64,000 bases of DNA from an uncultured delta proteobacterium. Lineage in GTDB: Bacteria > Myxococcota_A > Polyangia > Polyangiales > Polyangiaceae. Under the pieces are notes generated by a model. The model was given only the letters and a program-made list of their open reading frames with translations. It searched no databases and had not been told where the DNA came from. The DNA lies in NCBI GenBank assembly GCA_963841435.1, contig CAWJCS010000003.1, forward strand, positions 480,001 to 544,000, in the 5' to 3' direction. How positions within the stretch are numbered: the stretch's first letter is position 1; the number at the start of each line of letters is the position of its first letter. The translations under genes and the position numbers were made by a program. Positions 1 to 64,000 of the stretch are shown here, one piece after another.

Positions 1-779
1 GGCCTGGCGAAAGGCGCCACGGCCGGCGCCCGCGGGACGCCGGCAACCGGGGGCCGGCGTCCCGACGATCCCTGCACGACGACACCGAGCAGGACTCCTG
101 TGATGGCCGCCGAACCGAGGAGGAGGAAGGCCTGACTCGTCGACCAGCGCGTGGAACCGGGGGCCTGGCGGCGACTTCGAGTGCCGGGCACCCACGAGCG
201 GTTCGAGCCCGTTGTGGAGGCGGGGGGCGCGCTCTTCGCGGGCGCCGCGCTCTTCGCGGGCGCCGCGCTCTTCGCGGGCGCCGCGCTCGGCGCCCGTGGC
301 GGCGGCGTCTGTGATGGGGCGAAGGGGCCAACGAAGTCCGGCGGCGGGAGCGGCCTCGACGTCCTGGACGGTGGCGGCAACAGTGGGCCCGCTGGCGAGG
401 GCAGCGTGCGCAACTTCAGCGTCGTCGGGGACTCCGGAGGCGCGGAGGAACGCGAGCGGGGTGGCGGCGGGGGAACGGAAGGACGTGGGGGTGGGACCGA
501 AGAGGGACGGCGCTGTGAGGCCGGCACGACGGCCGCCGGGGTCCCTCCCGCATGGGCGATACGAGGAGACGCCCTGATCGAGCCGTCGGCACCGAGCAAC
601 CCGCTGACGGCGGCCGTCCCGAGCAGCTTGCCGTAAACCGCATGCAATACCTCGCCGGCGTTCAGGTAAATCTTGCCGACGCCGTCGCTCGTCGTCACTT
701 CGATCGCGCCGCTCGTTCGATTTTGCACGGCGAATTCGAGCAACTTCGAAAGAGTCGCCTCCGGGAGACAGATCAGCAT
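1..779 (-). CDS. DUF4388 (PATAN-like) domain protein with Pro-rich linker and TM segment; runs off the left edge of the window
   Basis: Not in the ORF track because it has no stop in the window. Manual translation from ATG 779 gives MLICLPEATLSKLLEFAVQNRTSGAIEVTTSDGVGKIYLNAGEVLHAVYGKLLG (DUF4388-like), then a Pro/Ser-rich linker and the hydrophobic FLLLGSAAITGVLLGVVV. Confidence 0.7.
   Translation of the reverse strand, partial: MLICLPEATLSKLLEFAVQNRTSGAIEVTTSDGVGKIYLNAGEVLHAVYGKLLGTAAVSGLLGADGSIRASPRIAHAGGTPAAVVPASQRRPSSVPPPRPSVPPPPPRSRSSAPPESPTTLKLRTLPSPAGPLLPPPSRTSRPLPPPDFVGPFAPSQTPPPRAPSAAPAKSAAPAKSAAPAKSAPPASTTGSNRSWVPGTRSRRQAPGSTRWSTSQAFLLLGSAAITGVLLGVVVQGSSGRRPPVAGVPRAPAVAPFAR
228..288. 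repeat. 18-bp tandem repeat, about 3 copies, encoding (PAKSAA)n in the minus-strand CDS
   Basis: cgcgctcttcgcgggcgc repeated. Confidence 0.9.
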
Positions 780-939
780 GGCGTCGGGGCGGAGCACTGT
801 GCCGACTCTGGATTGCCTTGGCGTGCCTCTCGCATGACGGTGGAGTGAGAACGCCGAGAGCAGTTATCCGGTCATCGACTAGTTGCCGAACGGTCACGAT
901 TTTCGCGCAACCGTTCGTGCGATGTGTGTCGCAAAAGCG

Positions 940-1476
940 ATGCGAAGCTGGAACTCGTCCGCCTGGGGCACGGCCGTGGCCTGCGCGCTGGCGTTACTCG
1001 CGTGCATGGACAGCGGGCCCGCCGTGGCGGAACATTTCGATCCTGCGCGCTTCCAGGGGCACTGGTACGAAATCGCGCGCATCCCCCGCGATTACGACGC
1101 GCGGTGCGAAGACACGACCGCCGACTACCGCCTTGTCGAATCCGGGTCGCTCGAGCTCGTGCACCGGTGCCGCCTCGGGTCGAAAAGCGGCTCCGTGTCG
1201 GAGCTTCGCGCCACCCTCGATTCTGACGACCCGGATGCCGAGGCGAAGCTCACGATAGAGCTCGGCCTGTATCGCGGCGCCTACTGGGTACTGGACGTCG
1301 GCAACGACTACGAATACGCGGTGATCGGCCATCCCTCTCGGGCCATGGCGTGGATCCTCGCCCGCACACCCGAGATGGAGGACGACAGCTATGCTCGTGC
1401 GCTCGATCTGCTCACCCGGCAGGGGTTTGCCACGCAACAGCTCAGGCTCACGCCCCAGTCGGACACACCGCACTGA
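940..1476 (+). CDS. blc: Bacterial lipocalin (Blc family) lipoprotein
   Basis: GHWYEIAR lipocalin motif, YWVLDVGNDYEYAVIG, WILAR; lipobox LLAC after ATG 940. Confidence 0.85.
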   Translation: MRSWNSSAWGTAVACALALLACMDSGPAVAEHFDPARFQGHWYEIARIPRDYDARCEDTTADYRLVESGSLELVHRCRLGSKSGSVSELRATLDSDDPDAEAKLTIELGLYRGAYWVLDVGNDYEYAVIGHPSRAMAWILARTPEMEDDSYARALDLLTRQGFATQQLRLTPQSDTPH

Positions 1477-1485
1477 GCGCACGGC

Positions 1486-2601
1486 ATGACCCCGCGACCG
1501 CGTCGTTGGATCCGCCTGGCGAAATGCGCAACCGCCGGCGCGCTCGTCGCTCTCGTCGTTACCGCGCCGGCATTCGCTCGGGACGGGACACCGGAACAGC
1601 CTGCAAATACGGATGATCCACCGCTCGCCGCCGTGCGGGCGGACGAGGCAAAGCGCCTATTTTCGGAAGCCGCGGTGCTCTACGACGCCGGACAGATCCC
1701 TCTAGCGTGCAAGAAATTCGAAACGAGTGAAAGGCTTCACTCCGGCCTCGGTACCAAGTTTCGCCTGGCGGACTGTTGGGAGCGCATCGGACGGATCGCA
1801 AGCGCGCGGGCCGGATTCATCGAGGTCGCCAACGGGGCGCAGCGGCTCGGGCAACCGGAGCGGGAACGCGCCGCACGGGAACGCGCCGAGCAACTCACGC
1901 CGCGTCTTTCGTACCTCGTCGTCCAAAGCGAGCCGTCGGAAGGGCTCGAGGTCCGAAGGGAGGGAACGCTCGTCGAGGACGTCGATCTCGGCAGAGCCCT
2001 GCCGGTCGACCCCGGTTCGTACGAGATCACACTCAAGCGGCAAGGCGCGACGATCTGGTCAACCACGGCTCGTGTCCACGAGGCAGAGCGGACGGTCGTG
2101 ATAGCTCCGCTGCCCGCGACGACCGGTGCACCGGTCGCTGCGTCGGAGCCGGTCGCCGCGGTGGCGCCCGCCGAACGTCCACGAGCGCAGCCAGCGGTCG
2201 AGCCGACCGCGACGGAGTCCGAGCGACCGGGACCCTTGCGACGCGGGGTGACGTTGGCCCTGGCGGGAACCGGCGTCGGTGCCTTGCTCGCCGGGACCGC
2301 GCTCATCGCCCATTCCGTGAGCAGCACCCGCGACGCGGACGCCCCTTGTCTTTCGGGTCCGGTCTGCAGCCCCTCGGAGGCGGCGCAACGCGCGGAGCTT
2401 CGAGATGACGCTCATCGGGAGCGGCTGCTCGGCATCGTGGGCGTCTCGGTCGGCGCGGTCGCCGTGCTGTCGGCAACGTACCTCTACGCAACCGCACCGC
2501 ATGGTGGCGACCAGGAAGCGGCGGCGAGAGGTCCCGCGGTGGATTTCACTGCTTCCGTAGGTCCGAATCGTTGCGTGGCCAGCGTTCGCGGCAAATTCTG
2601 A
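1486..2601 (+). CDS. TPR + PEGA-like exported protein with C-terminal hydrophobic segments
   Basis: Signal peptide; AKRLFSEA..ACKKFETS..GTKFRLADCWE (TPR); LPVDPGSYEI (PEGA-like); C-terminal GKF. Confidence 0.7.
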   Translation: MTPRPRRWIRLAKCATAGALVALVVTAPAFARDGTPEQPANTDDPPLAAVRADEAKRLFSEAAVLYDAGQIPLACKKFETSERLHSGLGTKFRLADCWERIGRIASARAGFIEVANGAQRLGQPERERAARERAEQLTPRLSYLVVQSEPSEGLEVRREGTLVEDVDLGRALPVDPGSYEITLKRQGATIWSTTARVHEAERTVVIAPLPATTGAPVAASEPVAAVAPAERPRAQPAVEPTATESERPGPLRRGVTLALAGTGVGALLAGTALIAHSVSSTRDADAPCLSGPVCSPSEAAQRAELRDDAHRERLLGIVGVSVGAVAVLSATYLYATAPHGGDQEAAARGPAVDFTASVGPNRCVASVRGKF

Positions 2602-2645
2602 CGCCACCGCCCTCGTACCCCGTGATGTCGGCACCGCGTGCTGGT

Positions 2646-2660
2646 TTCCGAAAAGCGGAA
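2646..2660. promoter_or_regulatory. Palindromic operator candidate TTCCG-N5-CGGAA, copy 1
   Basis: TTCCG AAAAG CGGAA, intergenic; the motif recurs six times in the region. Confidence 0.65.
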
Positions 2661-2728
2661 TCGCTGCGTGGCGCTGCCGTCATGAATTCCGATCGAGAGC
2701 GTGACGTCTCGATCCCGGCAAGCGGGTG

Positions 2729-2743
2729 CTCCGATTTTCGGAA
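2729..2743. promoter_or_regulatory. Palindromic operator candidate, copy 2
   Basis: CTCCG ATTTT CGGAA. Confidence 0.6.
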
Positions 2744-2909
2744 AGGAGCAGAACCCGGGCGCGATGAAACCGCACGTGCACCGCAGCCGAGACGACACCG
2801 CTCGGACGCGACACAAGATGCCGAATCGTCACACCGGACGGGCGATCGAGGCTGTAAAAAGCGGCTGGCGTCCGCGTCATCTCTTCCGCCCTAGCGGCGC
2901 CCTCGGTCG

Positions 2910-4043
2910 ATGCAGGCCTCATTGCACGCCTCCCAGAACGACCCCACGCGGGGGTGCGACGCATCACGCCCGGGGCCCTTCGACATCGACATCCATGCCA
3001 AGCGGGTACCGATGCAAGGTTCGTCGCCCCATTCATCAGAGGATGCCCTTCTCGATGGCAACGAAGCGCCTGGCGGTTCGTCGATCGAGCGATTCGCCTC
3101 GGGGGGGTCGGGGCCGGGTCGCTCGGTGGGTCAACTCACAACGGAGTCGACCGCGATGCGCCAGCTTTTCGTCGAGCTCGAGCGCCTAGCAGCGACCACG
3201 ACCACCGTCACTTTGGTCGGAGAAACAGGCACGGGCAAGGAGGCGCTGGCTCGCGCGACCCACGCAGTTGGCCCACGAGCGGGGGAGGCGTTCGTCAAGT
3301 TCGACTGCTCGGGCATTTCGCCCTGCGTCGTCGCGCGGGAGCTTTTCGGAGAGGAACCGCCAGCGTCGATGGACGCCCCGACGAGGGAGCCCGGTGCCCT
3401 CGAGCGAGCTGCGGCAGGAACGCTCTATTTGGAGTGCATCGCCGAGCTGTCGCTCGAAGTGCAGGGTCTACTCGCGGCCGAGTTCCAGCGGCGGGCGGCC
3501 CGCCACGCGGCCGGAAGCATCGTGCCGTCTTTTCACGCTCGCGTCATCGCTTCAACGCATCGCGACCTGAAGTCACTCGTATCGCTAAATCTGTTTCGAG
3601 AGGACCTGTACGTTCACCTGTTGGGCGCTGTCGTCAACGTGCCGCCCCTTCGCGCCCGGCTCGACGACCTCCCCCTAGTCGTTCCACAACTGCTCGCGTT
3701 GCTCGGCCGGAGCGACCTCACGCTGGAGCCGCACGCGTACGAAGCGCTGCGCGCCGAGGGCTGGCGTGGCAACTTTCGCCAGCTCGAAAAAACTCTCACA
3801 ATTGCGCTCTATCGCTCCGAAGGAGGCGCACTCGACGCCGAAGCGCTGCGCGCCGCAATGAGCGAGGCACAGGACGCCGAGCTCGACACGCTACCGCTGG
3901 GCGGCCAGCCTCTTGCTCGAATCGAGCGCGCCGCCATCCGGCAGACGCTGGCGCAGAGTGGTGGCATGAAGAGTCGTGCGGCGCAGACGCTCGGCATTGC
4001 ACTCTCGACGCTCTACGACAAGCTCAAGAAGTACGATCTTTGA
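2910..4043 (+). CDS. Sigma54-interacting AAA+/Fis-HTH family regulator, degenerate (no GAFTGA, altered Walker B); start may be 3012
   Basis: Walker A GETGTGKE; RVIASTHRDL; FREDLY; WRGNFRQL; C-terminal HTH AAQTLGIALSTLYDKLKKY. Confidence 0.85.
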   Translation: MQASLHASQNDPTRGCDASRPGPFDIDIHAKRVPMQGSSPHSSEDALLDGNEAPGGSSIERFASGGSGPGRSVGQLTTESTAMRQLFVELERLAATTTTVTLVGETGTGKEALARATHAVGPRAGEAFVKFDCSGISPCVVARELFGEEPPASMDAPTREPGALERAAAGTLYLECIAELSLEVQGLLAAEFQRRAARHAAGSIVPSFHARVIASTHRDLKSLVSLNLFREDLYVHLLGAVVNVPPLRARLDDLPLVVPQLLALLGRSDLTLEPHAYEALRAEGWRGNFRQLEKTLTIALYRSEGGALDAEALRAAMSEAQDAELDTLPLGGQPLARIERAAIRQTLAQSGGMKSRAAQTLGIALSTLYDKLKKYDL

Positions 4044-4103
4044 GCGGTGCAAACAGCGTTTTTCGAGAGCTTTTCCGGGCGAGACGCGACGAGTCGTCCA
4101 GCG

Positions 4104-5328
4104 ATGCAGGCCGTTCCCATCAAGCGCTGCCTACCGTCCGTCTCGATCCTGTGGGGCATCGCGTTCGGGCTCCTGACGTTGCTGTGCGCCCCACATGCGC
4201 ACGCGTACACGTGGATGATCCGGCACGGCTACGCGACCTGCACGCCGTGCCACCTGGACCCGTCGGGCGGCAGCGTCCTCACGCAATACGGCCGTACCGT
4301 GGGAGGCCTGCTTCTCACGACCGACTACGTCAACCGGAACGCCGAGGAGAGCGAACCCTCCGCCATCCACGACTTCGCGTTCGGCGTGATCCCTCTGCCC
4401 GAACAGCTGATGCTCGGCGGTGATACTCGACTGCTCTACTATTCGAACAAGCTCCAGGGCGTGACGCCGAGGAACGAATTTTTGCTGATGCAGGCCGACA
4501 TGACGGCCGGCGTGTCCTGGAACAACGTTCTGGCCGGCGCGAGCCTCGGATACGCGGCTCAGGGGGCCTTTGCCGCGTCGCTCACGCGCGGCGACGATCA
4601 CAATCTGGTTTCGAGACACCACTGGATCGGCTACCAAATCAGCGAATCTCAGGGGCTCGTGTTGCGCGCGGGGCGCATGAACCTGCCCTTCGGGATCCGC
4701 GACGTGGCGCACACGCTTTTCGTCCGCGAGAACACGGCAACGCGCATCGACAGCGACCAGCAGCATGGCGTCGCCGCGAGCTGGTCTCCCGGATGGTGTC
4801 ACGCGGAGCTCATGGCCATTGTCGGCAACTTCCAGCTACGGCCCGACGAGTACCGGGAACGCGGGTACAGCGGCGTCTTCGAGTGGTTTCCGACGAGCCG
4901 GCTCGGCATCGGCGCGAGCTCCCTCGTCACTCATCGCGGCCTCGACGATCTCTTCCTCAAGGAGGCGTGGCGCCAGGCCCATGGCATTTTCGCCCGCTGG
5001 GCCACGGGGTGGGAGCCGCTCGTGGTGATGGGAGAAGCGGACTACGTGCTCCGCTCCGCCAAGCAAGAGTTCCGCCGCCGGGGATTCGCGGGGTATCTCC
5101 AAGCAGATCTCGAGCCGCTGCAGGGTCTTCACGTCGTCTTGACCGGCGAAGCGGAGAACGTCGGCGTGCGCGGTACCCCGCTCTCCTTCGGCGCTTGGCT
5201 CTCGGAGATCTCGGTTCCTCGCCCCACACGCCGACGTCCGAGTTGACAATGTCTACCAGCGCTTCGCGGATGAATTCGGCACCCTGGACTCCTTGACGCT
5301 GCTTCTCCAGGCCCACCTCTATCTCTAG
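4104..5328 (+). CDS. Exported monoheme (CxxCH)-beta-barrel/porin fusion protein; +1 frameshift near 5212
   Basis: Signal peptide ending AHA; CTPCH; alternating beta-strand pattern. Removing c5212 gives ..EIWFLAPHADVRVD..LLLQAHLYL-stop (TAG 5326-5328), an outer-membrane-protein-like C-terminus. Confidence 0.7.
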
Positions 5329-5336
5329 AACCAACC

Positions 5337-6032
5337 ATGCGCCGTCCAACCGAGCAAACGTCGCCCTCTGGCGCTCCGGGCGAAGCGCTGCCCTGGGCCG
5401 TGCAAACAGGCCGCGGCTCGTGCCGTCGAGCCACCGGCGCATGCGCCGCTGTCGTCGCGCTCGGCGCTTGGCTCGTGGCGGGCCCCGCCGTGGCGTCCCC
5501 GACCTTCCCGGCCGTCGTCGAAGGGTATTGGCACGTGAGCAGCCTGCCCGTACCGGGCCAAGGCTGTCGTCTGTGTCATTCGACCGATGCCGGGGTCACC
5601 GTCACGCAGCCCTTCGGCAAGACGGTCCGCGCCCTCGGCGCGCGCGACAAGGACAATGCTTCGCTGCGATCCGCACTCGATAGGGTGCGCGTGAACGGCT
5701 ACGACAGCGACGGCGACGGCATCGCCGACTATCAGGAGCTTGCGATCGACGAGACGAACCCCAGCGATCCACACTCTTTCGTCGCGCCACCCGTCATGAT
5801 CGGTGAAGGCGGGGCTGGAGGCGCAGGCGAAGGAGGCTTCGGGGGCGAGGCTCCCCGGCCCCCCGCGCCACCAACCCCACCCCCATTGCCGCCGCTGCTC
5901 GAGCATGGTTGCTCGTTCGGAGCCGCGGGCAAAATGGACACCGGCGTCGAGCTTGTTCTCGCCTTTTTGTTCTTACCTGCGCTCCTCCGCGCGCGCCGCG
6001 AAGCACGGCGCGACCCACGCCCTCGAGGGTGA
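5337..6032 (+). CDS. Exported CxxCH protein with a DSDGDG Ca-binding-type motif and a MYXO-CTERM-like tail
   Basis: Hydrophobic signal ..PAVA; CRLCH; DSDGDGIADYQE; Gly/Pro linker; GCS..hydrophobic stretch..RARR. Start codon uncertain. Confidence 0.65.
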   Translation: MRRPTEQTSPSGAPGEALPWAVQTGRGSCRRATGACAAVVALGAWLVAGPAVASPTFPAVVEGYWHVSSLPVPGQGCRLCHSTDAGVTVTQPFGKTVRALGARDKDNASLRSALDRVRVNGYDSDGDGIADYQELAIDETNPSDPHSFVAPPVMIGEGGAGGAGEGGFGGEAPRPPAPPTPPPLPPLLEHGCSFGAAGKMDTGVELVLAFLFLPALLRARREARRDPRPRG

Positions 6033-6057
6033 CGGCCGGGGCGTTTTTCGCCGCGAC

Positions 6058-7194
6058 CTAGAATGCGCCGCGAAGCGCGGCTCCCCAGGTGCCGCGCTCC
6101 CCGACAATGGGCTCGGCGCTGAAATGGAGCGAGCGGCTTGCGCTCCTCGCCTTTTCGCCTCCGTGTCCGGAGAGGAAAAGGTAGCTTGCGCTCGCGAGCG
6201 CCGCGACCCCGACGCTCGCACCGACGAAGGCCCAGGTCCGAGCCGTGCGCGCTTCATCCACGAGCCGCGCGTGCTCTATGATTTCGTACTGGGTGCACCC
6301 CACCCCGCTCGGGCAAAGGTCCTGCGCGTCTCCGTTGGAGGTGCGATACCTGACACCGAACCAGACGCCGGCGGCGACCCCAACGACGCCGGCCGTGCCG
6401 AGCGTGTAAGCCGCAATGCGGCGACCGGGTCCGGACGAACGCGCGTCCTCTCGTTTCCGCTGCGCTGGCGGAGCCATCCGCGCTGGTGCGGCGCTCGGTG
6501 TCTGATGTGCGTCCTCGAGCGAGGGAATCGCGAGGGCATACGTCGTGCCGGGATCCTTCACCTCGAACGTCTTGGACCAGCTGCGCTTTTCTTCGGCGGA
6601 GACCGCGACGACGTAGTGACCCGGGTTGACCGGCAGGGACTTTCCCCAGTCGGCAGGCGCGATCGGCTCGTCGTTCATCTTCACCTCGGGACTCTGCGCG
6701 CGGGTCTTTTCGTCGACGTCGACGCGGACACGCGAGAGAGTGGGAGCAACGGCCAGCATGCGTTCCCTGGCGACCGCGGCGCGGTCGAGCTGTCCTGCCT
6801 TGAACGAGCGCAGTGCTACCTTCTCGAAAAGCTCGTAGGCGCTCGCCGTGCGACCGAGGGCCTGCCAGCAGCTCGCGAGGTGGAACGAGGTCCCGAGCGC
6901 GTCGTAAAGCGTAAGGCTCGCCTCGAGCTTCTGACAACCGAGCTCGTAGCTACCGCTCTCGACGAGAGCGACCCCCGCATTGAAGAGGGTCTCCGCCCGA
7001 GCCTTGTCTTCGGCCGGAGCCGCGGTACTGGCCGCGCCATCACGAACCCGTTCCGCGCTCGCCGGCGCGCTGCTCTCGGCGCGACCTGGCCGCGCGCAAA
7101 ACAGGGTCGCCCCGACCGCAACGACACTCGCAAGTCGCACGACGCTTCCCTGGGTGCCGGCTCGGCGCCCGTACCACTTTCGGATCGTCATCAA
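6058..7194 (-). CDS. TPR + PEGA-like exported protein, paralogue of 1486..2601
   Basis: AETLFNAG..GCQKLEAS..GTSFHLASCWQ; LPVNPGHYVV; C-terminal GAF. Confidence 0.7.
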   Translation of the reverse strand: MMTIRKWYGRRAGTQGSVVRLASVVAVGATLFCARPGRAESSAPASAERVRDGAASTAAPAEDKARAETLFNAGVALVESGSYELGCQKLEASLTLYDALGTSFHLASCWQALGRTASAYELFEKVALRSFKAGQLDRAAVARERMLAVAPTLSRVRVDVDEKTRAQSPEVKMNDEPIAPADWGKSLPVNPGHYVVAVSAEEKRSWSKTFEVKDPGTTYALAIPSLEDAHQTPSAAPARMAPPAQRKREDARSSGPGRRIAAYTLGTAGVVGVAAGVWFGVRYRTSNGDAQDLCPSGVGCTQYEIIEHARLVDEARTARTWAFVGASVGVAALASASYLFLSGHGGEKARSASRSLHFSAEPIVGERGTWGAALRGAF

Positions 7195-8803
7195 TCCATT
7201 CCGGAGAAAAGAGCGTTGGCGTCCAGCGTTGCGGACGGCCTTTCAGTGGCGGGCCGGGGAGCCAGATCGAGGTCAGGCGCCGGGTTTGCCGATTTGGTCT
7301 GCAGACGCGGCGACGGCGCGCGCGCGACGGGTGCCGGGGCGGGCGGCAGCTCCGCAACAGCGGGGTGAGGCGCGCGCGGGCGAGCAACGGGAGCGCCCCG
7401 AGGAGCCGACGCCGGCGCAGGTGCGGTCACGGACGCGGTCGGCGTGGCCGCGGCGGCGAGAGCGGTCGACACGGGCGCGGGGGCAACCGCCGGCTCACCA
7501 ACGCGCGCCGCGGGCGGCATGGCGGGGATCATGCTGCGCATGAGCAACATCGTGATCGCGGCCGCACCGATCCCGATGCTCGCGCCGGCGAACAGCAGCG
7601 TGAGACCCTGCGTGCCGGAGCTCGCCGATCGCGCGTTGTCGTCGGGAGGCGGCGGCCGCGAGCGCACGAGCGCCGTGCTGCGCCTGTGAGAGGCCGGCGG
7701 CGGCATGCTGCCCGGAAGTGGCGGTGGCCGCGTCGTCCTGGCGATGATCCGCTCCATGCGGCTCACGGATGCGCGTGCTTCCGAGGATGCGAAGGGCGAC
7801 AGCGCTACCGCGAGGTCCACGACGCTGCGCGGTCGGGCCTCGGGGTCCTTCTCCAGGCAGGCGAGCACGAGCTCTTCCAGTTCGGGTGGGAACGTCCTGC
7901 CGGAAGAGGTGCAAGGGGCTCGCCATGTCCGCCGCAATCATGGCCAGGAGCGCCATCGGCGTCTCTGCACGGAACGGAGGCGTGCCCGTGATGAGCTCGT
8001 AGAGGATGGCGCCGAGTGCCCAGAACGTCCACGCGCGCGTCGAGCCCCGCTGGGTTGCGGATTTGCTCCGGCGCCATGTACGCTAGCGACGCCTGTGCCC
8101 CCGTGCCGAGCGGCATGCTCAGCCCATCGGTACCGAGCCAGTCCGGAACGAACGGATCGGACACTCCAAAGTCGAGCACTCGCACGAGCGGAGCACCGTC
8201 GGGACGACGCTCGACGAAGATGTTCGACGTGCTCAGCGTTCGATGCAAGACGCCCGCTGCATGGGCTTCCGCAAGGGTCTCGCAGACCGCGAGCGCCACG
8301 TCGGTCGCCTCGGAGACCGGCAGCGGACCCCGCACGCGCAGGATCTCGCTGAGCTCGGGACCATTCGGTAGCTCCGCCGCGCGGTACGGTGCCCCCGAGT
8401 CGAGATGGCCGAAATCGACGATGCGCTCAGCGTGGTCGCTGCGCATCTCGCGAGCCTTTCGCGCGCCGCGCTGAAAGCGGGCGACGGCCTCCGGAGACGC
8501 TGCGGCCTCGGCCGTGAGATGGCGGAGCTGCACCTTGAGGCCGAGCTCGGAGTGTCGTGCCTGGAGGACAACCTCGTGCGCAGTTCGCGCGATCTCGCGT
8601 TCGACCAGGTAGCGGCCGACGATCATGCTGCCGACATCGGACGGTCGTGTCGTGCTCCGCGGCACGCGTTGGGACGGGCGTACGCGCTGCGCGTTTTCCC
8701 GCGGCGGGTCCGTCAAGAGCTCGTGGTCGAAAACCTTCTCCCCCTCGTCCTCGTAGTCACGAGCGCCCGCGGGGTGCAGCGGGTCGTGTTGGTCGGGCGA
8801 CAT
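7191..8803 (-). CDS. Ser/Thr kinase-like (pseudokinase) membrane protein; two +1 frameshifts (~8024, ~7891)
   Basis: Three overlapping ORFs join into one kinase fold: GRYLVERE, LDFGVS, YMAPEQ / DVWALGAILYELITG / PPELEELVLACLEKDPEARP, then a TM segment and Pro-rich tail. Confidence 0.75.
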
Positions 8804-8946
8804 GCGGTACACCATCACTCCGCGGCCAACCTACACCACCGATCGGCGCCCGCCAGCGACAAATCGGCGTCAGAAACGCCGCGGGAAGGGTCGCTGTTTG
8901 GCCTCGACCGGCACTCCAAGTTCACAATGGACGGCAAGCCGTCACT

Positions 8947-8961
8947 TTCCGGAATACGGAA
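8947..8961. promoter_or_regulatory. Palindromic operator candidate, copy 3
   Basis: TTCCG GAATA CGGAA between the divergent pseudokinase and TonB-dependent receptor genes. Confidence 0.65.
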
Positions 8962-9117
8962 ATAGGGACGAGTGATCACGCGTGGTCCCGAGTCTGGAGT
9001 TGCGGGCAGTCCACCAGCCCGTAGTCGGCTAATGGCTCGTCCCGACACAGCGGTAGAGAGTTTTCCCTCGATTCACCGCACCGTCACGGAGAGCGTGCAA
9101 GGGTGCGGGCCCCTCGG

Positions 9118-12100
9118 ATGGCGCCGACGCGTTCCATCGCCGCTTTCACTTGCTTCATCGCCACCGCGATGCTGTCGCACTCATTGCGTGCAGAGAACGA
9201 ACCGCCCAAGGGCGCGCCGCCCGCGAGCTCCGACAAGGCGCCCAGCGGCTCGGCGCCCGCTCTACCCGAACCGGGAGCTACCGGAGAGGACGAAGTCGGG
9301 GAGGATGACGTGGCCGACGGCGAGGGGGACGAAGTCACGGTGGGCGCGGACGAAGGAAAAGCCGCACCCGACCAGCACGAGGACGATTCGAGCGACAGAG
9401 GAGACTTGGACGACGAAGCGCTTCTAGAAGGCGAAGACCCGGCGCGCCCGCCGCCGAAGGGCAAGGGTGCGGTGTGGGGGGTGGTCACGGAGGATGAGTT
9501 CAAGGAGACGCTCGTCGAGGCGACCGTTCAGGTGCTCGGCAACAAGACGACGACGTACACGGACGTGGACGGGCGCTTTCGCCTGGAATTACCGCCAGGT
9601 ACGTACAGCCTTCGCGTTTCCTACGAGCTCCACAAATCCACGCGCATCGACGGCGTCACCATCGTCCCGGGCAAGGTCATCCGCCTGGATACCGAGCTCG
9701 TACACGATCAGGGCGCCGTCAACGTGTTCGAGGTCGCGGAGGAAGCCGACAAGAGCACGCTCGAGGGGTTGATCCTGGCTCGGCAGAAAGCGACGATCGT
9801 CGGCGACAGCGTCGGGCGCAGCGACATCAGCAAGACGCCCGACCGCAACGCCGCTCAGGCGGCGCAGCGCGTGGTTGGCGCGACCATCGTGGGCGGCCGT
9901 TTCGTCTATGTGCGCGGTTTGGGTGATCGCTACACGGACGCGCTGTTGAACGGCGTCCCGCTCCCGAGCCCCGAGCCCGATCGCACTGCCGTGCCGCTCG
10001 ACCTGTTCCCGACGAGCGTTCTCAACAGCATCACCATCGCCAAAACGTTCACCCCGGACTATCCTGCCGATTTCGCGGGCGGCTCGATCCGGATCGAGAC
10101 CCGCGAGATCCCCCGCGAGCCGCTGTTCGAACTGTCCCTGAGGGGGGGCTACAACACGAACACCACATTTCGCGAGCGCCTCACGTATCGAGGTGGGGGG
10201 CTCGATTGGCTGGGAATCGACGACGGGACGCGAGCCCTTCCGGACGGTTTCCCCAAGGATTTCGTCGGCCCGAGCTACCCGGCCGACCAGCGTACCGCCG
10301 CCGGGCGCAGCATCAACACGTACATGAGCACCACGAAGAGCGGGACCCCTCCGGATCACTCGCTGTCCGTGGTGGCCGGCAACTCCTGGGACTTCGGCAA
10401 CGATCGCAAGCTCGGCGCGCTCGGGACGGTCAACTGGGGACGTTCCTACACCGTGCGGCGCGGCGAAATCGTGCGCATCTTCACCCCGAAGACGCCGAGC
10501 GACACGACCGAATACCACCTCGCGCGCGACTACAAGGCGAGCAGCGGCAACGTCCGAGTCAACTGGGGTGGCTTCGGTAGCGTGACGTACGGCTTCTCGG
10601 CGCAGCACCGGTTTTCCTTGACCGGCATCCACACGACGACCACCGACGACCGCGCGCAGATCCTCACGGGGTTTCACAACGTCCGCAACGCCTACGTCTA
10701 CTCGTCGCGCCTCGCCTTCGTCTCGCGCAACCTCAACGTCGGAATCTTACGCGGTGAGCACCGCTTCCCGAGCCTCAACCACGCAGAGCTCGACTGGAAC
10801 CTCGTGCTCTCGTCGGCGACGCGCAACGAACCGAACCGGCGCGACACCGTCTGGTCCGATGCGGCGGACACCGCACAGCGCACGTACGTCTACGTCGACG
10901 CCGCCGAAAGCGGCCGCCACTTCCACGCCGATCAGACCGAGATTCAGCGCGGCGGCGGCGTCGACTGGAGCCAGCCGATCGGACGCGCCGAGTCGAAGCT
11001 CAAGCTCGGGGGCCTCGTGAGCCTTAGAGATCGCGACTTCAATTCCCGCGTGCTCTCGCTACGCCATCGCCCGGGCGCATCGCCTCTGAACAACCCCGTG
11101 CTGGCCTGCCGCACGGGTAACGTCAACGCCTGCAACGACACGCTGTTCGTCAACAACGACATCGGCAGCACCTCGGCGGAGGCGCTGCAGCTGGTCGAGG
11201 CGCGCAACGACGGCGATCGCTACGACGCGTCGCTCGACGTCCACGCGGGGTACGTGATGGCCGACCTCGAGCTCGGCAAAGCCTTTCGGGTTCTCGTCGG
11301 CGAGCGCATCGAGCACACCCGGCAGGTGATCGAACCGTACAACGCTTCTGGTGTGAAGGATCCGACGCTGAGGGCGGACATCAACCAAAGCGACCTCCTG
11401 CCCGCCGCGAGCGGGAGCTGGAGCGTCAGCGCCAAATCCAAGCTTCGGCTCGCGGTCGCCCGCACGCTCGCTCGCCCGCAGCTTCGCGAGCTCGCGCCGT
11501 TCACCTTCCAGGACTACTTCGGTGGCCGGGTAGAGGGTGGAAACCCGGATCTGAAGCTCACCAACATCACCAACCTCGACGCGCGCTTCGAGCATTTTCC
11601 TACCCTGCGCGAGGTGCTGGCCTGCAGCATCTTCTTCAAGGACTTTCGCAACCCCATAGAGCAGATCATCAAGGCCGGTGGCGACGAAGGCTCCGTCACC
11701 TACCAAAACGCAGAAGGGGCAACACTCTTCGGTATCGAGCTCGAGGCTCGCAAAGGGTTGGGCTTCCTGCACGAAGCCCTCTCGAATTTCAGTGCCTCCA
11801 CCAATCTCACGTTCGCGCGGTCGAAAATCGCGCTGAGGCCGCAAGAGTCGATCGCGCTCGCCAACCTGTCCCGAGCGATGGTCAACCAGGCGCCATGGGT
11901 GCTCAACCTCTCCTTGAACTACCTCGGAGAGAAGACCAGAACGAGCGCCACGCTGCTCTTCAACGTAGCCGGCCCGCGGATCGCGACCGTTGGTCCAGTC
12001 GGCCTCGACGACGTCTACGAGCACGCGCGGAGCATGCTCGACGCAAGCGTGCAGCAGGGCATCGTCGACCACCTAGACGTCAAGCTCGAAGCAAGAAACC

Positions 12101-12255
12101 TGCTAAACTCTGCCGTGCTGCTGACGCAGGGGTGCGGCAACGACGGGCTGTTCCAGAACACCTGGCATTTCAGCTGCTCGAAGGGGAAAGGCGAGGCCGT
12201 CAGCTATTACACCGAAGGCGCGACGTTCGACGTCACGGCCAGCTACGGGTTTTAG
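9118..12255 (+). CDS. TonB-dependent receptor with N-terminal carboxypeptidase-regulatory-like domain
   Basis: TDVDGRFRLELPPGTY; plug motifs VYVRGLGDRY, VPLDLFP, KTFTPD..FAGG; ARPQLRELAP; GNPDLK; C-terminal YGF. Confidence 0.9.
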   Translation: MAPTRSIAAFTCFIATAMLSHSLRAENEPPKGAPPASSDKAPSGSAPALPEPGATGEDEVGEDDVADGEGDEVTVGADEGKAAPDQHEDDSSDRGDLDDEALLEGEDPARPPPKGKGAVWGVVTEDEFKETLVEATVQVLGNKTTTYTDVDGRFRLELPPGTYSLRVSYELHKSTRIDGVTIVPGKVIRLDTELVHDQGAVNVFEVAEEADKSTLEGLILARQKATIVGDSVGRSDISKTPDRNAAQAAQRVVGATIVGGRFVYVRGLGDRYTDALLNGVPLPSPEPDRTAVPLDLFPTSVLNSITIAKTFTPDYPADFAGGSIRIETREIPREPLFELSLRGGYNTNTTFRERLTYRGGGLDWLGIDDGTRALPDGFPKDFVGPSYPADQRTAAGRSINTYMSTTKSGTPPDHSLSVVAGNSWDFGNDRKLGALGTVNWGRSYTVRRGEIVRIFTPKTPSDTTEYHLARDYKASSGNVRVNWGGFGSVTYGFSAQHRFSLTGIHTTTTDDRAQILTGFHNVRNAYVYSSRLAFVSRNLNVGILRGEHRFPSLNHAELDWNLVLSSATRNEPNRRDTVWSDAADTAQRTYVYVDAAESGRHFHADQTEIQRGGGVDWSQPIGRAESKLKLGGLVSLRDRDFNSRVLSLRHRPGASPLNNPVLACRTGNVNACNDTLFVNNDIGSTSAEALQLVEARNDGDRYDASLDVHAGYVMADLELGKAFRVLVGERIEHTRQVIEPYNASGVKDPTLRADINQSDLLPAASGSWSVSAKSKLRLAVARTLARPQLRELAPFTFQDYFGGRVEGGNPDLKLTNITNLDARFEHFPTLREVLACSIFFKDFRNPIEQIIKAGGDEGSVTYQNAEGATLFGIELEARKGLGFLHEALSNFSASTNLTFARSKIALRPQESIALANLSRAMVNQAPWVLNLSLNYLGEKTRTSATLLFNVAGPRIATVGPVGLDDVYEHARSMLDASVQQGIVDHLDVKLEARNLLNSAVLLTQGCGNDGLFQNTWHFSCSKGKGEAVSYYTEGATFDVTASYGF

Positions 12256-12455
12256 CGGCACGACCGCGGTCAAGAGTGGTCGCGAAGGGTCCGTGATCGA
12301 CACGAGGCCGTCGGGCGCTCGCGCGCCGACCGGTGTTCATCCAAGTATCATCGCGTCGACGCCATCCGGAACCGAAAAAGTTTCAGCGACTGACGCACCG
12401 GTCGCCCCGAGTCCGCGGTAAGAGGCTGCCTCGCATCGGCGAAAGGGAAACATTC

Positions 12456-14009
12456 ATGGTCACCGCTCGAGCTTTGGCGATGGTGCTTGCGATCACTTCC
12501 ACCGTGGCGTTCGTTGCTTGTGGAGACAACAGCGACGACAAGCCGCCGTCCGGCACGGGCGGTAGTGGGGGTAGCGGCGGCAAAGGCGGCTCGTCGAGCG
12601 GCGGCAAGGGCGGCTCGACCTCGAGTGGCGGCAAAGGCGGCGGTTCCTCGAGCGGTGGCAAGGGCGGCTCGGGCGGTGGCTCGAACTCGAGCGCCGGCAA
12701 GGGCGGCTCGGGCGGTGGCTCGAACTCGAGCGGCGGCAAGGGCGGCTCGGGCGGCCAGGCGGGCGTGCCGGACAACCAGGGCGGCACGGGGAACGTGCCG
12801 AGCGGCGAATGTGACTTGAGCGGCGAAGGCCTCCCCACCGAGACGCTCCCGACCGACATCGACTCGGACCTGGAGTTGACGAACGACAAGGTGTGGATCA
12901 TCGAGGGCTTCGTCAAAATCCACCCGGGCGCGACGCTCAAGATCCCGGCGTGCACTCGTCTCGAGGGGACGGAGGCGCCGAATCCCGGCGTCCTCGTCGC
13001 CATGCGCGGCGGGCGCCTCGAGGCCGTGGGAACCGCCGACGAGCCGATTCTGTTCACGACTCAGAAGCCGCCAGGTTCGCGCGCGGAGGGACAGTGGGGC
13101 GGCGTCGTCCTGCTTGGTCGCGCCAAGATCGGCGCGGGAACGCCCACCAAGATTTACGAAGGCCTGACCGACGACGACTACACGTACGGCGGCACCAACG
13201 ACGAGGACGACAGCGGTATCCTCCAATACGTGCGCATCGAGTTCGGCGGTTACGAGATCCTGCCCGACAAGGAAGTGAACGGCCTCTCGATGGGGGCGGT
13301 CGGGAGCGGCACCACGATCGATCACATCATGGTGACGAACACCTCGGACGACTGCTACGAGTGGTGGGGCGGCAGCGTCCGCGCCGACTACCTCATCTGC
13401 AACAATGCGGGTGACGACATGTTCGACACCGACGAGGGCTACCTGGGCGGTGGCCAACACTGGTTCGGACGGCGCACGACCGTGGGCGTCATCAGCTCCC
13501 TCGATCCGAACGGCTTCGAGTGGGATGGGACCGAAGGCGGCGTCACCCTCGAACCCGTCACGCACGTGACCGCGACCGACGTGACGCTGTGTGGGACGGG
13601 CGAGCCCATCGGAGAAGGTGGTGGCTCGAGCCCGGAATACGGCATGGTGCTTCGCGAGCTCGTGACGGGCGACATCGACGACCTCGCGCTGCTCGGCTTC
13701 GAGTACGGCATCGACGCCCGCGACAACTTCCAGGCAGACCAAGTCACGATCAAGAACTCCGTGTTCTTCGGCCTGGGAAATGCGGTTGGCGCGCCCGACG
13801 TTGACGACAACGACGGCATGTTCGACGACGCCACGATCTTCACCGGGGACGCCAGCAACGAGCTCGATCCCGATCCGCTACCCTTCACCCTCGATCAGTG
13901 CAACGCGCAAGGTGGCCCGAGCTCCGAAGTCTTGGAATCGGACATCGGCGCCTTCGCTGGCGACGCCGACTGGATGAAGGGGGCGTGGGTCGACTGGGCG
14001 GAGGACTGA
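12456..14009 (+). CDS. Lipoprotein with Gly/Ser linker and beta-helix-like domain (receptor-associated family)
   Basis: Lipobox FVAC; WGGVVLLGRA, YGGTNDEDDSGILQYVRIEFGG, NGLSMGAVGSGTTIDHI, DDCYEWWGG, DDMFDTDEGY. Confidence 0.75.
   Translation: MVTARALAMVLAITSTVAFVACGDNSDDKPPSGTGGSGGSGGKGGSSSGGKGGSTSSGGKGGGSSSGGKGGSGGGSNSSAGKGGSGGGSNSSGGKGGSGGQAGVPDNQGGTGNVPSGECDLSGEGLPTETLPTDIDSDLELTNDKVWIIEGFVKIHPGATLKIPACTRLEGTEAPNPGVLVAMRGGRLEAVGTADEPILFTTQKPPGSRAEGQWGGVVLLGRAKIGAGTPTKIYEGLTDDDYTYGGTNDEDDSGILQYVRIEFGGYEILPDKEVNGLSMGAVGSGTTIDHIMVTNTSDDCYEWWGGSVRADYLICNNAGDDMFDTDEGYLGGGQHWFGRRTTVGVISSLDPNGFEWDGTEGGVTLEPVTHVTATDVTLCGTGEPIGEGGGSSPEYGMVLRELVTGDIDDLALLGFEYGIDARDNFQADQVTIKNSVFFGLGNAVGAPDVDDNDGMFDDATIFTGDASNELDPDPLPFTLDQCNAQGGPSSEVLESDIGAFAGDADWMKGAWVDWAED
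12657..12755 (+). repeat. 39-bp in-frame tandem repeat, about 2.5 copies (GKGGSGGGSNSS[A/G])
   Basis: ggcaagggcggctcgggcggtggctcgaactcgagcg(c/g)c starts at 12657 and 12696, with a partial copy at 12735. Confidence 0.85.
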
Positions 14010-14029
14010 CTCCGGATCCCAAAAACGGA

Positions 14030-14044
14030 TTCCGAAAATCGGAA
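14030..14044. promoter_or_regulatory. Palindromic operator candidate, copy 4
   Basis: TTCCG AAAAT CGGAA; a degenerate neighbour ATCCC AAAAA CGGAT lies at 14016-14030. Confidence 0.65.
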
Positions 14045-14192
14045 GCGGCCGAGCGGTGTGTGCCGTGGGGCCTCGAGAGCCCCGACCCGGCGCAGGACGA
14101 CGCGCTGCGCCGCGTCTCATTCACGATCATGTTGCGTGCGCGGTGCGGCGTGCACGGGTACTCGGTGCAAACACCATGCGAGGTCTCTCACG

Positions 14193-17100
14193 ATGACCCG
14201 GCGGGGAAACGCATCGACGAGGGGCGCGCGCTTTCCGGCGGCGCTCGTCTGGCTCTTCGGGATTGTGCTCCCGGCGAGCCATGCTTGTTTCGCAGAACCG
14301 AGTACCCACGACACGCCACCGGTCGCAGAGGCCGGCTCAGGGGGAACTTCGGGGTCATCGCACGCTGGGTCGACGACCAGCGGCAGCGGGGGAAATCCCG
14401 GCACCAACCCTCCCCCGTTTTCGGACGGTGGCGAAGATTCGGGCCCACCGGGCCCGGGTGCAGGCGGCGAACCAGAGACGATTGGCTTTTCGTGCCACAA
14501 GCCGTCGGGGGAGCCGTTGCCTGCGCGCAAATCCGTCACGTCGAACGATGCACCTGCCACTCCAACGGATGAAACGATCACCGTCACGAAAGCGAGCCTG
14601 TTCGCCGAATTCCAAAACCTGACCTGCGGCACGGAGGGTTGTCACGGCGGTGGCAACGACCCGAACGCCCAGTCGCCCGACGCGTTCACGACGACCATCG
14701 CTTCGTTCGACGAGCGCCCCACGCTCGGCACCGACGCGCTCGAAAGGATCCTGTCGCCCGACCTCGATGTGGTGATGCCCCCAGGCTCGGAGGACGGCTC
14801 GAAGCGGGGACCGAACGATCGCTACCGGCGCTTCGGGGAGCGCTTGCTCGCATGGCAAGCGGCGGGCTTCCCGGATGCGTTCGAAGTCAGCGCCACCGGC
14901 GATCCGATCGACACCAACCTACCGACCGATCCATACGTTCTGGCGCCGCGGGTCGCCACCGCGCTCACGAACATCGGAAGTTGCGTCCCGAGTCAACCAA
15001 CCTCGCTGACGACGGCCGGCGACGAGATGCGGGCGAAGGATGCGCTGTTCGCGGCGGCGCGCACTATCGACGACCTACCGGATACGATCTTCGAGACCGA
15101 CCTCGTGAGCCTGGATTCGTCCGTGCTCGCTCGCCGAGGCGTGTGGAGCTACGCGCCCACCTATCCGCTGTTTTCGGACAACGCCGGCAAAATGCGCTAC
15201 GTCCGCGTGCCCGTCGGCGAGTCCATCCGCTACGACAGCGACCGGCGCGACTTCGTCATCCCCGACAACACGAGGTTCTACAAGACGTTCCTCAAATCGG
15301 TCACCGACAAGGCCGGCAACGTCGGCTATCGAAAAATGGAGACGCGGCTGATCGTCGTCCGGCAGGACGAGAAGCTTGCAGATGGCGGCTATCGCCAGCA
15401 CGCGCTCTTCGCCTCCTATGCCTGGGACAAAGACGAGCGCATGGCACGCCGCGTGACGGACCCGCTCAGGAATGGTCAGCCGTTTGCCGACCGCCTCTGC
15501 CCCTACGTCGTGGACGAACGGGTGACGCGCGACCCCGAAAAGAACCCCATCAGCCCACAGATCAGCGAGACGTGCACCTACATGACCCAGGCGGAGCTGG
15601 CGGATCCAGGCTCCGGACGGATCCGGCACTACGCCATTCCGGGCACGGATCGCTGCCAGCAGTGTCACATGGGCTCGAGCAGCCACTCCTTCATCCTCGG
15701 TTTCAACCCGTATCAGGTCGACCGCCGTCGCGACGGCGAGGGCGGCATCTACGAAACGCCGCACGACGACGAGCTGTCGCAGCTCTCCCGCCTCCTCGAC
15801 TACGGGGTGGTGTCGGGCATCGAGCCGGGCGAGGTGAAGCTCGAAGAGTCGCAAGGGTCGCGCACGCCCCGCAACGACTACGAGCTCAAGGCGCAGGGCT
15901 ACATGATGGGCAACTGCGCCTTCTGCCACATTCCGCACGGCTATCCGGTGGTGCAAAATCCGGTCTTGAAAGGCTTCGAGCTTTTCCCCAATCCAACCAC
16001 CGGCGGCATTTTCCAGTTCTCGCTCGAACGTTACTCACCCCGAGCCAAGGGCGGGGCGGAGCAGCTCGTTAAGATCCCGTACGTCTCGCCCGCCTTCGGT
16101 GACCTGAGCTTCGCCGATACCACGAATGTATCCGGTGCCACCGAAAAGACGTTCGAGCTCTCCGTCGCCCCCGTGATCGACGCGGACTCTTATCCCATCG
16201 ATTGGGATCCCGTCACTTTCCAGTTCACCCTCCTCGGACCCTGGCGAAGCTTGATCTGGCGGAACACCTACACGCCGTTCACCTACCAGGAAGACGGGGC
16301 CATTTACGTTCATATGCCGCGCAATGCGCCAGGCTTCGACTGTCGCGTGCAGCACATCATGGCCGAGTGGATGCTCAGCATCCCCACTCAGCCGAAGCCG
16401 CTCGGGCTTTTGACTCGCGACTACGACCAGCCAGTCGTCGAGGTCACAGAAGAAAACGCCGACGACTACAATTACAAGGCCGCGATCTACGACGCCGCGC
16501 GCCGCGTCAAGGAATACAACCAGGGGGTCACGGGGAACTGGTGCCCGAACGACGACGATATTCTCGACCCCAGAGTCGTTCTCACTCCGATCGATGCTGT
16601 CACCGGGAAGCCCAAAATCGTCTCGCCCCCGGACGAAGGCATCGGCGGGCCGCGCATCGTACCGGACTATCCGGACCCGGGCAGGCTCGCCGACAACGTT
16701 CCGGATCACGCCCACTGGGTCGTCACGGACATCACCGATCCCGCAGATCGCTGGACTCCTCGGCTGCCAACTTGGAGCAAGCTCATCGCCACCCGTGAGC
16801 AGGCCCCACCCGAGGCACTCGTGGGAGTGGTCGACGAGCTCCAGAAAGTGCACGCTTCCGACGAGTTCCGTGACTTCGCGCGTGAGCCGTTGCCCATGGG
16901 CCTTTGGCACGAAGACTGCCAGTCGCAACCGGAGGTCGCTGCCTTCCCGGAGGTGCGCGAGGTGTCTCTCGACGAGCAGGGCGGCGCGCTGCGGCGCTGG
17001 CTCAACGGCGGCGTGTTCGAAGAAGACGCCGGTGCGCCGGGGACGAAGAAAGTGCACTTCCAGAGCCGCGGGGAGGCGGTGTTCCGCGCGATCTGCCAGA

Positions 17101-18062
17101 ACTGCCACGGCAGGGAGGCCGACTCGCGGAGCCCCCTCGCTTCGACGATCCTCGAGATCACGGGCGGCAAGACCCGCGTTGCAAACTTCGTCGCTGGCCT
17201 CTTGGGCCCCAAGAGCGCGCCGGGAGCGTTCGCCCGGGAGGAGTTCCTGGTCGACCTCGGCGCAACGCCCGAGGACTGGCTCACGCGCTACGTCCTTTAC
17301 ATGGGCCTCGGCGGTACGACGGCGCAGATCCCGCAGGTGGTGCTCAACCTGGTCGCAACGAGCCCGTTTTACGGCAACGCCGTGATCGCTCCCGGCGGCG
17401 ACAATCCGAACATGCTCGGGTCCGCTCAGAAGCAGTGCGCCGCGGTCTTGTCGGCGCCGCGAGGGCTACCCGACCGGTCCCCGCCGGCGCCCTGGCTGCT
17501 TCAGGCGGAGTTCGCCAAAGGCACCGCGCACTACGAGCTTTGGGAATCCCTGTGCGGGCACGACAATCTTCCGGTCGTGCACGTCTTCGAACATGGGACA
17601 GACAAATTCAGTCCGTGGGTATCGGGCTACGCCAACATCTTTCGTGCCGTGGACGACACGGGCGGCTGGATCTACCCGACGGACTGGCCCGTGGGCAATC
17701 AGCGCGGCAGCGTCGATACGGGGATCAACGCCAACAACGTACTTCCCTGGTGCATCCATCCCACCTCCGACGCAGAGCTCGATCTTATCACGGCTTGGGC
17801 CGCGGACGTCGGGCTGAGCCCCTCGACGGTACCGCTCTGTCCCTCCACGTTGTTCGCACAGGCTGCCGGACTGCCCGTTTACCACCTTGCCCTGGACTAC
17901 AACGGTCCTCTCAAGGATGTGCCCTTCGGTAACCAGGACTACTCGCGGCGCTTCCTCCTGGCAGGCGCCATGAACGCGGGCAAGGCCGCGCTCGAGCACC
18001 TCAAGGGTCTGACCCGCGGTGAGCTCGAACCGGCGCTCCCCTACGACTTCTGTGTTCAGTGA
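14193..18062 (+). CDS. Large multiheme c-type cytochrome, probable lipoprotein, with an SO2930/HNE_0200-like central domain
   Basis: Possible lipobox SHAC; heme motifs CGTEGCH (CX4CH), CQQCH, CAFCH, CQNCH; PLFSDNAGKMRY..FYKTF..ETRLIV..YAWD signature. Confidence 0.7.
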   Translation: MTRRGNASTRGARFPAALVWLFGIVLPASHACFAEPSTHDTPPVAEAGSGGTSGSSHAGSTTSGSGGNPGTNPPPFSDGGEDSGPPGPGAGGEPETIGFSCHKPSGEPLPARKSVTSNDAPATPTDETITVTKASLFAEFQNLTCGTEGCHGGGNDPNAQSPDAFTTTIASFDERPTLGTDALERILSPDLDVVMPPGSEDGSKRGPNDRYRRFGERLLAWQAAGFPDAFEVSATGDPIDTNLPTDPYVLAPRVATALTNIGSCVPSQPTSLTTAGDEMRAKDALFAAARTIDDLPDTIFETDLVSLDSSVLARRGVWSYAPTYPLFSDNAGKMRYVRVPVGESIRYDSDRRDFVIPDNTRFYKTFLKSVTDKAGNVGYRKMETRLIVVRQDEKLADGGYRQHALFASYAWDKDERMARRVTDPLRNGQPFADRLCPYVVDERVTRDPEKNPISPQISETCTYMTQAELADPGSGRIRHYAIPGTDRCQQCHMGSSSHSFILGFNPYQVDRRRDGEGGIYETPHDDELSQLSRLLDYGVVSGIEPGEVKLEESQGSRTPRNDYELKAQGYMMGNCAFCHIPHGYPVVQNPVLKGFELFPNPTTGGIFQFSLERYSPRAKGGAEQLVKIPYVSPAFGDLSFADTTNVSGATEKTFELSVAPVIDADSYPIDWDPVTFQFTLLGPWRSLIWRNTYTPFTYQEDGAIYVHMPRNAPGFDCRVQHIMAEWMLSIPTQPKPLGLLTRDYDQPVVEVTEENADDYNYKAAIYDAARRVKEYNQGVTGNWCPNDDDILDPRVVLTPIDAVTGKPKIVSPPDEGIGGPRIVPDYPDPGRLADNVPDHAHWVVTDITDPADRWTPRLPTWSKLIATREQAPPEALVGVVDELQKVHASDEFRDFAREPLPMGLWHEDCQSQPEVAAFPEVREVSLDEQGGALRRWLNGGVFEEDAGAPGTKKVHFQSRGEAVFRAICQNCHGREADSRSPLASTILEITGGKTRVANFVAGLLGPKSAPGAFAREEFLVDLGATPEDWLTRYVLYMGLGGTTAQIPQVVLNLVATSPFYGNAVIAPGGDNPNMLGSAQKQCAAVLSAPRGLPDRSPPAPWLLQAEFAKGTAHYELWESLCGHDNLPVVHVFEHGTDKFSPWVSGYANIFRAVDDTGGWIYPTDWPVGNQRGSVDTGINANNVLPWCIHPTSDAELDLITAWAADVGLSPSTVPLCPSTLFAQAAGLPVYHLALDYNGPLKDVPFGNQDYSRRFLLAGAMNAGKAALEHLKGLTRGELEPALPYDFCVQ

Positions 18063-18080
18063 CCGGCTCCTCTACTCGCC

Positions 18081-20915
18081 ATGCCTCACGCACCAAACCC
18101 CCTGTCCCGAAGCGCGCGCCTGCTGAGAACCCTTCTCTTGGCAGGCTCGGTCGCTGTCCTCGGCTACGGGTGCGGTGAATCCCCCACGCGACCGGAAAAC
18201 ACGAGTGGAGGCGGGAGCGGTGGCGGTGGAAGCGGCGGCCGCGGCGGGACCGCGGAAGCCGGGTCGTCCGACGAGCAAGCGGGGCATGCACAGGGTGGCG
18301 AAACCGCGGCATCGACCTGTGGCAACGGAGAGCGCGAGGGCGACGAAGAGTGCGACGACGGCAACCTCCAAGCGGGTGACGGCTGCGATTCGGCGTGTCG
18401 CGCCGAGTCGGGGGCGCCGGCGTGCGGCGACAGCCTCCGAGAGGGCAACGAGGAATGCGACGACGGCAACCTCCGGTCGGGTGACGGTTGCGACGACCAA
18501 TGCCAGAAGGAGCTTTGCGGCAATGGTCGCGTCGATTCCGGCGAAGAGTGTGATCCGCCGCAGTCGGGCAGCTGCACGGAGAATTGTTCGCTCGTTCGAG
18601 CCAACTGCGGCAACGCCCAAGTCGACGGCGACGAGGAATGCGACGACGGTAACGACGAGAAAGGCGACGGCTGTTTCGAGTGTCGCATGGAGTGTGGAGA
18701 CAAGCGCATCGACGCGTCCATCGGTGAGGAATGCGACTACGGTCTCTCCCCCGCGGTTTGTTCGGAGGACTGCAAGTGGTTGCCGGCGTGCGGCGATGGC
18801 GTGGTGCAAAGCGAGACGGGCGAGGAGTGCGATCCGAGCAACGGCGTGACTTGTGTGGCCTGCCACAAGGTCGCGCCTGATCCGCGGGGCTGCGGCGCTG
18901 GCGGCTCGCAGGGTGAGGGCGGCTGCGGGGGAGCGCCGACCGAATGCGTGCCCCAGGGGGCCGTGCAGTCCGTTCAAAACGGCAATTTCGATACGGACAC
19001 CACGAGCTGGGCACCCCACAGCACCATCATCACGCTCACGTCGGTGAGCGACGGTGACCCGGCGCCGAAGTCCGTCGACGTGGCGATCGCGCTCGGCGAC
19101 GTCCGCGCGGTTTCCGGCGCCTACCAATGTGTCCCCATCGGACCGAGCGCTCGGTTCGTGGTGGAGGGCCGCTATCGCGTACCGACCGACGCTCCGAGCG
19201 GCGTCGGTGCGAGCCTCACCCTGGCCCTCTACCAGGGGACACTCTGTGAAGGCACCTACCTCACCGCCGGTTCCGGTCCGCTCGGCACCGTGCGCGACGC
19301 TTGGACGCCGTATCAATACTCCATCGACGGTTCCGCGCTCGCGGGTGAGGGGCGGCTTTTGGTGCGATTGAACGTGCTCCGGCCGGGGGCTGTTTCGGGG
19401 AGCCACGTTCTCTGGGACAGCGTGGCACTCGCGGGCTCTCAGAGCGCCTGCGGCAATTGCATGCTCGACGCAAGCGAGGAGTGCGACGACGGCAACCAGG
19501 TCTCCGGGGACGGCTGCACCAGCGTCTGCACGCTCGAACGCTGCGGCGATGGAGCAAAGAGCCAGGGCGAGGAGTGCGACGACGGGAACGTCGCCTTCGG
19601 TGCGACCAACGACGATTGCACCCCGAGCTGTCGAACACCCACGGCATGCGACCTCTGCGCGCGGAGCAGCTGCACGAGCGAGACGCTCGACTGCCTCGGG
19701 CTCGAGGGCGACGCGAAGTCGGGGCCGGCACGCGGGGCGCCCCGCAGCGGGCTCTGCGATGCGCTCAGGACCTGCGTTCAGGACACGTCCTGCGACCGGG
19801 TGAGCCGCGACATCGGCGGGGTAAAGGGCGCCTTCCTCGAGGGCTGCTATTGCGGCACCGCTGGAGGGGACTGCTTCACCGAGCCAGGTCTTGCCAATGG
19901 GAGCTGCCGGCAGGAGGTCGAAGCCGCGCTCGAGACCACGGACCCGACGGTGCTCGTGGGACGGCTGAGCGGGGCGGACGCGCGGTATCCTTTGTTCCGG
20001 GCGCTGAACGATTTGCTTGCCTGCGAAGGCACCGGCTGCGGCAACACCTGTGTCCGCGATCCGGTCTGTGGCGACGGCACCCGGCAAGATCGGGACCTCA
20101 CCGTCCTTTTGTCGGTCGGGGGTCGGGACGTGCCCTGCCAAGACGACCTCACCGTGACCGGCAGAGGTTGCTCGTTCGAGGAATGCGACGACGGCAACAC
20201 GACGCCTGGCGACGGCTGCGACGAGCACTGCCTGCTCGAGCAGTGCGGCGACGGCATCGTCGGGAGCATCGAGCAATGCGACGACGGCAACACCAACGAC
20301 GACGACGGTTGCAGCAAGACCTGCCGGTGGGAGTTTACCTGCGGCGACAGCGTCACGGAATCCATCGAGCAGTGCGATCCGCCGGGTGGCGACCACGCGT
20401 GCACTCCCGCTGAGTACCAGAGTGACCCTTCCGCGTGCGGCTGCAGTGAGACATGCCAGCGCGCCGTGTGCGGAGACGGCAAAATCCAAAAGCCCATCGA
20501 AGAATGCGACCCTCCGGACGGGGTCAAATGCAGCGCTGACTGCAAGCGCCTCGACCAAGGGCCCTGCGAACGCTGCATCAGCGAAGTGGATGGCTTTCCG
20601 TACGATGAAGAGTGCGAAGCTGACCCGGCCTGTTTGGCGGTCGAGCGATGCGTCCTCGACGCCGGTTGCTACCTACCCGTCAGCGCCGCCTGCTACTGCG
20701 GGGTAGATACCTCGAGCAATTGCGAAGACCCCAAGTTCAAGCCGATTGGGCCGTGCCACGAGCTCATCGCGACGGCGGCAGGGCCTCCCGGCCTCGAAAA
20801 CTCGCAAGTGCTGTTCGCGATGGGTGACCTCTTCAACCCCGCTGGCCTGGCCTTCTTGGTCGTCAGCGTTGGAGCCGATGATTGTCACGACGAGTGCTTC
20901 GGGACATCGCCCTGA
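18081..20915 (+). CDS. Lipoprotein with Myxococcus Cys-rich repeats (DUF4215-like) and a CBM-like beta-sandwich
   Basis: Lipobox LGYGC; many CG[ND]G..EECDDGN...GDGC repeats; NGNFDTD..W..GAYQC..WDSV domain. Confidence 0.85.
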   Translation: MPHAPNPLSRSARLLRTLLLAGSVAVLGYGCGESPTRPENTSGGGSGGGGSGGRGGTAEAGSSDEQAGHAQGGETAASTCGNGEREGDEECDDGNLQAGDGCDSACRAESGAPACGDSLREGNEECDDGNLRSGDGCDDQCQKELCGNGRVDSGEECDPPQSGSCTENCSLVRANCGNAQVDGDEECDDGNDEKGDGCFECRMECGDKRIDASIGEECDYGLSPAVCSEDCKWLPACGDGVVQSETGEECDPSNGVTCVACHKVAPDPRGCGAGGSQGEGGCGGAPTECVPQGAVQSVQNGNFDTDTTSWAPHSTIITLTSVSDGDPAPKSVDVAIALGDVRAVSGAYQCVPIGPSARFVVEGRYRVPTDAPSGVGASLTLALYQGTLCEGTYLTAGSGPLGTVRDAWTPYQYSIDGSALAGEGRLLVRLNVLRPGAVSGSHVLWDSVALAGSQSACGNCMLDASEECDDGNQVSGDGCTSVCTLERCGDGAKSQGEECDDGNVAFGATNDDCTPSCRTPTACDLCARSSCTSETLDCLGLEGDAKSGPARGAPRSGLCDALRTCVQDTSCDRVSRDIGGVKGAFLEGCYCGTAGGDCFTEPGLANGSCRQEVEAALETTDPTVLVGRLSGADARYPLFRALNDLLACEGTGCGNTCVRDPVCGDGTRQDRDLTVLLSVGGRDVPCQDDLTVTGRGCSFEECDDGNTTPGDGCDEHCLLEQCGDGIVGSIEQCDDGNTNDDDGCSKTCRWEFTCGDSVTESIEQCDPPGGDHACTPAEYQSDPSACGCSETCQRAVCGDGKIQKPIEECDPPDGVKCSADCKRLDQGPCERCISEVDGFPYDEECEADPACLAVERCVLDAGCYLPVSAACYCGVDTSSNCEDPKFKPIGPCHELIATAAGPPGLENSQVLFAMGDLFNPAGLAFLVVSVGADDCHDECFGTSP

Positions 20916-21006
20916 GCCAGCGGAGAAATCCGAGGAGCTACCCACCATGCCCCAGTTTCATCCCTTCCGTCAGGTCGTCACACGTTGACGAGCCAGGGGC
21001 CGCCAC

Positions 21007-22071
21007 GTGGCTCGGCTCGTAGGCCTCACGACGATCGTTTGGTGGGCCTCGATCGCCACTGCTGGCAGCGACCTCTCGACCGTCTTCAAGGTCAACGAGG
21101 AAGACCCCGCCGGGCACATTCCGACCATCGAGCAGCGCAACGCCAATCCGCTGCAGTTCGGATACTACCTTCAGGATCTGTACACGCGGGGCCAGCTAGC
21201 CCTCGAGAAGAAGGATTACGCAAAGGCGGTCAAATACTTCGAGACGCTGACGAAGATCTTGCCTGATCGCGCGCTCTCGTTCGGCGCCTTGTGCCAGAGC
21301 TATCAGCATCTCGGCAAGCTGGACCTCGCCGCAGCCAGTTGCGCCCGGGCGATCAGCCTCGAGGGCGCGACGCTCGTGGACCATCTCAGATTTTTGGACG
21401 TGACCTTGAGCGGCAAGGCGCCGACGAAGGAGGTGGTTGCGGACCTCGACGCGAGCATTGCTCACGTGCGAGAGCACCTCGCGGCTCAGCCGAAAGACGG
21501 GCCGCTGCCGCCGGAGTCCACGCGGCCTTCGCACCCACCCGACTACCAGCCCACCTCCGAGGAAGTCGCTGCGGACGTAGCTGCCGCCAGAGAGGCGCAC
21601 CGGATTCGGAAGGCGGAGATCGCGAGGCGCGATCAGCGAAGTTCCTTCCTGGTCGAGTTCGAGATCACCGTGTGCCGGCTGGCGCAGCGGCTACGGGATG
21701 GGAAGCGGCTCGGCGAATGCGTGGAACGCTTACGGGGCCAGAACGTCAACGAACCGATAGTGCTGACGTATGAGTGGTCGAAAGCCGTCGTCCAGGGCGA
21801 CGTCGCGGGCGCTTCGACTCTGCTCACCAAGGCCAAGAAGCTCGGGATCCCAGCTGCGACGCTGGACGCCATGGCAGACGAACAGGCGAAGGCGTTCGCC
21901 CCGAAGGGATTCCGAGGATTCGTTCGGCGCTGGGGTTTGCCGCTGTTCGCCGTGGTTACCGGCCTTGTGCTCGCGCTGCGATGGTTCGTTCGGCGCCGGG
22001 CCAGGCTCGGCAAGCCGGCGCTCGCCACACCGAGCCTTCCGGCGGACTCGACTGAGTCCGCGGAAGCGTAG
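21007..22071 (+). CDS. Exported TPR protein with C-terminal TM anchor
   Basis: GQLALEKKDYAKAVKYFE / LCQSYQHLGKLDLAAASC (TPR-like); TM WGLPLFAVVTGLVLAL followed by basic residues. Confidence 0.65.
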   Translation: MARLVGLTTIVWWASIATAGSDLSTVFKVNEEDPAGHIPTIEQRNANPLQFGYYLQDLYTRGQLALEKKDYAKAVKYFETLTKILPDRALSFGALCQSYQHLGKLDLAAASCARAISLEGATLVDHLRFLDVTLSGKAPTKEVVADLDASIAHVREHLAAQPKDGPLPPESTRPSHPPDYQPTSEEVAADVAAAREAHRIRKAEIARRDQRSSFLVEFEITVCRLAQRLRDGKRLGECVERLRGQNVNEPIVLTYEWSKAVVQGDVAGASTLLTKAKKLGIPAATLDAMADEQAKAFAPKGFRGFVRRWGLPLFAVVTGLVLALRWFVRRRARLGKPALATPSLPADSTESAEA

Positions 22072-22081
22072 CGCCCGAGCA

Positions 22082-22115
22082 TTCCGAATTTCGGAGAGCA
22101 TTCCGGAATTCGGAA
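22082..22115. promoter_or_regulatory. Tandem palindromic operator candidates, copies 5 and 6
   Basis: TTCCG AATTT CGGAG (22082-22096) and TTCCG GAATT CGGAA (22101-22115). Confidence 0.65.
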
Positions 22116-22362
22116 GAGTGATACTCATTCGCTCGACGCGCGCATCGGGTTCCAACGCGAGCGTCTGCGTGATCGCGAATCGAGCCGCAAATGACCTTGA
22201 TTTCGCGGTGACCATTGTGAACACACACGGGCGCAAACGCCCCGACATTGTCACCCCCTGAAACGTACCCGTGTTGTAGCGTCCGGCCGCCGCTCGGAGT
22301 TCACCTTGCAACGTGACTCGGCGTAGTGGCCTCTGACAACGGGTTAACGAAAGGGAGCTCAT

Positions 22363-23863
22363 ATGAAGATGCATAGGGTAGGCGCCTTCGCCGCGATACT
22401 TGCGGCTGGCGCATTCTTTGGCTGTTCTCAGGACAAGGGCGCGATCCCGGGTGACGACACCGCGACGGTGTCATTCCAGGTCAAGGGCACCGGTCCAAAC
22501 GGCGAGATCGTTCAGATTGACTCGGTCAACTACGACCTGAACACCGGCGGAGGTGCGGACGTTCCTCGCGGGCAGCCTCAGTGTCCCGAACGACACCGAC
22601 GTGGTCTCCCTCAACATCCAGAGCTTGCACGCCGGCGACTACGCCTTGGCGTTTTCGGCAACGGGCATGTACATGGGGAACGCCGTTCCCTGCGTGAGCA
22701 ACCCGGTTAGCTTCACGATCGTTGCAGGGCAGACGCTGACGCTGCCGGCGGTCACGCTGCTCTGCACCATCCAAGGCGGCCAGACCGACGACACGGGCGG
22801 CTTCAACGCGAGCGTCAGTGTCCAGGTCGAGACCATCACGGTGGCGAACATCGTAGAGACGTTCATCTACGCTCCGTCCACGTCCAATGGCCACCTGGTC
22901 GGCGGTGCTTGCGTGTACCAGCCGATCTCACTGCAGATCGCCAACACCGACCCCTCGATCAGCTACAGCTGGTCGGCGACGCCCGATGGATCGTTCACGG
23001 GTACGGCTCTCAACGGCACGTACGTGTGTGCCTCCGGCGGCTCGAAGAGCCTGACGCTCACCGCCACCATGGGCTCGACGACGTTGACGAAGAGCATCAC
23101 GGTCACCTGCGACGACACCGCCTGCGGCTACGTCTGCGGCAACGGTACCGTCGAGCCGGGTGAGCAGTGCGACGAAGTCAGCCAGCGCTGCGCGAACTGT
23201 CAGATCGTTCCGACCTGCGGCGACGGCGTCGTTGACGCTCCGGAACAGTGCGACAGCATCAGCCCGCCGCTGCCGACGAGCACCTGTGACATCAACTGCC
23301 ACACGATCAGCCAGGCTGTCTGCGGCAACGGAGTCAAGGAAGGCACCGAGCAGTGCGACAACGGTACCGCGAACAGCGACACGGCGGCGGACGCTTGCCG
23401 CACGAACTGCACGAACGCCACCTGCGGCGACGGCGTGGTCGACACCGGTGAACAGTGCGACGGTGGCTCCGCCTGCGACGCCAACTGCCAGACGGTCGTG
23501 ACCGCGAAGTGGCCGGCCTGCCTCACCTGCCTCAACCAGGACATCGACACGTCGTACCTGCAGAGTGCGTACTGCACCTCGCAGGCGTGCGTGGACATCG
23601 AGGCGTGCGTGGTCAACTCGGGTTGCTATCTGCCGGTCTCCGCCGCGTGCTACTGCGGTCCCGACACGAGTGCTAACTGCGAGGATCCGAACTTCGTGCC
23701 GACCGGCGCTTGTGCGGGTCTCATCCGCGCGGCAACCGGCAACCTCACGAACGCGGAAACCCTCACGGCCGCGCAAGACTTCTCCAACGCGTCCGGTCAA
23801 GCGCTCCTGGTGCTGAGCGAAGCGTCACAGCCCACGAACACTTGCGTCAGCACCTGCTTCTGA
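22363..23863 (+). CDS. Lipoprotein with Cys-rich (DUF4215-like) repeats; +1 frameshift near 22562
   Basis: RBS GGGAG; lipobox FFGC. ORF 22363..22710 joins ORF 22553..23863 when one T is removed (..GGADVLAGSLSV..). CGNG..EQCD repeats. Confidence 0.75.
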
Positions 23864-23910
23864 GAGGCAGTCGCTCTACTCTCGCAGTAGGGCTGCGCTG
23901 AAGAAGTGAA

Positions 23911-23953
23911 GCGTCGTCCTGGCTCCCCCACGATGGGGGAGCCGGGGCGTCGC
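23911..23953 (+). other. Strong intergenic stem-loop
   Basis: gcgtcgtcctggctccccca-cga-tgggggagccggggcgtcgc; no U-tail. Confidence 0.6.
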
Positions 23954-24101
23954 GCCAACGTTCAAAACGGCGCTCCGTGCACTCGCCAGGCACAGCGCGT
24001 GTTCGCCCTGCGGCACGCGCGAGGGCGGAGCCGCACCAAGACAACGACACAATCGGTCTTCCCAGCCAATAGATAACCCGCTGTTATCTAAGGAGTTTTT
24101 C

Positions 24102-26495
24102 GTGAAATACCTCAATCCCCTTCGGACGGGCGCGCTGCTCGGATTCGGATTGCTCGTCGGAGCAACCGAGGCGGCCGCGGACCCCTCCGTCCAGCTCACC
24201 ACCGCTCAGAATCAAACCTCCAGCCTCGGCGACCTCATCGGCTCCGACACGCTCGAGGACATCGCGCGAGACGTCATCGCGAACGCCCCGGCCATCTCGG
24301 CAGACAACGCCGCACAGGGTGGCATCGGCATCATCGGCTACCTCGGCCTCGGTTCTTCCGCCGGCCAGCGGCAGCTGATTGGCGCGCCCAGCACGGGCGA
24401 GCCGACCTGCACCACCACCGCGGGCACCGTCAACGGCGATACCAACTGGGGCTGCGAAGAAGTGGCGCCCATGTCTCGCCAGTTCAACAGCGCCATCTGC
24501 AGCCACGACGCCGACGACCCGCGCGACGCGGACGACTCGACGACGGTGAACAGCACCGCGGAAGGCATCTCCGTCGGCCTGGACGGCCTATCGGTGATCG
24601 CGGACAACGCGGGCCACCGTCAGTACGCCACGGGCACGTGCGTTACGCCCGACACCTCGACCCCCGAGAGCACGGTTTTTGGCCCGAGCAGCGACAACAG
24701 CGCCGGGATCCCGGGTGCCAACGGCTACGGCGGCACCGGCACGCTGCGCAACTCGGGCAATATCGGCGCCTACCAACTCGGCGGCGGCGCCCTCGCTGGT
24801 GACGGTTGGAAGGACGTTCTGCGGCTCATCTACACGGGCTGCAGGAACGACCAGGGCACCTGCGCGGCCACGATCACGCGCTTCGATCGGTGCAGCCCGA
24901 CCGTGAACACGGTGCGCCGTGACCTGGTCAACAGCTACGCCAACATCTTCGAAGGTACGGACTGCCCCGAAGCCAACCATTGCACGCAGCTTCGCGCGGC
25001 CTACCGCCGTGACGACGCGTCGGGCACGACGGGCTTCATCCTCGACACGCTCGGCCTTCGCAGCGGCGGCAGCGACCTCGCCGCGCGAACCCGCGTCTCC
25101 AATCCCGGCGGCGCCGGTACGAACGGGTTCCAGACCGTGCCGGAGAACATCTTCTGCGACGGCGGGCAATACGAGGGCCTGTGGCCCGTGCCTTACACGA
25201 CGGGCACGGTTCCGGTCCTCACTGCTGTCGCCGCCGGAGAAACGTACATCGGCGATCCGCTCCAGCGCGCCTGCGCACCGGAGGACGACCTCTGCGGTCC
25301 CACCGGTACCATCGGCCTCGTCCGACCGATCCGCAGCCCGCGAGACTTTGCCTACCCGGCGGTCCAGTGCACCCGCAACGCCTTCGATCGCAAGCCCTGG
25401 CCGAACACGGGTACGGTTCCGACCTGCCCCGACGGCACGGCTCCGACGCTGCGCGGCTGCTATGCCCCGTACTACAACGCGGGCGGCGGCAGCCAGAACT
25501 TCGACTGCATGAACCCGGCCAACAGCCGCAACTCGCAGAGCCCGACCGCGCTCGACGGTCGCGTGTTCAACTTCATCTGGAGGCTTCCGAACGGCGACTT
25601 GTCGAACATCAACCACCAGCAGGCAAACAGCGTGAATCTGCCTGAGATTGCCCAGTGGCGCCAGAACATGGCGACGGTCAATCCCGGCGCAACGGCGGTG
25701 GCCGGCGGTGCGTTCGGCTCGACCACGCCGCTCAGCACGCAGTCGTACCTCCCGTCGGGCTCGCTCAGCGCGAGCTTCAACAAGACCTACGCTGGCGGCG
25801 TCGTTTGCCAGCAGGGTTCTGCGACGGACGTGATCGGTTGCGCGGTGGCCAACACGCGCTGTGTCATCGGCTACAGCGGTCGCGAGACGGGCACGAACCA
25901 GCCGCAGGACGATGGCAACGAGTTCATCCGGCTCGGTGGCTTCGTCCCGTCGAACGAAGACGTCATCGCCGGCAACTACCCGATCACTCGCTCGCTGTTC
26001 GTCAACGCGATTGGCGGCTTCGAGAGCGTCTTCGAGGATTGCCTCGCGCGTCAGTCCAACCCGAGCGACCCGACTTGGGAGTATTGTCAGGACGAGCTCG
26101 AGTTCGCCAGGCGCTTCTACATCATGAACTCGGCCACGCAGGCCTCGGTCTCCAAGTTCGGGTTCATCCCGATCGCGGCAAACTCGGCGGCACTCTGCGC
26201 CGGCTCCACGAACATCGCTCAGTGCGTGGCCAACATGGACAAGCGCTGGGCGGCCCGCTGCGTCGGTGCCACGAGCGGCCAGCCCGGTACGTCGGTGGCC
26301 GGCTGCGGTCGCCTCAACACCACCACTGAGACGCTCAGCAGTGGTATCCAGCTACCGCACCAGGACATCGAGCGTTGCGATCCGGACCACGTTACGTGGG
26401 GTACTCCGGAGGGACCCGCCGCGGGTCTGAGCTGCGAGGCTTCGGTGAGCACCTCGTCCGGTCCTGCGATCGGCGCGAACAACACCTGCGGCTGA
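24102..26495 (+). CDS. Large exported Cys-rich PstS/PBP2-like substrate-binding protein
   Basis: RBS AAGGAG; signal peptide ..EAAA; PstS-like motifs in order GSDTL, MSR, VGLDGLSV, RRDDASGTT, IGYSG, YPITRSLFV. Confidence 0.7.
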   Translation: MKYLNPLRTGALLGFGLLVGATEAAADPSVQLTTAQNQTSSLGDLIGSDTLEDIARDVIANAPAISADNAAQGGIGIIGYLGLGSSAGQRQLIGAPSTGEPTCTTTAGTVNGDTNWGCEEVAPMSRQFNSAICSHDADDPRDADDSTTVNSTAEGISVGLDGLSVIADNAGHRQYATGTCVTPDTSTPESTVFGPSSDNSAGIPGANGYGGTGTLRNSGNIGAYQLGGGALAGDGWKDVLRLIYTGCRNDQGTCAATITRFDRCSPTVNTVRRDLVNSYANIFEGTDCPEANHCTQLRAAYRRDDASGTTGFILDTLGLRSGGSDLAARTRVSNPGGAGTNGFQTVPENIFCDGGQYEGLWPVPYTTGTVPVLTAVAAGETYIGDPLQRACAPEDDLCGPTGTIGLVRPIRSPRDFAYPAVQCTRNAFDRKPWPNTGTVPTCPDGTAPTLRGCYAPYYNAGGGSQNFDCMNPANSRNSQSPTALDGRVFNFIWRLPNGDLSNINHQQANSVNLPEIAQWRQNMATVNPGATAVAGGAFGSTTPLSTQSYLPSGSLSASFNKTYAGGVVCQQGSATDVIGCAVANTRCVIGYSGRETGTNQPQDDGNEFIRLGGFVPSNEDVIAGNYPITRSLFVNAIGGFESVFEDCLARQSNPSDPTWEYCQDELEFARRFYIMNSATQASVSKFGFIPIAANSAALCAGSTNIAQCVANMDKRWAARCVGATSGQPGTSVAGCGRLNTTTETLSSGIQLPHQDIERCDPDHVTWGTPEGPAAGLSCEASVSTSSGPAIGANNTCG

Positions 26496-26566
26496 GCGCA
26501 GGAGCGCCGTCGTGTCGGGCCCGGACTCGGTTCGGGCTTAGCCTCGGCACCTCGGCCTAACGTCGA

Positions 26567-26606
26567 ACCAAGGCCGGAGTGGCAACGCTCCGGCCTTGGT
26601 CTTTTT
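26567..26606 (+). terminator. Rho-independent terminator after the PstS-like gene
   Basis: accaaggccggag-tggcaacg-ctccggccttggt followed by cttttt. Confidence 0.85.
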
Positions 26607-26667
26607 GTGGCACGCGAGTTCGAGTTCTCGTTGCCGGAGGGAGAGAGAGAGAGCACCGTCTGGAGCG

Positions 26668-28746
26668 ATGAAGCGCCCCGACTCCCGCGCCAGCGTCGAG
26701 GTCGCGTTCGGGCACTACCAGGCGGGCAGCCGCGACAAGGCGAGGGTCGAATGCGAACGCGTGCTCAAGCGCGATCCGCGCGAGGCACGTGCGCTGTTCT
26801 TGCTCGGAACCATCGACCTGGACGACGGGCGCGCCGAGCGCGCCGTCGAGCGTCTCAAGAAGGCGGTCGGGCTCGCCCCGAGCGCGGGGCCGTTCTGGTC
26901 GAACCTCGGCCTCGCCCATGCGAAGTCGCGCGATTTCGAGCGCGCCGAGAAGGCCCTGACGCGGGCGCTCGAGCTTGCTCCCAACTTGGTCGAGGCGACC
27001 TTCAATCTCGGCCTCGTGCACCTGGACCGCGGAGATCCCGGTGCGGCGCTGCCGTACCTCGGACGCGCCGCCGAGCAGCGCCCGGGCGTGCTCGTCGTGC
27101 AACGTGCCTACGCCCGTGCGCTCGTGCGTGCAGGCCAGGTCGATGAGGGCCTCGCACGGTTTCGCTCGACGCTGGGGCTCGCCGGAGGCTCCACGGAAAC
27201 GCACCTCGAGTTCTTCTCCCTGCTCGAGCTGCATGGTCGCCACGCCGAGGCCGAAGCAATCGCGAGCTCGCTGGTGGCGGAGCACCCCACCCTCGCCGAG
27301 GCCCACGTTCGCCTCGGCCAGGCGCTCGCGCAAAAAGACGAGAACGACGCGGCACTCGCTTGCTTCCAGCGCGCCGTGGAGCTCGATCCGACTCACGCCG
27401 CGGCGCGGCGTGGGAGCGCGCTCACGCTGCTCGAGCTCGGTTGCCTGGAAGAAGCCATCCCCGAGCTCGAACGCGCCGTCGAGCTCGACCCCGCGGTCGA
27501 ACGCCCACATAGCAATCTCGTTTTCTACGCCGCGTTCAGTCCGGCCCACGATGCGGCGCGTATCCTCGAAGCCGCCCGCCGCTTCGACGAACGCCATACC
27601 CGGCCCCTCGCGGCCCGACGGCAGCCTCATGAAAATGATCCCTCTCCCGACAGGCGCCTGAGAATCGGCTACGTGTCGCCCGAGCTCCGCGACCACTCGC
27701 AGCGGCTGTTCACGCTGCCCGTCCTGCGCGAGCACGACCACGAACGCTTCGAGATCGTCTGCTACTCGAGCACGCGCCCCGAAGACGCGTGGACCGACCG
27801 TCTGCGTGACTTCGCCGACGCGTGGCACGACGTGGCAAACATGAGCAACGAGAAGCTCGCCGCGCAGATCCGCGACCAGCGCATCGACGTGCTGGTGGAC
27901 CTCACCATGCACATGAGCGGGCAACGTTTGAAGCTCTTCGCCGAAAAGCCCGCACCGGTGCAGATGGCGTGGCTCGCATACCCCGGCACGACCGGCGTCG
28001 GTGGAATCGACTATCGCCTGACCGATCCGCACCTGGATCCTCCGGCCGGTCCTCTGCCGTATTCGGAGCAGTCGCTGTGGCTACCTTCGACTTTTTGGTG
28101 CTACGACCCCGCGAGCACCGAACCGGCCGCCAATGAGCTGCCGGCGCTGTCGAACGGGTACGTGACGTTCGGCTGCCTGAACAATTTCTTGAAGGTGAAT
28201 CGCGGTGTGCTCGAGCTGTGGGCACGGGTGCTCCAGGCCCTGCCGACTTCCCGACTACTCTTGCTCGCACCCTCCGAACGCGCCCGGGCCTTTGCGCTCC
28301 GTGTCCTCGAGTCCAATGGGGTCGATCCCGGGCGCGTGGAGCTAACGGGCCTGGCGTGGCGAAAGGACTACCTTCGGACCTACCACCGCATCGATGTCGC
28401 GCTGGATTGTGTTCCGTACAACGGCCACACGACGAGTCTCGACGCCTTTTGGATGGGCGTGCCCGTGGTGTCGCTCGTCGGACAAACCGTCGTGGGCCGC
28501 GCTGGTCTTTGCCAGGCGCAAAACCTCGCGCTCCCCGAGCTCGCGGTCGACACCGCGCAAGAGTTCGTCGCGCGAAGTGTCGAGCTCGCCGCCGATCTGC
28601 CGCGCCTCGCCACGCTGCGCCGGCGCCTCCGGTCACGGCTCGAAACGTCGCCGCTCATGGATGCGCGGAGCTTCACGCGTGCGCTGGAGGCCGCGTATCG
28701 CGAGGCTTGGGAGCGCTGGTGCTCCCGCGTCACTCCAGGCGCTTGA
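26668..28746 (+). CDS. TPR-containing O-GlcNAc transferase/SPINDLY-like glycosyltransferase (GT41)
   Basis: N-terminal TPRs; [68 protein letters not shown]. Confidence 0.9.
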
Positions 28747-29335
28747 TGACATGAAACCCGAACTGGGTTTCGACCAACGGCGATACCTCTCCGGGCTTGA
28801 GTGCCGCCGCGGCGTCGCCAAAGGCCTTGATCGCCTGCCGCCGCCGAAACTTCAGTTTTCCGCCGCGCGTGGCGGCTTCGGGCTCATCGGAGTACTCGGC
28901 AACGAGCGCGTCGAAATCCTGGCCTTTGAGAGCACGCGCGCGCGCTTCCTCCGCACGAGCCCGCGCCTCCTCCTTGGTGCGCTGGATCTGGCGCACTCTC
29001 CCCAGGGGAGACGCTCCGTAGCTCACGACGAGCTCGGCCACCGCAAGCGTTTCCTCCGCGGCAGCCAAGGCTGCGCTCGCGGCGGCAGCGGCGCGAGGCT
29101 GCGTCTCCACCGTGCTCTCCTTCGCAGCGATCTCGATCTTCGGCTTGGCTTCTGCTGCGCCGGCGCGAGGCGATTGAACGAGCCCGAAACCACCCACGAG
29201 GGCGAGAAGAAGCAGCCCGCCGAGCACGGCGCCGGGGGCCCAGTCCGGGAGGCCGCTTTTCGTGGGCCGCGCCGGGACGACGGGGGGCGCCTTGCTCTCC
29301 GCAGTGTCGGCATTCGTCTTTTCGTCTGGTTGCAT
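28730..29335 (-). CDS. Membrane-anchored PpiC/parvulin peptidyl-prolyl isomerase
   Basis: N-terminal [44 protein letters not shown]. Confidence 0.85.
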
Positions 29336-29443
29336 GAGAAGAACTCCGTTCGCCCGCCCGCGCGAAGCCGTGTTCGTGCGTTTGACCGCAGCCTCGTGAC
29401 GAACGTGCACGCGTCCCGAGGCGTTTCGAGCAATTCGGACCAC

Positions 29444-30463
29444 TCAGGGCGTCTCGTCCGCGCGAACGAGCACGTTGTCGAAAAGCACCGCGACGGGTGC
29501 CTGGCGAAACGGCTTGATTTGGGCGAGCCGAACCGCAATCGACTTTGCCGTGGTCGGGGTCAGGTAGATGATCTCGGCGACCTGCCACTCGGGCCCCTTG
29601 ACGAGGTTCGTGGTCGGCGAATCCAGCACCGTGCCGGCGCACGAGGGTGTGTCGAGGACGATGATTTGGATCCCCGCCTTCGTTTCGCCCGCGTAGTTCG
29701 GCACGGAGACTTGCGCGGCAAAGCGATACACCGTCCCGCCGCTCACGTTGATGCACTGGCGCGCGCCGACGATTTGCGTCCCAACCAGATTTTCTTCGAT
29801 GTCGTTCTTGACGGCGAGAGACCCCGACTGGTCGTGCCCCTGCGCGTCCAGGTTGCTCCAGGAAAGCACGAGGCCGGTCTCGATGGACCAAGCCGCAACA
29901 CTCGCGTCCGTGTCGAATGCAGCCTTGTCGATGAGCGTCTCGTCGCAGTCGAGAACACCGTTGTGATCCAGGTCCGGGCACCGCGTGTTGACCGGACCGC
30001 CGGCAGTTCCGGAGCTGCCCCCTCCCGTCTCGCTGCTACCCCCGGTTCCCCCTCCCGAGCCGCCCCGCCCCGTTCCCGCGCTCCCGCTGTACCCCGCGCC
30101 AACCCCACCCGTGCCCGACCCGCCAGCGCCGCCACCGAGAGAAGTGCCAGCGGTCCCGCCGTCACCCGGCTCGGCCCCACCGCCATCGTCCTCTCCTGCG
30201 TTCCCCGCGCCCGCCTCGAAGCTCGAACGCCCGGACGCCCCCCCGGTTCCCGTGATGACGACGACCTGGGCACCTTCGAGCGTGCGATCGTCGATCGGGC
30301 AGGCGGTCAACCCAGCGGCAGCGAGCGCCACCAGCAGAAGCGCATTTCGACCAGGACCCCGCGCCACCGGCGCGCGCCGCACGCGCCCCCGCCGAAGCGA
30401 AGCATCTCTGAAATCGTGGTCCGACACGGCTTTCTCGGGCAGGAGGTTAGCGCAGCGCCCCAT
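29444..30463 (-). CDS. Lipoprotein with Gly-rich linker and CBM-like beta-sandwich; start uncertain
   Basis: Lipobox LTAC; Gly-rich linker; CPDLDHNGVLDC; FDTD..W..GARQC..FDNV, similar to the central domain of 18081..20915. Confidence 0.65.
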   Translation of the reverse strand: MGRCANLLPEKAVSDHDFRDASLRRGRVRRAPVARGPGRNALLLVALAAAGLTACPIDDRTLEGAQVVVITGTGGASGRSSFEAGAGNAGEDDGGGAEPGDGGTAGTSLGGGAGGSGTGGVGAGYSGSAGTGRGGSGGGTGGSSETGGGSSGTAGGPVNTRCPDLDHNGVLDCDETLIDKAAFDTDASVAAWSIETGLVLSWSNLDAQGHDQSGSLAVKNDIEENLVGTQIVGARQCINVSGGTVYRFAAQVSVPNYAGETKAGIQIIVLDTPSCAGTVLDSPTTNLVKGPEWQVAEIIYLTPTTAKSIAVRLAQIKPFRQAPVAVLFDNVLVRADETP

Positions 30464-30472
30464 GCGGAATCT

Positions 30473-30490
30473 GTGACATGATGGTTACAG
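30473..30490 (-). promoter_or_regulatory. Pho-box-like 11-bp-spaced direct repeat
   Basis: Minus strand CTGTAAC-CATC-ATGTCAC, close to the E. coli PhoB consensus CTGTCAT-N4-CTGT(C/A)A(C/T); upstream of phoX. Confidence 0.55.
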
Positions 30491-30605
30491 GCAGTTGCTC
30501 GTCATGGCGACCTCGCGGTGAGTCTATAGGCGGCATGCACGGGCAGAATGCGTGGCACGCTCGAAGTTGGGCCGCCTCGATACAAGCTGGCCGGCGGCGT
30601 TGGTG

Positions 30606-32564
30606 ATGACGTTCGGCGACGACGACGAGACCTCGAACCCCTCCGGTAGTCCGTCGCTCGAACAGATCTCGACCGGGCTCGTAACGCGTCGCTTCGCGCT
30701 GTCGGTCGGCATCGGAGTGGTGTCGCTACCGTTCTTGAGTTGCCGGAGCCGCTCGTCGCCTCGGCCAGCTCTCGCAGAGCGGCGGGTGGTCCGAGCGAAA
30801 ACGTTGCTTGGCTTCGAACAGCTGCCCACGTTGACGCGCGACGAGGTCGTCGTGCCCAAGGGCTACCGCGTGAGCGTGCTCTACGCGTGGGGCGACCCGG
30901 TCTCGGACGGTCCGGCTTTCGCGCAGGACGCGTCGAACGCCTCCGAAGATCAAGCGCAGCAGGCCGGAATGCACCACGACGGCTTGCATTTCTTTCCGCT
31001 GGGCACGCTCGCGAGCTCCGAGCGCGGCATCCTGGTGGTCAACCACGAGTACACGGACGACGGCCTGCTCCACACGACGGGCATGGATCCCTGGACGCCA
31101 GAGAAGGTCGCAAAGTCGCAGGCGTCCCACGGTGTCAGCGTGATCGAGATCGCGCGCAAGGACGGGCGTTTCGAGGTCGAGAGGCCGTCGCGCTTCGCGC
31201 GCCGCATCACCGCGCGCACACCCATTCGCGTGGGTGGTCCGCTCGCCGGACACGCGCGGCTTCGTACCCAGGCCGACCGGGAAGGCAGCTTGGTCCTCGG
31301 CACCATCGCCAACTGCGCGTGCGGGAACACGCCGTGGGGGACGTACCTTACTTGTGAAGAGAACTGGCACGGCTACTTCGTCAACCCGAAGGGTGAAGCC
31401 AAGGACCTGAAGGGCGCGGAGAAAGCACGCGTCCTGCGTGACCAGGCGCGCTACGGCATCGGACGCGATGGCGCGGGCTACCGCTGGCACGAGCACGATC
31501 AGCGCTTCGACGCGTCGCTGCACCCGAACGAGCCCTATCGCTTCGGCTGGGTCGTCGAGATCGATCCGTTCGATCGGGAGGCAGCGCCGGTGAAACGCAC
31601 GGCACTCGGTCGCTTCAAACACGAGGGCGCTTGCACCGTGGAAACTCGTGCCCGGCACGTGGCGGTCTACATGGCTGACGACGAGCGCTTCGAGTACATT
31701 TACAAATTCGTGAGCAAGGAGCCGTGGCCAGCGGCACGTGACGCGAAAAGAAACCCGCTCGACCAAGGAACGCTGTTCGTCGCCCGCTTCGACGCAGACA
31801 AGACGGGGGAGTGGCTCGCGCTAGTTTTCGGTACCCGTGGCCTCGACCCGGAGCATGGATTTTCCGACCAAAACAACGTCCTCCTGGAGACGAGACGCGC
31901 GGCCGACGTTCTCGGCGCGACGAAGATGGACCGCCCCGAGTGGATCGCGGCACGCAAGCGCGGTGAGCTCTTCGTCAATCTCACGAACAACACGAAGCGC
32001 GGTAACGAGGGCCGACCGGGAGCAGACGCGGCGAACCCGCGCGCGCCGAATCCCTTCGGGCACATCGTGCGCATCGCGGAGCGCTCGGGGGACTGGGACG
32101 ACACGCGCTTCGATTGGGAGATTTTCGTTGACTGCGGAGACCCCGCGAGCCCCGATCCGGCGAAGCGCGGCTCCGCTCGCGTGGCGTTCGCTTCGCCTGA
32201 CGGGCTATATTGCGACGCCGCAGGCCGGGTATGGATCGAAACCGACGTCTCGACGGCGTCGCTCAACCGCGGCGAGTATGCGCCCTTCGGCAACAACCAG
32301 TTGCTCGCGGCGGACCCCACGACCCGCGAGATCCGGCGCTTTCTCACCGGACCGACCGGCTGCGAGGTCACGGGGATCACGATGACGCCGGATGGCAGGG
32401 CGATGTTCGTCAACATCCAGCATCCCGGAGAAACGGCGAACGACCGCAGCGATCCCGCGCGGCCGAAGGCGGTGAGCTCGTGGCCTGATGGCAAAAAGGG
32501 GGGCAGACCGCGCTCGGCGACGATCGTCATCCAGAAGGATGACGGCGGCGTCATCGGTACGTAA
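30606..32564 (+). CDS. phoX: PhoX-family alkaline phosphatase (Tat-exported)
   Basis: Twin-arginine TRRFAL; GMHHDG, VNHEY, TPWGTYLTCEEN, FGWVVEIDP, RTALGRFKHE, MDRPEW, SPDGL, GCEVTG, FVNIQHPG. Confidence 0.95.
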   Translation: MTFGDDDETSNPSGSPSLEQISTGLVTRRFALSVGIGVVSLPFLSCRSRSSPRPALAERRVVRAKTLLGFEQLPTLTRDEVVVPKGYRVSVLYAWGDPVSDGPAFAQDASNASEDQAQQAGMHHDGLHFFPLGTLASSERGILVVNHEYTDDGLLHTTGMDPWTPEKVAKSQASHGVSVIEIARKDGRFEVERPSRFARRITARTPIRVGGPLAGHARLRTQADREGSLVLGTIANCACGNTPWGTYLTCEENWHGYFVNPKGEAKDLKGAEKARVLRDQARYGIGRDGAGYRWHEHDQRFDASLHPNEPYRFGWVVEIDPFDREAAPVKRTALGRFKHEGACTVETRARHVAVYMADDERFEYIYKFVSKEPWPAARDAKRNPLDQGTLFVARFDADKTGEWLALVFGTRGLDPEHGFSDQNNVLLETRRAADVLGATKMDRPEWIAARKRGELFVNLTNNTKRGNEGRPGADAANPRAPNPFGHIVRIAERSGDWDDTRFDWEIFVDCGDPASPDPAKRGSARVAFASPDGLYCDAAGRVWIETDVSTASLNRGEYAPFGNNQLLAADPTTREIRRFLTGPTGCEVTGITMTPDGRAMFVNIQHPGETANDRSDPARPKAVSSWPDGKKGGRPRSATIVIQKDDGGVIGT

Positions 32565-32830
32565 GAGCACAGGCGTTTTCCGGGAGCCTGGTCTTTTCTC
32601 GTAGATTTCAGGGGTCGTGATCGGCTCACGCCAAAGTCCCGCGGCGTGGTCGCGGCCGTCGCGAGCGCACATCGCGCGACGACGCGCTGCACGAGGCGGC
32701 GGGGCCGCCGCAGCGTGCGATCGCCGCGGCCGCGACTCACCGTCAACCTGCGGAAACCGCCCGTTCACTTACCGCGTGAGTGCAGCCTGGGTGCATCACC
32801 GGTGCGACGAACGCTTCGCACCGGCCGCGC

Positions 32831-33958
<1,128 letters not shown>

Positions 33959-33989
33959 GCATCCGCTCGGCCACGGAGAAAAGAACAAA

Positions 33990-35192
33990 ATGGGCATGCT
34001 CGACGGCATTCGCCTCATCGACGACCTGCCGCTCGAGGGGCGGCGCGTCTTCATACGTGTCGATTTCAACGTTCCCCTCGACAAGGCGACCGGCAAGATC
34101 ACGGACGACGAGCGCATCCTCGCCTCCTTGCCGACGATCAAGAAGGCGATTGCCTCTGGTGCGCGGCTGATTCTGGCCTCGCATCTCGGGCGGCCCAAAG
34201 GTCAGCGCGCTGCAAAGTACAGCCTGGAACCGGTTGCGGCGCGCCTCAGCGAGCTCATCGAGAAGGACGTGACGCTGCCGGACGATTGCATCGGCGACGC
34301 CGCGAAGAAGGTCGTCGCCGATCTGCGTCCCGGCCAGGTGTGCCTGCTCGAGAACGTGCGCTTCCACGCCGAGGAAGAGAAGAACGACGAGGCTTTCGCG
34401 CGTGAGCTCGCGTCGCTCTGCGACACCTACGTGAACGACGCGTTCGGCTCCTCACACCGCGCGCACGCCTCCGTGTACGGCTTGGCGCGGCTCGTGAAGG
34501 ATCGCGGCATGGGCTACCTGTTGCGCGACGAGATCCAGGCGCTCGACCGCGTCGTGAACTCGCCCGAGCGGCCGTTCGTCGCGATTCTCGGCGGCGCCAA
34601 GGTCGCCGACAAGATCGCGGTGATCGAGGCGCTGCTCCAGAAGTGCGATGCGATCTGCATCGGCGGCGCCATGGCGAACACGCTGCTTGCAGCGCGGGGA
34701 GCCGACATGAAGTCGTCCTTGCTCGAGGCGGACTGGCTCGCGCGCGGGCGCACGCTGCTCGAGCAGGCGAAGACCAAGGGCGTCGATTTCGTGCTGCCGA
34801 CCGACGTGGTCGTGGCGCCTGGCACGGACGCAGCGACCGGCACCACGGTGGCCGCGAATAGCGTCCCCGACGGCAACATGGCCCTCGACGTCGGGCCAGA
34901 CACGGTCAAGGCGTTCGCCGAGCGCATCGCGAAGGCGAAGACGGTGTTCTGGAACGGCCCGATGGGCTTCTTCGAGAACGCGGCCTTCGCCGGTGGCACG
35001 AACGGCATCGCCCAGGCGCTCGCGGCCTCGGCGGGCTTCAGCGTCGTCGGCGGCGGCGACAGCGTCGCGGCCGTCAAGGCGGCGGGCAAGGCCGTCCTCG
35101 ACAAGATCGGGTTCATCTCCACGGGCGGCGGCGCGTCGCTCGAGCTCGTGGAAGGCAAGAAGCTGCCGGGCGTGGAGGCGCTGCGCGCCTGA
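33990..35192 (+). CDS. pgk: Phosphoglycerate kinase
   Basis: [43 protein letters not shown]. Confidence 0.98.
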
Positions 35193-35944
35193 TGCGCTCG
35201 TACGTCATCGCCGGCAACTGGAAGCTCAATGCGGGCGGCCCCGACGGCTGTGATCTCGCGGTGCGCGTGGCACAGGCGACCAAGGGCGTGAAGAACGCGA
35301 AGATCGTGGTGTCGCCGCCGTTCACGGCGCTCGCGGCCGTGAGCGCCGATCTCGCCGAGACGCACGTCGAGGTCGCGGGGCAGAACCTCTACCCGAAGGA
35401 CAGTGGCGCGTTCACCGGTGAGGTGAGCGCACCGATGCTCGTCGCGGCGGGCGCCAAATGGGTGATCTTGGGTCACAGCGAGCGCCGGCAATACTTCGCC
35501 GAAACCGACGCGTTCGTGTGCGAGAAGGTCGTCGCGGCGATGAAGGCGGGGCTCCGGCCCATCGCGTGCATCGGTGAAACGCTCGCGGAGCGCGAGGCGA
35601 AACAGACGCTCGACGTCGTGTTCCGCCAGCTCGACGCGATCACGGCCGAGCTCGCGAAGAAGCCCGGCTTCGCCGTGATCGCCTACGAGCCCGTCTGGGC
35701 CATCGGCACCGGCAAGGTGGCGACGACCGAGCAGGCGCAAGAGGTGCACGCCGCCATTCGCGGTCGGCTGAAGAGCGTCTCGGCGGAGCTCGCCGACGAG
35801 ACGGCGGTGCTCTACGGCGGTAGCGTCAAGGCGGACAACGCCGCGGGGCTGCTCGCCTGCGCCGACATCGACGGCGCTCTCGTGGGCGGCGCTGCGCTCG
35901 ACGCCGACGGTTTCGCCAAGATCGCAAAAGCCGTTCCGGGCTGA
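35192..35944 (+). CDS. tpiA: Triosephosphate isomerase
   Basis: AGNWK, GHSERR, AYEPVWAIGTG, LYGGSV. Confidence 0.98.
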   Translation: MRSYVIAGNWKLNAGGPDGCDLAVRVAQATKGVKNAKIVVSPPFTALAAVSADLAETHVEVAGQNLYPKDSGAFTGEVSAPMLVAAGAKWVILGHSERRQYFAETDAFVCEKVVAAMKAGLRPIACIGETLAEREAKQTLDVVFRQLDAITAELAKKPGFAVIAYEPVWAIGTGKVATTEQAQEVHAAIRGRLKSVSAELADETAVLYGGSVKADNAAGLLACADIDGALVGGAALDADGFAKIAKAVPG

Positions 35945-35948
35945 CGCG

Positions 35949-36326
35949 ATGCCGAACGGCACCGAAACGCAGCCGGACCGCTGTGGCAGCTGCCACGGCA
36001 CGGGCGAGCTCGGGAGCGAGTTCGGTCTCGCGAGCTGCCCCGACTGCGGCGGTGCGGGCTACCTGCCCTCGCCCCACGTCCGCGTCGAATGGCGCGCGCG
36101 CGACATCGAGCGCGCTCACGCCGGCGAACCGACGCCCGTGGGGCGCGACGTGCGGTTTCTGCTCGCCGAGCTCAGGCGCGCCCGCGACGCGCTGACGGAG
36201 ATCACGGCGCTCGCCCAGGAGCTCGAGGGCGAAAATCCGATCCTCGAGCGCCTGCGCTTTACGGCCAGCCAGGCCCTCCGGCTGTACCCGCTCGTGGAAG
36301 GCCCGGCGAGGCGCTCGGAGCGCTGA
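35949..36326 (+). CDS. Small protein with DnaJ-type CxxCxGxG zinc finger
   Basis: CGSCHGTG..CPDCGGAG then a helical region; begins 4 bp after tpiA. Confidence 0.65.
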   Translation: MPNGTETQPDRCGSCHGTGELGSEFGLASCPDCGGAGYLPSPHVRVEWRARDIERAHAGEPTPVGRDVRFLLAELRRARDALTEITALAQELEGENPILERLRFTASQALRLYPLVEGPARRSER

Positions 36327-36419
36327 TCCTCGCGGAAAGCGCTCCCAGACAGCTCGTTTTCCCCTGGCGGCCGGCGCCTGGCGCTCGAGCCCACGGCGGG
36401 CTAGAACGCTGCCCTGCCG

Positions 36420-36752
36420 ATGGCCGAGATCCTCCATACCCCGCTCACGGTGCTGCACGTCGTCGCGTGCGCGTTCCTGATCCTGGTGATCCTGATCCAG
36501 CCCGGAAAGAGCGGCGGCATGGGCATCTTCGGAGCCGCGGGCGCTCAGCAGGTCTTCGGCGGTCGGGGTGCCGGTAACTTTTTGACGAAGACCACCTGGG
36601 CAACCGCCGCAGTGTTCTTCGCCACGAGCATCACGCTCGCCTACCTGTCGTCGTCCACGGACGAGGGGCTCGCCGAGCGCGCGAAGGCGATGCAGCAGGC
36701 AAAGAAGCGCCCGTTCGAGCTGCCACCAGCGAGCCCGGCGAGCTCGAAGTGA
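36420..36752 (+). CDS. secG: Preprotein translocase subunit SecG
   Basis: LILVILIQPGKSGGMG..FGGRGAGNFLTKTT; conserved position after tpiA. Confidence 0.95.
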   Translation: MAEILHTPLTVLHVVACAFLILVILIQPGKSGGMGIFGAAGAQQVFGGRGAGNFLTKTTWATAAVFFATSITLAYLSSSTDEGLAERAKAMQQAKKRPFELPPASPASSK

Positions 36753-38155
36753 GCTCGGGCTCGCGGGTCGACGCCCTCTGCGTCGGCGCCGCGAAGCTCG
36801 CGGTGTCCCTCGGCGTGCTCGCGCTCGGCTTCAGCGCGGTGAGCGACGACGACTACGCACGCGTCGGCATCGCGCAACGCTTCGCCGAGACGCCGCACCT
36901 CGATCCGAGCGGCACGAGCTGGCTGCCCTTGCCCTTCTGGGCATACGGCGCGGCGTTGCGCGCGTTCGGCACGGGGCTCGGCGTGGCGAGAGCGACGGCG
37001 CTCGTTCTCTCCGCGGCCGGCATGATGGCACTGTGGACGGCGGCACGCTGGGTCGGCGCGAGCCGCGCCGGCGCCGTGCTCGCGGCGCTCGTCGCAGCGG
37101 CATTTCCCTGGTCGGCATGGCTCGGCGCCGCCACCGTGCCGGAGGTCCCCGCGGCGGGGCTCATCGTGCTCGGGCTCGCAGCGCTCGCGAAGCACGAACC
37201 GCGCGTTCGCTTGCTCGGCGCGGCCGCGCTCGCCGCGGCCTGCCTGTGCCGCTACGAGGCCTGGCCCGTCGCCGCAGCGTTTGCCCTGTTCTCGGCCGGG
37301 GACGCCTACCGCGCCCGCTCGTCGGTGCACGCTCTCGCCGCCACGATCGCGATCTCGACGATGCTCTTTTGGACCGCCCACGGAGCGCTCGCCCACGGTG
37401 ACCCGCTGTTCTTCGTGCGGCGCGTCACCGCGTACCGCGACGCGCTCGGCGGCGGGGCGCCGTTCGCGAGGCGCGCCGCCGGTCCCGTGATCGCACTGTT
37501 CGGCGAGGCTCCCGAGATCTCGGTGAGCGCCCTCGTCACGCTCGCGCTCGCCCGTCCGGTGCGAACGCTCGCGCGGCCGGCCATCGCCGCATCGTCACTG
37601 CTCGCGTTTCTCGTGGTCGGTGAAATCGGCGGGGGCGCACCCACGCACCACGCCGCGCGCGCCATACTTCCGATCTGGTATCTCGGAGCCGTCGCGATCG
37701 GCGAAGCCGCCGGCCGGCTTGCGTCATCGGCCGTTCTGCAGAGAGCCGCCTTCACGGTGCCGCTCGCGCTCGTCACGCTGGCAATCGTTACGCGCGCGCC
37801 ATTTCCCCGCGACTTCGTCGATCGGCGCGACGCGCTCGACATCGGGCAAAGGGCCAGCTCGCTTTCGGCGCCGGGGCTCTTCATCGACACCGCCGACTAC
37901 GGGTATCTCGCGGTGGCGGCGGCGTTCGGTCGTGCCTCACTCGCCGAGCCATTCGACGATCGCGACCCTCGGCACGGCGTGCGACCCGACCCGTTCCTCT
38001 CCCCCACGACTCTCCGCGCCCGTGTGCGAGCGCGCCCGGCGGCCTGGCTCGTCGTGACGCGCGCTCACCGCGCCGTCGCCGCCGCCCTCGGGCCCGTCCG
38101 CGCCGACAACGCCAAGTTCGCACTGATCGAGCCGACGGGCGCCGCCGAGCCATAG
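36749..38155 (+). CDS. Multi-TM membrane protein, GT-C/ArnT-like glycosyltransferase candidate
   Basis: Acidic SDDD after TM1, WLPLPF, RYEAW, many TM segments. Confidence 0.55.
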   Translation: MSSGSRVDALCVGAAKLAVSLGVLALGFSAVSDDDYARVGIAQRFAETPHLDPSGTSWLPLPFWAYGAALRAFGTGLGVARATALVLSAAGMMALWTAARWVGASRAGAVLAALVAAAFPWSAWLGAATVPEVPAAGLIVLGLAALAKHEPRVRLLGAAALAAACLCRYEAWPVAAAFALFSAGDAYRARSSVHALAATIAISTMLFWTAHGALAHGDPLFFVRRVTAYRDALGGGAPFARRAAGPVIALFGEAPEISVSALVTLALARPVRTLARPAIAASSLLAFLVVGEIGGGAPTHHAARAILPIWYLGAVAIGEAAGRLASSAVLQRAAFTVPLALVTLAIVTRAPFPRDFVDRRDALDIGQRASSLSAPGLFIDTADYGYLAVAAAFGRASLAEPFDDRDPRHGVRPDPFLSPTTLRARVRARPAAWLVVTRAHRAVAAALGPVRADNAKFALIEPTGAAEP

Positions 38156-38227
38156 GCAGCGCGACGAACGCCGTGACCGACGGCGGGAGCGTCGCCGAAG
38201 AGAACAACGGGGCGCGCACCTCGGCGC

Positions 38228-41200
38228 TCAGCGCTCGGAGCTCAGACCAGCGAGGTTCGCCACCATCGTCACGAGCTGCTCGGGCTCGACGGGCTTCGCA
38301 AGGTGCATCTGAAAGCCCGCGGCAAACGCCCGGCGCGCGTCCTCGCTGCGCGCGTACGCGCTGAGCGCCATGGCCGGTGTTCGCCCGCCGCGCGTCACGG
38401 GAAGCGCTCGGACGTGACGAATCAACGAGTAGCCGTCCTCGTGCGGCATGCTGAGGTCGCTGACGAGCACGTCGGGGCGGCCGATCTGCAGCTTGTCGAG
38501 CGCCTCGCGCGCCGAGCCGACGGCGTCAACGCGCGCACCGTGTCCGCGCAAGACCTCCGCGACCAGGCCGAGCGCGTCCTCGTCGTCGTCGACGAGCAGC
38601 AGATTGACACCCTCGAGGCGCGGCGCCGTGACGTACGATTGTGGCCGAGGGGTGAGCCGTGCACGGACGACGCGATCACCCGCGGCACCGACTGCCCTGA
38701 GGGGGAGCCACACCGTGAACCTCGCTCCGCTCCCGAGGCCCGGGCTCGTCACCTCGATGCTGCCACCGTGCGCCGCCACGAGCTGCTTGACGATGGCGAG
38801 CCCCAAGCCGAGCCCACCGTGGCGACGCGTGATCGACGTATCGGCCTGCTGGAAGGCCTCGAAGATTCGCGGCAGCGCCTCGGGAGCGATCCCCTCGCCC
38901 GTGTCCTCGACCGCGATGCGCACGCGCGATCCTTCCCCGTTCGCCTCGACGAGGACGCTGCCGCCCTTCGGCGTGAACTTGACGGCATTGGACAGGAGGT
39001 TCGAGACGATCTGCTGCACACGGTCCGCGTCGGCCAGGATCGTCAACCCACCGTCGGGCACGTCGGTCGAGAACACGATGTTCTTCGCTTCTGCCGTCGG
39101 CGTGGCCGTCTGGATCGCGGCAGCGATGGCATCGACCACGTTCGTCGTCGCGAGCGTGAGCGAGAGCTTGCCGCTGGCGATCCGCGATACGTCGAGGACG
39201 TCGTCGATGAGCTTGGCCTGGGTGCGGGCGTTGCGCTCGATCACGGCAAGCGCACGCTCGACCTCCTCGGGCACGCCGCGCCGGCGCAACGTGACGGCCC
39301 AGCCGAGGATCGAGCTGAGCGGCGTGCGAAGCTCGTGCGAAACGACGGCGAGAAAGTCGTCCTTCGCACGATTCGCAAGCTCGGCTTCCGTGCGCAGGCG
39401 GCCTTCGACCTCGCGCGCCCGCTCGACGGCTTGGAGCGCGAGCGCATTCTCGACGGCGATGGCCGCACGCCGGGCGAACTCCTCGGCGATGATGCGATCC
39501 TCGTCGGTGTAGCGCCGCCTCGACTCGGCATAGGCGAAGGTGATCGCGCCGAGTGTCCGGCCGCGCGCGCGCAGGGGCACGACGAGCGCCGATTCGAGCT
39601 CGAGCTGCCGCAGCAAACGGAGGTGCTCGGCATCGCGCGCCGCTGCCTCGATCATGGACGCCGGCACGTGCGGGTAGAGCTCCGAGTTGCCGCTCCGGAT
39701 CACCTCCGACGCCCCGGTGCGCGCGTTCGGATCACGGGGGTAGCGCTCCGCGAGCTTGCGCGCCAGCGCGAGCTTGCCGGGGTCCACGTGAGCCATCGCC
39801 GCCTGACGAGGAGCACGCCCGCTCGGCTCGAGCACGTCGATGACGCACCAATCCGCGATGGTCGGCACGGCGAGCTCGGCGATGGTCAAAAGCGTGACCT
39901 GGTAGTCGAGCGACGCCACGAGGGCCTCTCCCGCGGTCGCCAAAAAGTCGCGATGGGCGCGCTCCGCCTTTTCGCGGGTCACGTCGCGGAACACGAGGAC
40001 GACCCCGAACGCGTCACCAGCATCGTTGCGGATCGGAGCACCGCTATCCTCGATGGGGATCTCTCGGCCGCTCCGCGAGCGAAGCGCGATGTGGTTGGTG
40101 CGACCGAGGACGTCCCCGTCGCGCAGCACCCGCGCGACGGGGCTTTCGACGGGGACGTGGCCGTCCTCCGCGAAGACGACGAAGACCTCGCCGAGCGGAC
40201 GGCCGCGCGCCTCTTGTTCGGTGAATTCAGTGAGCTTTTCGGCGATGGGATTCATGAACGTCACGAGCCCCTCGCGGTCCGTCGCAATCACGGCTTCGCC
40301 GATGCTGCGCAGCGTGGTGGCGAGCCACCGCCGCACCTCGTCCTCCCGCTCGAGCCGCAGCACCCGGACGAGGGCCTGGCCGCACTGCTTGCTCAGCGTG
40401 TCAACCAACGTCCGATCCTCCTTCGAGAAACGCCGGGGCGCATAAAATCCCATGCCGACCAGGCCCACGGGGCGCGCCTCGACGATCAGCGGAACGCTCC
40501 AGAAGGCCTGCGCGCGCGGCGCCTCAGCCTCGATGTCCGCGAGCTCCGGAAGAGCGGCGCGGTAGTCGTCCGCGCCCTCGACCCACAGGGGCTCACCCGA
40601 CTTGAGGGTCGCGAAGGCCGACGGAAGGGCCGCGTCGTCCTCGATGCGAACGATCCTCTCGACGACCACCCGCGCCACGCCTCGATGCCCAATGAGCTCG
40701 AGAGTCTCGCCACGCTCGTCCAGCAAGTGCAGCGTGGCCGTGTCGGCTTCCGCGGCACGCATGCCCTGCTCGAGCACCACCGCGGCAACCTGGGAGCGCG
40801 TTCGCGCCCCCGACAGCGCGACGGCGACTTCCGATAGTGCTCTCAGACGACGGCGACTGCTCCGCTCGAGCTCGTCGAGAAACTCCGCGCGCCGACGCTG
40901 CGAGCGCCAGGAGAAGACCAACAGGCCCATCGACGCGAGCGCGAGAGCAAGCGCAGCGGAAAGCGTCAATGCCGCTCGCGACTGCGCCATCGAGCGCCGC
41001 TCGGCGAGCAATCGCTCTTCCTCGGCGCGGAGCCTCGACCAGTCCTCGCGGAAGGCCTCGATGAGCCCGTTCGTCCGCCCCGACTTCACGCCGAGGACGG
41101 CATCCGATCCGTGCAAGGTCGCCACCAGCGACACAATCTCGTCGAGGCCACGAACGGCAGCCAACGCGTTCCGATCCGCCTCCTCCACGGTCCGAAGCTG

Positions 41201-41515
41201 ACCGGCATTGTCGGTCACGAGTCGCCGCACCCGGGCGGCGGCGGCGCGCTCTCGCGCCACGGCGTCGCGGTACGGCTTGAGGAACTCGCGATCTTCGGAA
41301 AGGATGTAGCCGCGCTCCGCGACCTGGGCGTCGAGCAGCGCCAGCAGCCAGGCGTCAACCTCCCGCCCCACTTCGAGGGTGTGATTCACCCAACGCGTAG
41401 CGGCAACGTACGAGCCGAAAGCGGCCGCGCAGAGGGCGATGACGACGGCGAGACCGACGGCGGCGACGCGAAAGACGAAGTCGTCACCTTTGACGTATTT
41501 GGCCGCCTTGACCAC
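38228..41515 (-). CDS. Hybrid sensor histidine kinase (CHASE3-GAF-PAS-GAF-HisKA-HATPase-REC)
   Basis: WVNHT..ERGYIL (CHASE3); FMNPIAE (PAS); SHELRTPL, NLLSNAVKFT, DTGEGI, GLGLGL; REC SDLSMP..KP. Confidence 0.92.
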   Translation of the reverse strand: MVKAAKYVKGDDFVFRVAAVGLAVVIALCAAAFGSYVAATRWVNHTLEVGREVDAWLLALLDAQVAERGYILSEDREFLKPYRDAVARERAAAARVRRLVTDNAGQLRTVEEADRNALAAVRGLDEIVSLVATLHGSDAVLGVKSGRTNGLIEAFREDWSRLRAEEERLLAERRSMAQSRAALTLSAALALALASMGLLVFSWRSQRRRAEFLDELERSSRRRLRALSEVAVALSGARTRSQVAAVVLEQGMRAAEADTATLHLLDERGETLELIGHRGVARVVVERIVRIEDDAALPSAFATLKSGEPLWVEGADDYRAALPELADIEAEAPRAQAFWSVPLIVEARPVGLVGMGFYAPRRFSKEDRTLVDTLSKQCGQALVRVLRLEREDEVRRWLATTLRSIGEAVIATDREGLVTFMNPIAEKLTEFTEQEARGRPLGEVFVVFAEDGHVPVESPVARVLRDGDVLGRTNHIALRSRSGREIPIEDSGAPIRNDAGDAFGVVLVFRDVTREKAERAHRDFLATAGEALVASLDYQVTLLTIAELAVPTIADWCVIDVLEPSGRAPRQAAMAHVDPGKLALARKLAERYPRDPNARTGASEVIRSGNSELYPHVPASMIEAAARDAEHLRLLRQLELESALVVPLRARGRTLGAITFAYAESRRRYTDEDRIIAEEFARRAAIAVENALALQAVERAREVEGRLRTEAELANRAKDDFLAVVSHELRTPLSSILGWAVTLRRRGVPEEVERALAVIERNARTQAKLIDDVLDVSRIASGKLSLTLATTNVVDAIAAAIQTATPTAEAKNIVFSTDVPDGGLTILADADRVQQIVSNLLSNAVKFTPKGGSVLVEANGEGSRVRIAVEDTGEGIAPEALPRIFEAFQQADTSITRRHGGLGLGLAIVKQLVAAHGGSIEVTSPGLGSGARFTVWLPLRAVGAAGDRVVRARLTPRPQSYVTAPRLEGVNLLLVDDDEDALGLVAEVLRGHGARVDAVGSAREALDKLQIGRPDVLVSDLSMPHEDGYSLIRHVRALPVTRGGRTPAMALSAYARSEDARRAFAAGFQMHLAKPVEPEQLVTMVANLAGLSSER

Positions 41516-41526
41516 GCACCATGCGG

Positions 41527-41895
41527 TTATCCGCTCGACGAGCTCAGCGCAAGTGTCGGCTCGCGCGCAGGGGTCGATTCGGGGCTCGCCCGCTCGTAGC
41601 GCGACAAATTTGCCTCACCGACGACGACTGCTGCGGCGTCGCTTTCCCTCTTCGCGTTGCGAGCCGTCGACGGGACGTTCTCGCGGCCGAAGCGATCGCG
41701 CTCTCCGAACGCTCCCGCACCTTGCATCACGAGCACGAAGCCGATGAACGGCAGGAAGGGGAAAAGAAACATGGCAACGAGCAAGAAGGCGCCGGTCGCG
41801 CCGGCCAGAATCATCGAACCCGCGACGGTCCAATACATGACCGAGACGAGCTTCGCTGCCGCCTTTCGACGGCGAATGGAGTTGGACGTTTTCAT
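41527..41895 (-). CDS. Small membrane protein, hypothetical
   Basis: ATG 41895 just downstream of a sigma54 motif; hydrophobic hairpin YWTVAGSMIL..FLPFIGFVL. Confidence 0.55.
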   Translation of the reverse strand: MKTSNSIRRRKAAAKLVSVMYWTVAGSMILAGATGAFLLVAMFLFPFLPFIGFVLVMQGAGAFGERDRFGRENVPSTARNAKRESDAAAVVVGEANLSRYERASPESTPAREPTLALSSSSG

Positions 41896-41908
41896 GGCAC
41901 GCGTCCAT

Positions 41909-41924
41909 TGCAGTGCTCGTGCCA
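41909..41924 (-). promoter_or_regulatory. Sigma54 -24/-12 promoter
   Basis: TGGCACGAGCACTGCA (GG-N10-GC). Confidence 0.7.
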
Positions 41925-42066
41925 AGGCCGAAACAGAGTCCTTTCGCCACCTTGGCCGTCGCGTCGCGCGGACGTTCGTCCGCCGACACGAGGAGTGTCC
42001 GACTCTTCGATGATCGCGCCGAGCGCTCGGCACGTCGCGTTGAAGTGAGAAGCGCTTCGCGCCGCG

Positions 42067-42101
42067 AAAAAAAAGCGCGAGCGCAACGACGGCGCCCGCG
42101 C
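42067..42101 (-). terminator. Rho-independent terminator after the RRM gene
   Basis: gcgcgggcgc-cgtcgtt-gcgctcgcgc followed by T8 on the minus strand. Confidence 0.8.
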
Positions 42102-42134
42102 CTTCCTTTCGAATTGTGGATGCGAGGTCCCGGC

Positions 42135-42554
42135 TCAGAACCGGTCGCGACGCCCGCCACCTCGACGGCGGTCGCCGTCGTCGCCGCCACCGCCGCCGCC
42201 GCCGCCCCAGCCGCCGCCGCGGTCACCACCGCCGCCGCGTCCACCGAAGCGACGCGCACCGCCGCCGCCGCCGCCACCACGACTCGGCCGTGGTCCGCCA
42301 CCGCCGCCCGCCTGGCGCTCGCGCGCCTCGTTGACCACGATCTCGCGACCATCCAGCGAAGCGCCGTTCATCCCGTTGATCGCGCCCGAGCCCTCTTCCG
42401 GCGTCGAAAACTCGACGAAGCCGAAGCCGCGGGAACGCCCGCTCACGCGGTCGATCACCACGAGTGCCGAGGTCACGTTGCCGAACTTGCCAAACTCACT
42501 TCTCAGCGTGTCCTCGGTCGTCGAGTACGCCAGATTACCCACGTACAGTCTCAT
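42135..42554 (-). CDS. RRM RNA-binding protein with Gly-rich tail
   Basis: RNP2 LYVGNL, RNP1 RGFGFVEF, VNEA. Confidence 0.95.
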   Translation of the reverse strand: MRLYVGNLAYSTTEDTLRSEFGKFGNVTSALVVIDRVSGRSRGFGFVEFSTPEEGSGAINGMNGASLDGREIVVNEARERQAGGGGGPRPSRGGGGGGGARRFGGRGGGGDRGGGWGGGGGGGGDDGDRRRGGGRRDRF

Positions 42555-42873
42555 TTCGAACTCCAGATCCAGCAGCGTCTTCTACGGCCCTTGAACGAAC
42601 GCTCGACGCTCGACGCTCACTGCCGCGCCCACTCCAAGCAGGGGTCGCGCCACGCAGAACTAAACAGCATCGGTCTCATCAACGGACAAACTTTGCTAGA
42701 TCTGGCGAAGGGCGTTGCGAGAATAACACTGCCACCCTCCGCCGACCATGGGCACCCCCTTTTCGGTAAGGCCCCAGTATTTTCAGTCGGAGCGTCGGAG
42801 GTCGGCCCGCCGGCCTCCCCGAAACCAGCTGATTCAACAGGGAATTTCTACTTGTTTGGCTAGCCCCGGTACG

Positions 42874-43188
42874 ATGCATCCGATGTTCGGTCTGGCTGGA
42901 CGCCGGGTAGCCGAGGGCTTGGTGGCGCTCTTTGCGCTGCTCGGGTTCACCTTGGTTCCGCTCGGGCGAAAGACCGCGCTCGAGCACGCCCGGGAAATCT
43001 TCACGACACCGGCCGCGCTGAGCGCCTGGCACGAGCTCGGCGGCGCGGCAGCTCGCCTGCGCGACAAGCTACAGGGCGTGCTCATGCCGGCCATGGCACC
43101 CGAAAACGAGCCCGACCGCGCGGCGGGCACGGCACCGGAGCCCGAGCTCCCGCCGCTACCGCGCCACCATCACGAAAACTCCGAGTAG
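42874..43188 (+). CDS. Small hypothetical membrane-anchored protein
   Basis: TM LVALFALLGFTLVPLG followed by RKTALEH. Confidence 0.5.
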   Translation: MHPMFGLAGRRVAEGLVALFALLGFTLVPLGRKTALEHAREIFTTPAALSAWHELGGAAARLRDKLQGVLMPAMAPENEPDRAAGTAPEPELPPLPRHHHENSE

Positions 43189-43253
43189 CGTCGCGTCACG
43201 GCGAAGCACGGAGTCGCGTCGGCGCACGAGATCGAGCAACCCCCGGGCAGCGA

Positions 43254-43600
43254 TCAGCGCGCCGGACGCTCTTCGGCGGGGTGCTCGTTGTAGTAGGCGT
43301 CGAGGCTCTCCTTCGAGATGCGCACGGCCACGAGCCCATCGCCCGTGATGTGCGCCTGGCAACCGAGGCGCGAGCTCATCTGCACGTCGAACGCCTTGTC
43401 GAGAATGTCCTCCTCGTCCTCGCTTGCCTCACTCAGCAAATCAGCGCCCTCGTCGACGTAGACGTGGCACGTGGAGCACGCGCACACGCCACCGCAAGCG
43501 CTGCCCTCGGGCGCCCCGGCTTTTTGCGCGGCCTGGAGGATGGATGTGCCGACGGGCACCTCGACCTCGCGATCTTGAGGTAAAAACCGCACCTTGGGCA

Positions 43601-43601
<1 letters not shown>
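43254..43601 (-). CDS. fdx: ISC-type [2Fe-2S] ferredoxin
   Basis: CGGVCACSTCHV..SRLGCQ; isc context. Confidence 0.93.
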
Positions 43602-45525
<1,924 letters not shown>

Positions 45526-45526
<1 letters not shown>

Positions 45527-46044
45527 CAGCCCATCTCGTCTTCGGCGGCGTCCGCTTCGTCGAGGAAGCGCACGTGGTAGCGGAGCTCGCCGAGCAGCGC
45601 CTCGACACGAGCGAGATCGGGTGGATCCTCGGAAAACAGGCCCGCGATGGCTTCGACGACGGCGCGCCGCTGCTGGCGGACCGTCGCCGTGAGGGCGCGC
45701 ACCGCGGCCAGATCACCACGGCGCTTCGCTTCGCCGAGCGCTTCGCGCCGCTCGAGCACCTCCATGAGCAGCATGGGAGCGGCGGGCGCAGCGCCCACCT
45801 CGCCCGCGTGCTTTCCGTGACGCGCGAGCAGTGCCTCCGCTCGTCCGACCGGGTCGCGCAGCTTCCTGAACGCCTGGTTCACCTCGATGGCACGGCCGAG
45901 CGCCTGCCGCCGCTCGCCCGCGGGTCGGCCCGCGTAGCGATCCGGGTGGAGCGCGCGACTCAGCTCGAGGTGGCGACGCTCGAGCAGCGCGTCATCCAGC
46001 TCGAACACGGGCGCGAGCCCGAGAGTCTCGTACGGGTCGGTCAC
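45526..46044 (-). CDS. hscB: Fe-S assembly co-chaperone
   Basis: GTG 46044 overlaps the iscA stop; [22 protein letters not shown]. Confidence 0.9.
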
Positions 46045-46445
46045 CTGACGGTGAAGGAGTGGCCGCAGCCACAGCGCGACGCCTCTTGCGGGTTCTTGAA
46101 CTTGAAGCCCGAAAACACGAGGGTCTTTTCGAAATCCAGTGCCGACCCCGCGAGGTACACGAAGCTCTTCTTGTCGACGTAGAAGCGCACGCCGTCGGCA
46201 TCGATGACCAGGTCCCGCTCGCGGGGCGGATCGTCGGAAAACTCGATGACGTACGAGAAGCCCGAGCAGCCGCCACCCCGCACGCCGAGGCGGATCGCCG
46301 CGTCGGGTGTGCCGCGCTGGAGGAGGCGCCTCTTCGCGTACTCGACCGCCGCGTCCGTGATCATGACCGTCTTCTTGGTCAGTACGGGATCCGGCGGTGC
46401 CGCCTCTTTCGGCGGCGTGGCTCGTGAACCGGCGAGGTGCTCCAT
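46041..46445 (-). CDS. iscA: A-type Fe-S carrier
   Basis: GGGCSGFSY, CGCGHSF. Confidence 0.93.
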   Translation of the reverse strand: MEHLAGSRATPPKEAAPPDPVLTKKTVMITDAAVEYAKRRLLQRGTPDAAIRLGVRGGGCSGFSYVIEFSDDPPRERDLVIDADGVRFYVDKKSFVYLAGSALDFEKTLVFSGFKFKNPQEASRCGCGHSFTVR

Positions 46446-46450
46446 GGCTC

Positions 46451-46888
46451 CTACCCTGCGCGCTCCTCGCTCGTCGTCGCGACGGGCGGCTGGGAGAGCG
46501 CCTCACGCGCGGCGCGCTTCTTCTTGTAGTCCTCGATCGCGCTCTTGATGGCGTCTTCGGCGAGGACGGAGCAGTGGATCTTGACGGGCGGGAGGCTCAG
46601 CTCCTCGGCAATCTGGCTGTTGGCGATGGTGCCCGCCTCGTCGAGCGTCTTGCCCTTCAGCCATTCGGTGGCCAGCGACGACGACGCGATGGCGGAGCCG
46701 CAGCCGAAGGTCTTGAACTTGGCGTCCTTGATGACGCCGTCGTCGCCCACGCGGATCTGCAGCCGCATGACGTCGCCGCATGCCGGCGCACCGACGAGCC
46801 CAGTCCCGACGTCCGAGTCGCCCGTGTCGAGGGCGCCCACGTTCTTCGGGTTTTCGTAGTGCTCGATGACTTTTTCGCTGTAGGCCAT
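46451..46888 (-). CDS. iscU: Fe-S scaffold protein
   Basis: MAYSEKVIEHYENP, APACGDV, FGCGSAIASSS, LPPVKIHCS. Confidence 0.97.
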   Translation of the reverse strand: MAYSEKVIEHYENPKNVGALDTGDSDVGTGLVGAPACGDVMRLQIRVGDDGVIKDAKFKTFGCGSAIASSSLATEWLKGKTLDEAGTIANSQIAEELSLPPVKIHCSVLAEDAIKSAIEDYKKKRAAREALSQPPVATTSEERAG

Positions 46889-47038
46889 GACTCTTCTCTG
46901 CGGTTCTGCGGGCCTAGCCCGCCGTATGTGGGAAATCGTGGGGCAGCGCCCCACCTGAAACGAGCCCGCGGAACGCCGTGGCCCGATTCCGGGTCGCCGG
47001 ACATTCGCTGGAAATACCGTGCCTATTCACGACAAAAC

Positions 47039-48262
47039 CTAATGCGCAGCCCACTGAATACTCTTCAAATCGATGCCCTGCTGGTGCATCTCCCACAGGG
47101 GTGACATGTCACGAAGCTTCTTCACCTTGGCGACCACGAGGTCGGCGACGTAGTCGACCTCCTCCTCGGTATTGAAGCGCCCGAGACCGAAGCGGATCGA
47201 GGAGTGTGCGTCGGCCTCGTCGAGGCCCATCGAGCGCAGCACGTAGCTCGGCTCGAGACTCGCGCTCGTGCAGGCCGAGCCGCTCGAAACCGCAACGTCC
47301 TTGATGGCCATCATGAGGCCCTCGCCCTCGACGAACGCGAAGGAGATGTTGAGGTTGCCGGGCAGGCGACGCTCGAGGTCGCCGTTGACGATGACCTGAT
47401 CGAGCGACGCCGTGATGCGGGTGTAGAGACGATCGCGCAGGCGCTTGATGCTCTCGATCTCCTCCGCCCCCTCGCGCTCGAGGATCTCGCAGGCCTTGCC
47501 GAAGCCGACGATGCCGGGAACGTTGAGGGTGCCCGAGCGGTTGCCGCGCTCGTGCCCGCCGCCGTCCATCTGGGCACCGAGCCGGACGCGGGGCTTCGAG
47601 CGACGCACGTAAAGCGCGCCCACGCCCTTCGGTCCGTAGATCTTGTGCGCCGTGAGCGAGGCCAGATCGACGTTCATGCGCCGCACGTCGAACGGCGTCT
47701 TGCCGATGCCCTGCACGGCGTCGACGTGGAAGATCACGCCGCGCTTGCGGGTGATCTTGCCGAGCTCCTCGATGGGCTGGATGGTGCCGACCTCGTTGTT
47801 GGCGAGCATCACGCTCACGAGGATCGTCTTGTCCGTGATCGCCTTCTCCAGGTCGGCAGGGTCGACGACGCCGCTCGGACCGACCGGCAGATAGGTGACC
47901 TCGAAGCCTTCCTTTTCGAGGCGCTTGCAGGAGTCGAGCACGGCCTTGTGCTCGATGACGGTCGTGATGACGTGCTTGCCCTTCGTGCCGTAAAACTCGG
48001 CGACACCCTTGATCGCGAGGTTGTCGCTCTCGGTGGCGCCGGAGGTGAACACGATCTCCTTGCCGGACTCCGCGCCGATGAGGCGCGCGATGGCGTCGCG
48101 TGCGCCGTCGACGGCGGCCTCGGCGCGCCAGCCGAACGCATGGGTGCGGCTCGCGGCGTTGCCGAAATCCTCGGTAAAGTAGGGCAACATCGCCTCGAGC
48201 ACGCGCGGGTCGAGCGGCGTCGTGGCGTGATTGTCCATGTAGATGGGGAGCTTGAGCGACAT
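47039..48262 (-). CDS. iscS: Cysteine desulfurase
   Basis: [27 protein letters not shown]-terminal WAAH. Confidence 0.97.
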
Positions 48263-48272
48263 GGGGAAGGAC

Positions 48273-48812
48273 TCAGGTTAGGTGCACGGCGGTCACGAGC
48301 TCTGGTGCCTGCGGGCGCTCGGGATGGCGCTCGCAGGTCGGGCACGAGTGGACGGGCGCCTCCGGCTCACAGGCCGTGTTGCAGGCCGTGAGGTAGTCGA
48401 GGCTCGCTTCGAGCTCTAGCTCGAGCTCGCGCAGCGCCGAGAGCCTCAGACGCGTCTCTTCGAGCTGCTTGAGGTAGACGCCGCGAAGCTTTTGCGCGGC
48501 CTGGGGCGCCGAGCCCGAGCCTTCTTGCTCGCGCACGAGGCTCTGGATCTCGGAAAGTGAGAGACCGAGATTTTGGAGCTTCGCGATCCAGCGCACCCGG
48601 ACGAGCGCATCGTGCGTGAACAGGCGGTAGCGACCCTTCGAGCGCTCGTGAGCCTTCAGAAGCCCGAGCTCTTCGTAGAGGTGGATGGCCCGCACCGTCT
48701 TGTTTGCGGCCTTAGCGAGGTCACCCACCTGGAACAGATCGAGCTCGCGCTCGAGCTCTCCGGGGCGGGAGGGCTCCTCGATGTTGGCTAGAGGGAGATG
48801 GCGGGGCGGCAT
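48273..48812 (-). CDS. MerR-family regulator with C-terminal four-Cys cluster
   Basis: [33 protein letters not shown]; tail CNTAC-X8-CPTC. Confidence 0.9.
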
Positions 48813-48830
48813 TCCAGTGTGAGCAAACTC

Positions 48831-48877
48831 ACCCTTACGTATGGGTAAGGGTTAGTCCCCGCCGGACCCTCTGTCAA
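48831..48877 (-). promoter_or_regulatory. Sigma70-like promoter with overlapping palindromic operator for the merR-isc operon
   Basis: TTGACA (48877-48872)-N17-TAACCC; inverted repeat ACCCTTAC-N6-GTAAGGGT at 48831-48852. Confidence 0.7.
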
Positions 48878-48900
48878 CCGCCCTCGGGCCCGACGGGCGC

Positions 48901-49677
48901 CTACTTGGCGACGGGGGCGTCGTAGCGGCGCAGGCGCGCCTCGATGCGGCGCCGCCGATCGCGGGATTCGTCGAGCAGGACCTCGAGCTCGAGGTTCTTA
49001 TCGTGCCAAACGGCGGGACGCGCATCGGGCGGAGCCGCACCAAGCGGCGGCGCCCCGGCCTCTGAGTTGACCGAGCCACGCACGAGCCGCGAGATCCGCG
49101 GGACGCTCGCGAAGTAGCCGGAGCGCACGTCGTTACCGATCGCGACGCCGACGAGCTCCCCGGCATCGTTGAAGAGACCGGACCCGGATGCGCCGGGCGC
49201 AAGCCGCTCGGTGTGCACGAACCCCTCGTCGACCGTCTGGGGGTGAACGATCACGCCGCTCCACGGCACGGGCACGTGGGCCACCATGCGCGTCGTGCGC
49301 TCGGGGTCGAGCGGCGCTCGCGAGAGCTCGGCCGGAACGAGCCCCGTCGCGCTGAAAGCGGCGAGATCGGAGCCCGCATCGCGCCTGAGCACGTGGCCCG
49401 TGTCGCTGCGCGCACGAACACGGCCGCGATCGACGGTGGCATAGTGAACGATGCGGCCGGGCACGCAGTGGCTCGCCGTCACCGCGAGATCCGGGGAAAG
49501 CGCGACCGCACCACAGACGATGCCGCGCGGCCCTTCGATGGCGAGCGTGGATTCATCGCCAATCGCGGGACTTTCGGACGGGGAGGCGTGGCAGGCGACA
49601 GCGAGCGCAAGGGTACCGAGCACCCCGAGCCCACACGACCGCCCACCCCGCCGAGCGGGGACGAGGGAACCGAGCAC
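48901..49677 (-). CDS. Trypsin-like serine protease lipoprotein
   Basis: Lipobox AVAC; catalytic triad motifs TASHC, SDLA, PGASGSG. Confidence 0.75.
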   Translation of the reverse strand: MLGSLVPARRGGRSCGLGVLGTLALAVACHASPSESPAIGDESTLAIEGPRGIVCGAVALSPDLAVTASHCVPGRIVHYATVDRGRVRARSDTGHVLRRDAGSDLAAFSATGLVPAELSRAPLDPERTTRMVAHVPVPWSGVIVHPQTVDEGFVHTERLAPGASGSGLFNDAGELVGVAIGNDVRSGYFASVPRISRLVRGSVNSEAGAPPLGAAPPDARPAVWHDKNLELEVLLDESRDRRRRIEARLRRYDAPVAK

Positions 49678-49873
49678 GCCCCCTCTTGTGGGCGCGGCCC
49701 GCCCGTGATCACCCTGCCCGTGGCGGCGACACCGAGGGCCCCTGACGCACCTGGAGGGGCTCGCCGGGAGCCAAAACGCAAAGCTGAGCCAAAACGTACG
49801 GCCCCGGGGACATCACGAAAGAGAAGTCGATGCGAACCCCCAACCCAGCGTCGATCCGTGGGAACCATGTCGC

Positions 49874-50452
49874 GTGGTAACGGAATCGAACCCCTCGACC
49901 CGATCGGGAGCGGGGCCGACGGACGCCGCCCTGGTTCTGGCCGCGCGAGCAGGGGAAAGCTGGGCGCAGGAGGCGCTCTATCAGCGCTACGCCCGGATGG
50001 TGATTGGACTCTCGCAGCGGATCCTCGCGGGGCGGGACGACGCGGACGATCTCGCCCAGGACGCCTTCGTCTACGCCTTCACGCGCCTCGACACCTTGCA
50101 AAATCCGCAGGCTTTCCAGGCCTGGCTGCGCTCGATCGTGGCGCGCACGGCGAGCAAGCGGCTGCGGCGACAGCGCCTGCTCGTGCGGCTCGGCATCAAG
50201 CGAGCCGAGCCGATCGAGCCGGACACCGTGGTCGCTCCGACGGCACCAGCGGACGTCGCCGCCGAGCTCCGGAGCATCTACCGCGTGCTCGAGCGACTGC
50301 CGCCGGAGGAGCGGGTGGCGCTCGTGCTGCGTCGAGTGGAGGGGCTCGACCTCGCGGAGATTGCCGAGCACATGAAGCTCAGCCTCGCCACGGTCAAGCG
50401 GCGCATCGTGGCCGCCGAAGCGCGCCTCGAGCGGGCGAAGGTGCGCGGGTGA
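49874..50452 (+). CDS. ECF sigma factor
   Basis: DADDLAQDAF, FQAWLRSI, region 4 LAEIAEHMKLSLATVKRRI. Confidence 0.92.
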   Translation: MVTESNPSTRSGAGPTDAALVLAARAGESWAQEALYQRYARMVIGLSQRILAGRDDADDLAQDAFVYAFTRLDTLQNPQAFQAWLRSIVARTASKRLRRQRLLVRLGIKRAEPIEPDTVVAPTAPADVAAELRSIYRVLERLPPEERVALVLRRVEGLDLAEIAEHMKLSLATVKRRIVAAEARLERAKVRG

Positions 50453-50456
50453 ACCG

Positions 50457-51557
50457 ATGAGCACGCCTGCCCAACCCCCCACCCAGCCGTCGCTCGCGAG
50501 GCACGTGGCGGTCAACGTGAACCCGGCGCGCGTCGCGCGCGTGTGGGCGTCCGTGTCGGCAAGGCTCGAGCGCACACCGGCGCGCGGGCGGCGCGTGCTC
50601 GTCTGGACCCTCGTGGCGAGCGGCGCGGCGGCGGCGGCCCTGTGGTTCTCGCTCGGCCGATTCGGCGACACGGGGGCGCCTTCAGCCTGGCAACGCGCGG
50701 CCCTCGAAACGTCGAGCGACGCCATGGCGGTGAAGCTCGACGACGGCTCGCGGCTCGAGCTCGCCGCGCACACGCGGGTCAAGGTCACCGAGAACGAGCC
50801 CTCGGCCGTCGCGCTCGATCTCGAGCACGGGCGCGTCGATTGCGACATCACGCCGCGACCAGGACGGCAGTTCGCGGTCCGCGCGCAGGGCGTCGAGGTG
50901 CGCGTGACCGGCACCCGCTTCAGCGTCGAGATCGCGTCGACGGGCCGGGTCGAGGTCGAGGTGTCGCGCGGCTCCGTGGAGGTGTCGCGAGGCGCGGTGA
51001 AACGACGCCTCTCGGCGGGCGAGCGCTGGTCGATCGATCTCGAGCAACCGGGCGCCGAGAGCGAGCCGAGCCGAGAGCCCTCACCCGCCGCCGAGCCCGT
51101 CGCCCCCGAACCGACCGCGAGCACCGTCGAAACGGCCCGGCCGAGCCCCGCGCCATCGGCGGCAACGCGCGAGCCGGCCGCCGCGGGCGCGCGCGAGCTC
51201 TTCGACCTCGGCAACGCCGCGCGCCGCGCGGGCGACGCGGCCGGCGCGGCACGCGCCTACGAACAGCTGCTCGAGCACTATCCGCGTGACGGGCGAGCCG
51301 GGCTCGCGGCGTTCGAGCTCGGGCGACTGCGCATGGACCGGCTCGGCGATCTGCATGGCGCCATCCAAGCGCTGCAGCGCGCCGTGACGCTTGCCCCGGG
51401 CGCCGGCTTCCGCGAGGACGCCATGGCGCGCCTCGTCGACGCTTACGCGGCCGCTGGGGCGACCGAGCGCTGCCGCTCGGCCCAGAGCGCCTACCTCGCG
51501 AGCTATCCAGGGGGCGTCCACGCCAGTGCGGTCTCGCGCCGCTGCGGCGCTCGCTAG
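50457..51557 (+). CDS. FecR-domain anti-sigma factor with C-terminal TPR
   Basis: TM; LDDGSRLEL, VRVTGTRFSV, VEVSRGSV; TPR region AYEQLLEHYP..YLASYPGG. Confidence 0.85.
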   Translation: MSTPAQPPTQPSLARHVAVNVNPARVARVWASVSARLERTPARGRRVLVWTLVASGAAAAALWFSLGRFGDTGAPSAWQRAALETSSDAMAVKLDDGSRLELAAHTRVKVTENEPSAVALDLEHGRVDCDITPRPGRQFAVRAQGVEVRVTGTRFSVEIASTGRVEVEVSRGSVEVSRGAVKRRLSAGERWSIDLEQPGAESEPSREPSPAAEPVAPEPTASTVETARPSPAPSAATREPAAAGARELFDLGNAARRAGDAAGAARAYEQLLEHYPRDGRAGLAAFELGRLRMDRLGDLHGAIQALQRAVTLAPGAGFREDAMARLVDAYAAAGATERCRSAQSAYLASYPGGVHASAVSRRCGAR

Positions 51558-51626
51558 GACCGCGAGCGGTGCGGCCGGCGCGCCGTCCCTTGCCAACGCG
51601 CTCGACCCGGCGCACACCTCGCGTGC

Positions 51627-52640
51627 GTGAGGCTCGCCTACCGCATCACCGCCCTGCTCGCGGGCCTCGTCGCGTTCGCGGCGTGCCGCGACGCACGCGC
51701 GTGCGGCGAGGCGGGACGCCCCTGGGTGAGCGTCGCCTTTTCCGCGCCCGGCTGGCCCGAGGGCTTCGCGGAGCGTGTGCTCGGCGATCTGCGTGCCGGC
51801 CTGAAGAATCGCGGCATCGAGACCTGTGGCGACGCAGACCCCGCCGTCGGTGCGCCGATCGCCACGGTGCGCGTCACCTCGAGCAGCGGCAAGAGCGTCG
51901 TGGTCGCGGTGGAGATCCGCGACGCGTTGACCGAGAAGCGCGTGAGCCGCGACATCGACCTCGCGCGCGTGCCGGAGGACGGCCGGGCCTTCGCGGTGGC
52001 CATCGCCGTCGACGAGCTCGTCTGGGCGAGCTGGGCCGAGATCGCGCTCACCGGCCACCGGGAAAGGGCCCCCCGCGCGGCGCCGCCCGAGGTCGTGCGC
52101 GGCGTGGAGCGTGCCATGCCGCGGCGAGACACGCCCTCGCTACGCCTCGGCGCGCTGTTCGTCGCGAGCCGTTACGGGGGAGGCCAGCGCGAGCTCGGTG
52201 CCGACGCCAGCTTCGTTTTCCCGTTGCCCGCACGGCTCGGGCTCGGGGTCGCCCTCGGCCTCAGGCAGGGACGCGAGGTCGATGCGAGCCACGGGCGCGT
52301 GCAAGAGAGCGCGCTCGGGCTCGGCGCCGACCTGAGGTTTTTGCCGCTGCGCACGCAGCGGGTCGAGCTCGGGCTTTCGCTCGGGCCGCGCGCCTCTCTC
52401 GTTCGGTTCTCGGGTCGCGCCGATGCGGCGGCGCGCGGCTCCGAGCTCACGGGGCTCGTGCTCTTCGCTCGCGCGAAGGTCATCGCCGGTGTGCGCCTTT
52501 TAGGCCCGTTGTGGCTCGAGGCCGGCTTCGGCGCGGGCGCTCCCCTGCGCGCCCTCGAGGCGACGGACGCGGGGCAGGTCGTCTCCGGGGTTTCCGGCCT
52601 CGAGCTCACGGCGAGCGGCGGGCTGCTGGTGGATCTGTGA
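51627..52640 (+). CDS. Exported protein with C-terminal beta-barrel-like region
   Basis: Signal/lipobox-like FAAC; amphipathic beta-strands in the C-terminal half; operon position. Confidence 0.55.
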   Translation: MRLAYRITALLAGLVAFAACRDARACGEAGRPWVSVAFSAPGWPEGFAERVLGDLRAGLKNRGIETCGDADPAVGAPIATVRVTSSSGKSVVVAVEIRDALTEKRVSRDIDLARVPEDGRAFAVAIAVDELVWASWAEIALTGHRERAPRAAPPEVVRGVERAMPRRDTPSLRLGALFVASRYGGGQRELGADASFVFPLPARLGLGVALGLRQGREVDASHGRVQESALGLGADLRFLPLRTQRVELGLSLGPRASLVRFSGRADAAARGSELTGLVLFARAKVIAGVRLLGPLWLEAGFGAGAPLRALEATDAGQVVSGVSGLELTASGGLLVDL

Positions 52641-53863
52641 TGGTCTCGACAACCGCCGCCAGGAACCCCTTGCTCTCGCGTGCGCTCTTACTCGTGCTCG
52701 CCGTGATACCGGGGCTCGCCTGCGTCGAGCGCGGCGACGTCCTCACGCCCGAGCCGGCAGATTCGCAGAAACCGGGCGCCGTCGTCGCGGACGTGAGCGC
52801 GGGGCGGCAGCACACGCTCGCCGTTGCGGGCGGGAAGCTCTACGCCTGGGGCGAGAACGACAGTGGCAAGCTCGGCGTCGGCGATACCGACTGGCGCTAC
52901 GAGCCCGTGCCCGTCGACAGCCCTCGCACCTTCCGCGCTGTAGCGGCGGCCAACGAGCACAGCTGCGCCATCGACGACCTCTCGGACGTTTATTGCTTCG
53001 GCGAGGGCTCGCGCGGCCAGCTCGGACAGGGCGACCGCGAATCGAGCCTCGTGCCGCTCAAGGTGAGCCTACCGGCGCCCGCAGCGAGCATCTCCGCTCG
53101 TTTCAGCCACACCTGTGCGCTCCTCAAGGACGCGAGGCTCTACTGCTGGGGGCAAAACGACGAAGGCCAGCTCGGGCAAGGCGACCCCGGCGTCGGTGCC
53201 GACACGACGGCCGCCGACGGCCTGAGCCCGCTACCGGTCGGCGACGCCGAATGGCTCGACGTCGGCGCGGGCGACGGGCACACCTGTGCCGTTCGGCTCG
53301 ACGGCACCCTTCTCTGCTGGGGCCGCAACACGAGCCACGAGCTCGGGCCGGACGAAACGCGCGTCCAGGTGCGAAGCCCGGTCGAGGTCGACGCCGCGCG
53401 CGATTGGCTGCGAGCGATGCCAGGACAACAGTACACGTGCGCGCTCAAGCGCGACGCGTCGGTGTGGTGCTGGGGCGAGAACGTCGGTAGCGCGGGCGGC
53501 GACGGCTTCCCGCTCGGCATCGCCGCCGACCAGCTCGATCGACCCACGCGCGTCGGCACGCTCGATGCCGCGGATCTTTCGACCGAGGTGTTCCACACCT
53601 GCTCGGTCACGCACGCTTCCGATCTTTACTGCTGGGGGCGCGGCATCGAGGGCCAGCTCGGCACGGGCGACATCGAGCTCCGCCGCGAGCCGACGCTCGT
53701 CGCCACCGGCATCGCGAAGGTCACGACGTCATGGTTTACGACCTGCGTCCTCACCGTCGCCGGCAGGATCGGCTGCGCCGGCAAGAACGAGCACGGCGAG
53801 CTCGGCACGGGCGACATGATGCGGCAAAGCGTCTTCACCGAGCCGAGCTTTCCCTCGCCCTAG
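52640..53863 (+). CDS. RCC1/BLIP-II repeat lipoprotein
   Basis: ATG 52640 overlaps the upstream stop; lipobox GLAC; about 7 repeats of HTCA..CWGxN..GQLG. Confidence 0.88.
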   Translation: MVSTTAARNPLLSRALLLVLAVIPGLACVERGDVLTPEPADSQKPGAVVADVSAGRQHTLAVAGGKLYAWGENDSGKLGVGDTDWRYEPVPVDSPRTFRAVAAANEHSCAIDDLSDVYCFGEGSRGQLGQGDRESSLVPLKVSLPAPAASISARFSHTCALLKDARLYCWGQNDEGQLGQGDPGVGADTTAADGLSPLPVGDAEWLDVGAGDGHTCAVRLDGTLLCWGRNTSHELGPDETRVQVRSPVEVDAARDWLRAMPGQQYTCALKRDASVWCWGENVGSAGGDGFPLGIAADQLDRPTRVGTLDAADLSTEVFHTCSVTHASDLYCWGRGIEGQLGTGDIELRREPTLVATGIAKVTTSWFTTCVLTVAGRIGCAGKNEHGELGTGDMMRQSVFTEPSFPSP

Positions 53864-54178
53864 TCTCGACTTCGGGAGGACTCTGAAGGCAGATCGGCGC
53901 GAACGGCGCCCTCGCTGCGCGAGAGAGCCCGCGCGGCCGGCGACGCCACGCGGCGCGGTCGTTCGAAACGGATCTTTGCGAAACTGCCGGCCTGAGCCGT
54001 CGCTGGCGCGCCGGGGTACGTGCCTCTTCGTGGAGACCACACGGCCGCCGTCGAGGTACAAGGGCACGACGACCCTGCGGCGGCGTGCAGCTCGTCGCGT
54101 CGCTCACCCCGTGCGCCGCTCGCCTCGACGCGAAAAAGCCCCAAAGCGCCAGCGCACTCCACCTCGAGGACAATTTCC

Positions 54179-55292
54179 ATGAAACGTTGGTCGTCGCGCG
54201 GCACCCTCGCGGGCTTGCTCTCCGGCGGAGCGCTTTTCATCGCCTGTCAGAAGCTCCCACCCACCAAGCCGCTCGAGTCGGATGGGACGGGCGGCGGAGC
54301 GCAGGGTGGGACGGGCGGCGGAGCGCAGGGCGGCACGGGCGCCGGCTCGGCGGGCGTGTCGGGCGACAGCACCGCGGGAGGCAGCGCCGGCTCGGCCGGA
54401 ACGATGGCGACCGAAGGCGGCGAGAGCGCCGGCGGCAGCGCCGCGAGCGGGGGCGACGCCGGGATGGCAAGCGGCGGCAAGGCCGGCGGCGGCGCCGGCC
54501 GAGGCGGGAGCAAAAGCGGCGGAGAGGCGGGCGCACCGGAGGGCGGTGCTAGCGACGGCGGCGCGGGCACGGGCGCAACCGGCCACGACGAGTTTTTCGG
54601 CGCCAGCCGCTGCAGCTCGGCCTTCGACTTCTGCGAGGACTTCGAGAGCGGCACGCTCTCGAGCAGTCGATGGCAAATCCAGTCCTCGGGGCAAGATCCC
54701 GTGGTGGAAACGACGCGCGCGGCGCGCGGCGCGCATTCCGTCCATTTTCACACGGACGACAACGGCCTCTCGCTCCTCCACACCCGCACCCCCTTCCCCC
54801 GCCCCAACAACAAATATTACGGCCGACTGTTCGTCTGGTTCGACTCGATGCCCACGGCGCCGACGTGGGCCCACTGGAGCATCGCCGCCTCGGATTCCGA
54901 CAGCGAAGAAACCGAGATCCGCGTCGGCGGCCAGTACGACAACACCAAGAACCGCTTCGGTGTCGGCACCGATCACGGCCCCACGGGCGACTGGACGAAC
55001 CTCGATCAGGATCCCGGCGACCCCGTTCCCGTTAGGACGTGGGTGTGCGTCGAGTGGCTACACGACGGCGAGACGGATCAGACGGATCTGTGGTGGGACG
55101 GCGTGGCGAGGCCCTCGCTGCACACCACCGCCACCGACCACGGCGGCAGCTCTTCGGATTATACCATGCCTCCCATCGACTCGGCGTGGATCGGCTGGTG
55201 GCTTTACCAGGCCGGGACGACCCCCGATCACTTCGACGTCTCGGATCGACGAGGTCGTGATCGACGACGAGCGCGTCGGCTGCGTCAACTAG
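54179..55292 (+). CDS. Lipoprotein with Gly-rich linker and Cip1/polysaccharide-lyase-like beta-sandwich; +1 frameshift near 55242
   Basis: Lipobox FIAC; FCEDFESG, YYGRLFVW, WVCVEW. Removing c55242 gives FDVWIDEVVIDDERVGCVN-stop. Confidence 0.65.
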
Positions 55293-55692
55293 CAGGCTGT
55301 CGTTCTAGCGCAGCAGTACGAGCGGGCGGACGCCCGTGTCGCGCGAGCGGAACGGCACGCGCGAAAACGCCCACCCCGTGCACCAGGGGTCGCCTTCAAA
55401 CCCCATCCCTCCACCCCGCTCACGCGTCTCGCCTCACGCCGTTTCGACGCCAGCTTTGCGCACGAACGACGCGCACACCGAACCGCCGCGCCAGCGGGCG
55501 TGGGCGCACGTTGGACGCGCGTGTAGGTAGGTGAAGGGGGCGCGTCTCGCACGCGTTGTGGGAAACCTGTTGTCCTACAAATCGAGCGCGCTGCTCCAAA
55601 ACGGGTGACCAAATCTCTGTCGCTCGATCCACTAAAGGAGGCGGGCGTCGCTACCGTATTGTTGACGCTCCGCGCAACGCCGGAAGGGCCGC

Positions 55693-57033
55693 ATGGGTTC
55701 GAGCTTGCCGCATTGTCCGAAGTGCCACACGGAAATGTTCGAGGGTGCGCACTTTTGCATGCGGTGTGGGACCTCGCTCGGTGACCCGGCGGCCGAGCCC
55801 GGCGCGCGCCACAACACGATGCGGCCGGTCGCCGAATCGGAGGCGCGGCCGTCGGGACCGGCAGCGCTCTGGTCGGGCGCCGAGGCAGCGGCCTCTCTCG
55901 CGGATTCCGTTTACGCCGCCATCGAAGAGGTGGCGAGCACGAGGAGCGAACCGCGCTCGACCGAGCTCGAAGCGATCCAGCCGGGCGACATCGACGCGAT
56001 CGACGAAGGTTTCGCGGGGCTCGACGCCGACAGCGCACGAACGGCTCCCGACGGAGCACCGACTTCTGACCCCGACCCACGGAGAAAACATCGGATGGCT
56101 GAATTCAATCGTGATGAAGTCATGCGGCGCGTCCGCATGAAACAGAGCCTGAAACGTGCCGGGCTGAACGGCCTGGACCTCTCGGGAGCCTCGCTCGAGG
56201 GCGTGGATTTCAGCCGCGCCGAATTGGACGGCGCGAACCTCGACAACGCCAAGCTCCGGGGCGCCGTGCTCGCGAACGCGAGCCTGCGCGGAGCCTCGCT
56301 CAAGGGGGCCGACCTCACCGAGTGCGACCTCAAGAAGGCCGATCTCGACGGCGCCGATCTCACGGGCGCGAAGCTCGTCGCAGCGAATCTCGAGCGCGCG
56401 AGCCTCGAAGAGGCTCGGCTCCCGGCCGTCGATCTGAAGGGCGCTGACGCGCGGCACGCGGCGTTCATGCGTGCCGATCTCACGGGCGCGAATCTCGGTC
56501 AGGCGAAGCTCGCCGGCGCAAGCTTCGAAGAAGCTCGGCTCGGCGCCCTCGTGTTCGACTGGATCGACGCGAGCCCGGGCGGCGACGGCAGCCTCCACCT
56601 CGACGGCGCCCGCGCGTTCGCCTTTCTCTCCGGTCGCGAAGTGGAGGAGCGACCCGCGTCGCGCTACTTCGGCAAGGGCGACGTGCTGCGCGACGCCACG
56701 CTCGAGTTCGGAAAGGATTCCGTGATTCAGATCGACAGCCGCTTCGAGAACTGCTCCATCGCGCTCGGCGAGGGTGCGGACCTGACGATCGGCGAAGCGG
56801 GCGTGCTGAAGAATTGCGAGATTGTCGGCCACGGGAAAATCACGGTGCACGGCCGATTTTTCGAGCGACAGAGCCCCGGCATCGTCGGCGCGAGGAGCGT
56901 CGTCGTGAGCGCACGTGGGGCGATGGTGGGGGGGATCGAGCAGGCCGCCGAGGCCACCGTGTTCGCGTTCGAGCCGGGCAGCCGGCTGCGTGTGAAGATC
57001 CTGCGGCCGCGCGAGCGCGCCGCGGCCGAATGA
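55693..57033 (+). CDS. Zinc-ribbon + pentapeptide-repeat protein with bactofilin-like C-terminal domain
   Basis: CPKC..CMRCG; long A[DN]LxG pentapeptide run; C-terminal LTIGEAGVLK..ITVHGRF..VVVSARGAMVGGI. Confidence 0.8.
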   Translation: MGSSLPHCPKCHTEMFEGAHFCMRCGTSLGDPAAEPGARHNTMRPVAESEARPSGPAALWSGAEAAASLADSVYAAIEEVASTRSEPRSTELEAIQPGDIDAIDEGFAGLDADSARTAPDGAPTSDPDPRRKHRMAEFNRDEVMRRVRMKQSLKRAGLNGLDLSGASLEGVDFSRAELDGANLDNAKLRGAVLANASLRGASLKGADLTECDLKKADLDGADLTGAKLVAANLERASLEEARLPAVDLKGADARHAAFMRADLTGANLGQAKLAGASFEEARLGALVFDWIDASPGGDGSLHLDGARAFAFLSGREVEERPASRYFGKGDVLRDATLEFGKDSVIQIDSRFENCSIALGEGADLTIGEAGVLKNCEIVGHGKITVHGRFFERQSPGIVGARSVVVSARGAMVGGIEQAAEATVFAFEPGSRLRVKILRPRERAAAE

Positions 57034-57058
57034 TCCGAGAGCGAGAGGAACCACGATC

Positions 57059-57724
57059 ATGAGCAATACCTATCGTCCCAGTGCCCCCGCGCGTCACACC
57101 GTCGTGGAGGAGGGAACCGAGTTCAAGGGTGCCCTCACCTCGTCTTGCCCCATCGACGTACGCGGCAAGATCGAGGGCGACATCACCACGCCTTCGCTCA
57201 CGGTGAGCTCGACGGGCGCCGTTCACGGCCGCGCCAAGGTGGGCGCTGTCCGCTCCGAGGGCGAGCTGTCCGGTGAGTTCGACGCGGAAAGCGTCGAGCT
57301 TGCCGGCAAGGTGAAGGACAACACCGTGATTCGCGCGCGCTCGCTCTCCGTGAAGCTCGGCAGCGGCGAGGGCAAGGTGCTGCAGGTGATCTTCGGAGAG
57401 TGCGAGTTGTCGATCGGCGACGAGCCCACGGAGATGGACGCCGTCGAACCGGCAAAGGCGGCTCGCGCGAGCGAGGAGCCTGCCGCCGCGCAAGGTGACG
57501 CCCCCGCGCCCGAGGGTGTCGCTGCGGAGGCTGGCGATCCGGGCGAGGCCGAAGCAGCCGAGGGCGAGGAAGACGAGGAGCCCGCCGAAGGCTCCGACGC
57601 CGTCGCCGCACAAGGCGGCAAGCGCCGCCGCAAGAAGCAAGGCAAGGAGCAGAACGGGCACTCGGAGGACGTCGCCCAGGCCGGCTGGTCGCAGCCCCCG
57701 TCGCAGCCCCCGCCCGCGAGCTGA
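57059..57724 (+). CDS. Bactofilin (polymer-forming cytoskeletal protein) with acidic tail
   Basis: TVVEEGTEFKG..IDVRGKIEGDI..LTVSSTGAVHG..GELSGEF. Confidence 0.88.
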   Translation: MSNTYRPSAPARHTVVEEGTEFKGALTSSCPIDVRGKIEGDITTPSLTVSSTGAVHGRAKVGAVRSEGELSGEFDAESVELAGKVKDNTVIRARSLSVKLGSGEGKVLQVIFGECELSIGDEPTEMDAVEPAKAARASEEPAAAQGDAPAPEGVAAEAGDPGEAEAAEGEEDEEPAEGSDAVAAQGGKRRRKKQGKEQNGHSEDVAQAGWSQPPSQPPPAS

Positions 57725-57855
57725 GGCCGGACTCAGGCGGAGCGGGCGAGCCCGCGTGCCACGCGGCCGGGCACGCGGGCGGGCCTACGAAACGCCCCGG
57801 TTCGGGACGTCGTGCCACACCGAGCGGCGCCGCGCGTGCGCGGGCTCGCCCTCGC

Positions 57856-58020
57856 TCAATTAGGGACGCGTCGTCCGGCGATGAGCGCTACGATGGCGAT
57901 CACCAGAAACGCCACGAAGAGCAGCTTCGCGACGCCCGCCGCACCCGCGGCGATCCCCCCGAAGCCAAACAGCGCGGCAATCAGAGCAATGATGAAAAAG
58001 ACGGCTGCCCAATAGAGCAT
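57856..58020 (-). CDS. DUF1328 (YtjA-like) small membrane protein
   Basis: [44 protein letters not shown]. Confidence 0.92.
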
Positions 58021-58071
58021 TTTGGAATCTCCTTGTTGCTCGCTCGTCGAGAGCGATCGAAGGGGGGTGGC

Positions 58072-58087
58072 TGCAAGGGGCGGGCCA
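58072..58087 (-). promoter_or_regulatory. Sigma54 promoter for the DUF1328 gene
   Basis: TGGCCCGCCCCTTGCA. Confidence 0.7.
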
Positions 58088-58133
58088 GCGAGCGACCTCG
58101 CGAGCGGTCGGTGCACGACGAGTGGCGCCGACG

Positions 58134-58149
58134 TGGCACGAACGCTGCA
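58134..58149 (+). promoter_or_regulatory. Sigma54 promoter for the small beta-barrel gene
   Basis: TGGCACGAACGCTGCA. Confidence 0.7.
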
Positions 58150-58281
58150 ACGCGCGGGCGCGTGAACGAGAACCACCGATCCATCGCCGGAGATCCTGCG
58201 AAACGAACCACCTCGAGCGGCCCTCGAGCCTTCGAACGGAGAGAAGAGCGAGCCAGGCGAGCGCGGCGAGTCACCCGCGTG

Positions 58282-58797
58282 ATGCGGGCGAGCTTGCTCG
58301 TGTCGGGTTTCGTTGCGCCTTCGCTCGTCTCGGCCATCGCGGCAGCGGAGACGAAGGTTGCCGTGGACGTCGAGGCGAGCCGGACGACGACACCGTCGCG
58401 TCACGGGGGGTACGGCGTGGGGCTTCGCATCGGGCACGCTTGGGACCTGCCGCTCCTGTCGCTCACGCCGGAGTTTTCCGCGAGCTTCCATCGCTTCTCG
58501 GGTGCGCCCGCTGCCTCGACGGAGCGCTTCATGGCGGGAGGACGCTTGGGCCTCGGATTCGTGATCGAGCCGAGCGTGTTCGCGCACGCGGGCGTCGGGC
58601 ATTATTCGTACGACGATGTCGGCGGCGAGCACTCGCACACCTCGCTCGGCTACGACGTGGGGCTCGCGCTGGATTTGACGGCGTTGCCGGTCATCGACCT
58701 CGGCGTTCACGCCGCCGCGGCGGGCGTCGCCGGCTCCCCGGCAAGAGAGCCGTTTCCATGGCTCACGCTCGGCGGGCACGTCGCGTTCGGATTCTGA
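58282..58797 (+). CDS. Small outer-membrane beta-barrel-like protein
   Basis: Signal peptide ..AIAAA; about 8 amphipathic strands; C-terminal AFGF. Confidence 0.65.
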
Positions 58798-58914
58798 TTG
58801 GCAACGGCTGGGGCGCGACATTTTGCCTCGCCCCCATTCATCATGCCGCAAATTTGTCACGCACCAGACGCATGAAATCCTGCGCTTTTTCGACTGATCT
58901 GGTGTGTAGGGAAC

Positions 58915-58930
58915 TGGCATACAATGTGCT
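58915..58930 (+). promoter_or_regulatory. Sigma54 promoter for the NtrC-family regulator
   Basis: TGGCATACAATGTGCT. Confidence 0.7.
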
Positions 58931-58942
58931 GATTCCCTGGAG

Positions 58943-60365
58943 ATGTTTTCCACCACCAGCGCCGTCCAAACCGACCCGGCAGGCCCGCCGTCCGGGGATC
59001 GTCTGACGCCAACGAGCAGCGCCCCGCGCGTTCTGGTGACGGACGACGATCTGGAGACCTGCGAGCTCACGCAAGACCAGCTGTCGCGGCGGGGATACGA
59101 CATCTCGTGGCGCCTGACGGCCGAGGAAGCTCTCGCTGAGCTCGACCACGACTACGACGTGCTGCTCGCGGACATCCAGATGGAGGGCATGAGTGGGCTC
59201 GACCTCTGCCGGGCGGCGCTCGAGAAAAGACCCGATCTCTCCGTCGTCGTGATGACCGGCTTCGGCACCGTCGAGCACGCCGTTCAGGCGATGCGGGCCG
59301 GCGCGTACGACTTCGTGACGAAACCGTTTTCGATCGAGGCGCTGGGCATGGCCATCGATCGGGCCGTGCGCCATCGCGCCATGAGCCAGGAGCTCCGGCG
59401 CCTGCGGCGCTCGGTTCAACAACCTCGAGCTGCCGAACCTCGTGGGTCGCAGCTCGCCCATGCGATCGATGGTGAGTGTCATCGATCGGGTCGCCGAGAG
59501 CGACGCCACGGTGCTCGTGACCGGCGAGAGCGGGACGGGCAAGGAGCTCGTCGCTCGGGCGATCCACGAACGCAGTGGGCGGCTGGGGCCGTTCCTCCCG
59601 ATCAACTGCGCCGCGCTGCCCGAAACACTGCTCGAGAGCGAGCTTTTCGGACACGCCAAGGGCGCTTTCACCGATGCGCGCCAGCCGCGCAGCGGTCTGT
59701 TCGTCGAGGCCAATCGTGGCACGTTGTTCTTGGACGAGATCGGCGAGATGTCGCTAGGGATGCAGGCGAAAATTCTGCGGGCGCTCCAGGAGCGCACCGT
59801 GCGGCCGCTCGGCTCCGCTCAGGAAATCCACTGCGACACGCGCATCGTCGCCGCTACGAATCACGACCTCGAAAAAGCCGTTCAGGAAAAGACCTTCCGC
59901 GAGGATCTCTACTATCGCGTCAACGTCGTCCGCATCGACGTGCCCCCGCTCAGGGACCGCGCCAACGACGTGCTGCTCCTCGCGCAGCACTTCTTGACCC
60001 AGGCGGCCGCGCGCAGCGGAAAATCGGTGACGCGCCTCGGTCAGCTCGTGGCGGAGCGCCTCATCAACTACGACTGGCCAGGCAACGTGCGAGAGCTCGA
60101 AAACTGCCTCGAACGCGCCGTGGCGCTGGCGCGCTTCGACGAGATCACGCTGGAAGACTTGCCCAGCAAGATCCGCGAGCATCGCCCCACGGACCTCGGC
60201 TCGCTCGGTGACGACGCGGAGCACCTCTTGTCGATGGAAGAGGTCGAGGAACGCTACATTCGCAAGGTGCTGAACGCCGTCTCGGGCAACAAGACCGTGG
60301 CCGCGAAGATCCTCGGTCTCGATCGCCGCACGCTCTACCGACGCCTCGCGCGCACGGCGACCTGA
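58943..60365 (+). CDS. Sigma54-dependent response regulator (REC-AAA+-HTH, AtoC/ZraR-like); +1 frameshift near 59423
   Basis: [55 protein letters not shown]. Removing one C joins the two ORFs (..[12 protein letters not shown]..). Confidence 0.9.
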
Positions 60366-60384
60366 TCCGCCCCGCCTGCGGGCG

Positions 60385-60828
60385 TCAATAGCTGAGGAGC
60401 GCCTCGAGCTGCTCGCTCGGGATCGGCTTGACGACGTAGGCATGAAAGCCTTCCGCCAGCGCTGCTTGTCGCAGCGCGGGGTCGGCGCTGCCCGTGAGGG
60501 CGATCAGGCGGGCCGAGGTCAGGCCGACTTCTCGCAGTCGGCGTGCGAGCTCCCAGCCGTCCATCTCGGGCAAACCGAGGTCGAGCAAAACCACGTCGGG
60601 GTGATTCTCCTCGCCGAGCCGCAACGCCTCGCTCGGCGTCGCCGCCGAGACGACCGAGTGACCCATGAGCTCGATGAGCGCGGTCATCACGTCCCGCGAA
60701 TCGTCGTCATCCTCGATGAGGAGCACGCGACGCGACTTGAACGTCGAGCGCTGAGGTAGGACCACGGGGGGGGGCGGAGCATACCGGCGAGCCCGGAAGG
60801 CTGACGAGACAAAAGCTCTTCGAGCCAT
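60385..60828 (-). CDS. Single-domain response regulator; start uncertain (ATG 60828 or GTG 60765)
   Basis: VLLIEDDDD, LLDLGLPEMDG, IALTG, VKP. Confidence 0.88.
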   Translation of the reverse strand: MARRAFVSSAFRARRYAPPPPVVLPQRSTFKSRRVLLIEDDDDSRDVMTALIELMGHSVVSAATPSEALRLGEENHPDVVLLDLGLPEMDGWELARRLREVGLTSARLIALTGSADPALRQAALAEGFHAYVVKPIPSEQLEALLSY

Positions 60829-60843
60829 GGAACAGCCCTTGCT
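60828..60843 (+). promoter_or_regulatory. Sigma54 promoter for the Ser/Thr kinase
   Basis: TGGAACAGCCCTTGCT. Confidence 0.6.
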
Positions 60844-60855
60844 TTGGGTTCCTCC

Positions 60856-62136
60856 ATGACGGAAAAGCCGGCCTGCGACATTCTTGCGCCTAGTGTGCCG
60901 ATGGCGCTCCCCCCCGGGACGGTCCTCGGGGGGCGTTACCTGCTCGGGGAAATGCTCGGTGAGGGAGGGCTTTCGATCGTCCACGCCGCGTTCGACCGTC
61001 GGCTCGAGCGGAACGTGGCGATCAAGCTGCTCCGGGGGGACCGCGCCTCGGCCGAGCTCCTGCGGCGGTTCGTGACGGAGGCGCGAACCCTCGCGAGGAT
61101 CCAGAGCCGGCATGTCGTCGGGGTCCTCGACCTCGGTGTGTTCACGAACGAAGATCGCGAGCGCGTCCCCTACATGGTGCTCGAGCTGCTCGAGGGCTCG
61201 GACCTCAGGGCCTTCAGCCGCGAGCTCGGTACGCTACCGCCCTCGTGGGTTGCACTCGCCGCGCTGCAAGCCTGCGAGGCACTGGCGGCCGCACACGCGG
61301 TCGGCATCGTTCATCGCGACGTGAAGCCCGAGAACATCTTCGTCGTCGGCGACGGCGTCAACGCGAGCCTCGAGATCAAGGTGGTGGATTTCGGCATCGC
61401 GAAGACCCCGCGGCCGCAGCAGAGGCAGCCCCGCGTGACGCTCGAAGGGGAACAGCTCGGCTCCCCCGGATACATGGCGCCCGAGCAGCTCTGCGACGCG
61501 CGCGACGTGGACGAACGCACGGACATCTGGTCTCTCGGCGTCGTGATGTACGAGCTCTTGGCGGGCGGCCCGCCGTTTTGCGGAGGGACCCAGCGGGAGA
61601 TCTGCGCGAGTATTCTCACCGGCAACTACTTGCCGCTCGACGCGATCAATCCGAGTCTGCCAGAAGGCTACGTCACGATCGTGCACCGCTGCATCCAGGC
61701 GGATCGCCAGCTGCGCTTCGACGACGTGCTCGGGCTAGCGCGGGCGCTCGCGCCCTACGCGGGTCCCGAAGGGCGTGCCCACGTCGCCGAAATCGAACGG
61801 GGCCTCACACCGGCGGGCGACGTGCACGCCGCCAAACCCTCCGAGCGGCCTGATCTCGCCCCATACGCCGAAACCGCCCACGCACCTCCACCGAACGAGG
61901 AGGACGTGGTGGTTCCGCTCACGACGCGACGGCGCTCGCTTCGGCGCTGGACGGCGCGCGCGCTGTGCCTGGCCGCTCTGCTCCCCCTGACCGCGCTCGC
62001 GGCGCTCGCCGTGGGCAGCCGGCTCGAGCCCACGGCAGCGCCATCGCGCCACGCCGTGCGCGCGCTGCGGGGCATGGCGGACGACCTCGCCGGCCGCGTC
62101 GGACGCTCGTTGTCGCGCGGTGCCGCGCCGAATTGA
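60856..62136 (+). CDS. Ser/Thr protein kinase with C-terminal TM
   Basis: GEGGLS, VAIK, HRDVKPEN, DFG, YMAPEQ, DIWSLG. Confidence 0.93.
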   Translation: MTEKPACDILAPSVPMALPPGTVLGGRYLLGEMLGEGGLSIVHAAFDRRLERNVAIKLLRGDRASAELLRRFVTEARTLARIQSRHVVGVLDLGVFTNEDRERVPYMVLELLEGSDLRAFSRELGTLPPSWVALAALQACEALAAAHAVGIVHRDVKPENIFVVGDGVNASLEIKVVDFGIAKTPRPQQRQPRVTLEGEQLGSPGYMAPEQLCDARDVDERTDIWSLGVVMYELLAGGPPFCGGTQREICASILTGNYLPLDAINPSLPEGYVTIVHRCIQADRQLRFDDVLGLARALAPYAGPEGRAHVAEIERGLTPAGDVHAAKPSERPDLAPYAETAHAPPPNEEDVVVPLTTRRRSLRRWTARALCLAALLPLTALAALAVGSRLEPTAAPSRHAVRALRGMADDLAGRVGRSLSRGAAPN

Positions 62137-62187
62137 GACACGTGGAGCGACGTCGCATGCCGGCGTCGTGGCCCCGAATCGGTAGGT

Positions 62188-62203
62188 TGGCACCTTACGT
62201 GCT
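62188..62203 (+). promoter_or_regulatory. Sigma54 promoter
   Basis: TGGCACCTTACGTGCT. Confidence 0.7.
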
Positions 62204-62214
62204 TCCTTCCGGGC

Positions 62215-62730
62215 ATGGAGCCGAACTTTCGAGACAAGCTGAGTCAGGCCGATACCCTGCCCGATCCGTCGTCAAATCGGACGTTCGACGCCACCGAGGG
62301 CGACGCGGCGCGCAACTTCGTCTTGTCGCTCGCGCTGGAGGCTTACGAAAAGGAAATGGGTTGCGCGCGGCTGTGCGCGCTCGCCGCCCCGACATTGCGC
62401 ACCCGAGAGACGGCAAGCGCCGTCGATCGGCGCCGCCGTGCCGCCCTACGCCGCGCCGAAGCCGTACGTCACATGGGCGACCTCTTGGGCCAGGATCTGC
62501 GCGACGACGACGGCCGAAACTTGCGCCAAGCGACGGCGCACCATCGCATCGTCTGCCTGGCGGCATCGCTCAAGATGGCGACCGAAAGCCGCGACGCGGA
62601 GCTCGCGGAAAGCGTCTCGCTCGAGTGCGTCGTGCAGGCGCGGACGATGGCGCGCATGACCTGGGGCAAGCTCGTGGCCGCCGCGAAGGTGTTGCACATG
62701 GCCGAGGCGCTCGCCGCGTCCGAGCGCTGA
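62215..62730 (+). CDS. Helical protein, possibly a degenerate ferritin-like domain
   Basis: LALEAYEKEMG..SLKMA..LECVVQA..TW resembles, from memory, a ferritin-like stress family (ALETExGG..ECVVxAETKDH) with several ligands lost. Confidence 0.45.
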   Translation: MEPNFRDKLSQADTLPDPSSNRTFDATEGDAARNFVLSLALEAYEKEMGCARLCALAAPTLRTRETASAVDRRRRAALRRAEAVRHMGDLLGQDLRDDDGRNLRQATAHHRIVCLAASLKMATESRDAELAESVSLECVVQARTMARMTWGKLVAAAKVLHMAEALAASER

Positions 62731-62772
62731 GCGACTGGCCGAGGCGCTCGCCGCGTCCGAGCGCTGAGCGAC
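62699..62772. repeat. Perfect 37-bp tandem duplication spanning the stop codon
   Basis: tggccgaggcgctcgccgcgtccgagcgctgagcgac at 62699-62735 and 62736-62772. Confidence 0.92.
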
Positions 62773-62887
62773 GAGCACCGAGCTCGGAGGCTTCCTCCAG
62801 AACGACGAACGCCATACCGCCGGGCTAGCCGACGACCGTCGAGGCGCCGCGCCGCGGGGGAACGTCAGGCGAAGGCGAAGGCGTGGG

Positions 62888-63118
62888 TTAATGCGTGTCG
62901 GCGTCAACCTTCTCGCCCGCGTTGTCAACGCCATCCTCGACCTGATCGGCAGCGTCCTGCGCCTTCTCCTTTGCCTTTGCGGCGGATTCGTCCACTTGTT
63001 CCCCCGCTCGTTCGGCGGGTCCGTCCGCGGGCTCGTGCGAGCCGCCGCAGGCAACGGCCGAAAGACCGAGCAGCGAAGAGACCATGAGCACACGACCGGT
63101 TCGATGGGTGAGGAGCAT
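62888..63118 (-). CDS. Small hydrophilic lipoprotein (CsbD/LEA-like repeats)
   Basis: Lipobox [41 protein letters not shown]. Confidence 0.75.
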
Positions 63119-63163
63119 GCGATCCTTTCTCGCTTCGTTTCCCGAAGCAGAAGCTCGTCATGC

Positions 63164-63179
63164 TGCACGTCGCGTGCCA
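63164..63179 (-). promoter_or_regulatory. Sigma54 promoter for the small lipoprotein
   Basis: TGGCACGCGACGTGCA. Confidence 0.7.
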
Positions 63180-63356
63180 GCCGAGCCGCTCGCCACGGTC
63201 GCCAATGGCCACGCGAGCGGGCTCAGCGGGGTCCCGAGCGTCCGAGGTCCGCTTCGGCGACAACGAGGCAATGCTCCCCGTGCGCCTTCAGCGCCGGGCA
63301 CCAGCGTGAGAGCGCGGCGCACGCGATACGTCGGCGGTGGGACTGACGTCGGGCAC

Positions 63357-63372
63357 TGGCACGCACTCTGCA
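63357..63372 (+). promoter_or_regulatory. Sigma54 promoter
   Basis: TGGCACGCACTCTGCA. Confidence 0.7.
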
Positions 63373-63464
63373 CGGGACCCTGACAGCGCCGCCCGGAGCG
63401 GACTTTTCTGGCCTATTTCCGGGAGCGCGCGCCCCGAACCCCCGCACTACCCGTGAGCAACATC

Positions 63465-63968
63465 ATGAAACGAACCAACCCAATCGATACCCGGACGACA
63501 GGCAACGGAATTCTGAAATCCATCGCGCTCGCCGGGACACTGGCTGTCGCTTCCCTGCTGCCCGCCACGGCGCACGCACGGAGCGACAAGCAGCGCGTGG
63601 AAACGACCCAACCGAATCGCGGCATGCTCCGCTCGGGCGTCGTGACGCTCGGCCTTTCCTACGTGCCAGCGTTCGTCGTCGCCGCGTCGAGCGACCTCCA
63701 CTCCGACCGCTACCTGTACGCGCCGGTCGCTGGACCGTGGCTCGACTTCGCGAAACGTGAATGCACTTCGTGCGAGCACGAGACCGCCAACAAAGTGCTG
63801 CTCGTGACCGACGGCATCTTCCAGGCGATCGGTGCGCTCGACATCGTCGGCTCGGTCATCTTCGTCGAGACGCGAACGACCTACGTCGAGGCGGAGGCGC
63901 CCCGGTTCCGTCTGACGCCGGCCCGGATGGCAGGCGGCTACGGCCTCGTCGCCCACGGCACCTTCTGA
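63465..63968 (+). CDS. Exported hypothetical protein
   Basis: Signal peptide ..ATAHA; PVAGPWL motif; C-terminal GTF as in the PEGA/TPR proteins of this window. Confidence 0.6.
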   Translation: MKRTNPIDTRTTGNGILKSIALAGTLAVASLLPATAHARSDKQRVETTQPNRGMLRSGVVTLGLSYVPAFVVAASSDLHSDRYLYAPVAGPWLDFAKRECTSCEHETANKVLLVTDGIFQAIGALDIVGSVIFVETRTTYVEAEAPRFRLTPARMAGGYGLVAHGTF

Positions 63969-64000
63969 CCAGACCCGATTGAACGGCCTGGGCTCGGGCG

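Follow-up and report, generated by a model that had tools for sequence, protein, structure and literature searches.

Part of the region 2646-32564 of the window (the whole stretch of 64,000 nucleotides analysed here) is a conserved, co-regulated envelope gene set of uncultured soil myxobacteria, whereas phoX and a number of further genes in the region are mere neighbours. The core of the set comprises a four-haem lipoprotein, the single-haem protein cyt399, an orphan PstS-like protein, Cys-rich lipoproteins with DUF4215 and PKD domains, a TPR anchor protein and a regulator of the NtrC family. The regulon is probably undescribed and would join a haem relay to an oxyanion binder. Literature searches gave no paper on such a cluster, in agreement with the earlier note, whose author knew no described system with this combination. 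We incline to the view that the regulon is Polyangia-specific, and smaller and differently bounded than the 30-kb finding of that note. The genes of the core are as follows:

2910..4043, plus strand: NtrC-family regulator of the sigma-54 activator type, no receiver domain (Sigma54_activat 1.6e-35, HTH_8 1.2e-12)
4104..5328, plus strand: cyt399, single-haem CxxCH protein, putative outer-membrane barrel; one frameshift near 5207-5215 (ORF as called 4047-5246)
14193..18062, plus strand: cyt1290, four-haem lipoprotein of 1289 aa with PSCyt1-like, SO2930-type dihaem and class I cytochrome c domains
18081..20915, plus strand: cys944, Cys-rich (85 Cys) DUF4215-repeat lipoprotein (DUF4215 1.1e-34, myxo_disulf_rpt 9.7e-53)
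21007..22071, plus strand: tpr354, TPR protein with C-terminal membrane anchor (TPR_2 1.5e-8, transmembrane 309-329)
22363..23863, plus strand: cys436, Cys-rich lipoprotein with PKD-like domain, DUF4215 repeats and shared C-terminal domain; one frameshift near 22545
24102..26495, plus strand: disulfide-rich PstS-like protein of 797 aa, predicted to bind an oxyanion, no transporter genes beside it

Signal peptides, lipoboxes, Tat motifs or membrane anchors were found in 13 of the 16 genes of 2646-32564, bearing out the earlier description of nearly every gene as exported or surface-located, and the genes named there (receptor, lipoproteins, PstS-like protein, GT41, parvulin and PhoX) were all present. 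Frameshifts occur in three genes (cyt399, cys436 and a Ser/Thr kinase); these had been overlooked at the first reading, as had the sigma-54-activator-like regulator (2910-4043) and the kinase itself (7191-8818, minus strand).

Synteny was analysed in 74 related loci fetched around homologues of the four-haem lipoprotein, all of them from Polyangia (Myxococcota) metagenome genomes. By family clustering, the commonest neighbour of the four-haem gene was the PstS-like protein (46/74 loci), followed by the tpr354 family of TPR anchor proteins (38/74), Cys-rich lipoproteins of the cys436 type (31/74), cyt399 (19/74) and the sigma-54-type regulator (18/74). When only the 32 loci with 9 kb or more on each side of the four-haem gene were considered, the respective counts were 26 for PstS-like, 22 for TPR, 18 for any Cys-rich protein, 14 for cyt399 and 15 for the regulator. 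The window's own clade has cys944 after the four-haem gene (L002, L003, L004, L006, L057 and L062), and neither regulator nor cyt399 was seen within the fetched flanks of its nearest members (L002, L003, L006 and L062). In the main clade an outer-membrane barrel and small haem lipoproteins lie beside cyt399, with an OprO/P-type porin in 4 loci. Scattered homologues had been named beforehand as the finding that would speak against the proposed system. The core around the four-haem gene recurs, but PhoX was found in 0 of the 74 loci, parvulin in one (by tblastn), a TonB receptor homologue in two (L047 and L069) and GT41 in three.

A second line of evidence is the palindrome TTCCG-N5-CGGAA, present in 4 exact copies in the window against 0.16 expected, a number that 0 of 100 shuffles reached. 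All exact and one-mismatch copies are intergenic and fall in four regions, as the earlier note had it (positions without strand):

2646..2660: copy 1, exact, 264 nt upstream of the regulator gene
2729..2743: one mismatch (CTCCG...CGGAA), 181 nt upstream of the regulator gene
8947..8961: copy 2, exact, 156 nt upstream of the TonB receptor gene
14030..14044: copy 3, exact, ~160 nt upstream of the four-haem gene
22082..22115: tandem palindromes upstream of cys436, 22082-22096 with one mismatch and 22101-22115 exact

These palindromes head four units, namely regulator-cyt399-cyt231, receptor-PF28492 lipoprotein, four-haem-cys944-TPR and cys436-PstS-like. A tandem pair also precedes the cys436 homologue in L006, and the CTCCG variant is the commoner form in related loci. 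Generalised to yTCCG-N5(AT-rich)-CGGAr, the 15-bp pattern stands 100-280 nt upstream of core genes in the window and 35 related loci. The intergenic sequence of the related loci (177.6 kb) held 24 matches and their coding sequence (1052 kb) held 14, an intergenic density ten times that of coding DNA. A weight-matrix scan gave 67 intergenic against 18 coding matches, the matrix being derived from sites that the scan re-finds, so that independence is confined to matches that deviate from the exact pattern. The genes nearest these sites were PstS-like (29), cys436 (18), regulator (10), four-haem (5), TPR (3), receptor (2) and cyt399 (1). The common candidate operator supports co-regulation of the core, in the window and the 35 related loci. 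Of the single co-regulated surface apparatus proposed earlier, the palindrome-marked core stands, but the whole 30 kb does not; no palindrome precedes GT41, parvulin, the 339-aa lipoprotein or phoX. Secreted Cys-rich proteins and sigma-54 activators are both numerous in myxobacterial genomes, and half of the 30 kb is not conserved, as would be expected if there were no system at all, merely a chance run of exported genes with a functionless short repeat in an export-rich genome. That reading is hardly credible and is already disfavoured by the synteny and the palindrome counts: dozens of loci repeat the neighbourhood, with proteins 33-55% identical, and the palindrome, whose density in intergenic DNA is ten times that in coding DNA, keeps its position before the same gene families.

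Judged from position only, the palindrome may be bound by the local regulator through its Fis-type HTH. Exact palindromes occur in 19 related loci, and in 11 of these the regulator gene is missing from the fetched stretch. In relatives, the regulator would drive sigma-54 promoters: sigma-54-like elements were found before 11/43 cys436-type genes against a background of 8%, with a tight CGGCTTGG..GTTGCT element ~96 nt upstream in L009, L010, L014, L034 and L059. Before PstS-like genes they were near background (7/52). Aligned with nine homologues, in which ELFGHERGAFTGA and FLDEIGEL stand, the window regulator shows ELFGEEPPASMDA and YLECIAEL instead. It has thus lost its GAFTGA loop together with the DE of Walker B, and no alternative reading frame restores the motif. 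The best -24/-12 element of the cluster is weak:

22295..22310, plus strand: sigma-54-like -24/-12 element CGGAGTTCACCTTGCA, 53 nt before the ATG at 22363, matching GG and TTGCA only

Since GAFTGA and Walker B as well as good -24/-12 elements are missing in the window, the regulator of this genome would have to act without sigma-54.

The right-hand end of the region carries the following features:

26567..26600, plus strand: intrinsic terminator, 15-bp stem then T run, ending the cys436/PstS-like transcription unit before GT41
26668..28746, plus strand: TPR + GT41 glycosyltransferase (GT41 2.3e-51), cytoplasmic, no operator, judged a neighbour
30473..30490, minus strand: Pho-box-like site before phoX, the only match with <=2 mismatches in 64 kb, separate from the palindrome regulon
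30552..32564, plus strand: PhoX alkaline phosphatase with Tat signal (PhoX 3.1e-161), judged a neighbour and not a member

GT41, the parvulin (minus strand, Rotamase 1e-17), the 339-aa lipoprotein and PhoX are bystanders; GT41 adjoins long PstS-like genes in L033, L051 and L060. The Pho-box-like repeats reported earlier before the receptor and phoX were recovered at phoX, but not at the receptor, where there was no match with <=3 mismatches; the scan gave 3 matches overall against 9.7 expected. It is very unlikely that all of 2646-32564 forms one phosphorus-scavenging apparatus, with PhoX, the PstS-like protein, receptor, GT41, parvulin and cytochromes under Pho control. PhoX does lie within 4 kb of the PstS-like gene with a Pho-box-like site before it, 13/16 genes are exported, and in related loci PPK1 (L018 and L070) and an OprO/P-type porin (4 loci) lie by the cluster. 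Against this stand the rarity of PhoX, parvulin, receptor and GT41 in the 74 loci and the missing palindromes before GT41, parvulin, the 339-aa lipoprotein and phoX. Further, a Pho box was found neither before the receptor nor elsewhere in the cluster, between phoX and the core lie a terminator and genes on the opposite strand, and the core promoters of relatives look sigma-54/EBP-type, not Pho-type.

The PstS-like protein of the smaller, palindrome-marked regulon matched no Pfam model at E<5 on its own. A profile of 21 family sequences matched solved phosphate-binding proteins (4omb, E=1.4e-11; also 4pqj, 4n13 and 1twy), which supports the earlier assignment, and 9/21 members touched PBP_like_2. 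The motifs GSDT, GGGS, PMSR and RRxDxSGTT are invariant in the 21 sequences, so the anion-binding motifs are kept; RRxDxSGTT aligns weakly (E=0.37) to the FRSDESGTTDNF loop of PstS3 (4lvq). PstC, PstA, PstB, PhoU and PhoB/R were absent among 234 neighbour-family representatives scanned. We think it fairly likely that phosphate, or another tetrahedral oxyanion like it, is the ligand of the protein. The phosphate reading draws mainly on this protein, which is both the commonest neighbour and the commonest operator target; the OprO/P-type porins (4 loci) and PPK1 (2 loci) add little. That haem relay and binder serve one process, redox-assisted release and capture of mineral-bound phosphate, is a tentative and rather doubtful proposal.

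The four-haem lipoprotein, earlier counted as having 3-4 haems, carries four motifs, CX4CH at residue 145 and CxxCH at 488, 575 and 968. Every site is invariant across 19 homologues; at the first, 8/19 have plain CxxCH and 7/19 have CX4CH. The family has >640 homologues; 19/19 members matched TIGR03806 (best 1.2e-31, below the family cut-off) and Cytochrome_CBB3, and 7/19 matched PSCyt1. Haem attachment in both cyt1290 and cyt399 is predicted from the CxxCH-type motifs, and a redox role would follow the same sequence evidence. We slightly favour an electron relay, in which the haem proteins would carry electrons between the outer membrane or the outside and the periplasm.

Another possibility involves no electron transfer: the large haem protein would be a peroxidase/MauG-kind enzyme that matures or cross-links disulfide-rich secreted proteins (PstS-like, DUF4215), assisted by a TPR chaperone and by a signal peptidase dedicated to the task, in the biogenesis of a surface matrix or adhesin. 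Its constant partners are indeed Cys-rich exported proteins with 28-85 Cys each, their PKD and DUF4215 repeats resemble those of adhesins, genes of the DsbD-like and DsbA-like kinds turn up in single loci, and an S26 signal peptidase lies just after the four-haem gene in 28/74 loci. The peptidase is, however, absent from the window and from the window's own clade. No peroxidase or MauG model was matched (1/19 members touched CytoC_perox at E=0.023), and the fused cytochrome-porin and small haem lipoproteins would be left unexplained, so that we hold this possibility improbable. Regarding the Cys-rich partners, cys944 and cys436 do share a C-terminal domain as noted earlier (BLASTP E=4e-36), and the best PDB matches of the cys436 profile are PKD domains (E ~1e-3).

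The family of cyt399 comprises 2426 clusters at E<=0.001. The CxxCH of the protein stands directly after the signal peptide and is invariant in 16 sequences. Of the CxxCH-barrel fusion described earlier, the CxxCH stands and the barrel is putative, read only from the C-terminal ...LLLQAHLYL signature, found in another frame, and from amphipathic-beta statistics (beta/alpha moment ratio 1.25, where barrels give 1.10-1.16 and soluble proteins 0.77-0.98). PMC8406198 and PMC13741234 describe Cyc2/Cyt572 as proteins of ~400 aa with a signal peptide, one CxxCH lying ~12 residues from the mature N-terminus, and an outer-membrane signature at the C-terminus. Cyc2 is defined by the motif PXFAR[Q/K][T/Y], placed five residues ahead of CXXCH, and has PXL four residues beyond CXXCH. 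The layout of cyt399 is the same, with a lone early CxxCH and ~400 aa, and the A-Y-P-W-M-I-R with which its mature form begins is reminiscent of A-x-P-x-F-A-R in Cyc2; in addition, OprO/P is the model for the Cyc2 porin and OprO/P-type porins adjoin cyt399 homologues in 4 loci. The core might accordingly be read as an Fe(II)-oxidation or iron module, the cytochrome-porin taking electrons from Fe2+ as Cyc2 does and passing them to periplasmic haem proteins, while the PstS-like and Cys-rich proteins handle the Fe/phosphate minerals so formed or serve as sensors. We consider this unlikely: unlike Cyc2, cyt399 has neither PXFAR[Q/K][T/Y] nor PXL at these positions, no FeOB-type partners and no oxidase genes (except COX1 in one locus) lie nearby, profile-profile comparison of cyt399 with its OprO/P-like neighbour was not significant (probability 1%), and the PstS-like gene as main operator target is left unexplained.

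The remaining genes of the left-hand part are these:

5337..6032, plus strand: cyt231, small single-haem protein with TSP3 repeat (TSP3_bac 1.1e-5), CxxCH at residue 77 and hydrophobic/basic C-terminal tail
6058..7194, minus strand: exported TPR-like protein, accessory, with signal peptide; C-terminus shared with a paralogue at 1486-2601; downstream of the kinase
7191..8818, minus strand: Ser/Thr protein kinase with membrane segment, accessory (Pkinase 1.7e-11), split over three reading frames
9103..12255, plus strand: TonB-dependent receptor with CarboxypepD_reg, Plug and barrel (TonB-Xanth-Caul 223 bits, below the cut-off of 310)
12456..14009, plus strand: lipo558, Gly/Ser-linker lipoprotein of the PF28492 family, receptor partner, lipobox FVAC

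The MYXO-CTERM-like tail attributed to cyt231 was visible by eye, but no NCBIfam model matched it at E<=0.01; cyt231 homologues adjoin cyt399 homologues in L012, L021 and L029. The domains of the receptor upheld its earlier identification. Its partner lipo558 had no PDB or Pfam match with its own sequence and carries PF28492 as a precomputed annotation; it has 131 homologues, all 120 listed carry PF28492.1, and they adjoin the four-haem gene in L047, L060, L063 and L069. Because a palindrome heads the receptor unit, and L047 and L069 are the only loci in which a receptor lies close to the four-haem gene, the pair is a lineage-specific recruit to the regulon; the homologue in L069 has a palindrome site upstream too. 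The kinase ORF changes frame twice between ~7880 and 8010. The exported TPR-like family occurs in 6/32 fully flanked loci and adjoins a kinase in L043 and L045.

Sixteen genes were called between 2646 and 32564 from third-position G+C, Pfam and NCBIfam, the G+C content of the window being about 68%.

Genes of the examined region (coordinates, strand, product)
2910-4043, +, NtrC-family regulator (Sigma54_activat 1.6e-35, HTH_8)
4104-5328, +, cyt399, single-haem CxxCH protein
5337-6032, +, cyt231, small CxxCH/TSP3 protein with hydrophobic-basic tail
6058-7194, -, TPR-like exported protein
7191-8818, -, Ser/Thr kinase
9103-12255, +, TonB-dependent receptor
12456-14009, +, lipo558 lipoprotein
14193-18062, +, four-haem lipoprotein, 1289 aa
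18081-20915, +, cys944, DUF4215 lipoprotein, 944 aa with 85 Cys
21007-22071, +, TPR protein with C-terminal anchor
22363-23863, +, cys436, second Cys-rich lipoprotein
24102-26495, +, PstS-like protein, 797 aa
26668-28746, +, TPR+GT41 protein
28730-29335, -, parvulin, membrane-anchored
29444-30463, -, 339-aa lipoprotein
30552-32564, +, PhoX, Tat-dependent

An export signal or anchor was present in 13 of the 16, only the regulator, the kinase domain and GT41 being cytoplasmic, which bore out the earlier claim that nearly every gene here encodes an exported or surface protein. The gap-pgk-tpiA genes and unrelated housekeeping and regulatory genes follow downstream, and no signal peptidase is encoded in the window. 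It is highly probable that the 16 genes include a conserved, co-regulated module, an envelope regulon of Polyangia. Its products most likely make up a haem relay at the outer membrane, co-expressed with a binding protein of the phosphate type and surface lipoproteins rich in disulfides. No paper describing this cluster was found in the open-access literature.

Some of the genes were interrupted by changes of frame. In the cyt399 gene the frame changes near 5207-5215 and the true C-terminus, ...LLLQAHLYL, lies in another frame; the kinase gene changes frame twice, the cys436 gene changes frame near 22545, and a frame change was also found in an NtrC-like response regulator gene (58943-60365) outside the examined region. 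At least five frame changes were thus counted across four otherwise conserved genes in 64 kb (cyt399, 4047-5328; kinase, 7191-8818; 22363-23863; 58943-60365). Since so many fall within 64 kb, indel errors of the assembly are likelier than gene decay, and suggest an indel-prone, perhaps long-read, assembly. Treating the genes as pseudogenes was rejected on the same count and because housekeeping-type regulators are among those hit. At the start of the window, three to four tandem 18-nt units (220-297) lie within the first, incomplete minus-strand ORF, which has a weak DUF4388 match.

Conservation of the neighbourhood was determined in 74 loci, all from metagenome genomes, which were collected from a species-representative genome collection with a 19-sequence alignment of the four-haem protein and carried up to 10 kb per side; 90 further matches of the same search lie outside this set. 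The closest locus showed 55% identity in the four-haem protein, and the window's own genome is therefore outside the collection. Synteny was assessed by tblastn with window proteins and by all-against-all clustering of 828 called genes, and the two pictures agree. Short contigs carry many of the loci, which makes the raw fractions minimum values.

Recurrence of gene families beside the four-haem gene (74 loci counted by clustering; 32 loci with 9 kb or more on each side counted by tblastn)
PstS-like protein: 46/74; 26/32
TPR anchor protein: 38/74; 22/32
cys436-type lipoprotein: 31/74; 18/32 (any Cys-rich)
S26 signal peptidase (not in the window): 28/74
cyt399: 19/74; 14/32
Regulator: 18/74; 15/32
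339-aa lipoprotein domain: 10/32
Kinase-associated TPR-like family: 6/32
GT41: 3/32
lipo558: 2/32
TonB receptor: 1/32
Parvulin: 1/32
PhoX: 0/32

The earlier note had taken the whole of the ~30 kb as one system. Its core stood, as the haem gene, the PstS-like, TPR and Cys-rich genes, cyt399 and the regulator recur together, but its periphery did not, PhoX being found in 0/32 loci, the parvulin and the TonB receptor in 1/32 each and GT41 in 3/32. In a midpoint-rooted FastTree phylogeny of 60 full-length four-haem homologues (14 loci with truncated copies excluded), the window grouped with L001 and L002 (support 1.00), then with L003/L004/L006, and then with L005 and L062/L057. The gene order of this clade (cys436, PstS-like, haem gene, cys944, TPR) is the same as in the window, and the peptidase is missing. 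In 28 of the 74 loci, a long (~395 aa) S26 signal peptidase gene lies directly 3' of the four-haem gene (e.g. L009:13465-14649, L060:13765-14787, L047:3015-4205). As the window and its entire clade lack it, the main clade may have a processing step of its own, served by this peptidase.

A lipocalin gene (Lipocalin_2 1.7e-32) is located at 883-1476 of the window, 12 kb upstream of the four-haem gene, and in the closest relative, L002, directly upstream of it (L002:7827-8471). Compared with L002, the window thus seems to have gained the block from regulator to receptor, unless L002 has lost it. Two paralogous exported proteins encoded on the minus strand (1486-2601 and 6058-7194) have a TPR-like N-terminus and end in ...GKF or ...GAF, and the gene of the second adjoins the kinase gene. 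The kinase and TPR-like paralogue occur as a pair beside the four-haem gene in L043 and L045 too, and the paralogue family is also present in L024, L028, L042, L072 and L074.

Co-regulation is indicated by a palindrome. The earlier note had seen one recurring in four intergenic regions, and we recovered TTCCG-N5-CGGAA in four exact copies, as against 0.16 expected, and in two copies with one mismatch, all confined to those four regions and none in the other 31 kb of the window. It heads four units, namely regulator-cyt399-cyt231, receptor-lipoprotein, haem gene-cys944-TPR and cys436-PstS-like. A terminator with a 15-bp stem lies directly 3' of the PstS-like gene, and no palindrome was found upstream of GT41, parvulin, 339-aa lipoprotein or phoX in the window. 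The exact form is rare in relatives (8/74 loci). When half-sites were counted in the related loci, CTCCG-N5-CGGAG was the commonest 5-N5-5 palindrome other than those of G+C only, with 11 intergenic versus 2 coding occurrences. The general form yTCCG-N5-CGGAr had 24 intergenic matches in 177.6 kb versus 14 coding matches in 1052 kb, a ten-fold higher intergenic density, and the intergenic sites carried A+T-rich spacers. A weight matrix built from 30 intergenic sites gave 67 intergenic versus 18 coding matches in 35 related loci and the window, a figure that the 30 source sites make circular in part, the other matches being independent. The genes nearest to matrix sites were PstS-like (29), cys436-type (18), regulator (10), haem gene (5), TPR (3), TonB receptor (2) and cyt399 (1). 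The sites often occur in pairs about 20 nt apart, 100-280 nt upstream of the start codon, which is the geometry of enhancer-binding-protein (EBP) sites. The two TonB receptor sites are those of the window and L069. We think that the receptor and its PF28492 lipoprotein (lipo558) were drawn into the regulon in these two lineages.

Sigma-54-like -24/-12 elements were present downstream of operators in relatives, TGGCTCGAGCCTTGCT in L029 and TGGCGTGCATCTTGCT in L045, and a tight CGGCTTGG..GTTGCT was found about 96 nt upstream of cys436-type genes in five loci. Such elements preceded 11 of 43 cys436-type genes, compared to a background of 8%, and 7 of 52 PstS-like genes, which is near background. 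Scanning of the window with TGGCAC-N5-TTGC gave 74 matches versus 56 expected, none of them convincing near the palindromes. The best -24/-12 candidate in the window is CGGAGTTCACCTTGCA at 22295. Just upstream of the ribosome-binding site of the PstS-like gene, at 24072-24088, lies a different palindrome, GATAAC-N5-GTTATC, which could be another operator.

The palindrome-binding protein would be the NtrC-family regulator, judging by the position of the sites, which lie upstream of its own gene in ten cases. Its AAA+ sigma-54 interaction domain and Fis-type HTH were both recognised (Sigma54_activat 1.6e-35, AAA_lid_14, HTH_8), and Walker A and the HTH are intact. Where the GAFTGA loop and Walker B are expected, the window protein has ELFGEEPPASMDA (GEEPPASMDA) and YLECIAEL, while nine orthologues have ELFGHERGAFTGA / G(H)ERGAFTGA (in one, S replaces A, G(H)ERGSFTGA) and FLDE(I/V)GEL. 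The other reading frames of the gene did not restore GAFTGA, so a frameshift artefact was ruled out. This degeneration fits the dearth of good -24/-12 elements in the window. Sigma-54-independent activators of the NtrC family exist, for example TyrR and Rhodobacter NtrC. Like these, the window regulator has kept the AAA+ core and Fis-type HTH, has lost the GAFTGA loop and would bind an inverted repeat upstream of its targets; unlike them, it has no sensory domain at all, and the orthologues in relatives keep GAFTGA, with sigma-54-like promoters downstream of the same operator. In the window's lineage the regulator may thus have become a sigma-54-independent DNA-binding protein that still uses the old operator. 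The window offers a natural experiment, in which the sigma-54 contact loop is gone and the operator sites persist.

The lipoprotein described earlier as carrying three to four haems has CxxCH at residues 488, 575 and 968 and CX4CH at 145, and all four sites are invariant in 19 homologues, the first being a plain CxxCH in 8 of them. More than 640 full-length homologues were found, all unnamed, and the labelled ones came from Polyangia or 'Myxococcales' metagenome genomes. The protein is a mosaic of three haem-domain types: a PSCyt1-like first domain (7/19 members, best 0.0014), a central part matching the SO2930/HNE_0200 dihaem family TIGR03806 (19/19, best 1.2e-31) and a class I cytochrome c domain (19/19). 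About 600 further residues had no match in domain and profile searches. A profile search of the PDB with the family returned class I cytochrome c alone (E ~1e-3), and the ESM Atlas contained neither the queried haem-protein sequence nor a homologue.

The dihaem cytochromes of the SO2930/HNE_0200 family (TIGR03806) are paired with a beta-helix lipoprotein (TIGR03805). In the window and in four loci a lipoprotein gene likewise adjoins that of the four-haem protein directly. The neighbour, however, gave no TIGR03805 match at E<=0.01, and the haem protein is fourfold longer than the family and carries two additional haem domains. The window protein scored 74 bits against a curated TIGR03806 cut-off of 313.3, and all 19 members fell below it; by sequence, the four-haem protein is thus related to the family through one domain and is not a member. 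The open-access literature that we searched contained no paper on what that family does. The arrangement also resembles the MtrCAB, Pcc and MtoAB conduits, in which outer-membrane barrel genes are clustered with periplasmic and lipoprotein c-type cytochromes. However, one and four haems per protein are found here in place of deca- or multi-haem wires, and the Mtr and Pcc family models gave nothing beyond a weak touch of the MtrC domain (12/19 members, E>=0.012).

The single-haem protein cyt399 belongs to a very large unannotated family, for which at least 1903 matches were found in the 90% clusters; at 50% identity it has 2426 representatives, of which 454 lie below 1e-30. Its signature consists of a signal peptide, A/YPWMIRHGYxxCxxCHxDPSGGGLLTxYGR (slash, cleavage) and a terminal ...LxQxHxYL, and exactly one CxxCH was present in 143 of the best 150 of the 2426 representatives. 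Keffer et al. (PMC8406198) define Cyc2 by two motifs, AXPXFAR[Q/K][T/Y] at five residues upstream of CXXCH and PXL at four residues downstream, and by a 16-strand OprO/P-like porin; a signal peptide, a single CXXCH and at least 365 aa are further features (PMC8406198, PMC13741234). The layout of cyt399 is that of Cyc2 and Cyt572 (PMC8406198, PMC13741234): the length is ~380-430 aa, and behind the signal peptide the one CxxCH lies about 12 residues from the mature N-terminus. The window protein has a signal peptide ending in AHA/Y and one CxxCH, and extends over ~408 aa when read across the frameshift. Its C-terminus (...QxHxYL) is of the outer-membrane type and its body is predicted to be beta-rich (beta/alpha moment ratio 1.25 from sequence statistics), both of which speak for a putative porin, and A-Y-P-x-x-x-R echoes A-x-P-x-F-A-R. 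The two motifs themselves differ. In place of AXPXFAR[Q/K][T/Y] the consensus reads A-Y-P-W-M-I-R-H-G, followed by three residues to the Cys, so that the spacing differs and other residues stand for F, A, [QK] and [TY] (AYTWMIRHGYATC in the window). In place of PXL it reads CxxCH-x-D-P-S-G-G-G-L-L, with Pro two residues past the His and then S-G. As neither motif is present, and cyt399 carries its own CxxCHxDPSGGGLLTxYGR, we place it outside the Cyc2 family: set apart by the published motif description, it is Cyc2-like in predicted architecture and not a member. Cyc2 and Cyt572 belong to iron oxidisers, cyt399 to heterotrophic Polyangia, where its neighbours are the genes of a four-haem lipoprotein and a PstS-like protein. 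The best 150 matches of the full-library search were all close relatives and none tied the family to a named Cyc2, and ten clusters that were looked up carried no names. A profile search of the PDB gave no match for the family, and profile-profile comparison with two neighbouring barrel families was not significant (hhalign probability of 1% with the OprO/P-like neighbour).

In the main clade, cyt399 is followed by a separate outer-membrane barrel (...FSAFYIF) and by a pair of small lipoproteins, of which one has a CxxCH; four loci of that clade add an OprO/P-type porin (Porin_O_P 3e-13). In L012, L021 and L029 a cyt399 homologue directly follows the four-haem gene and has a cyt231 homologue next to it. 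No similarity was found between cyt231 and the small haem lipoprotein of the main clade. The tail of cyt231 (GCSFG...hydrophobic...RARREARR) looks like MYXO-CTERM by eye alone, with no match to that model at E<=0.01 in NCBIfam/TIGRFAM. Taking the haem proteins together, we lean slightly towards electron transfer as their role. Iron oxidation is a live alternative, and a second one is that the module serves to mature Cys-rich surface proteins. The two Cys-rich lipoproteins of the window have their last ~110 residues and repeats in common (E=4e-36), in line with the shared domain reported earlier.

The 797-aa protein had been called PstS-like from its sequence. Alone, it matched no Pfam model even at E<5, and a single-sequence PDB search with its C-lobe piece gave nothing. 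A profile of the window protein and 20 homologues from related loci, on the other hand, matched solved phosphate-binding proteins (4omb 1.4e-11, 4pqj 9.9e-8, 4n13 1.4e-5, 1twy 8.9e-5; also 4jwo). PBP_like_2 was matched by 9 of the 21 members (best 1.5e-4), and the window sequence itself matched none of the three families found. GSDT, GGGS, PMSR and RRxDxSGTT are invariant or nearly so in the 21 sequences, with G47, S48, D49, G82, G84, P123, R302, R303, T309 and T310 invariant and T50, S85, M124, S125, D305, S307 and G308 conserved in at least 90%. In phosphate-binding proteins of this kind the anion is bound by Ser/Thr motifs of the N-lobe and by an Arg...Ser-Gly-Thr loop of the C-lobe; the RRxDxSGTT loop aligns weakly (E 0.37-0.68) with FRSDESGTTDNF of PstS3 (4lvq) and with a DING protein. 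The predicted anion site looks intact, and the profile matches and conserved motifs together justify the earlier name. The family shares with PstS/DING proteins (PBP_like_2) the profile homology, GS-D-T and GGGS in the N-lobe and the R-x-D-x-S-G-T-T loop in the C-lobe. It differs in its length of 650-930 aa, its large Cys-rich insertions, the DUF4215 repeats of some members, the absence of nearby pstCAB or phoU, and, in relatives, control by an EBP-type operator in place of a Pho box.

No PstC, PstA, PstB or PhoU, nor any other pst gene, was found in the window, and PstCAB, PhoU and PhoBR were absent from 234 representatives of neighbour families of the 74 loci (84 plus 150 of 244, the 10 shortest being left out). 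Pho-box-like repeats had been noted before the receptor and phoX. With an E. coli-type consensus, which may not be that of Polyangia, the phoX site was recovered (30473-30490, two mismatches) and none with up to three mismatches was found at the receptor; on the same consensus the window had 3 matches versus 9.7 expected, hence no enrichment, and none with up to three mismatches upstream of any palindrome-marked unit. Lacking transporter and Pho partners and under non-Pho control, the PstS-like protein is therefore an orphan binder, which may serve in scavenging, sensing or scaffolding. Points in favour of a phosphate role are the PstS-like protein itself, as both the most constant partner and the operator's main target, the OprO/P-type porins of 4 loci, the PPK1 of 2 loci that are closely related, and the adjacency of PhoX in the window; against such a role, PhoX is never conserved, PstCAB, PhoU and PhoBR are missing and control is not of the Pho type.

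We regard redox-assisted phosphate capture as possible, though unlikely. In its fullest form, which we consider improbable, the module would be a dedicated envelope system of uncultured soil and freshwater Polyangia, in which haem redox at the outer membrane frees phosphate from iron minerals and the PstS-like protein captures it, independently of Pho and under its own EBP regulator and 15-bp operator. The redox parts would be the new family of fused single-haem cytochrome-porins and the four-haem lipoprotein, and the freed phosphate would be bound by a disulfide-hardened orphan PstS-like protein. Apart from this reading, if the core regulon is what it appears to be, three large families without annotation are defined, namely the 1289-aa four-haem lipoprotein, the non-Cyc2 fused cytochrome-porins (2426 clusters at 50% identity) and the giant PstS-like proteins, and a conserved operator ties them together. 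The role of the many cell-surface cytochromes of aerobic, predatory or saprophytic myxobacteria, a long-standing gap, would become testable, and iron redox cycling would gain a concrete candidate for a biological link to soil phosphate availability.

The receptor is indeed TonB-dependent, as claimed earlier (Plug 6e-10, OMP_b-brl_3 5.3e-18, CarboxypepD_reg 1.5e-13), and had no PDB relative at E<=1e-5; a profile search of the PDB with the lipo558 family also gave nothing. Behind the lipobox of lipo558, tandem 33-39-nt repeats (12561-12760) encode a Gly/Ser/Lys-rich linker (GGKGGS...), and Gly-rich linkers of this sort also stand behind the lipoboxes of the four-haem protein and of the lipoproteins of 944 and 339 aa. 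The TPR+GT41 (O-GlcNAc-transferase-like) gene has the long form (~790-850 aa) of the PstS-like gene as its neighbour both in the window, where a strong terminator stands between them, and in L033, L051 and L060. The C-terminal ~175 residues of the 339-aa lipoprotein, which end in FDNVLV, share homology (E=7e-28) with the C-terminus of a protein of ~710-860 aa (e.g. L018:7734-9857); in many loci of the main clade the gene of that protein lies directly 5' of the four-haem gene. In L031, a DHOR (DUF1111-type) dihaem oxidoreductase gene (7314-8678) lies beside a TonB-dependent receptor gene (8694-11075), a few kb from the four-haem gene, and represents another haem protein paired with a TonB receptor in this neighbourhood.

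Follow-up and report, generated by a model that had tools for sequence, protein, structure and literature searches.

Reviews of Fe–S cluster synthesis name essentially two types of dedicated regulator, IscR and SufR (PMC8593673). RisR joined these two in 2023. In cyanobacteria SufR is a DeoR-family protein, and the actinobacterial SufR scaffold is that of ArsR. The Cys-ligated Fe–S form of IscR represses isc, which provides feedback on cluster supply (PMC8593673). The isc operon of Myxococcus xanthus, as described in PMC9973013, contains no regulator gene and is repressed by RisR, a member of the Rrf2 family whose gene lies next to suf; holo-RisR acts from a site over −10/+1. The discussion of that study asks whether the M. 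xanthus ISC system is an isolated acquisition, and the 553 proteomes that it sampled include no Polyangia, as its supplement shows (PMC9973013). In the MerR family, SoxR shows that the loop is able to hold a [2Fe–2S] cluster, and the paradigm for the family is that effector binding alters the shape of the DNA and not the affinity for it (PMC11672702).

The window considered here is the whole 64-kb stretch of DNA that was analysed. Its minus strand carries a merR-family regulator gene of 179 aa (48273–48812; PF13411 at 6e-13, with PF00376 and PF09278), followed by iscS–iscU–iscA–hscB–hscA–fdx, and the Pfam and NCBIfam assignments confirm this single-strand gene order as it was given in a preliminary description of the locus. 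The 10-nt merR–iscS spacer reported there (48263–48272) was likewise recovered, between the merR stop codon (48273–48275) and the iscS ATG at 48262. The remaining genes, all on the minus strand, are iscS, a cysteine desulfurase (47039–48262; NF010611 at 670 bits, cut-off 548, with Pfam in agreement), the scaffold gene iscU (46451–46891; TIGR01999, 224.6 against 192.4), an iscA-type carrier gene (46041–46445; Pfam and NCBIfam), the co-chaperone gene hscB (45526–46044), which has a GTG start that overlaps the iscA stop, the Hsp70-type chaperone gene hscA (43601–45526; TIGR01991, 760 against 708.55), which overlaps hscB by 1 nt, and fdx, encoding an ISC-type [2Fe–2S] ferredoxin (43254–43601; Pfam and NCBIfam), which overlaps hscA by 1 nt. 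A consensus scan called no terminator near the operon, and the window has no tRNA at the operon end of the kind present in M. xanthus. An Rfam search of positions 42000–50000 returned nothing relevant; elsewhere there was one sub-threshold miRNA match (E = 0.27).

IscR is characterized by an Rrf2 winged helix and a 3-Cys(+His) cluster site. No Rrf2 domain was detected in the 94 ORFs scanned within the window, the regulator included, and the earlier remark that the locus lacks an Rrf2 gene thus holds for these 64 kb of the genome. The accompanying generalization, that IscR normally occupies the head of the operon, stands for Proteobacteria but not for M. xanthus (PMC9973013).

The locus was compared with the best 80 of 308 genome loci found, all from the class Polyangia and with 51–75% identity. 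In all 80 of these iscS follows directly after merR (median distance 8 nt, n = 78), and in 60 of the 80 the operon runs on to fdx, the other 20 ending with the contig or the locus. The peptidase gene upstream of merR in the window is found in none of the 80, which argues that the merR–isc module carries its own control region. On this comparison the isc operon invariably begins with merR, and the two form a conserved module. Together with the position of a palindrome at the operon promoter (see below) and a presumably shared transcription unit, its place directly upstream of iscS means that the regulator seemingly fills the job of E. coli IscR. The RisR motif (TkGAC-N7-GTCCw) occurs in none of the 80 loci, as searched in merR itself and in the sequence upstream of it; the window has a single match, within an ORF distant from isc (17893). 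Among metagenomic protein predictions, two (P0195 and P0218) read from a MerR part into an IscS-like part.

The regulator has the architecture of the MerR family, namely an N-terminal winged helix-turn-helix and a long coiled-coil dimerisation helix, and it scores above the Pfam cut-offs for PF13411 (49.2 against 21.6 bits), PF00376 (35 against 28.2) and PF09278 (31.5 against 25.4). An AlphaFold2 model (mean pLDDT 90.1) has the MerR fold, with the DNA-binding domain at residues 28–95 (48528–48731, minus strand; PF13411; helices 29–35, 40–48, 67–81 and 86–98) and the dimerisation helix at residues 102–147. The best fold matches in the PDB by Foldseek are CadR, NmlR, BmrR, SoxR, MerR and CueR, and the matches listed are MerR-family chains only. 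The regulator reaches none of the NCBIfam equivalog cut-offs: it scores 42.5 bits against 116.9 for SoxR (TIGR01950), from which its Cys spacing also differs, and 50.9–55.8 bits against cut-offs of 147–168 for the CueR, ZntR, CadR/PbrR and MerR models. A search of the ESM Atlas with the whole regulator returned only unnamed MerR clusters, mostly from Myxococcota, and a search with residues 134–179 in which MerR families were skipped gave only hypothetical proteins (scores 0.85–0.88) and no lead.

Because the operon encodes an Hsp70/J-protein pair, and MerR-family repressors of chaperone operons are known (the NCBIfam HspR models), a chaperone feedback can be envisaged. HspR needs DnaK as its co-repressor; by analogy, HscA/HscB would serve as co-repressor, the regulator would be released when IscU occupies the chaperones, and its cysteines would be structural only. 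A conserved R-H-L-P-L-A peptide, disordered in the model (pLDDT 55–60), precedes the DNA-binding domain and might be read in the same sense. However, the HspR model NF047375 matches with 24.6 bits against a cut-off of 105, over the helix-turn-helix only, and four invariant cysteines in the sensor loop are left unexplained, which makes this reading very improbable.

These cysteines are the only four in the protein, and they form the motif C144-x3-C148-x8-C157-x2-C160 (48333–48383, minus strand), in agreement with the tail noted in the preliminary description. In the model, which is confident, they occupy the last part of the dimerisation helix and what follows it, the metal-binding loop, and in alignments they coincide with the loops that carry the cysteines in E. 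coli SoxR, CueR and ZntR. All four are invariant in 21 close homologues (alignment A1) and in a second alignment, A2, the members of which were picked for carrying the motif; they are present in all 80 of the best 80 loci and are all aligned in 110 of the 128 distant representatives that cover the region. The 18 representatives without the full set look frame-shifted or truncated. As judged from these alignments, the four cysteines are practically the sole conserved residues across the wider family and its most conserved feature.

From the position of the loop we infer that it holds an Fe–S cluster. A C-x2/3-C...C-x2-C arrangement would suit a thiol switch, Zn(II) or Fe(II) equally well, and Zn(Cys)4 and rubredoxin-like sites are also classically of the form C-x2/3-C...C-P-x-C. 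The main rival to cluster sensing, in our view somewhat unlikely, therefore retains the same regulator and operator and gives the loop a single metal, Zn(II), Fe(II) or Cu(I), or a zinc-thiolate/disulfide redox switch, such that isc would answer iron, metal stress or oxidants directly and not the occupancy of Fe–S clusters. The nearest relatives in sequence and fold are the metal sensors MerR, CadR, PbrR-like proteins and CueR, and a variant of the motif, C-x2-C...C-x2-C, is found in 72 of the 105 motif-bearing distant representatives, thus in most of the more distant members, and in seven of the 80 loci. Zn(Cys)4 sites of Fur, PerR and similar regulators typically show this variant. The C148-x8-C157 spacing is also that of Cys117 and Cys126 in MerR (PMC9478572). 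Against a single metal, the four ligands would come from one chain, as in SoxR, and the dimerisation helix has no Cys at its start; the Cys of the MerR `THCEE' sequence falls opposite a Ser in the family profile, in a column that is unstable between alignments. A purely structural Zn, moreover, would leave unexplained both why the sensory loop is the conserved part of the family and why the linkage to isc is found in 80 of 80 loci.

Upstream of merR lies a 22-bp palindromic dyad, ACCCTTAC-N6-GTAAGGGT (48831–48852), a putative operator in which the 8 + 8 arms are perfectly symmetric. It is unique in the window when up to two mismatches are allowed, with 0.07 occurrences expected from shuffles. 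Related dyads, with the family consensus (A)ACCCTnACgCaTaCGTnAGGGT(T), precede merR in 77 of the 80 loci, and the three in which they are missing lack upstream sequence (74 nt or less); no further copies were found in 867,220 bases of related loci. The survey of Myxococcota isc operons for this merR–iscS arrangement and motif, which had been proposed as a check, thus bears out for Polyangia the claim that the operon has an operator of its own. Among 78 sequences the dyad carries a mean of 1.6 bits per position, compared with 0.14–0.17 in the flanks, and central positions that lie outside the search pattern are also conserved (for example, a C at position 14 in 78 of 78). The distance from the end of the dyad to the ATG has a median of 20 nt. 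We infer that the palindrome is the conserved operator of the regulator and is bound by its dimer.

The dyad would be transcribed if the upstream promoter described below is used, and its 8-bp stem (−18.4 kcal mol−1, z = −1.91) might then form an RNA hairpin in the 5′ leader that acts in stability or attenuation. In the 78 sequences, however, each arm position keeps one type of base pair and departures from it break the pair; only position 3/20 shows a change, from C to T, and it is one-sided (nine sequences). The symmetric position 6/17 is complementary in only ten of the 78, and no Rfam family matches. With no compensatory changes, and with the sequence conserved in the manner of an operator while the structure is not, this reading was rejected as extremely improbable.

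A TTGACA −35 hexamer (48872–48877, minus strand) is followed after 17 nt by a −10-like hexamer, TAACCC (48849–48854, minus strand), and the dyad consequently starts at the third base of TAACCC. The earlier description of a perfect repeat over −10/+1 of a TTGACA-N17 promoter, here termed P1, was correct as to the dyad, the −35 hexamer, the spacing and the overlap, but the −10 is poor: TAACCC matches TATAAT at two of six positions and lacks the final T, and for this reason a consensus promoter scan called none (0 in 42900–49100). In the relatives P1 is common. In 69 of the 78 sequences (88%) the 90 nt upstream of the dyad contain a TTGACA with at most one mismatch followed by N16–18-TA, compared with 47 of 4000 windows of 96 nt drawn at random from these loci (1.2%). 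The −10 hexamers of the relatives are of the form TAnnnn at a like spacing (for example, TATATC, TAAGTC and TACGTC), mostly without the final T, and their distance to the dyad ranges from −4 to +15 nt. The dyad thus covers −10/+1 of P1 in the window and about +5 to +28 in most relatives, and this placement, at or just downstream of −10/+1, supports a repressor position as opposed to the 19–20 bp spacer in which classical MerR activators bind.

The region directly 3′ of the dyad suggests that a second, MerR-type promoter, P2, is possible. The hexamer nAnnnT occupies dyad positions 23–28 in 44 of the 78 sequences (TAnnnT in 28), compared with 0–17 at other offsets from 24 to 51, and in E. coli PcopA (TTGACC-N19-TAACCT) and PsoxS (TTTACC-N19-TATACT) the −10 lies at the same offset from the dyad. 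The regulator could accordingly be a classical MerR switch or dual regulator that remains bound at the dyad, keeps P1 blocked and, once activated, untwists P2, the −35 of which would overlap dyad bases 1–3 and be separated by a 19-bp spacer from a −10 at positions 23–28. The geometry would be identical to that of PcopA and PsoxS; the conservation at positions 23–28 is not mirrored to the left of the dyad and is therefore directional; and the dyad, the hexamer and the start codon keep a fixed spacing while the position of P1 shifts against them. The hypothetical −35 (positions −2 to 3), however, is poor, with one to three of six matches to TTGACA in 72 of the 78 sequences and four in the other six, and TTG stands directly 5′ of the dyad in none of the 78. 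In the window the hexamer itself is GAGTTT (48825–48830, minus strand), transcription starting about 7 nt past it would give a leader of only about 6–8 nt, and a near-consensus P1 kept in 88% would be purposeless if it were always blocked. Such a switch is unlikely on balance. Its hexamer at the canonical MerR offset nevertheless qualifies the earlier inference of a repressor: the operator is at a repressor position, but repression as the sole mode of action does not follow.

The explanation favoured here, held with about as much belief as doubt, is that in the class Polyangia merR encodes a dedicated, autoregulated repressor of merR-iscSUA-hscBA-fdx that senses Fe–S status through a Cys4 loop placed as in SoxR. 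A dimer of the regulator would bind the palindrome and, given the placement of the dyad relative to P1, would block RNA polymerase, thereby repressing the whole operon including the regulator gene. The four cysteines would ligate an Fe–S cluster supplied by ISC, in the loop that follows the dimerisation helix and is the place of the [2Fe–2S] cluster in SoxR and of the metals in CueR, ZntR and MerR. The cluster-loaded regulator would be the high-affinity repressor form, and under cluster shortage (iron limitation, oxidants or high demand) the cluster-free regulator would leave the DNA and the operon would be derepressed. The holo form was chosen as the repressor because only that polarity gives stable negative feedback. 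The logic would be that of IscR, SufR and RisR on the non-homologous scaffold of MerR. Since the MerR paradigm is a change of DNA shape, a pure on/off repressor would depart from it for this subfamily. A broader reading, towards which we lean slightly less than away from it, is that these regulators form a second, independently evolved Fe–S-binding lineage of the MerR family with a Cys4 spacing unrelated to that of SoxR, that they are affinity-switch repressors in which activation by DNA untwisting has been given up, and that they place an IscR-like loop on ISC throughout Polyangia.

A search of the literature available in full text found no description of a MerR-family regulator of an isc operon, and the four-Cys MerR regulator of isc is apparently undescribed. 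If the broader reading is true, sensors of Fe–S homeostasis have been invented on at least one further scaffold, in addition to Rrf2 and to the DeoR-type SufR found in cyanobacteria. A regulator built on the MerR scaffold and standing at the head of isc throughout a whole class would add one more independent answer to the matching of synthesis with demand. Within the MerR family it would be only the second candidate for an Fe–S sensor, and it would show a MerR of the metal-sensor type working from a repressor position. With a small protein and an operator known base by base, the model lends itself to direct testing. The finding also touches the question of whether the M. xanthus ISC system is an isolated acquisition, as complete isc operons are common in Polyangia (60 of the best 80 of 308 loci reach fdx).

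Among known regulators, the metal sensors MerR, CadR, PbrR, ZntR and CueR are the closest by sequence and fold and carry cysteines in the same loop, and the CueR site, like the 22-bp dyad, begins with ACC and ends with GGT. They differ in that a trans Cys (Ser in CueR) stands at the start of their dimerisation helix, where the regulator has none, in that their operators lie inside a 19–20 bp spacer, whereas the dyad lies downstream of a promoter with a 17-bp spacer, and in that their targets are efflux or detoxification genes and not a biosynthetic operon. MliR is a MerR-family protein that is also tied to iron homeostasis, but it is without an effector-binding domain, cysteines or a link to isc. 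SoxR shares the MerR fold and has its four cysteine ligands supplied by a single chain, in the loop that follows the dimerisation helix (PMC11672702), but its motif is C-x2-C-x-C-x5-C as opposed to C-x2/3-C-x8-C-x2-C, and it activates soxS from inside a 19-bp spacer without linkage to isc. RisR (Rrf2 subgroup IS6) comes from the same phylum as the window and controls iscSUA-hscBA-fdx, also from a site over −10/+1, but its gene lies beside suf and does not head isc (PMC9973013). IscR of E. coli and other Proteobacteria is, like merR, the product of the first gene of isc and autoregulated, as the regulator would be; the two belong to unrelated folds and families, with different ligand motifs, operators and taxa, and would share Fe–S binding if the cofactor proposed here is correct.

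Seven genes lie head to tail on the minus strand in the order merR-iscS-iscU-iscA-hscB-hscA-fdx, and the assignments of the preliminary description are borne out by Pfam and NCBIfam matches. The first gene encodes a 179-residue MerR-family regulator (48273–48812; PF13411, PF00376 and PF09278) and is followed by iscS (47039–48262; NF010611, 670 bits against a cut-off of 548), iscU (46451–46891; TIGR01999, 224.6 bits against 192.4), an iscA-type carrier gene (46041–46445), hscB (45526–46044, with a GTG start that overlaps the iscA stop), hscA (43601–45526; TIGR01991, 760 bits against 708.55) and the gene for an ISC-type ferredoxin, fdx (43254–43601), with one-base overlaps between hscB and hscA and between hscA and fdx. 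The gap of 10 nt between merR and iscS and the lack of an Rrf2 gene in the window (no Rrf2 domain in the 94 ORFs scanned) are likewise as first reported. A recognizable Shine–Dalgarno sequence at the usual distance is absent before both merR (48813–48830) and iscS (48263–48272). The RNA-binding protein encoded about 700 nt downstream of fdx (42135–42554, minus strand) is of the RRM type and has a tail rich in Gly and Arg.

A search of a 90%-clustered protein set produced 956 relatives of the regulator at E ≤ 1e-3; among the 120 matches listed, identity is at least 64%, and those that carry a name are called 'MerR family (copper efflux) regulator' and nothing else, their taxa being Polyangiaceae or Myxococcota. 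A genome scan identified 308 loci encoding a relative, the best 80 of which were retrieved; all 80 are metagenome-assembled genomes labelled Polyangiaceae, Polyangiales, Sorangium, Myxococcales or, mistakenly, 'Pseudomonadota'. In every one of these 80, iscS directly follows merR, and the order continues through iscU, iscA, hscB and hscA to fdx in 60, the remaining 20 reaching a contig or locus edge. The median merR–iscS gap is 8 nt (n = 78; a value of −415 in locus L065 comes from an extended ORF and is artefactual). In two metagenomic protein predictions, P0195 (591 residues) and P0218 (191 residues), the MerR part runs into an IscS-like part, which is probably a read-through or frameshift artefact of this tight junction. 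The upstream neighbour in the window, a trypsin-like peptidase gene (48901–49677), is found in none of the 80 loci, and the conserved unit therefore starts at merR and its control region. Divergent from the peptidase gene, the plus strand encodes an ECF sigma factor (49874–50452), a FecR-domain/TPR protein (50457–51557) and an RCC1-repeat protein (51569–53863). Farther along this strand (58943–60365), a receiver domain (ORF 58943–60211) and a sigma-54 AAA+/HTH_8 part (ORF 59442–60365) overlap in different frames, an arrangement explained either by a frameshift in an NtrC-type gene or by an error in sequencing.

The candidate operator in the window is a perfect dyad, ACCCTTAC-N6-GTAAGGGT (48852–48831, minus strand), with the merR ATG 18 nt beyond it; no other site in the window matches it with two or fewer mismatches (0.07 expected). 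The survey of related isc operons proposed in the preliminary description recovered ACCCTnAC-N6-GTnAGGGT (at most three mismatches) upstream of merR in 77 of the 80 loci; the three others (L022, L053 and L071) have at most 74 nt of upstream sequence. With this comparison the original observation is confirmed, and at the level of sequence it is much stronger. Across 78 distinct sequences including the window, information averages 1.6 bits over the 22 dyad positions, compared with 0.14–0.17 bits in the flanks. The arm positions were given in the search pattern and hence selected, but the six central positions were not, and these are conserved too (C at position 10 in 73/78 and at position 14 in 78/78), so that the full site is a 22-bp palindrome with hardly any interruption, (A)ACCCTnACgCaTaCGTnAGGGT(T). 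Positions 6 and 17 are free to vary and are complementary in just ten of the 78, and each arm position holds a single pair type, with no compensatory exchange. This pattern has the signature of a protein–DNA site and not of an RNA hairpin; the hairpin reading was rejected for the lack of compensatory exchange, although the transcript could nonetheless fold (z = −1.91). No Rfam family matches the dyad region, and no further copies at up to one mismatch were found in the 867,220 bases of the loci.

The claim that the repeat overlaps a TTGACA-N17 promoter also holds in the window, where TTGACA (48877–48872) and TAACCC (48854–48849) are separated by 17 nt on the minus strand; the second hexamer is weak, and a consensus scan finds no promoter here. 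In 69 of the 78 sequences, the 90 nt preceding the dyad contain TTGACA (at most one mismatch)-N16–18-TA, mostly as exact TTGACA-N17, against a background of 47 in 4000 random 96-nt windows from the same loci. The distance from the end of the −10 hexamer to the first dyad base lies between −4 (the window) and +15 and is most often 12–14. Assuming a start about 7 nt past the −10 hexamer, the dyad would span about +5 to +28 in most relatives and about −10 to +12 in the window. In E. coli PcopA (TTGACC-N19-TAACCT) and PsoxS (TTTACC-N19-TATACT), read directly, the dyad instead begins at the ACC of the −35 element and the −10 element begins at dyad position 23. The variable spacing and 17-bp spacer fit a presumptive polymerase-blocking site and not the classical MerR arrangement. 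A subgroup of loci (L006, L009–L012 and L016) is without the upstream TTGACA-N17-TA promoter; here TTGCGT (TTGCAG in L010 and TTGCAT in L016) ends one base before the dyad, and in the five with T at dyad position 17 (L009–L012 and L016) the spacing from this hexamer to TAGGGT in the right arm is 17 bp. Operator and core promoter would here occupy overlapping sequence.

A serious rival is a dual mechanism in which the protein acts as a repressor on the upstream promoter (P1) and as an activator on a second, MerR-type promoter (P2). It is retained because a directional −10-like hexamer lies 3′ of the dyad at the offset used by canonical MerR promoters such as PcopA and PsoxS: nAnnnT occurs at positions 23–28 in 44 of the 78 sequences (TAnnnT in 28), compared with 0–17 at other offsets from 24 to 51, and the conserved (T/G)AGnnT has no mirror left of the dyad. 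The window carries GAGTTT (48830–48825). However, TTG is found directly 5′ of the dyad in none of the 78 sequences, and the would-be −35 element is poor, agreeing with TTGACA at one to three of six bases in 72 and at four in six. The hexamer abutting the dyad may mark a vestigial or working promoter, and the family may keep, or descend from, a P2 beside the strong upstream P1.

The regulator contains exactly four cysteines, in the C-X3-C-X8-C-X2-C arrangement reported earlier (Cys144, Cys148, Cys157 and Cys160). It matches generic MerR models alone and falls far under the cut-offs of the NCBIfam MerR, ZntR, CadR-PbrR, CueR, SoxR and HspR models. The four cysteines, His155, His163 and a C-terminal P-E-L-V motif are invariant in 21 close homologues. 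All 80 loci keep the four cysteines, the first pair being C-x3-C in 73 and C-x2-C in seven (L067–L069 and L076–L079), which are likewise isc-linked and dyad-bearing. Searched exhaustively, the 50%-identity representatives yielded 7989 matches within E ≤ 1e-3, of which 416 passed E ≤ 1e-10 and 45 passed E ≤ 1e-30. Among the 150 that were listed, which extend to 34% identity, the cysteine region is covered by 128 and all four cysteines are aligned in 110 of these, the 18 exceptions resembling frame-shifted, truncated or fused predictions. The first pair among the listed representatives is C-x2-C in 72 and C-x3-C in 31, and the named relatives of one distant C-x2-C member are from Polyangia and Nannocystaceae. 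In an alignment of 85 members picked for carrying the motif, Leu86 is the sole other invariant column.

A confident AlphaFold2 model (mean pLDDT 90.1; 87–89 over the C-terminal 40 residues) has the MerR fold, with a winged HTH, a long helix (102–147) and short helices (154–159 and 171–177); Cys144 belongs to the final turn of the long helix, and the loop after this helix holds the remaining three cysteines. The PDB matches listed by fold and by sequence are all MerR-family proteins, led by CadR, MerR, a PbrR-like protein and CueR, with SoxR also found. The four cysteines align with the segment that provides E. coli SoxR with its four cluster ligands and CueR and ZntR with their metal ligands. 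The regulator has no cysteine at the start of the dimerization helix, which makes this a single-chain site like that of SoxR. Residues 1–25 (48740–48812) are modelled as a disordered N-terminal extension (pLDDT 55–60), in which an R-H-L-P-L-A peptide is conserved among close homologues and which might serve as a tag recognized by a chaperone or a protease.

Comparison of the loci shows that three elements are fixed to the isc operon: a regulator gene and an operator, both dedicated to it, and the invariant Cys4 loop. In the proposed mechanism, a regulator dimer would bind the palindrome and block the upstream promoter, repressing merR and isc jointly, and the Cys4 loop would take an Fe–S cluster from the operon-encoded machinery, the loaded form binding tightly. 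This polarity is proposed because it alone allows autoregulation to be homeostatic; with the reverse polarity, positive feedback would run away. That a dedicated regulator acts through the dyad is highly probable, and its net effect on isc is probably repression; an Fe–S cluster as the ligand of the Cys4 loop is slightly favoured, and the whole chain from dimer binding to a tightly binding loaded form has an even chance of being correct. The Fe–S-sensing repressor in place of IscR first proposed is partly supported: the regulator and operator are dedicated to isc and repression is probable, while the Fe–S cofactor is one that we infer.

In Myxococcus xanthus, the isc operon is described as iscSUA-hscBA-fdx-tRNA-Leu with no regulator gene inside; RisR, an Rrf2 protein encoded upstream of suf, holds an Fe–S cluster, and holo-RisR represses isc and suf through TkGAC-N7-GTCCw sites over −10/+1 (PMC9973013). 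In contrast to that operon, which ends in a tRNA gene, the window contains no tRNA, and the RisR motif is found in none of the 80 merR regions. Its one match in the window (17893–17909, plus strand), inside a 1334-residue ORF with no Pfam match (14058–18062), is most likely due to chance. The RisR study surveyed 553 proteomes, among which its supplementary tables show no Polyangia (PMC9973013), so that it could not have met the merR-isc arrangement. A review of Fe–S assembly gives IscR and SufR as the dedicated regulators, and a term search of it finds no mention of MerR (PMC8593673); a 2024 review of metal sensing gives SoxR as the Fe–S-bearing MerR protein and MliR as the iron-linked one (PMC11672702); MliR is described as having neither effector domain nor cysteines (PMC9478572). 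The literature check suggested earlier, made in open-access full text, turned up no account of a MerR-type regulator of isc. The feedback logic proposed here is that of holo-IscR, holo-SufR and holo-RisR (PMC8593673; PMC9973013); what would be new, and is partly supported, is such control of Fe–S biogenesis by a cysteine-rich sensor built on a MerR scaffold and acting from a non-canonical operator position.
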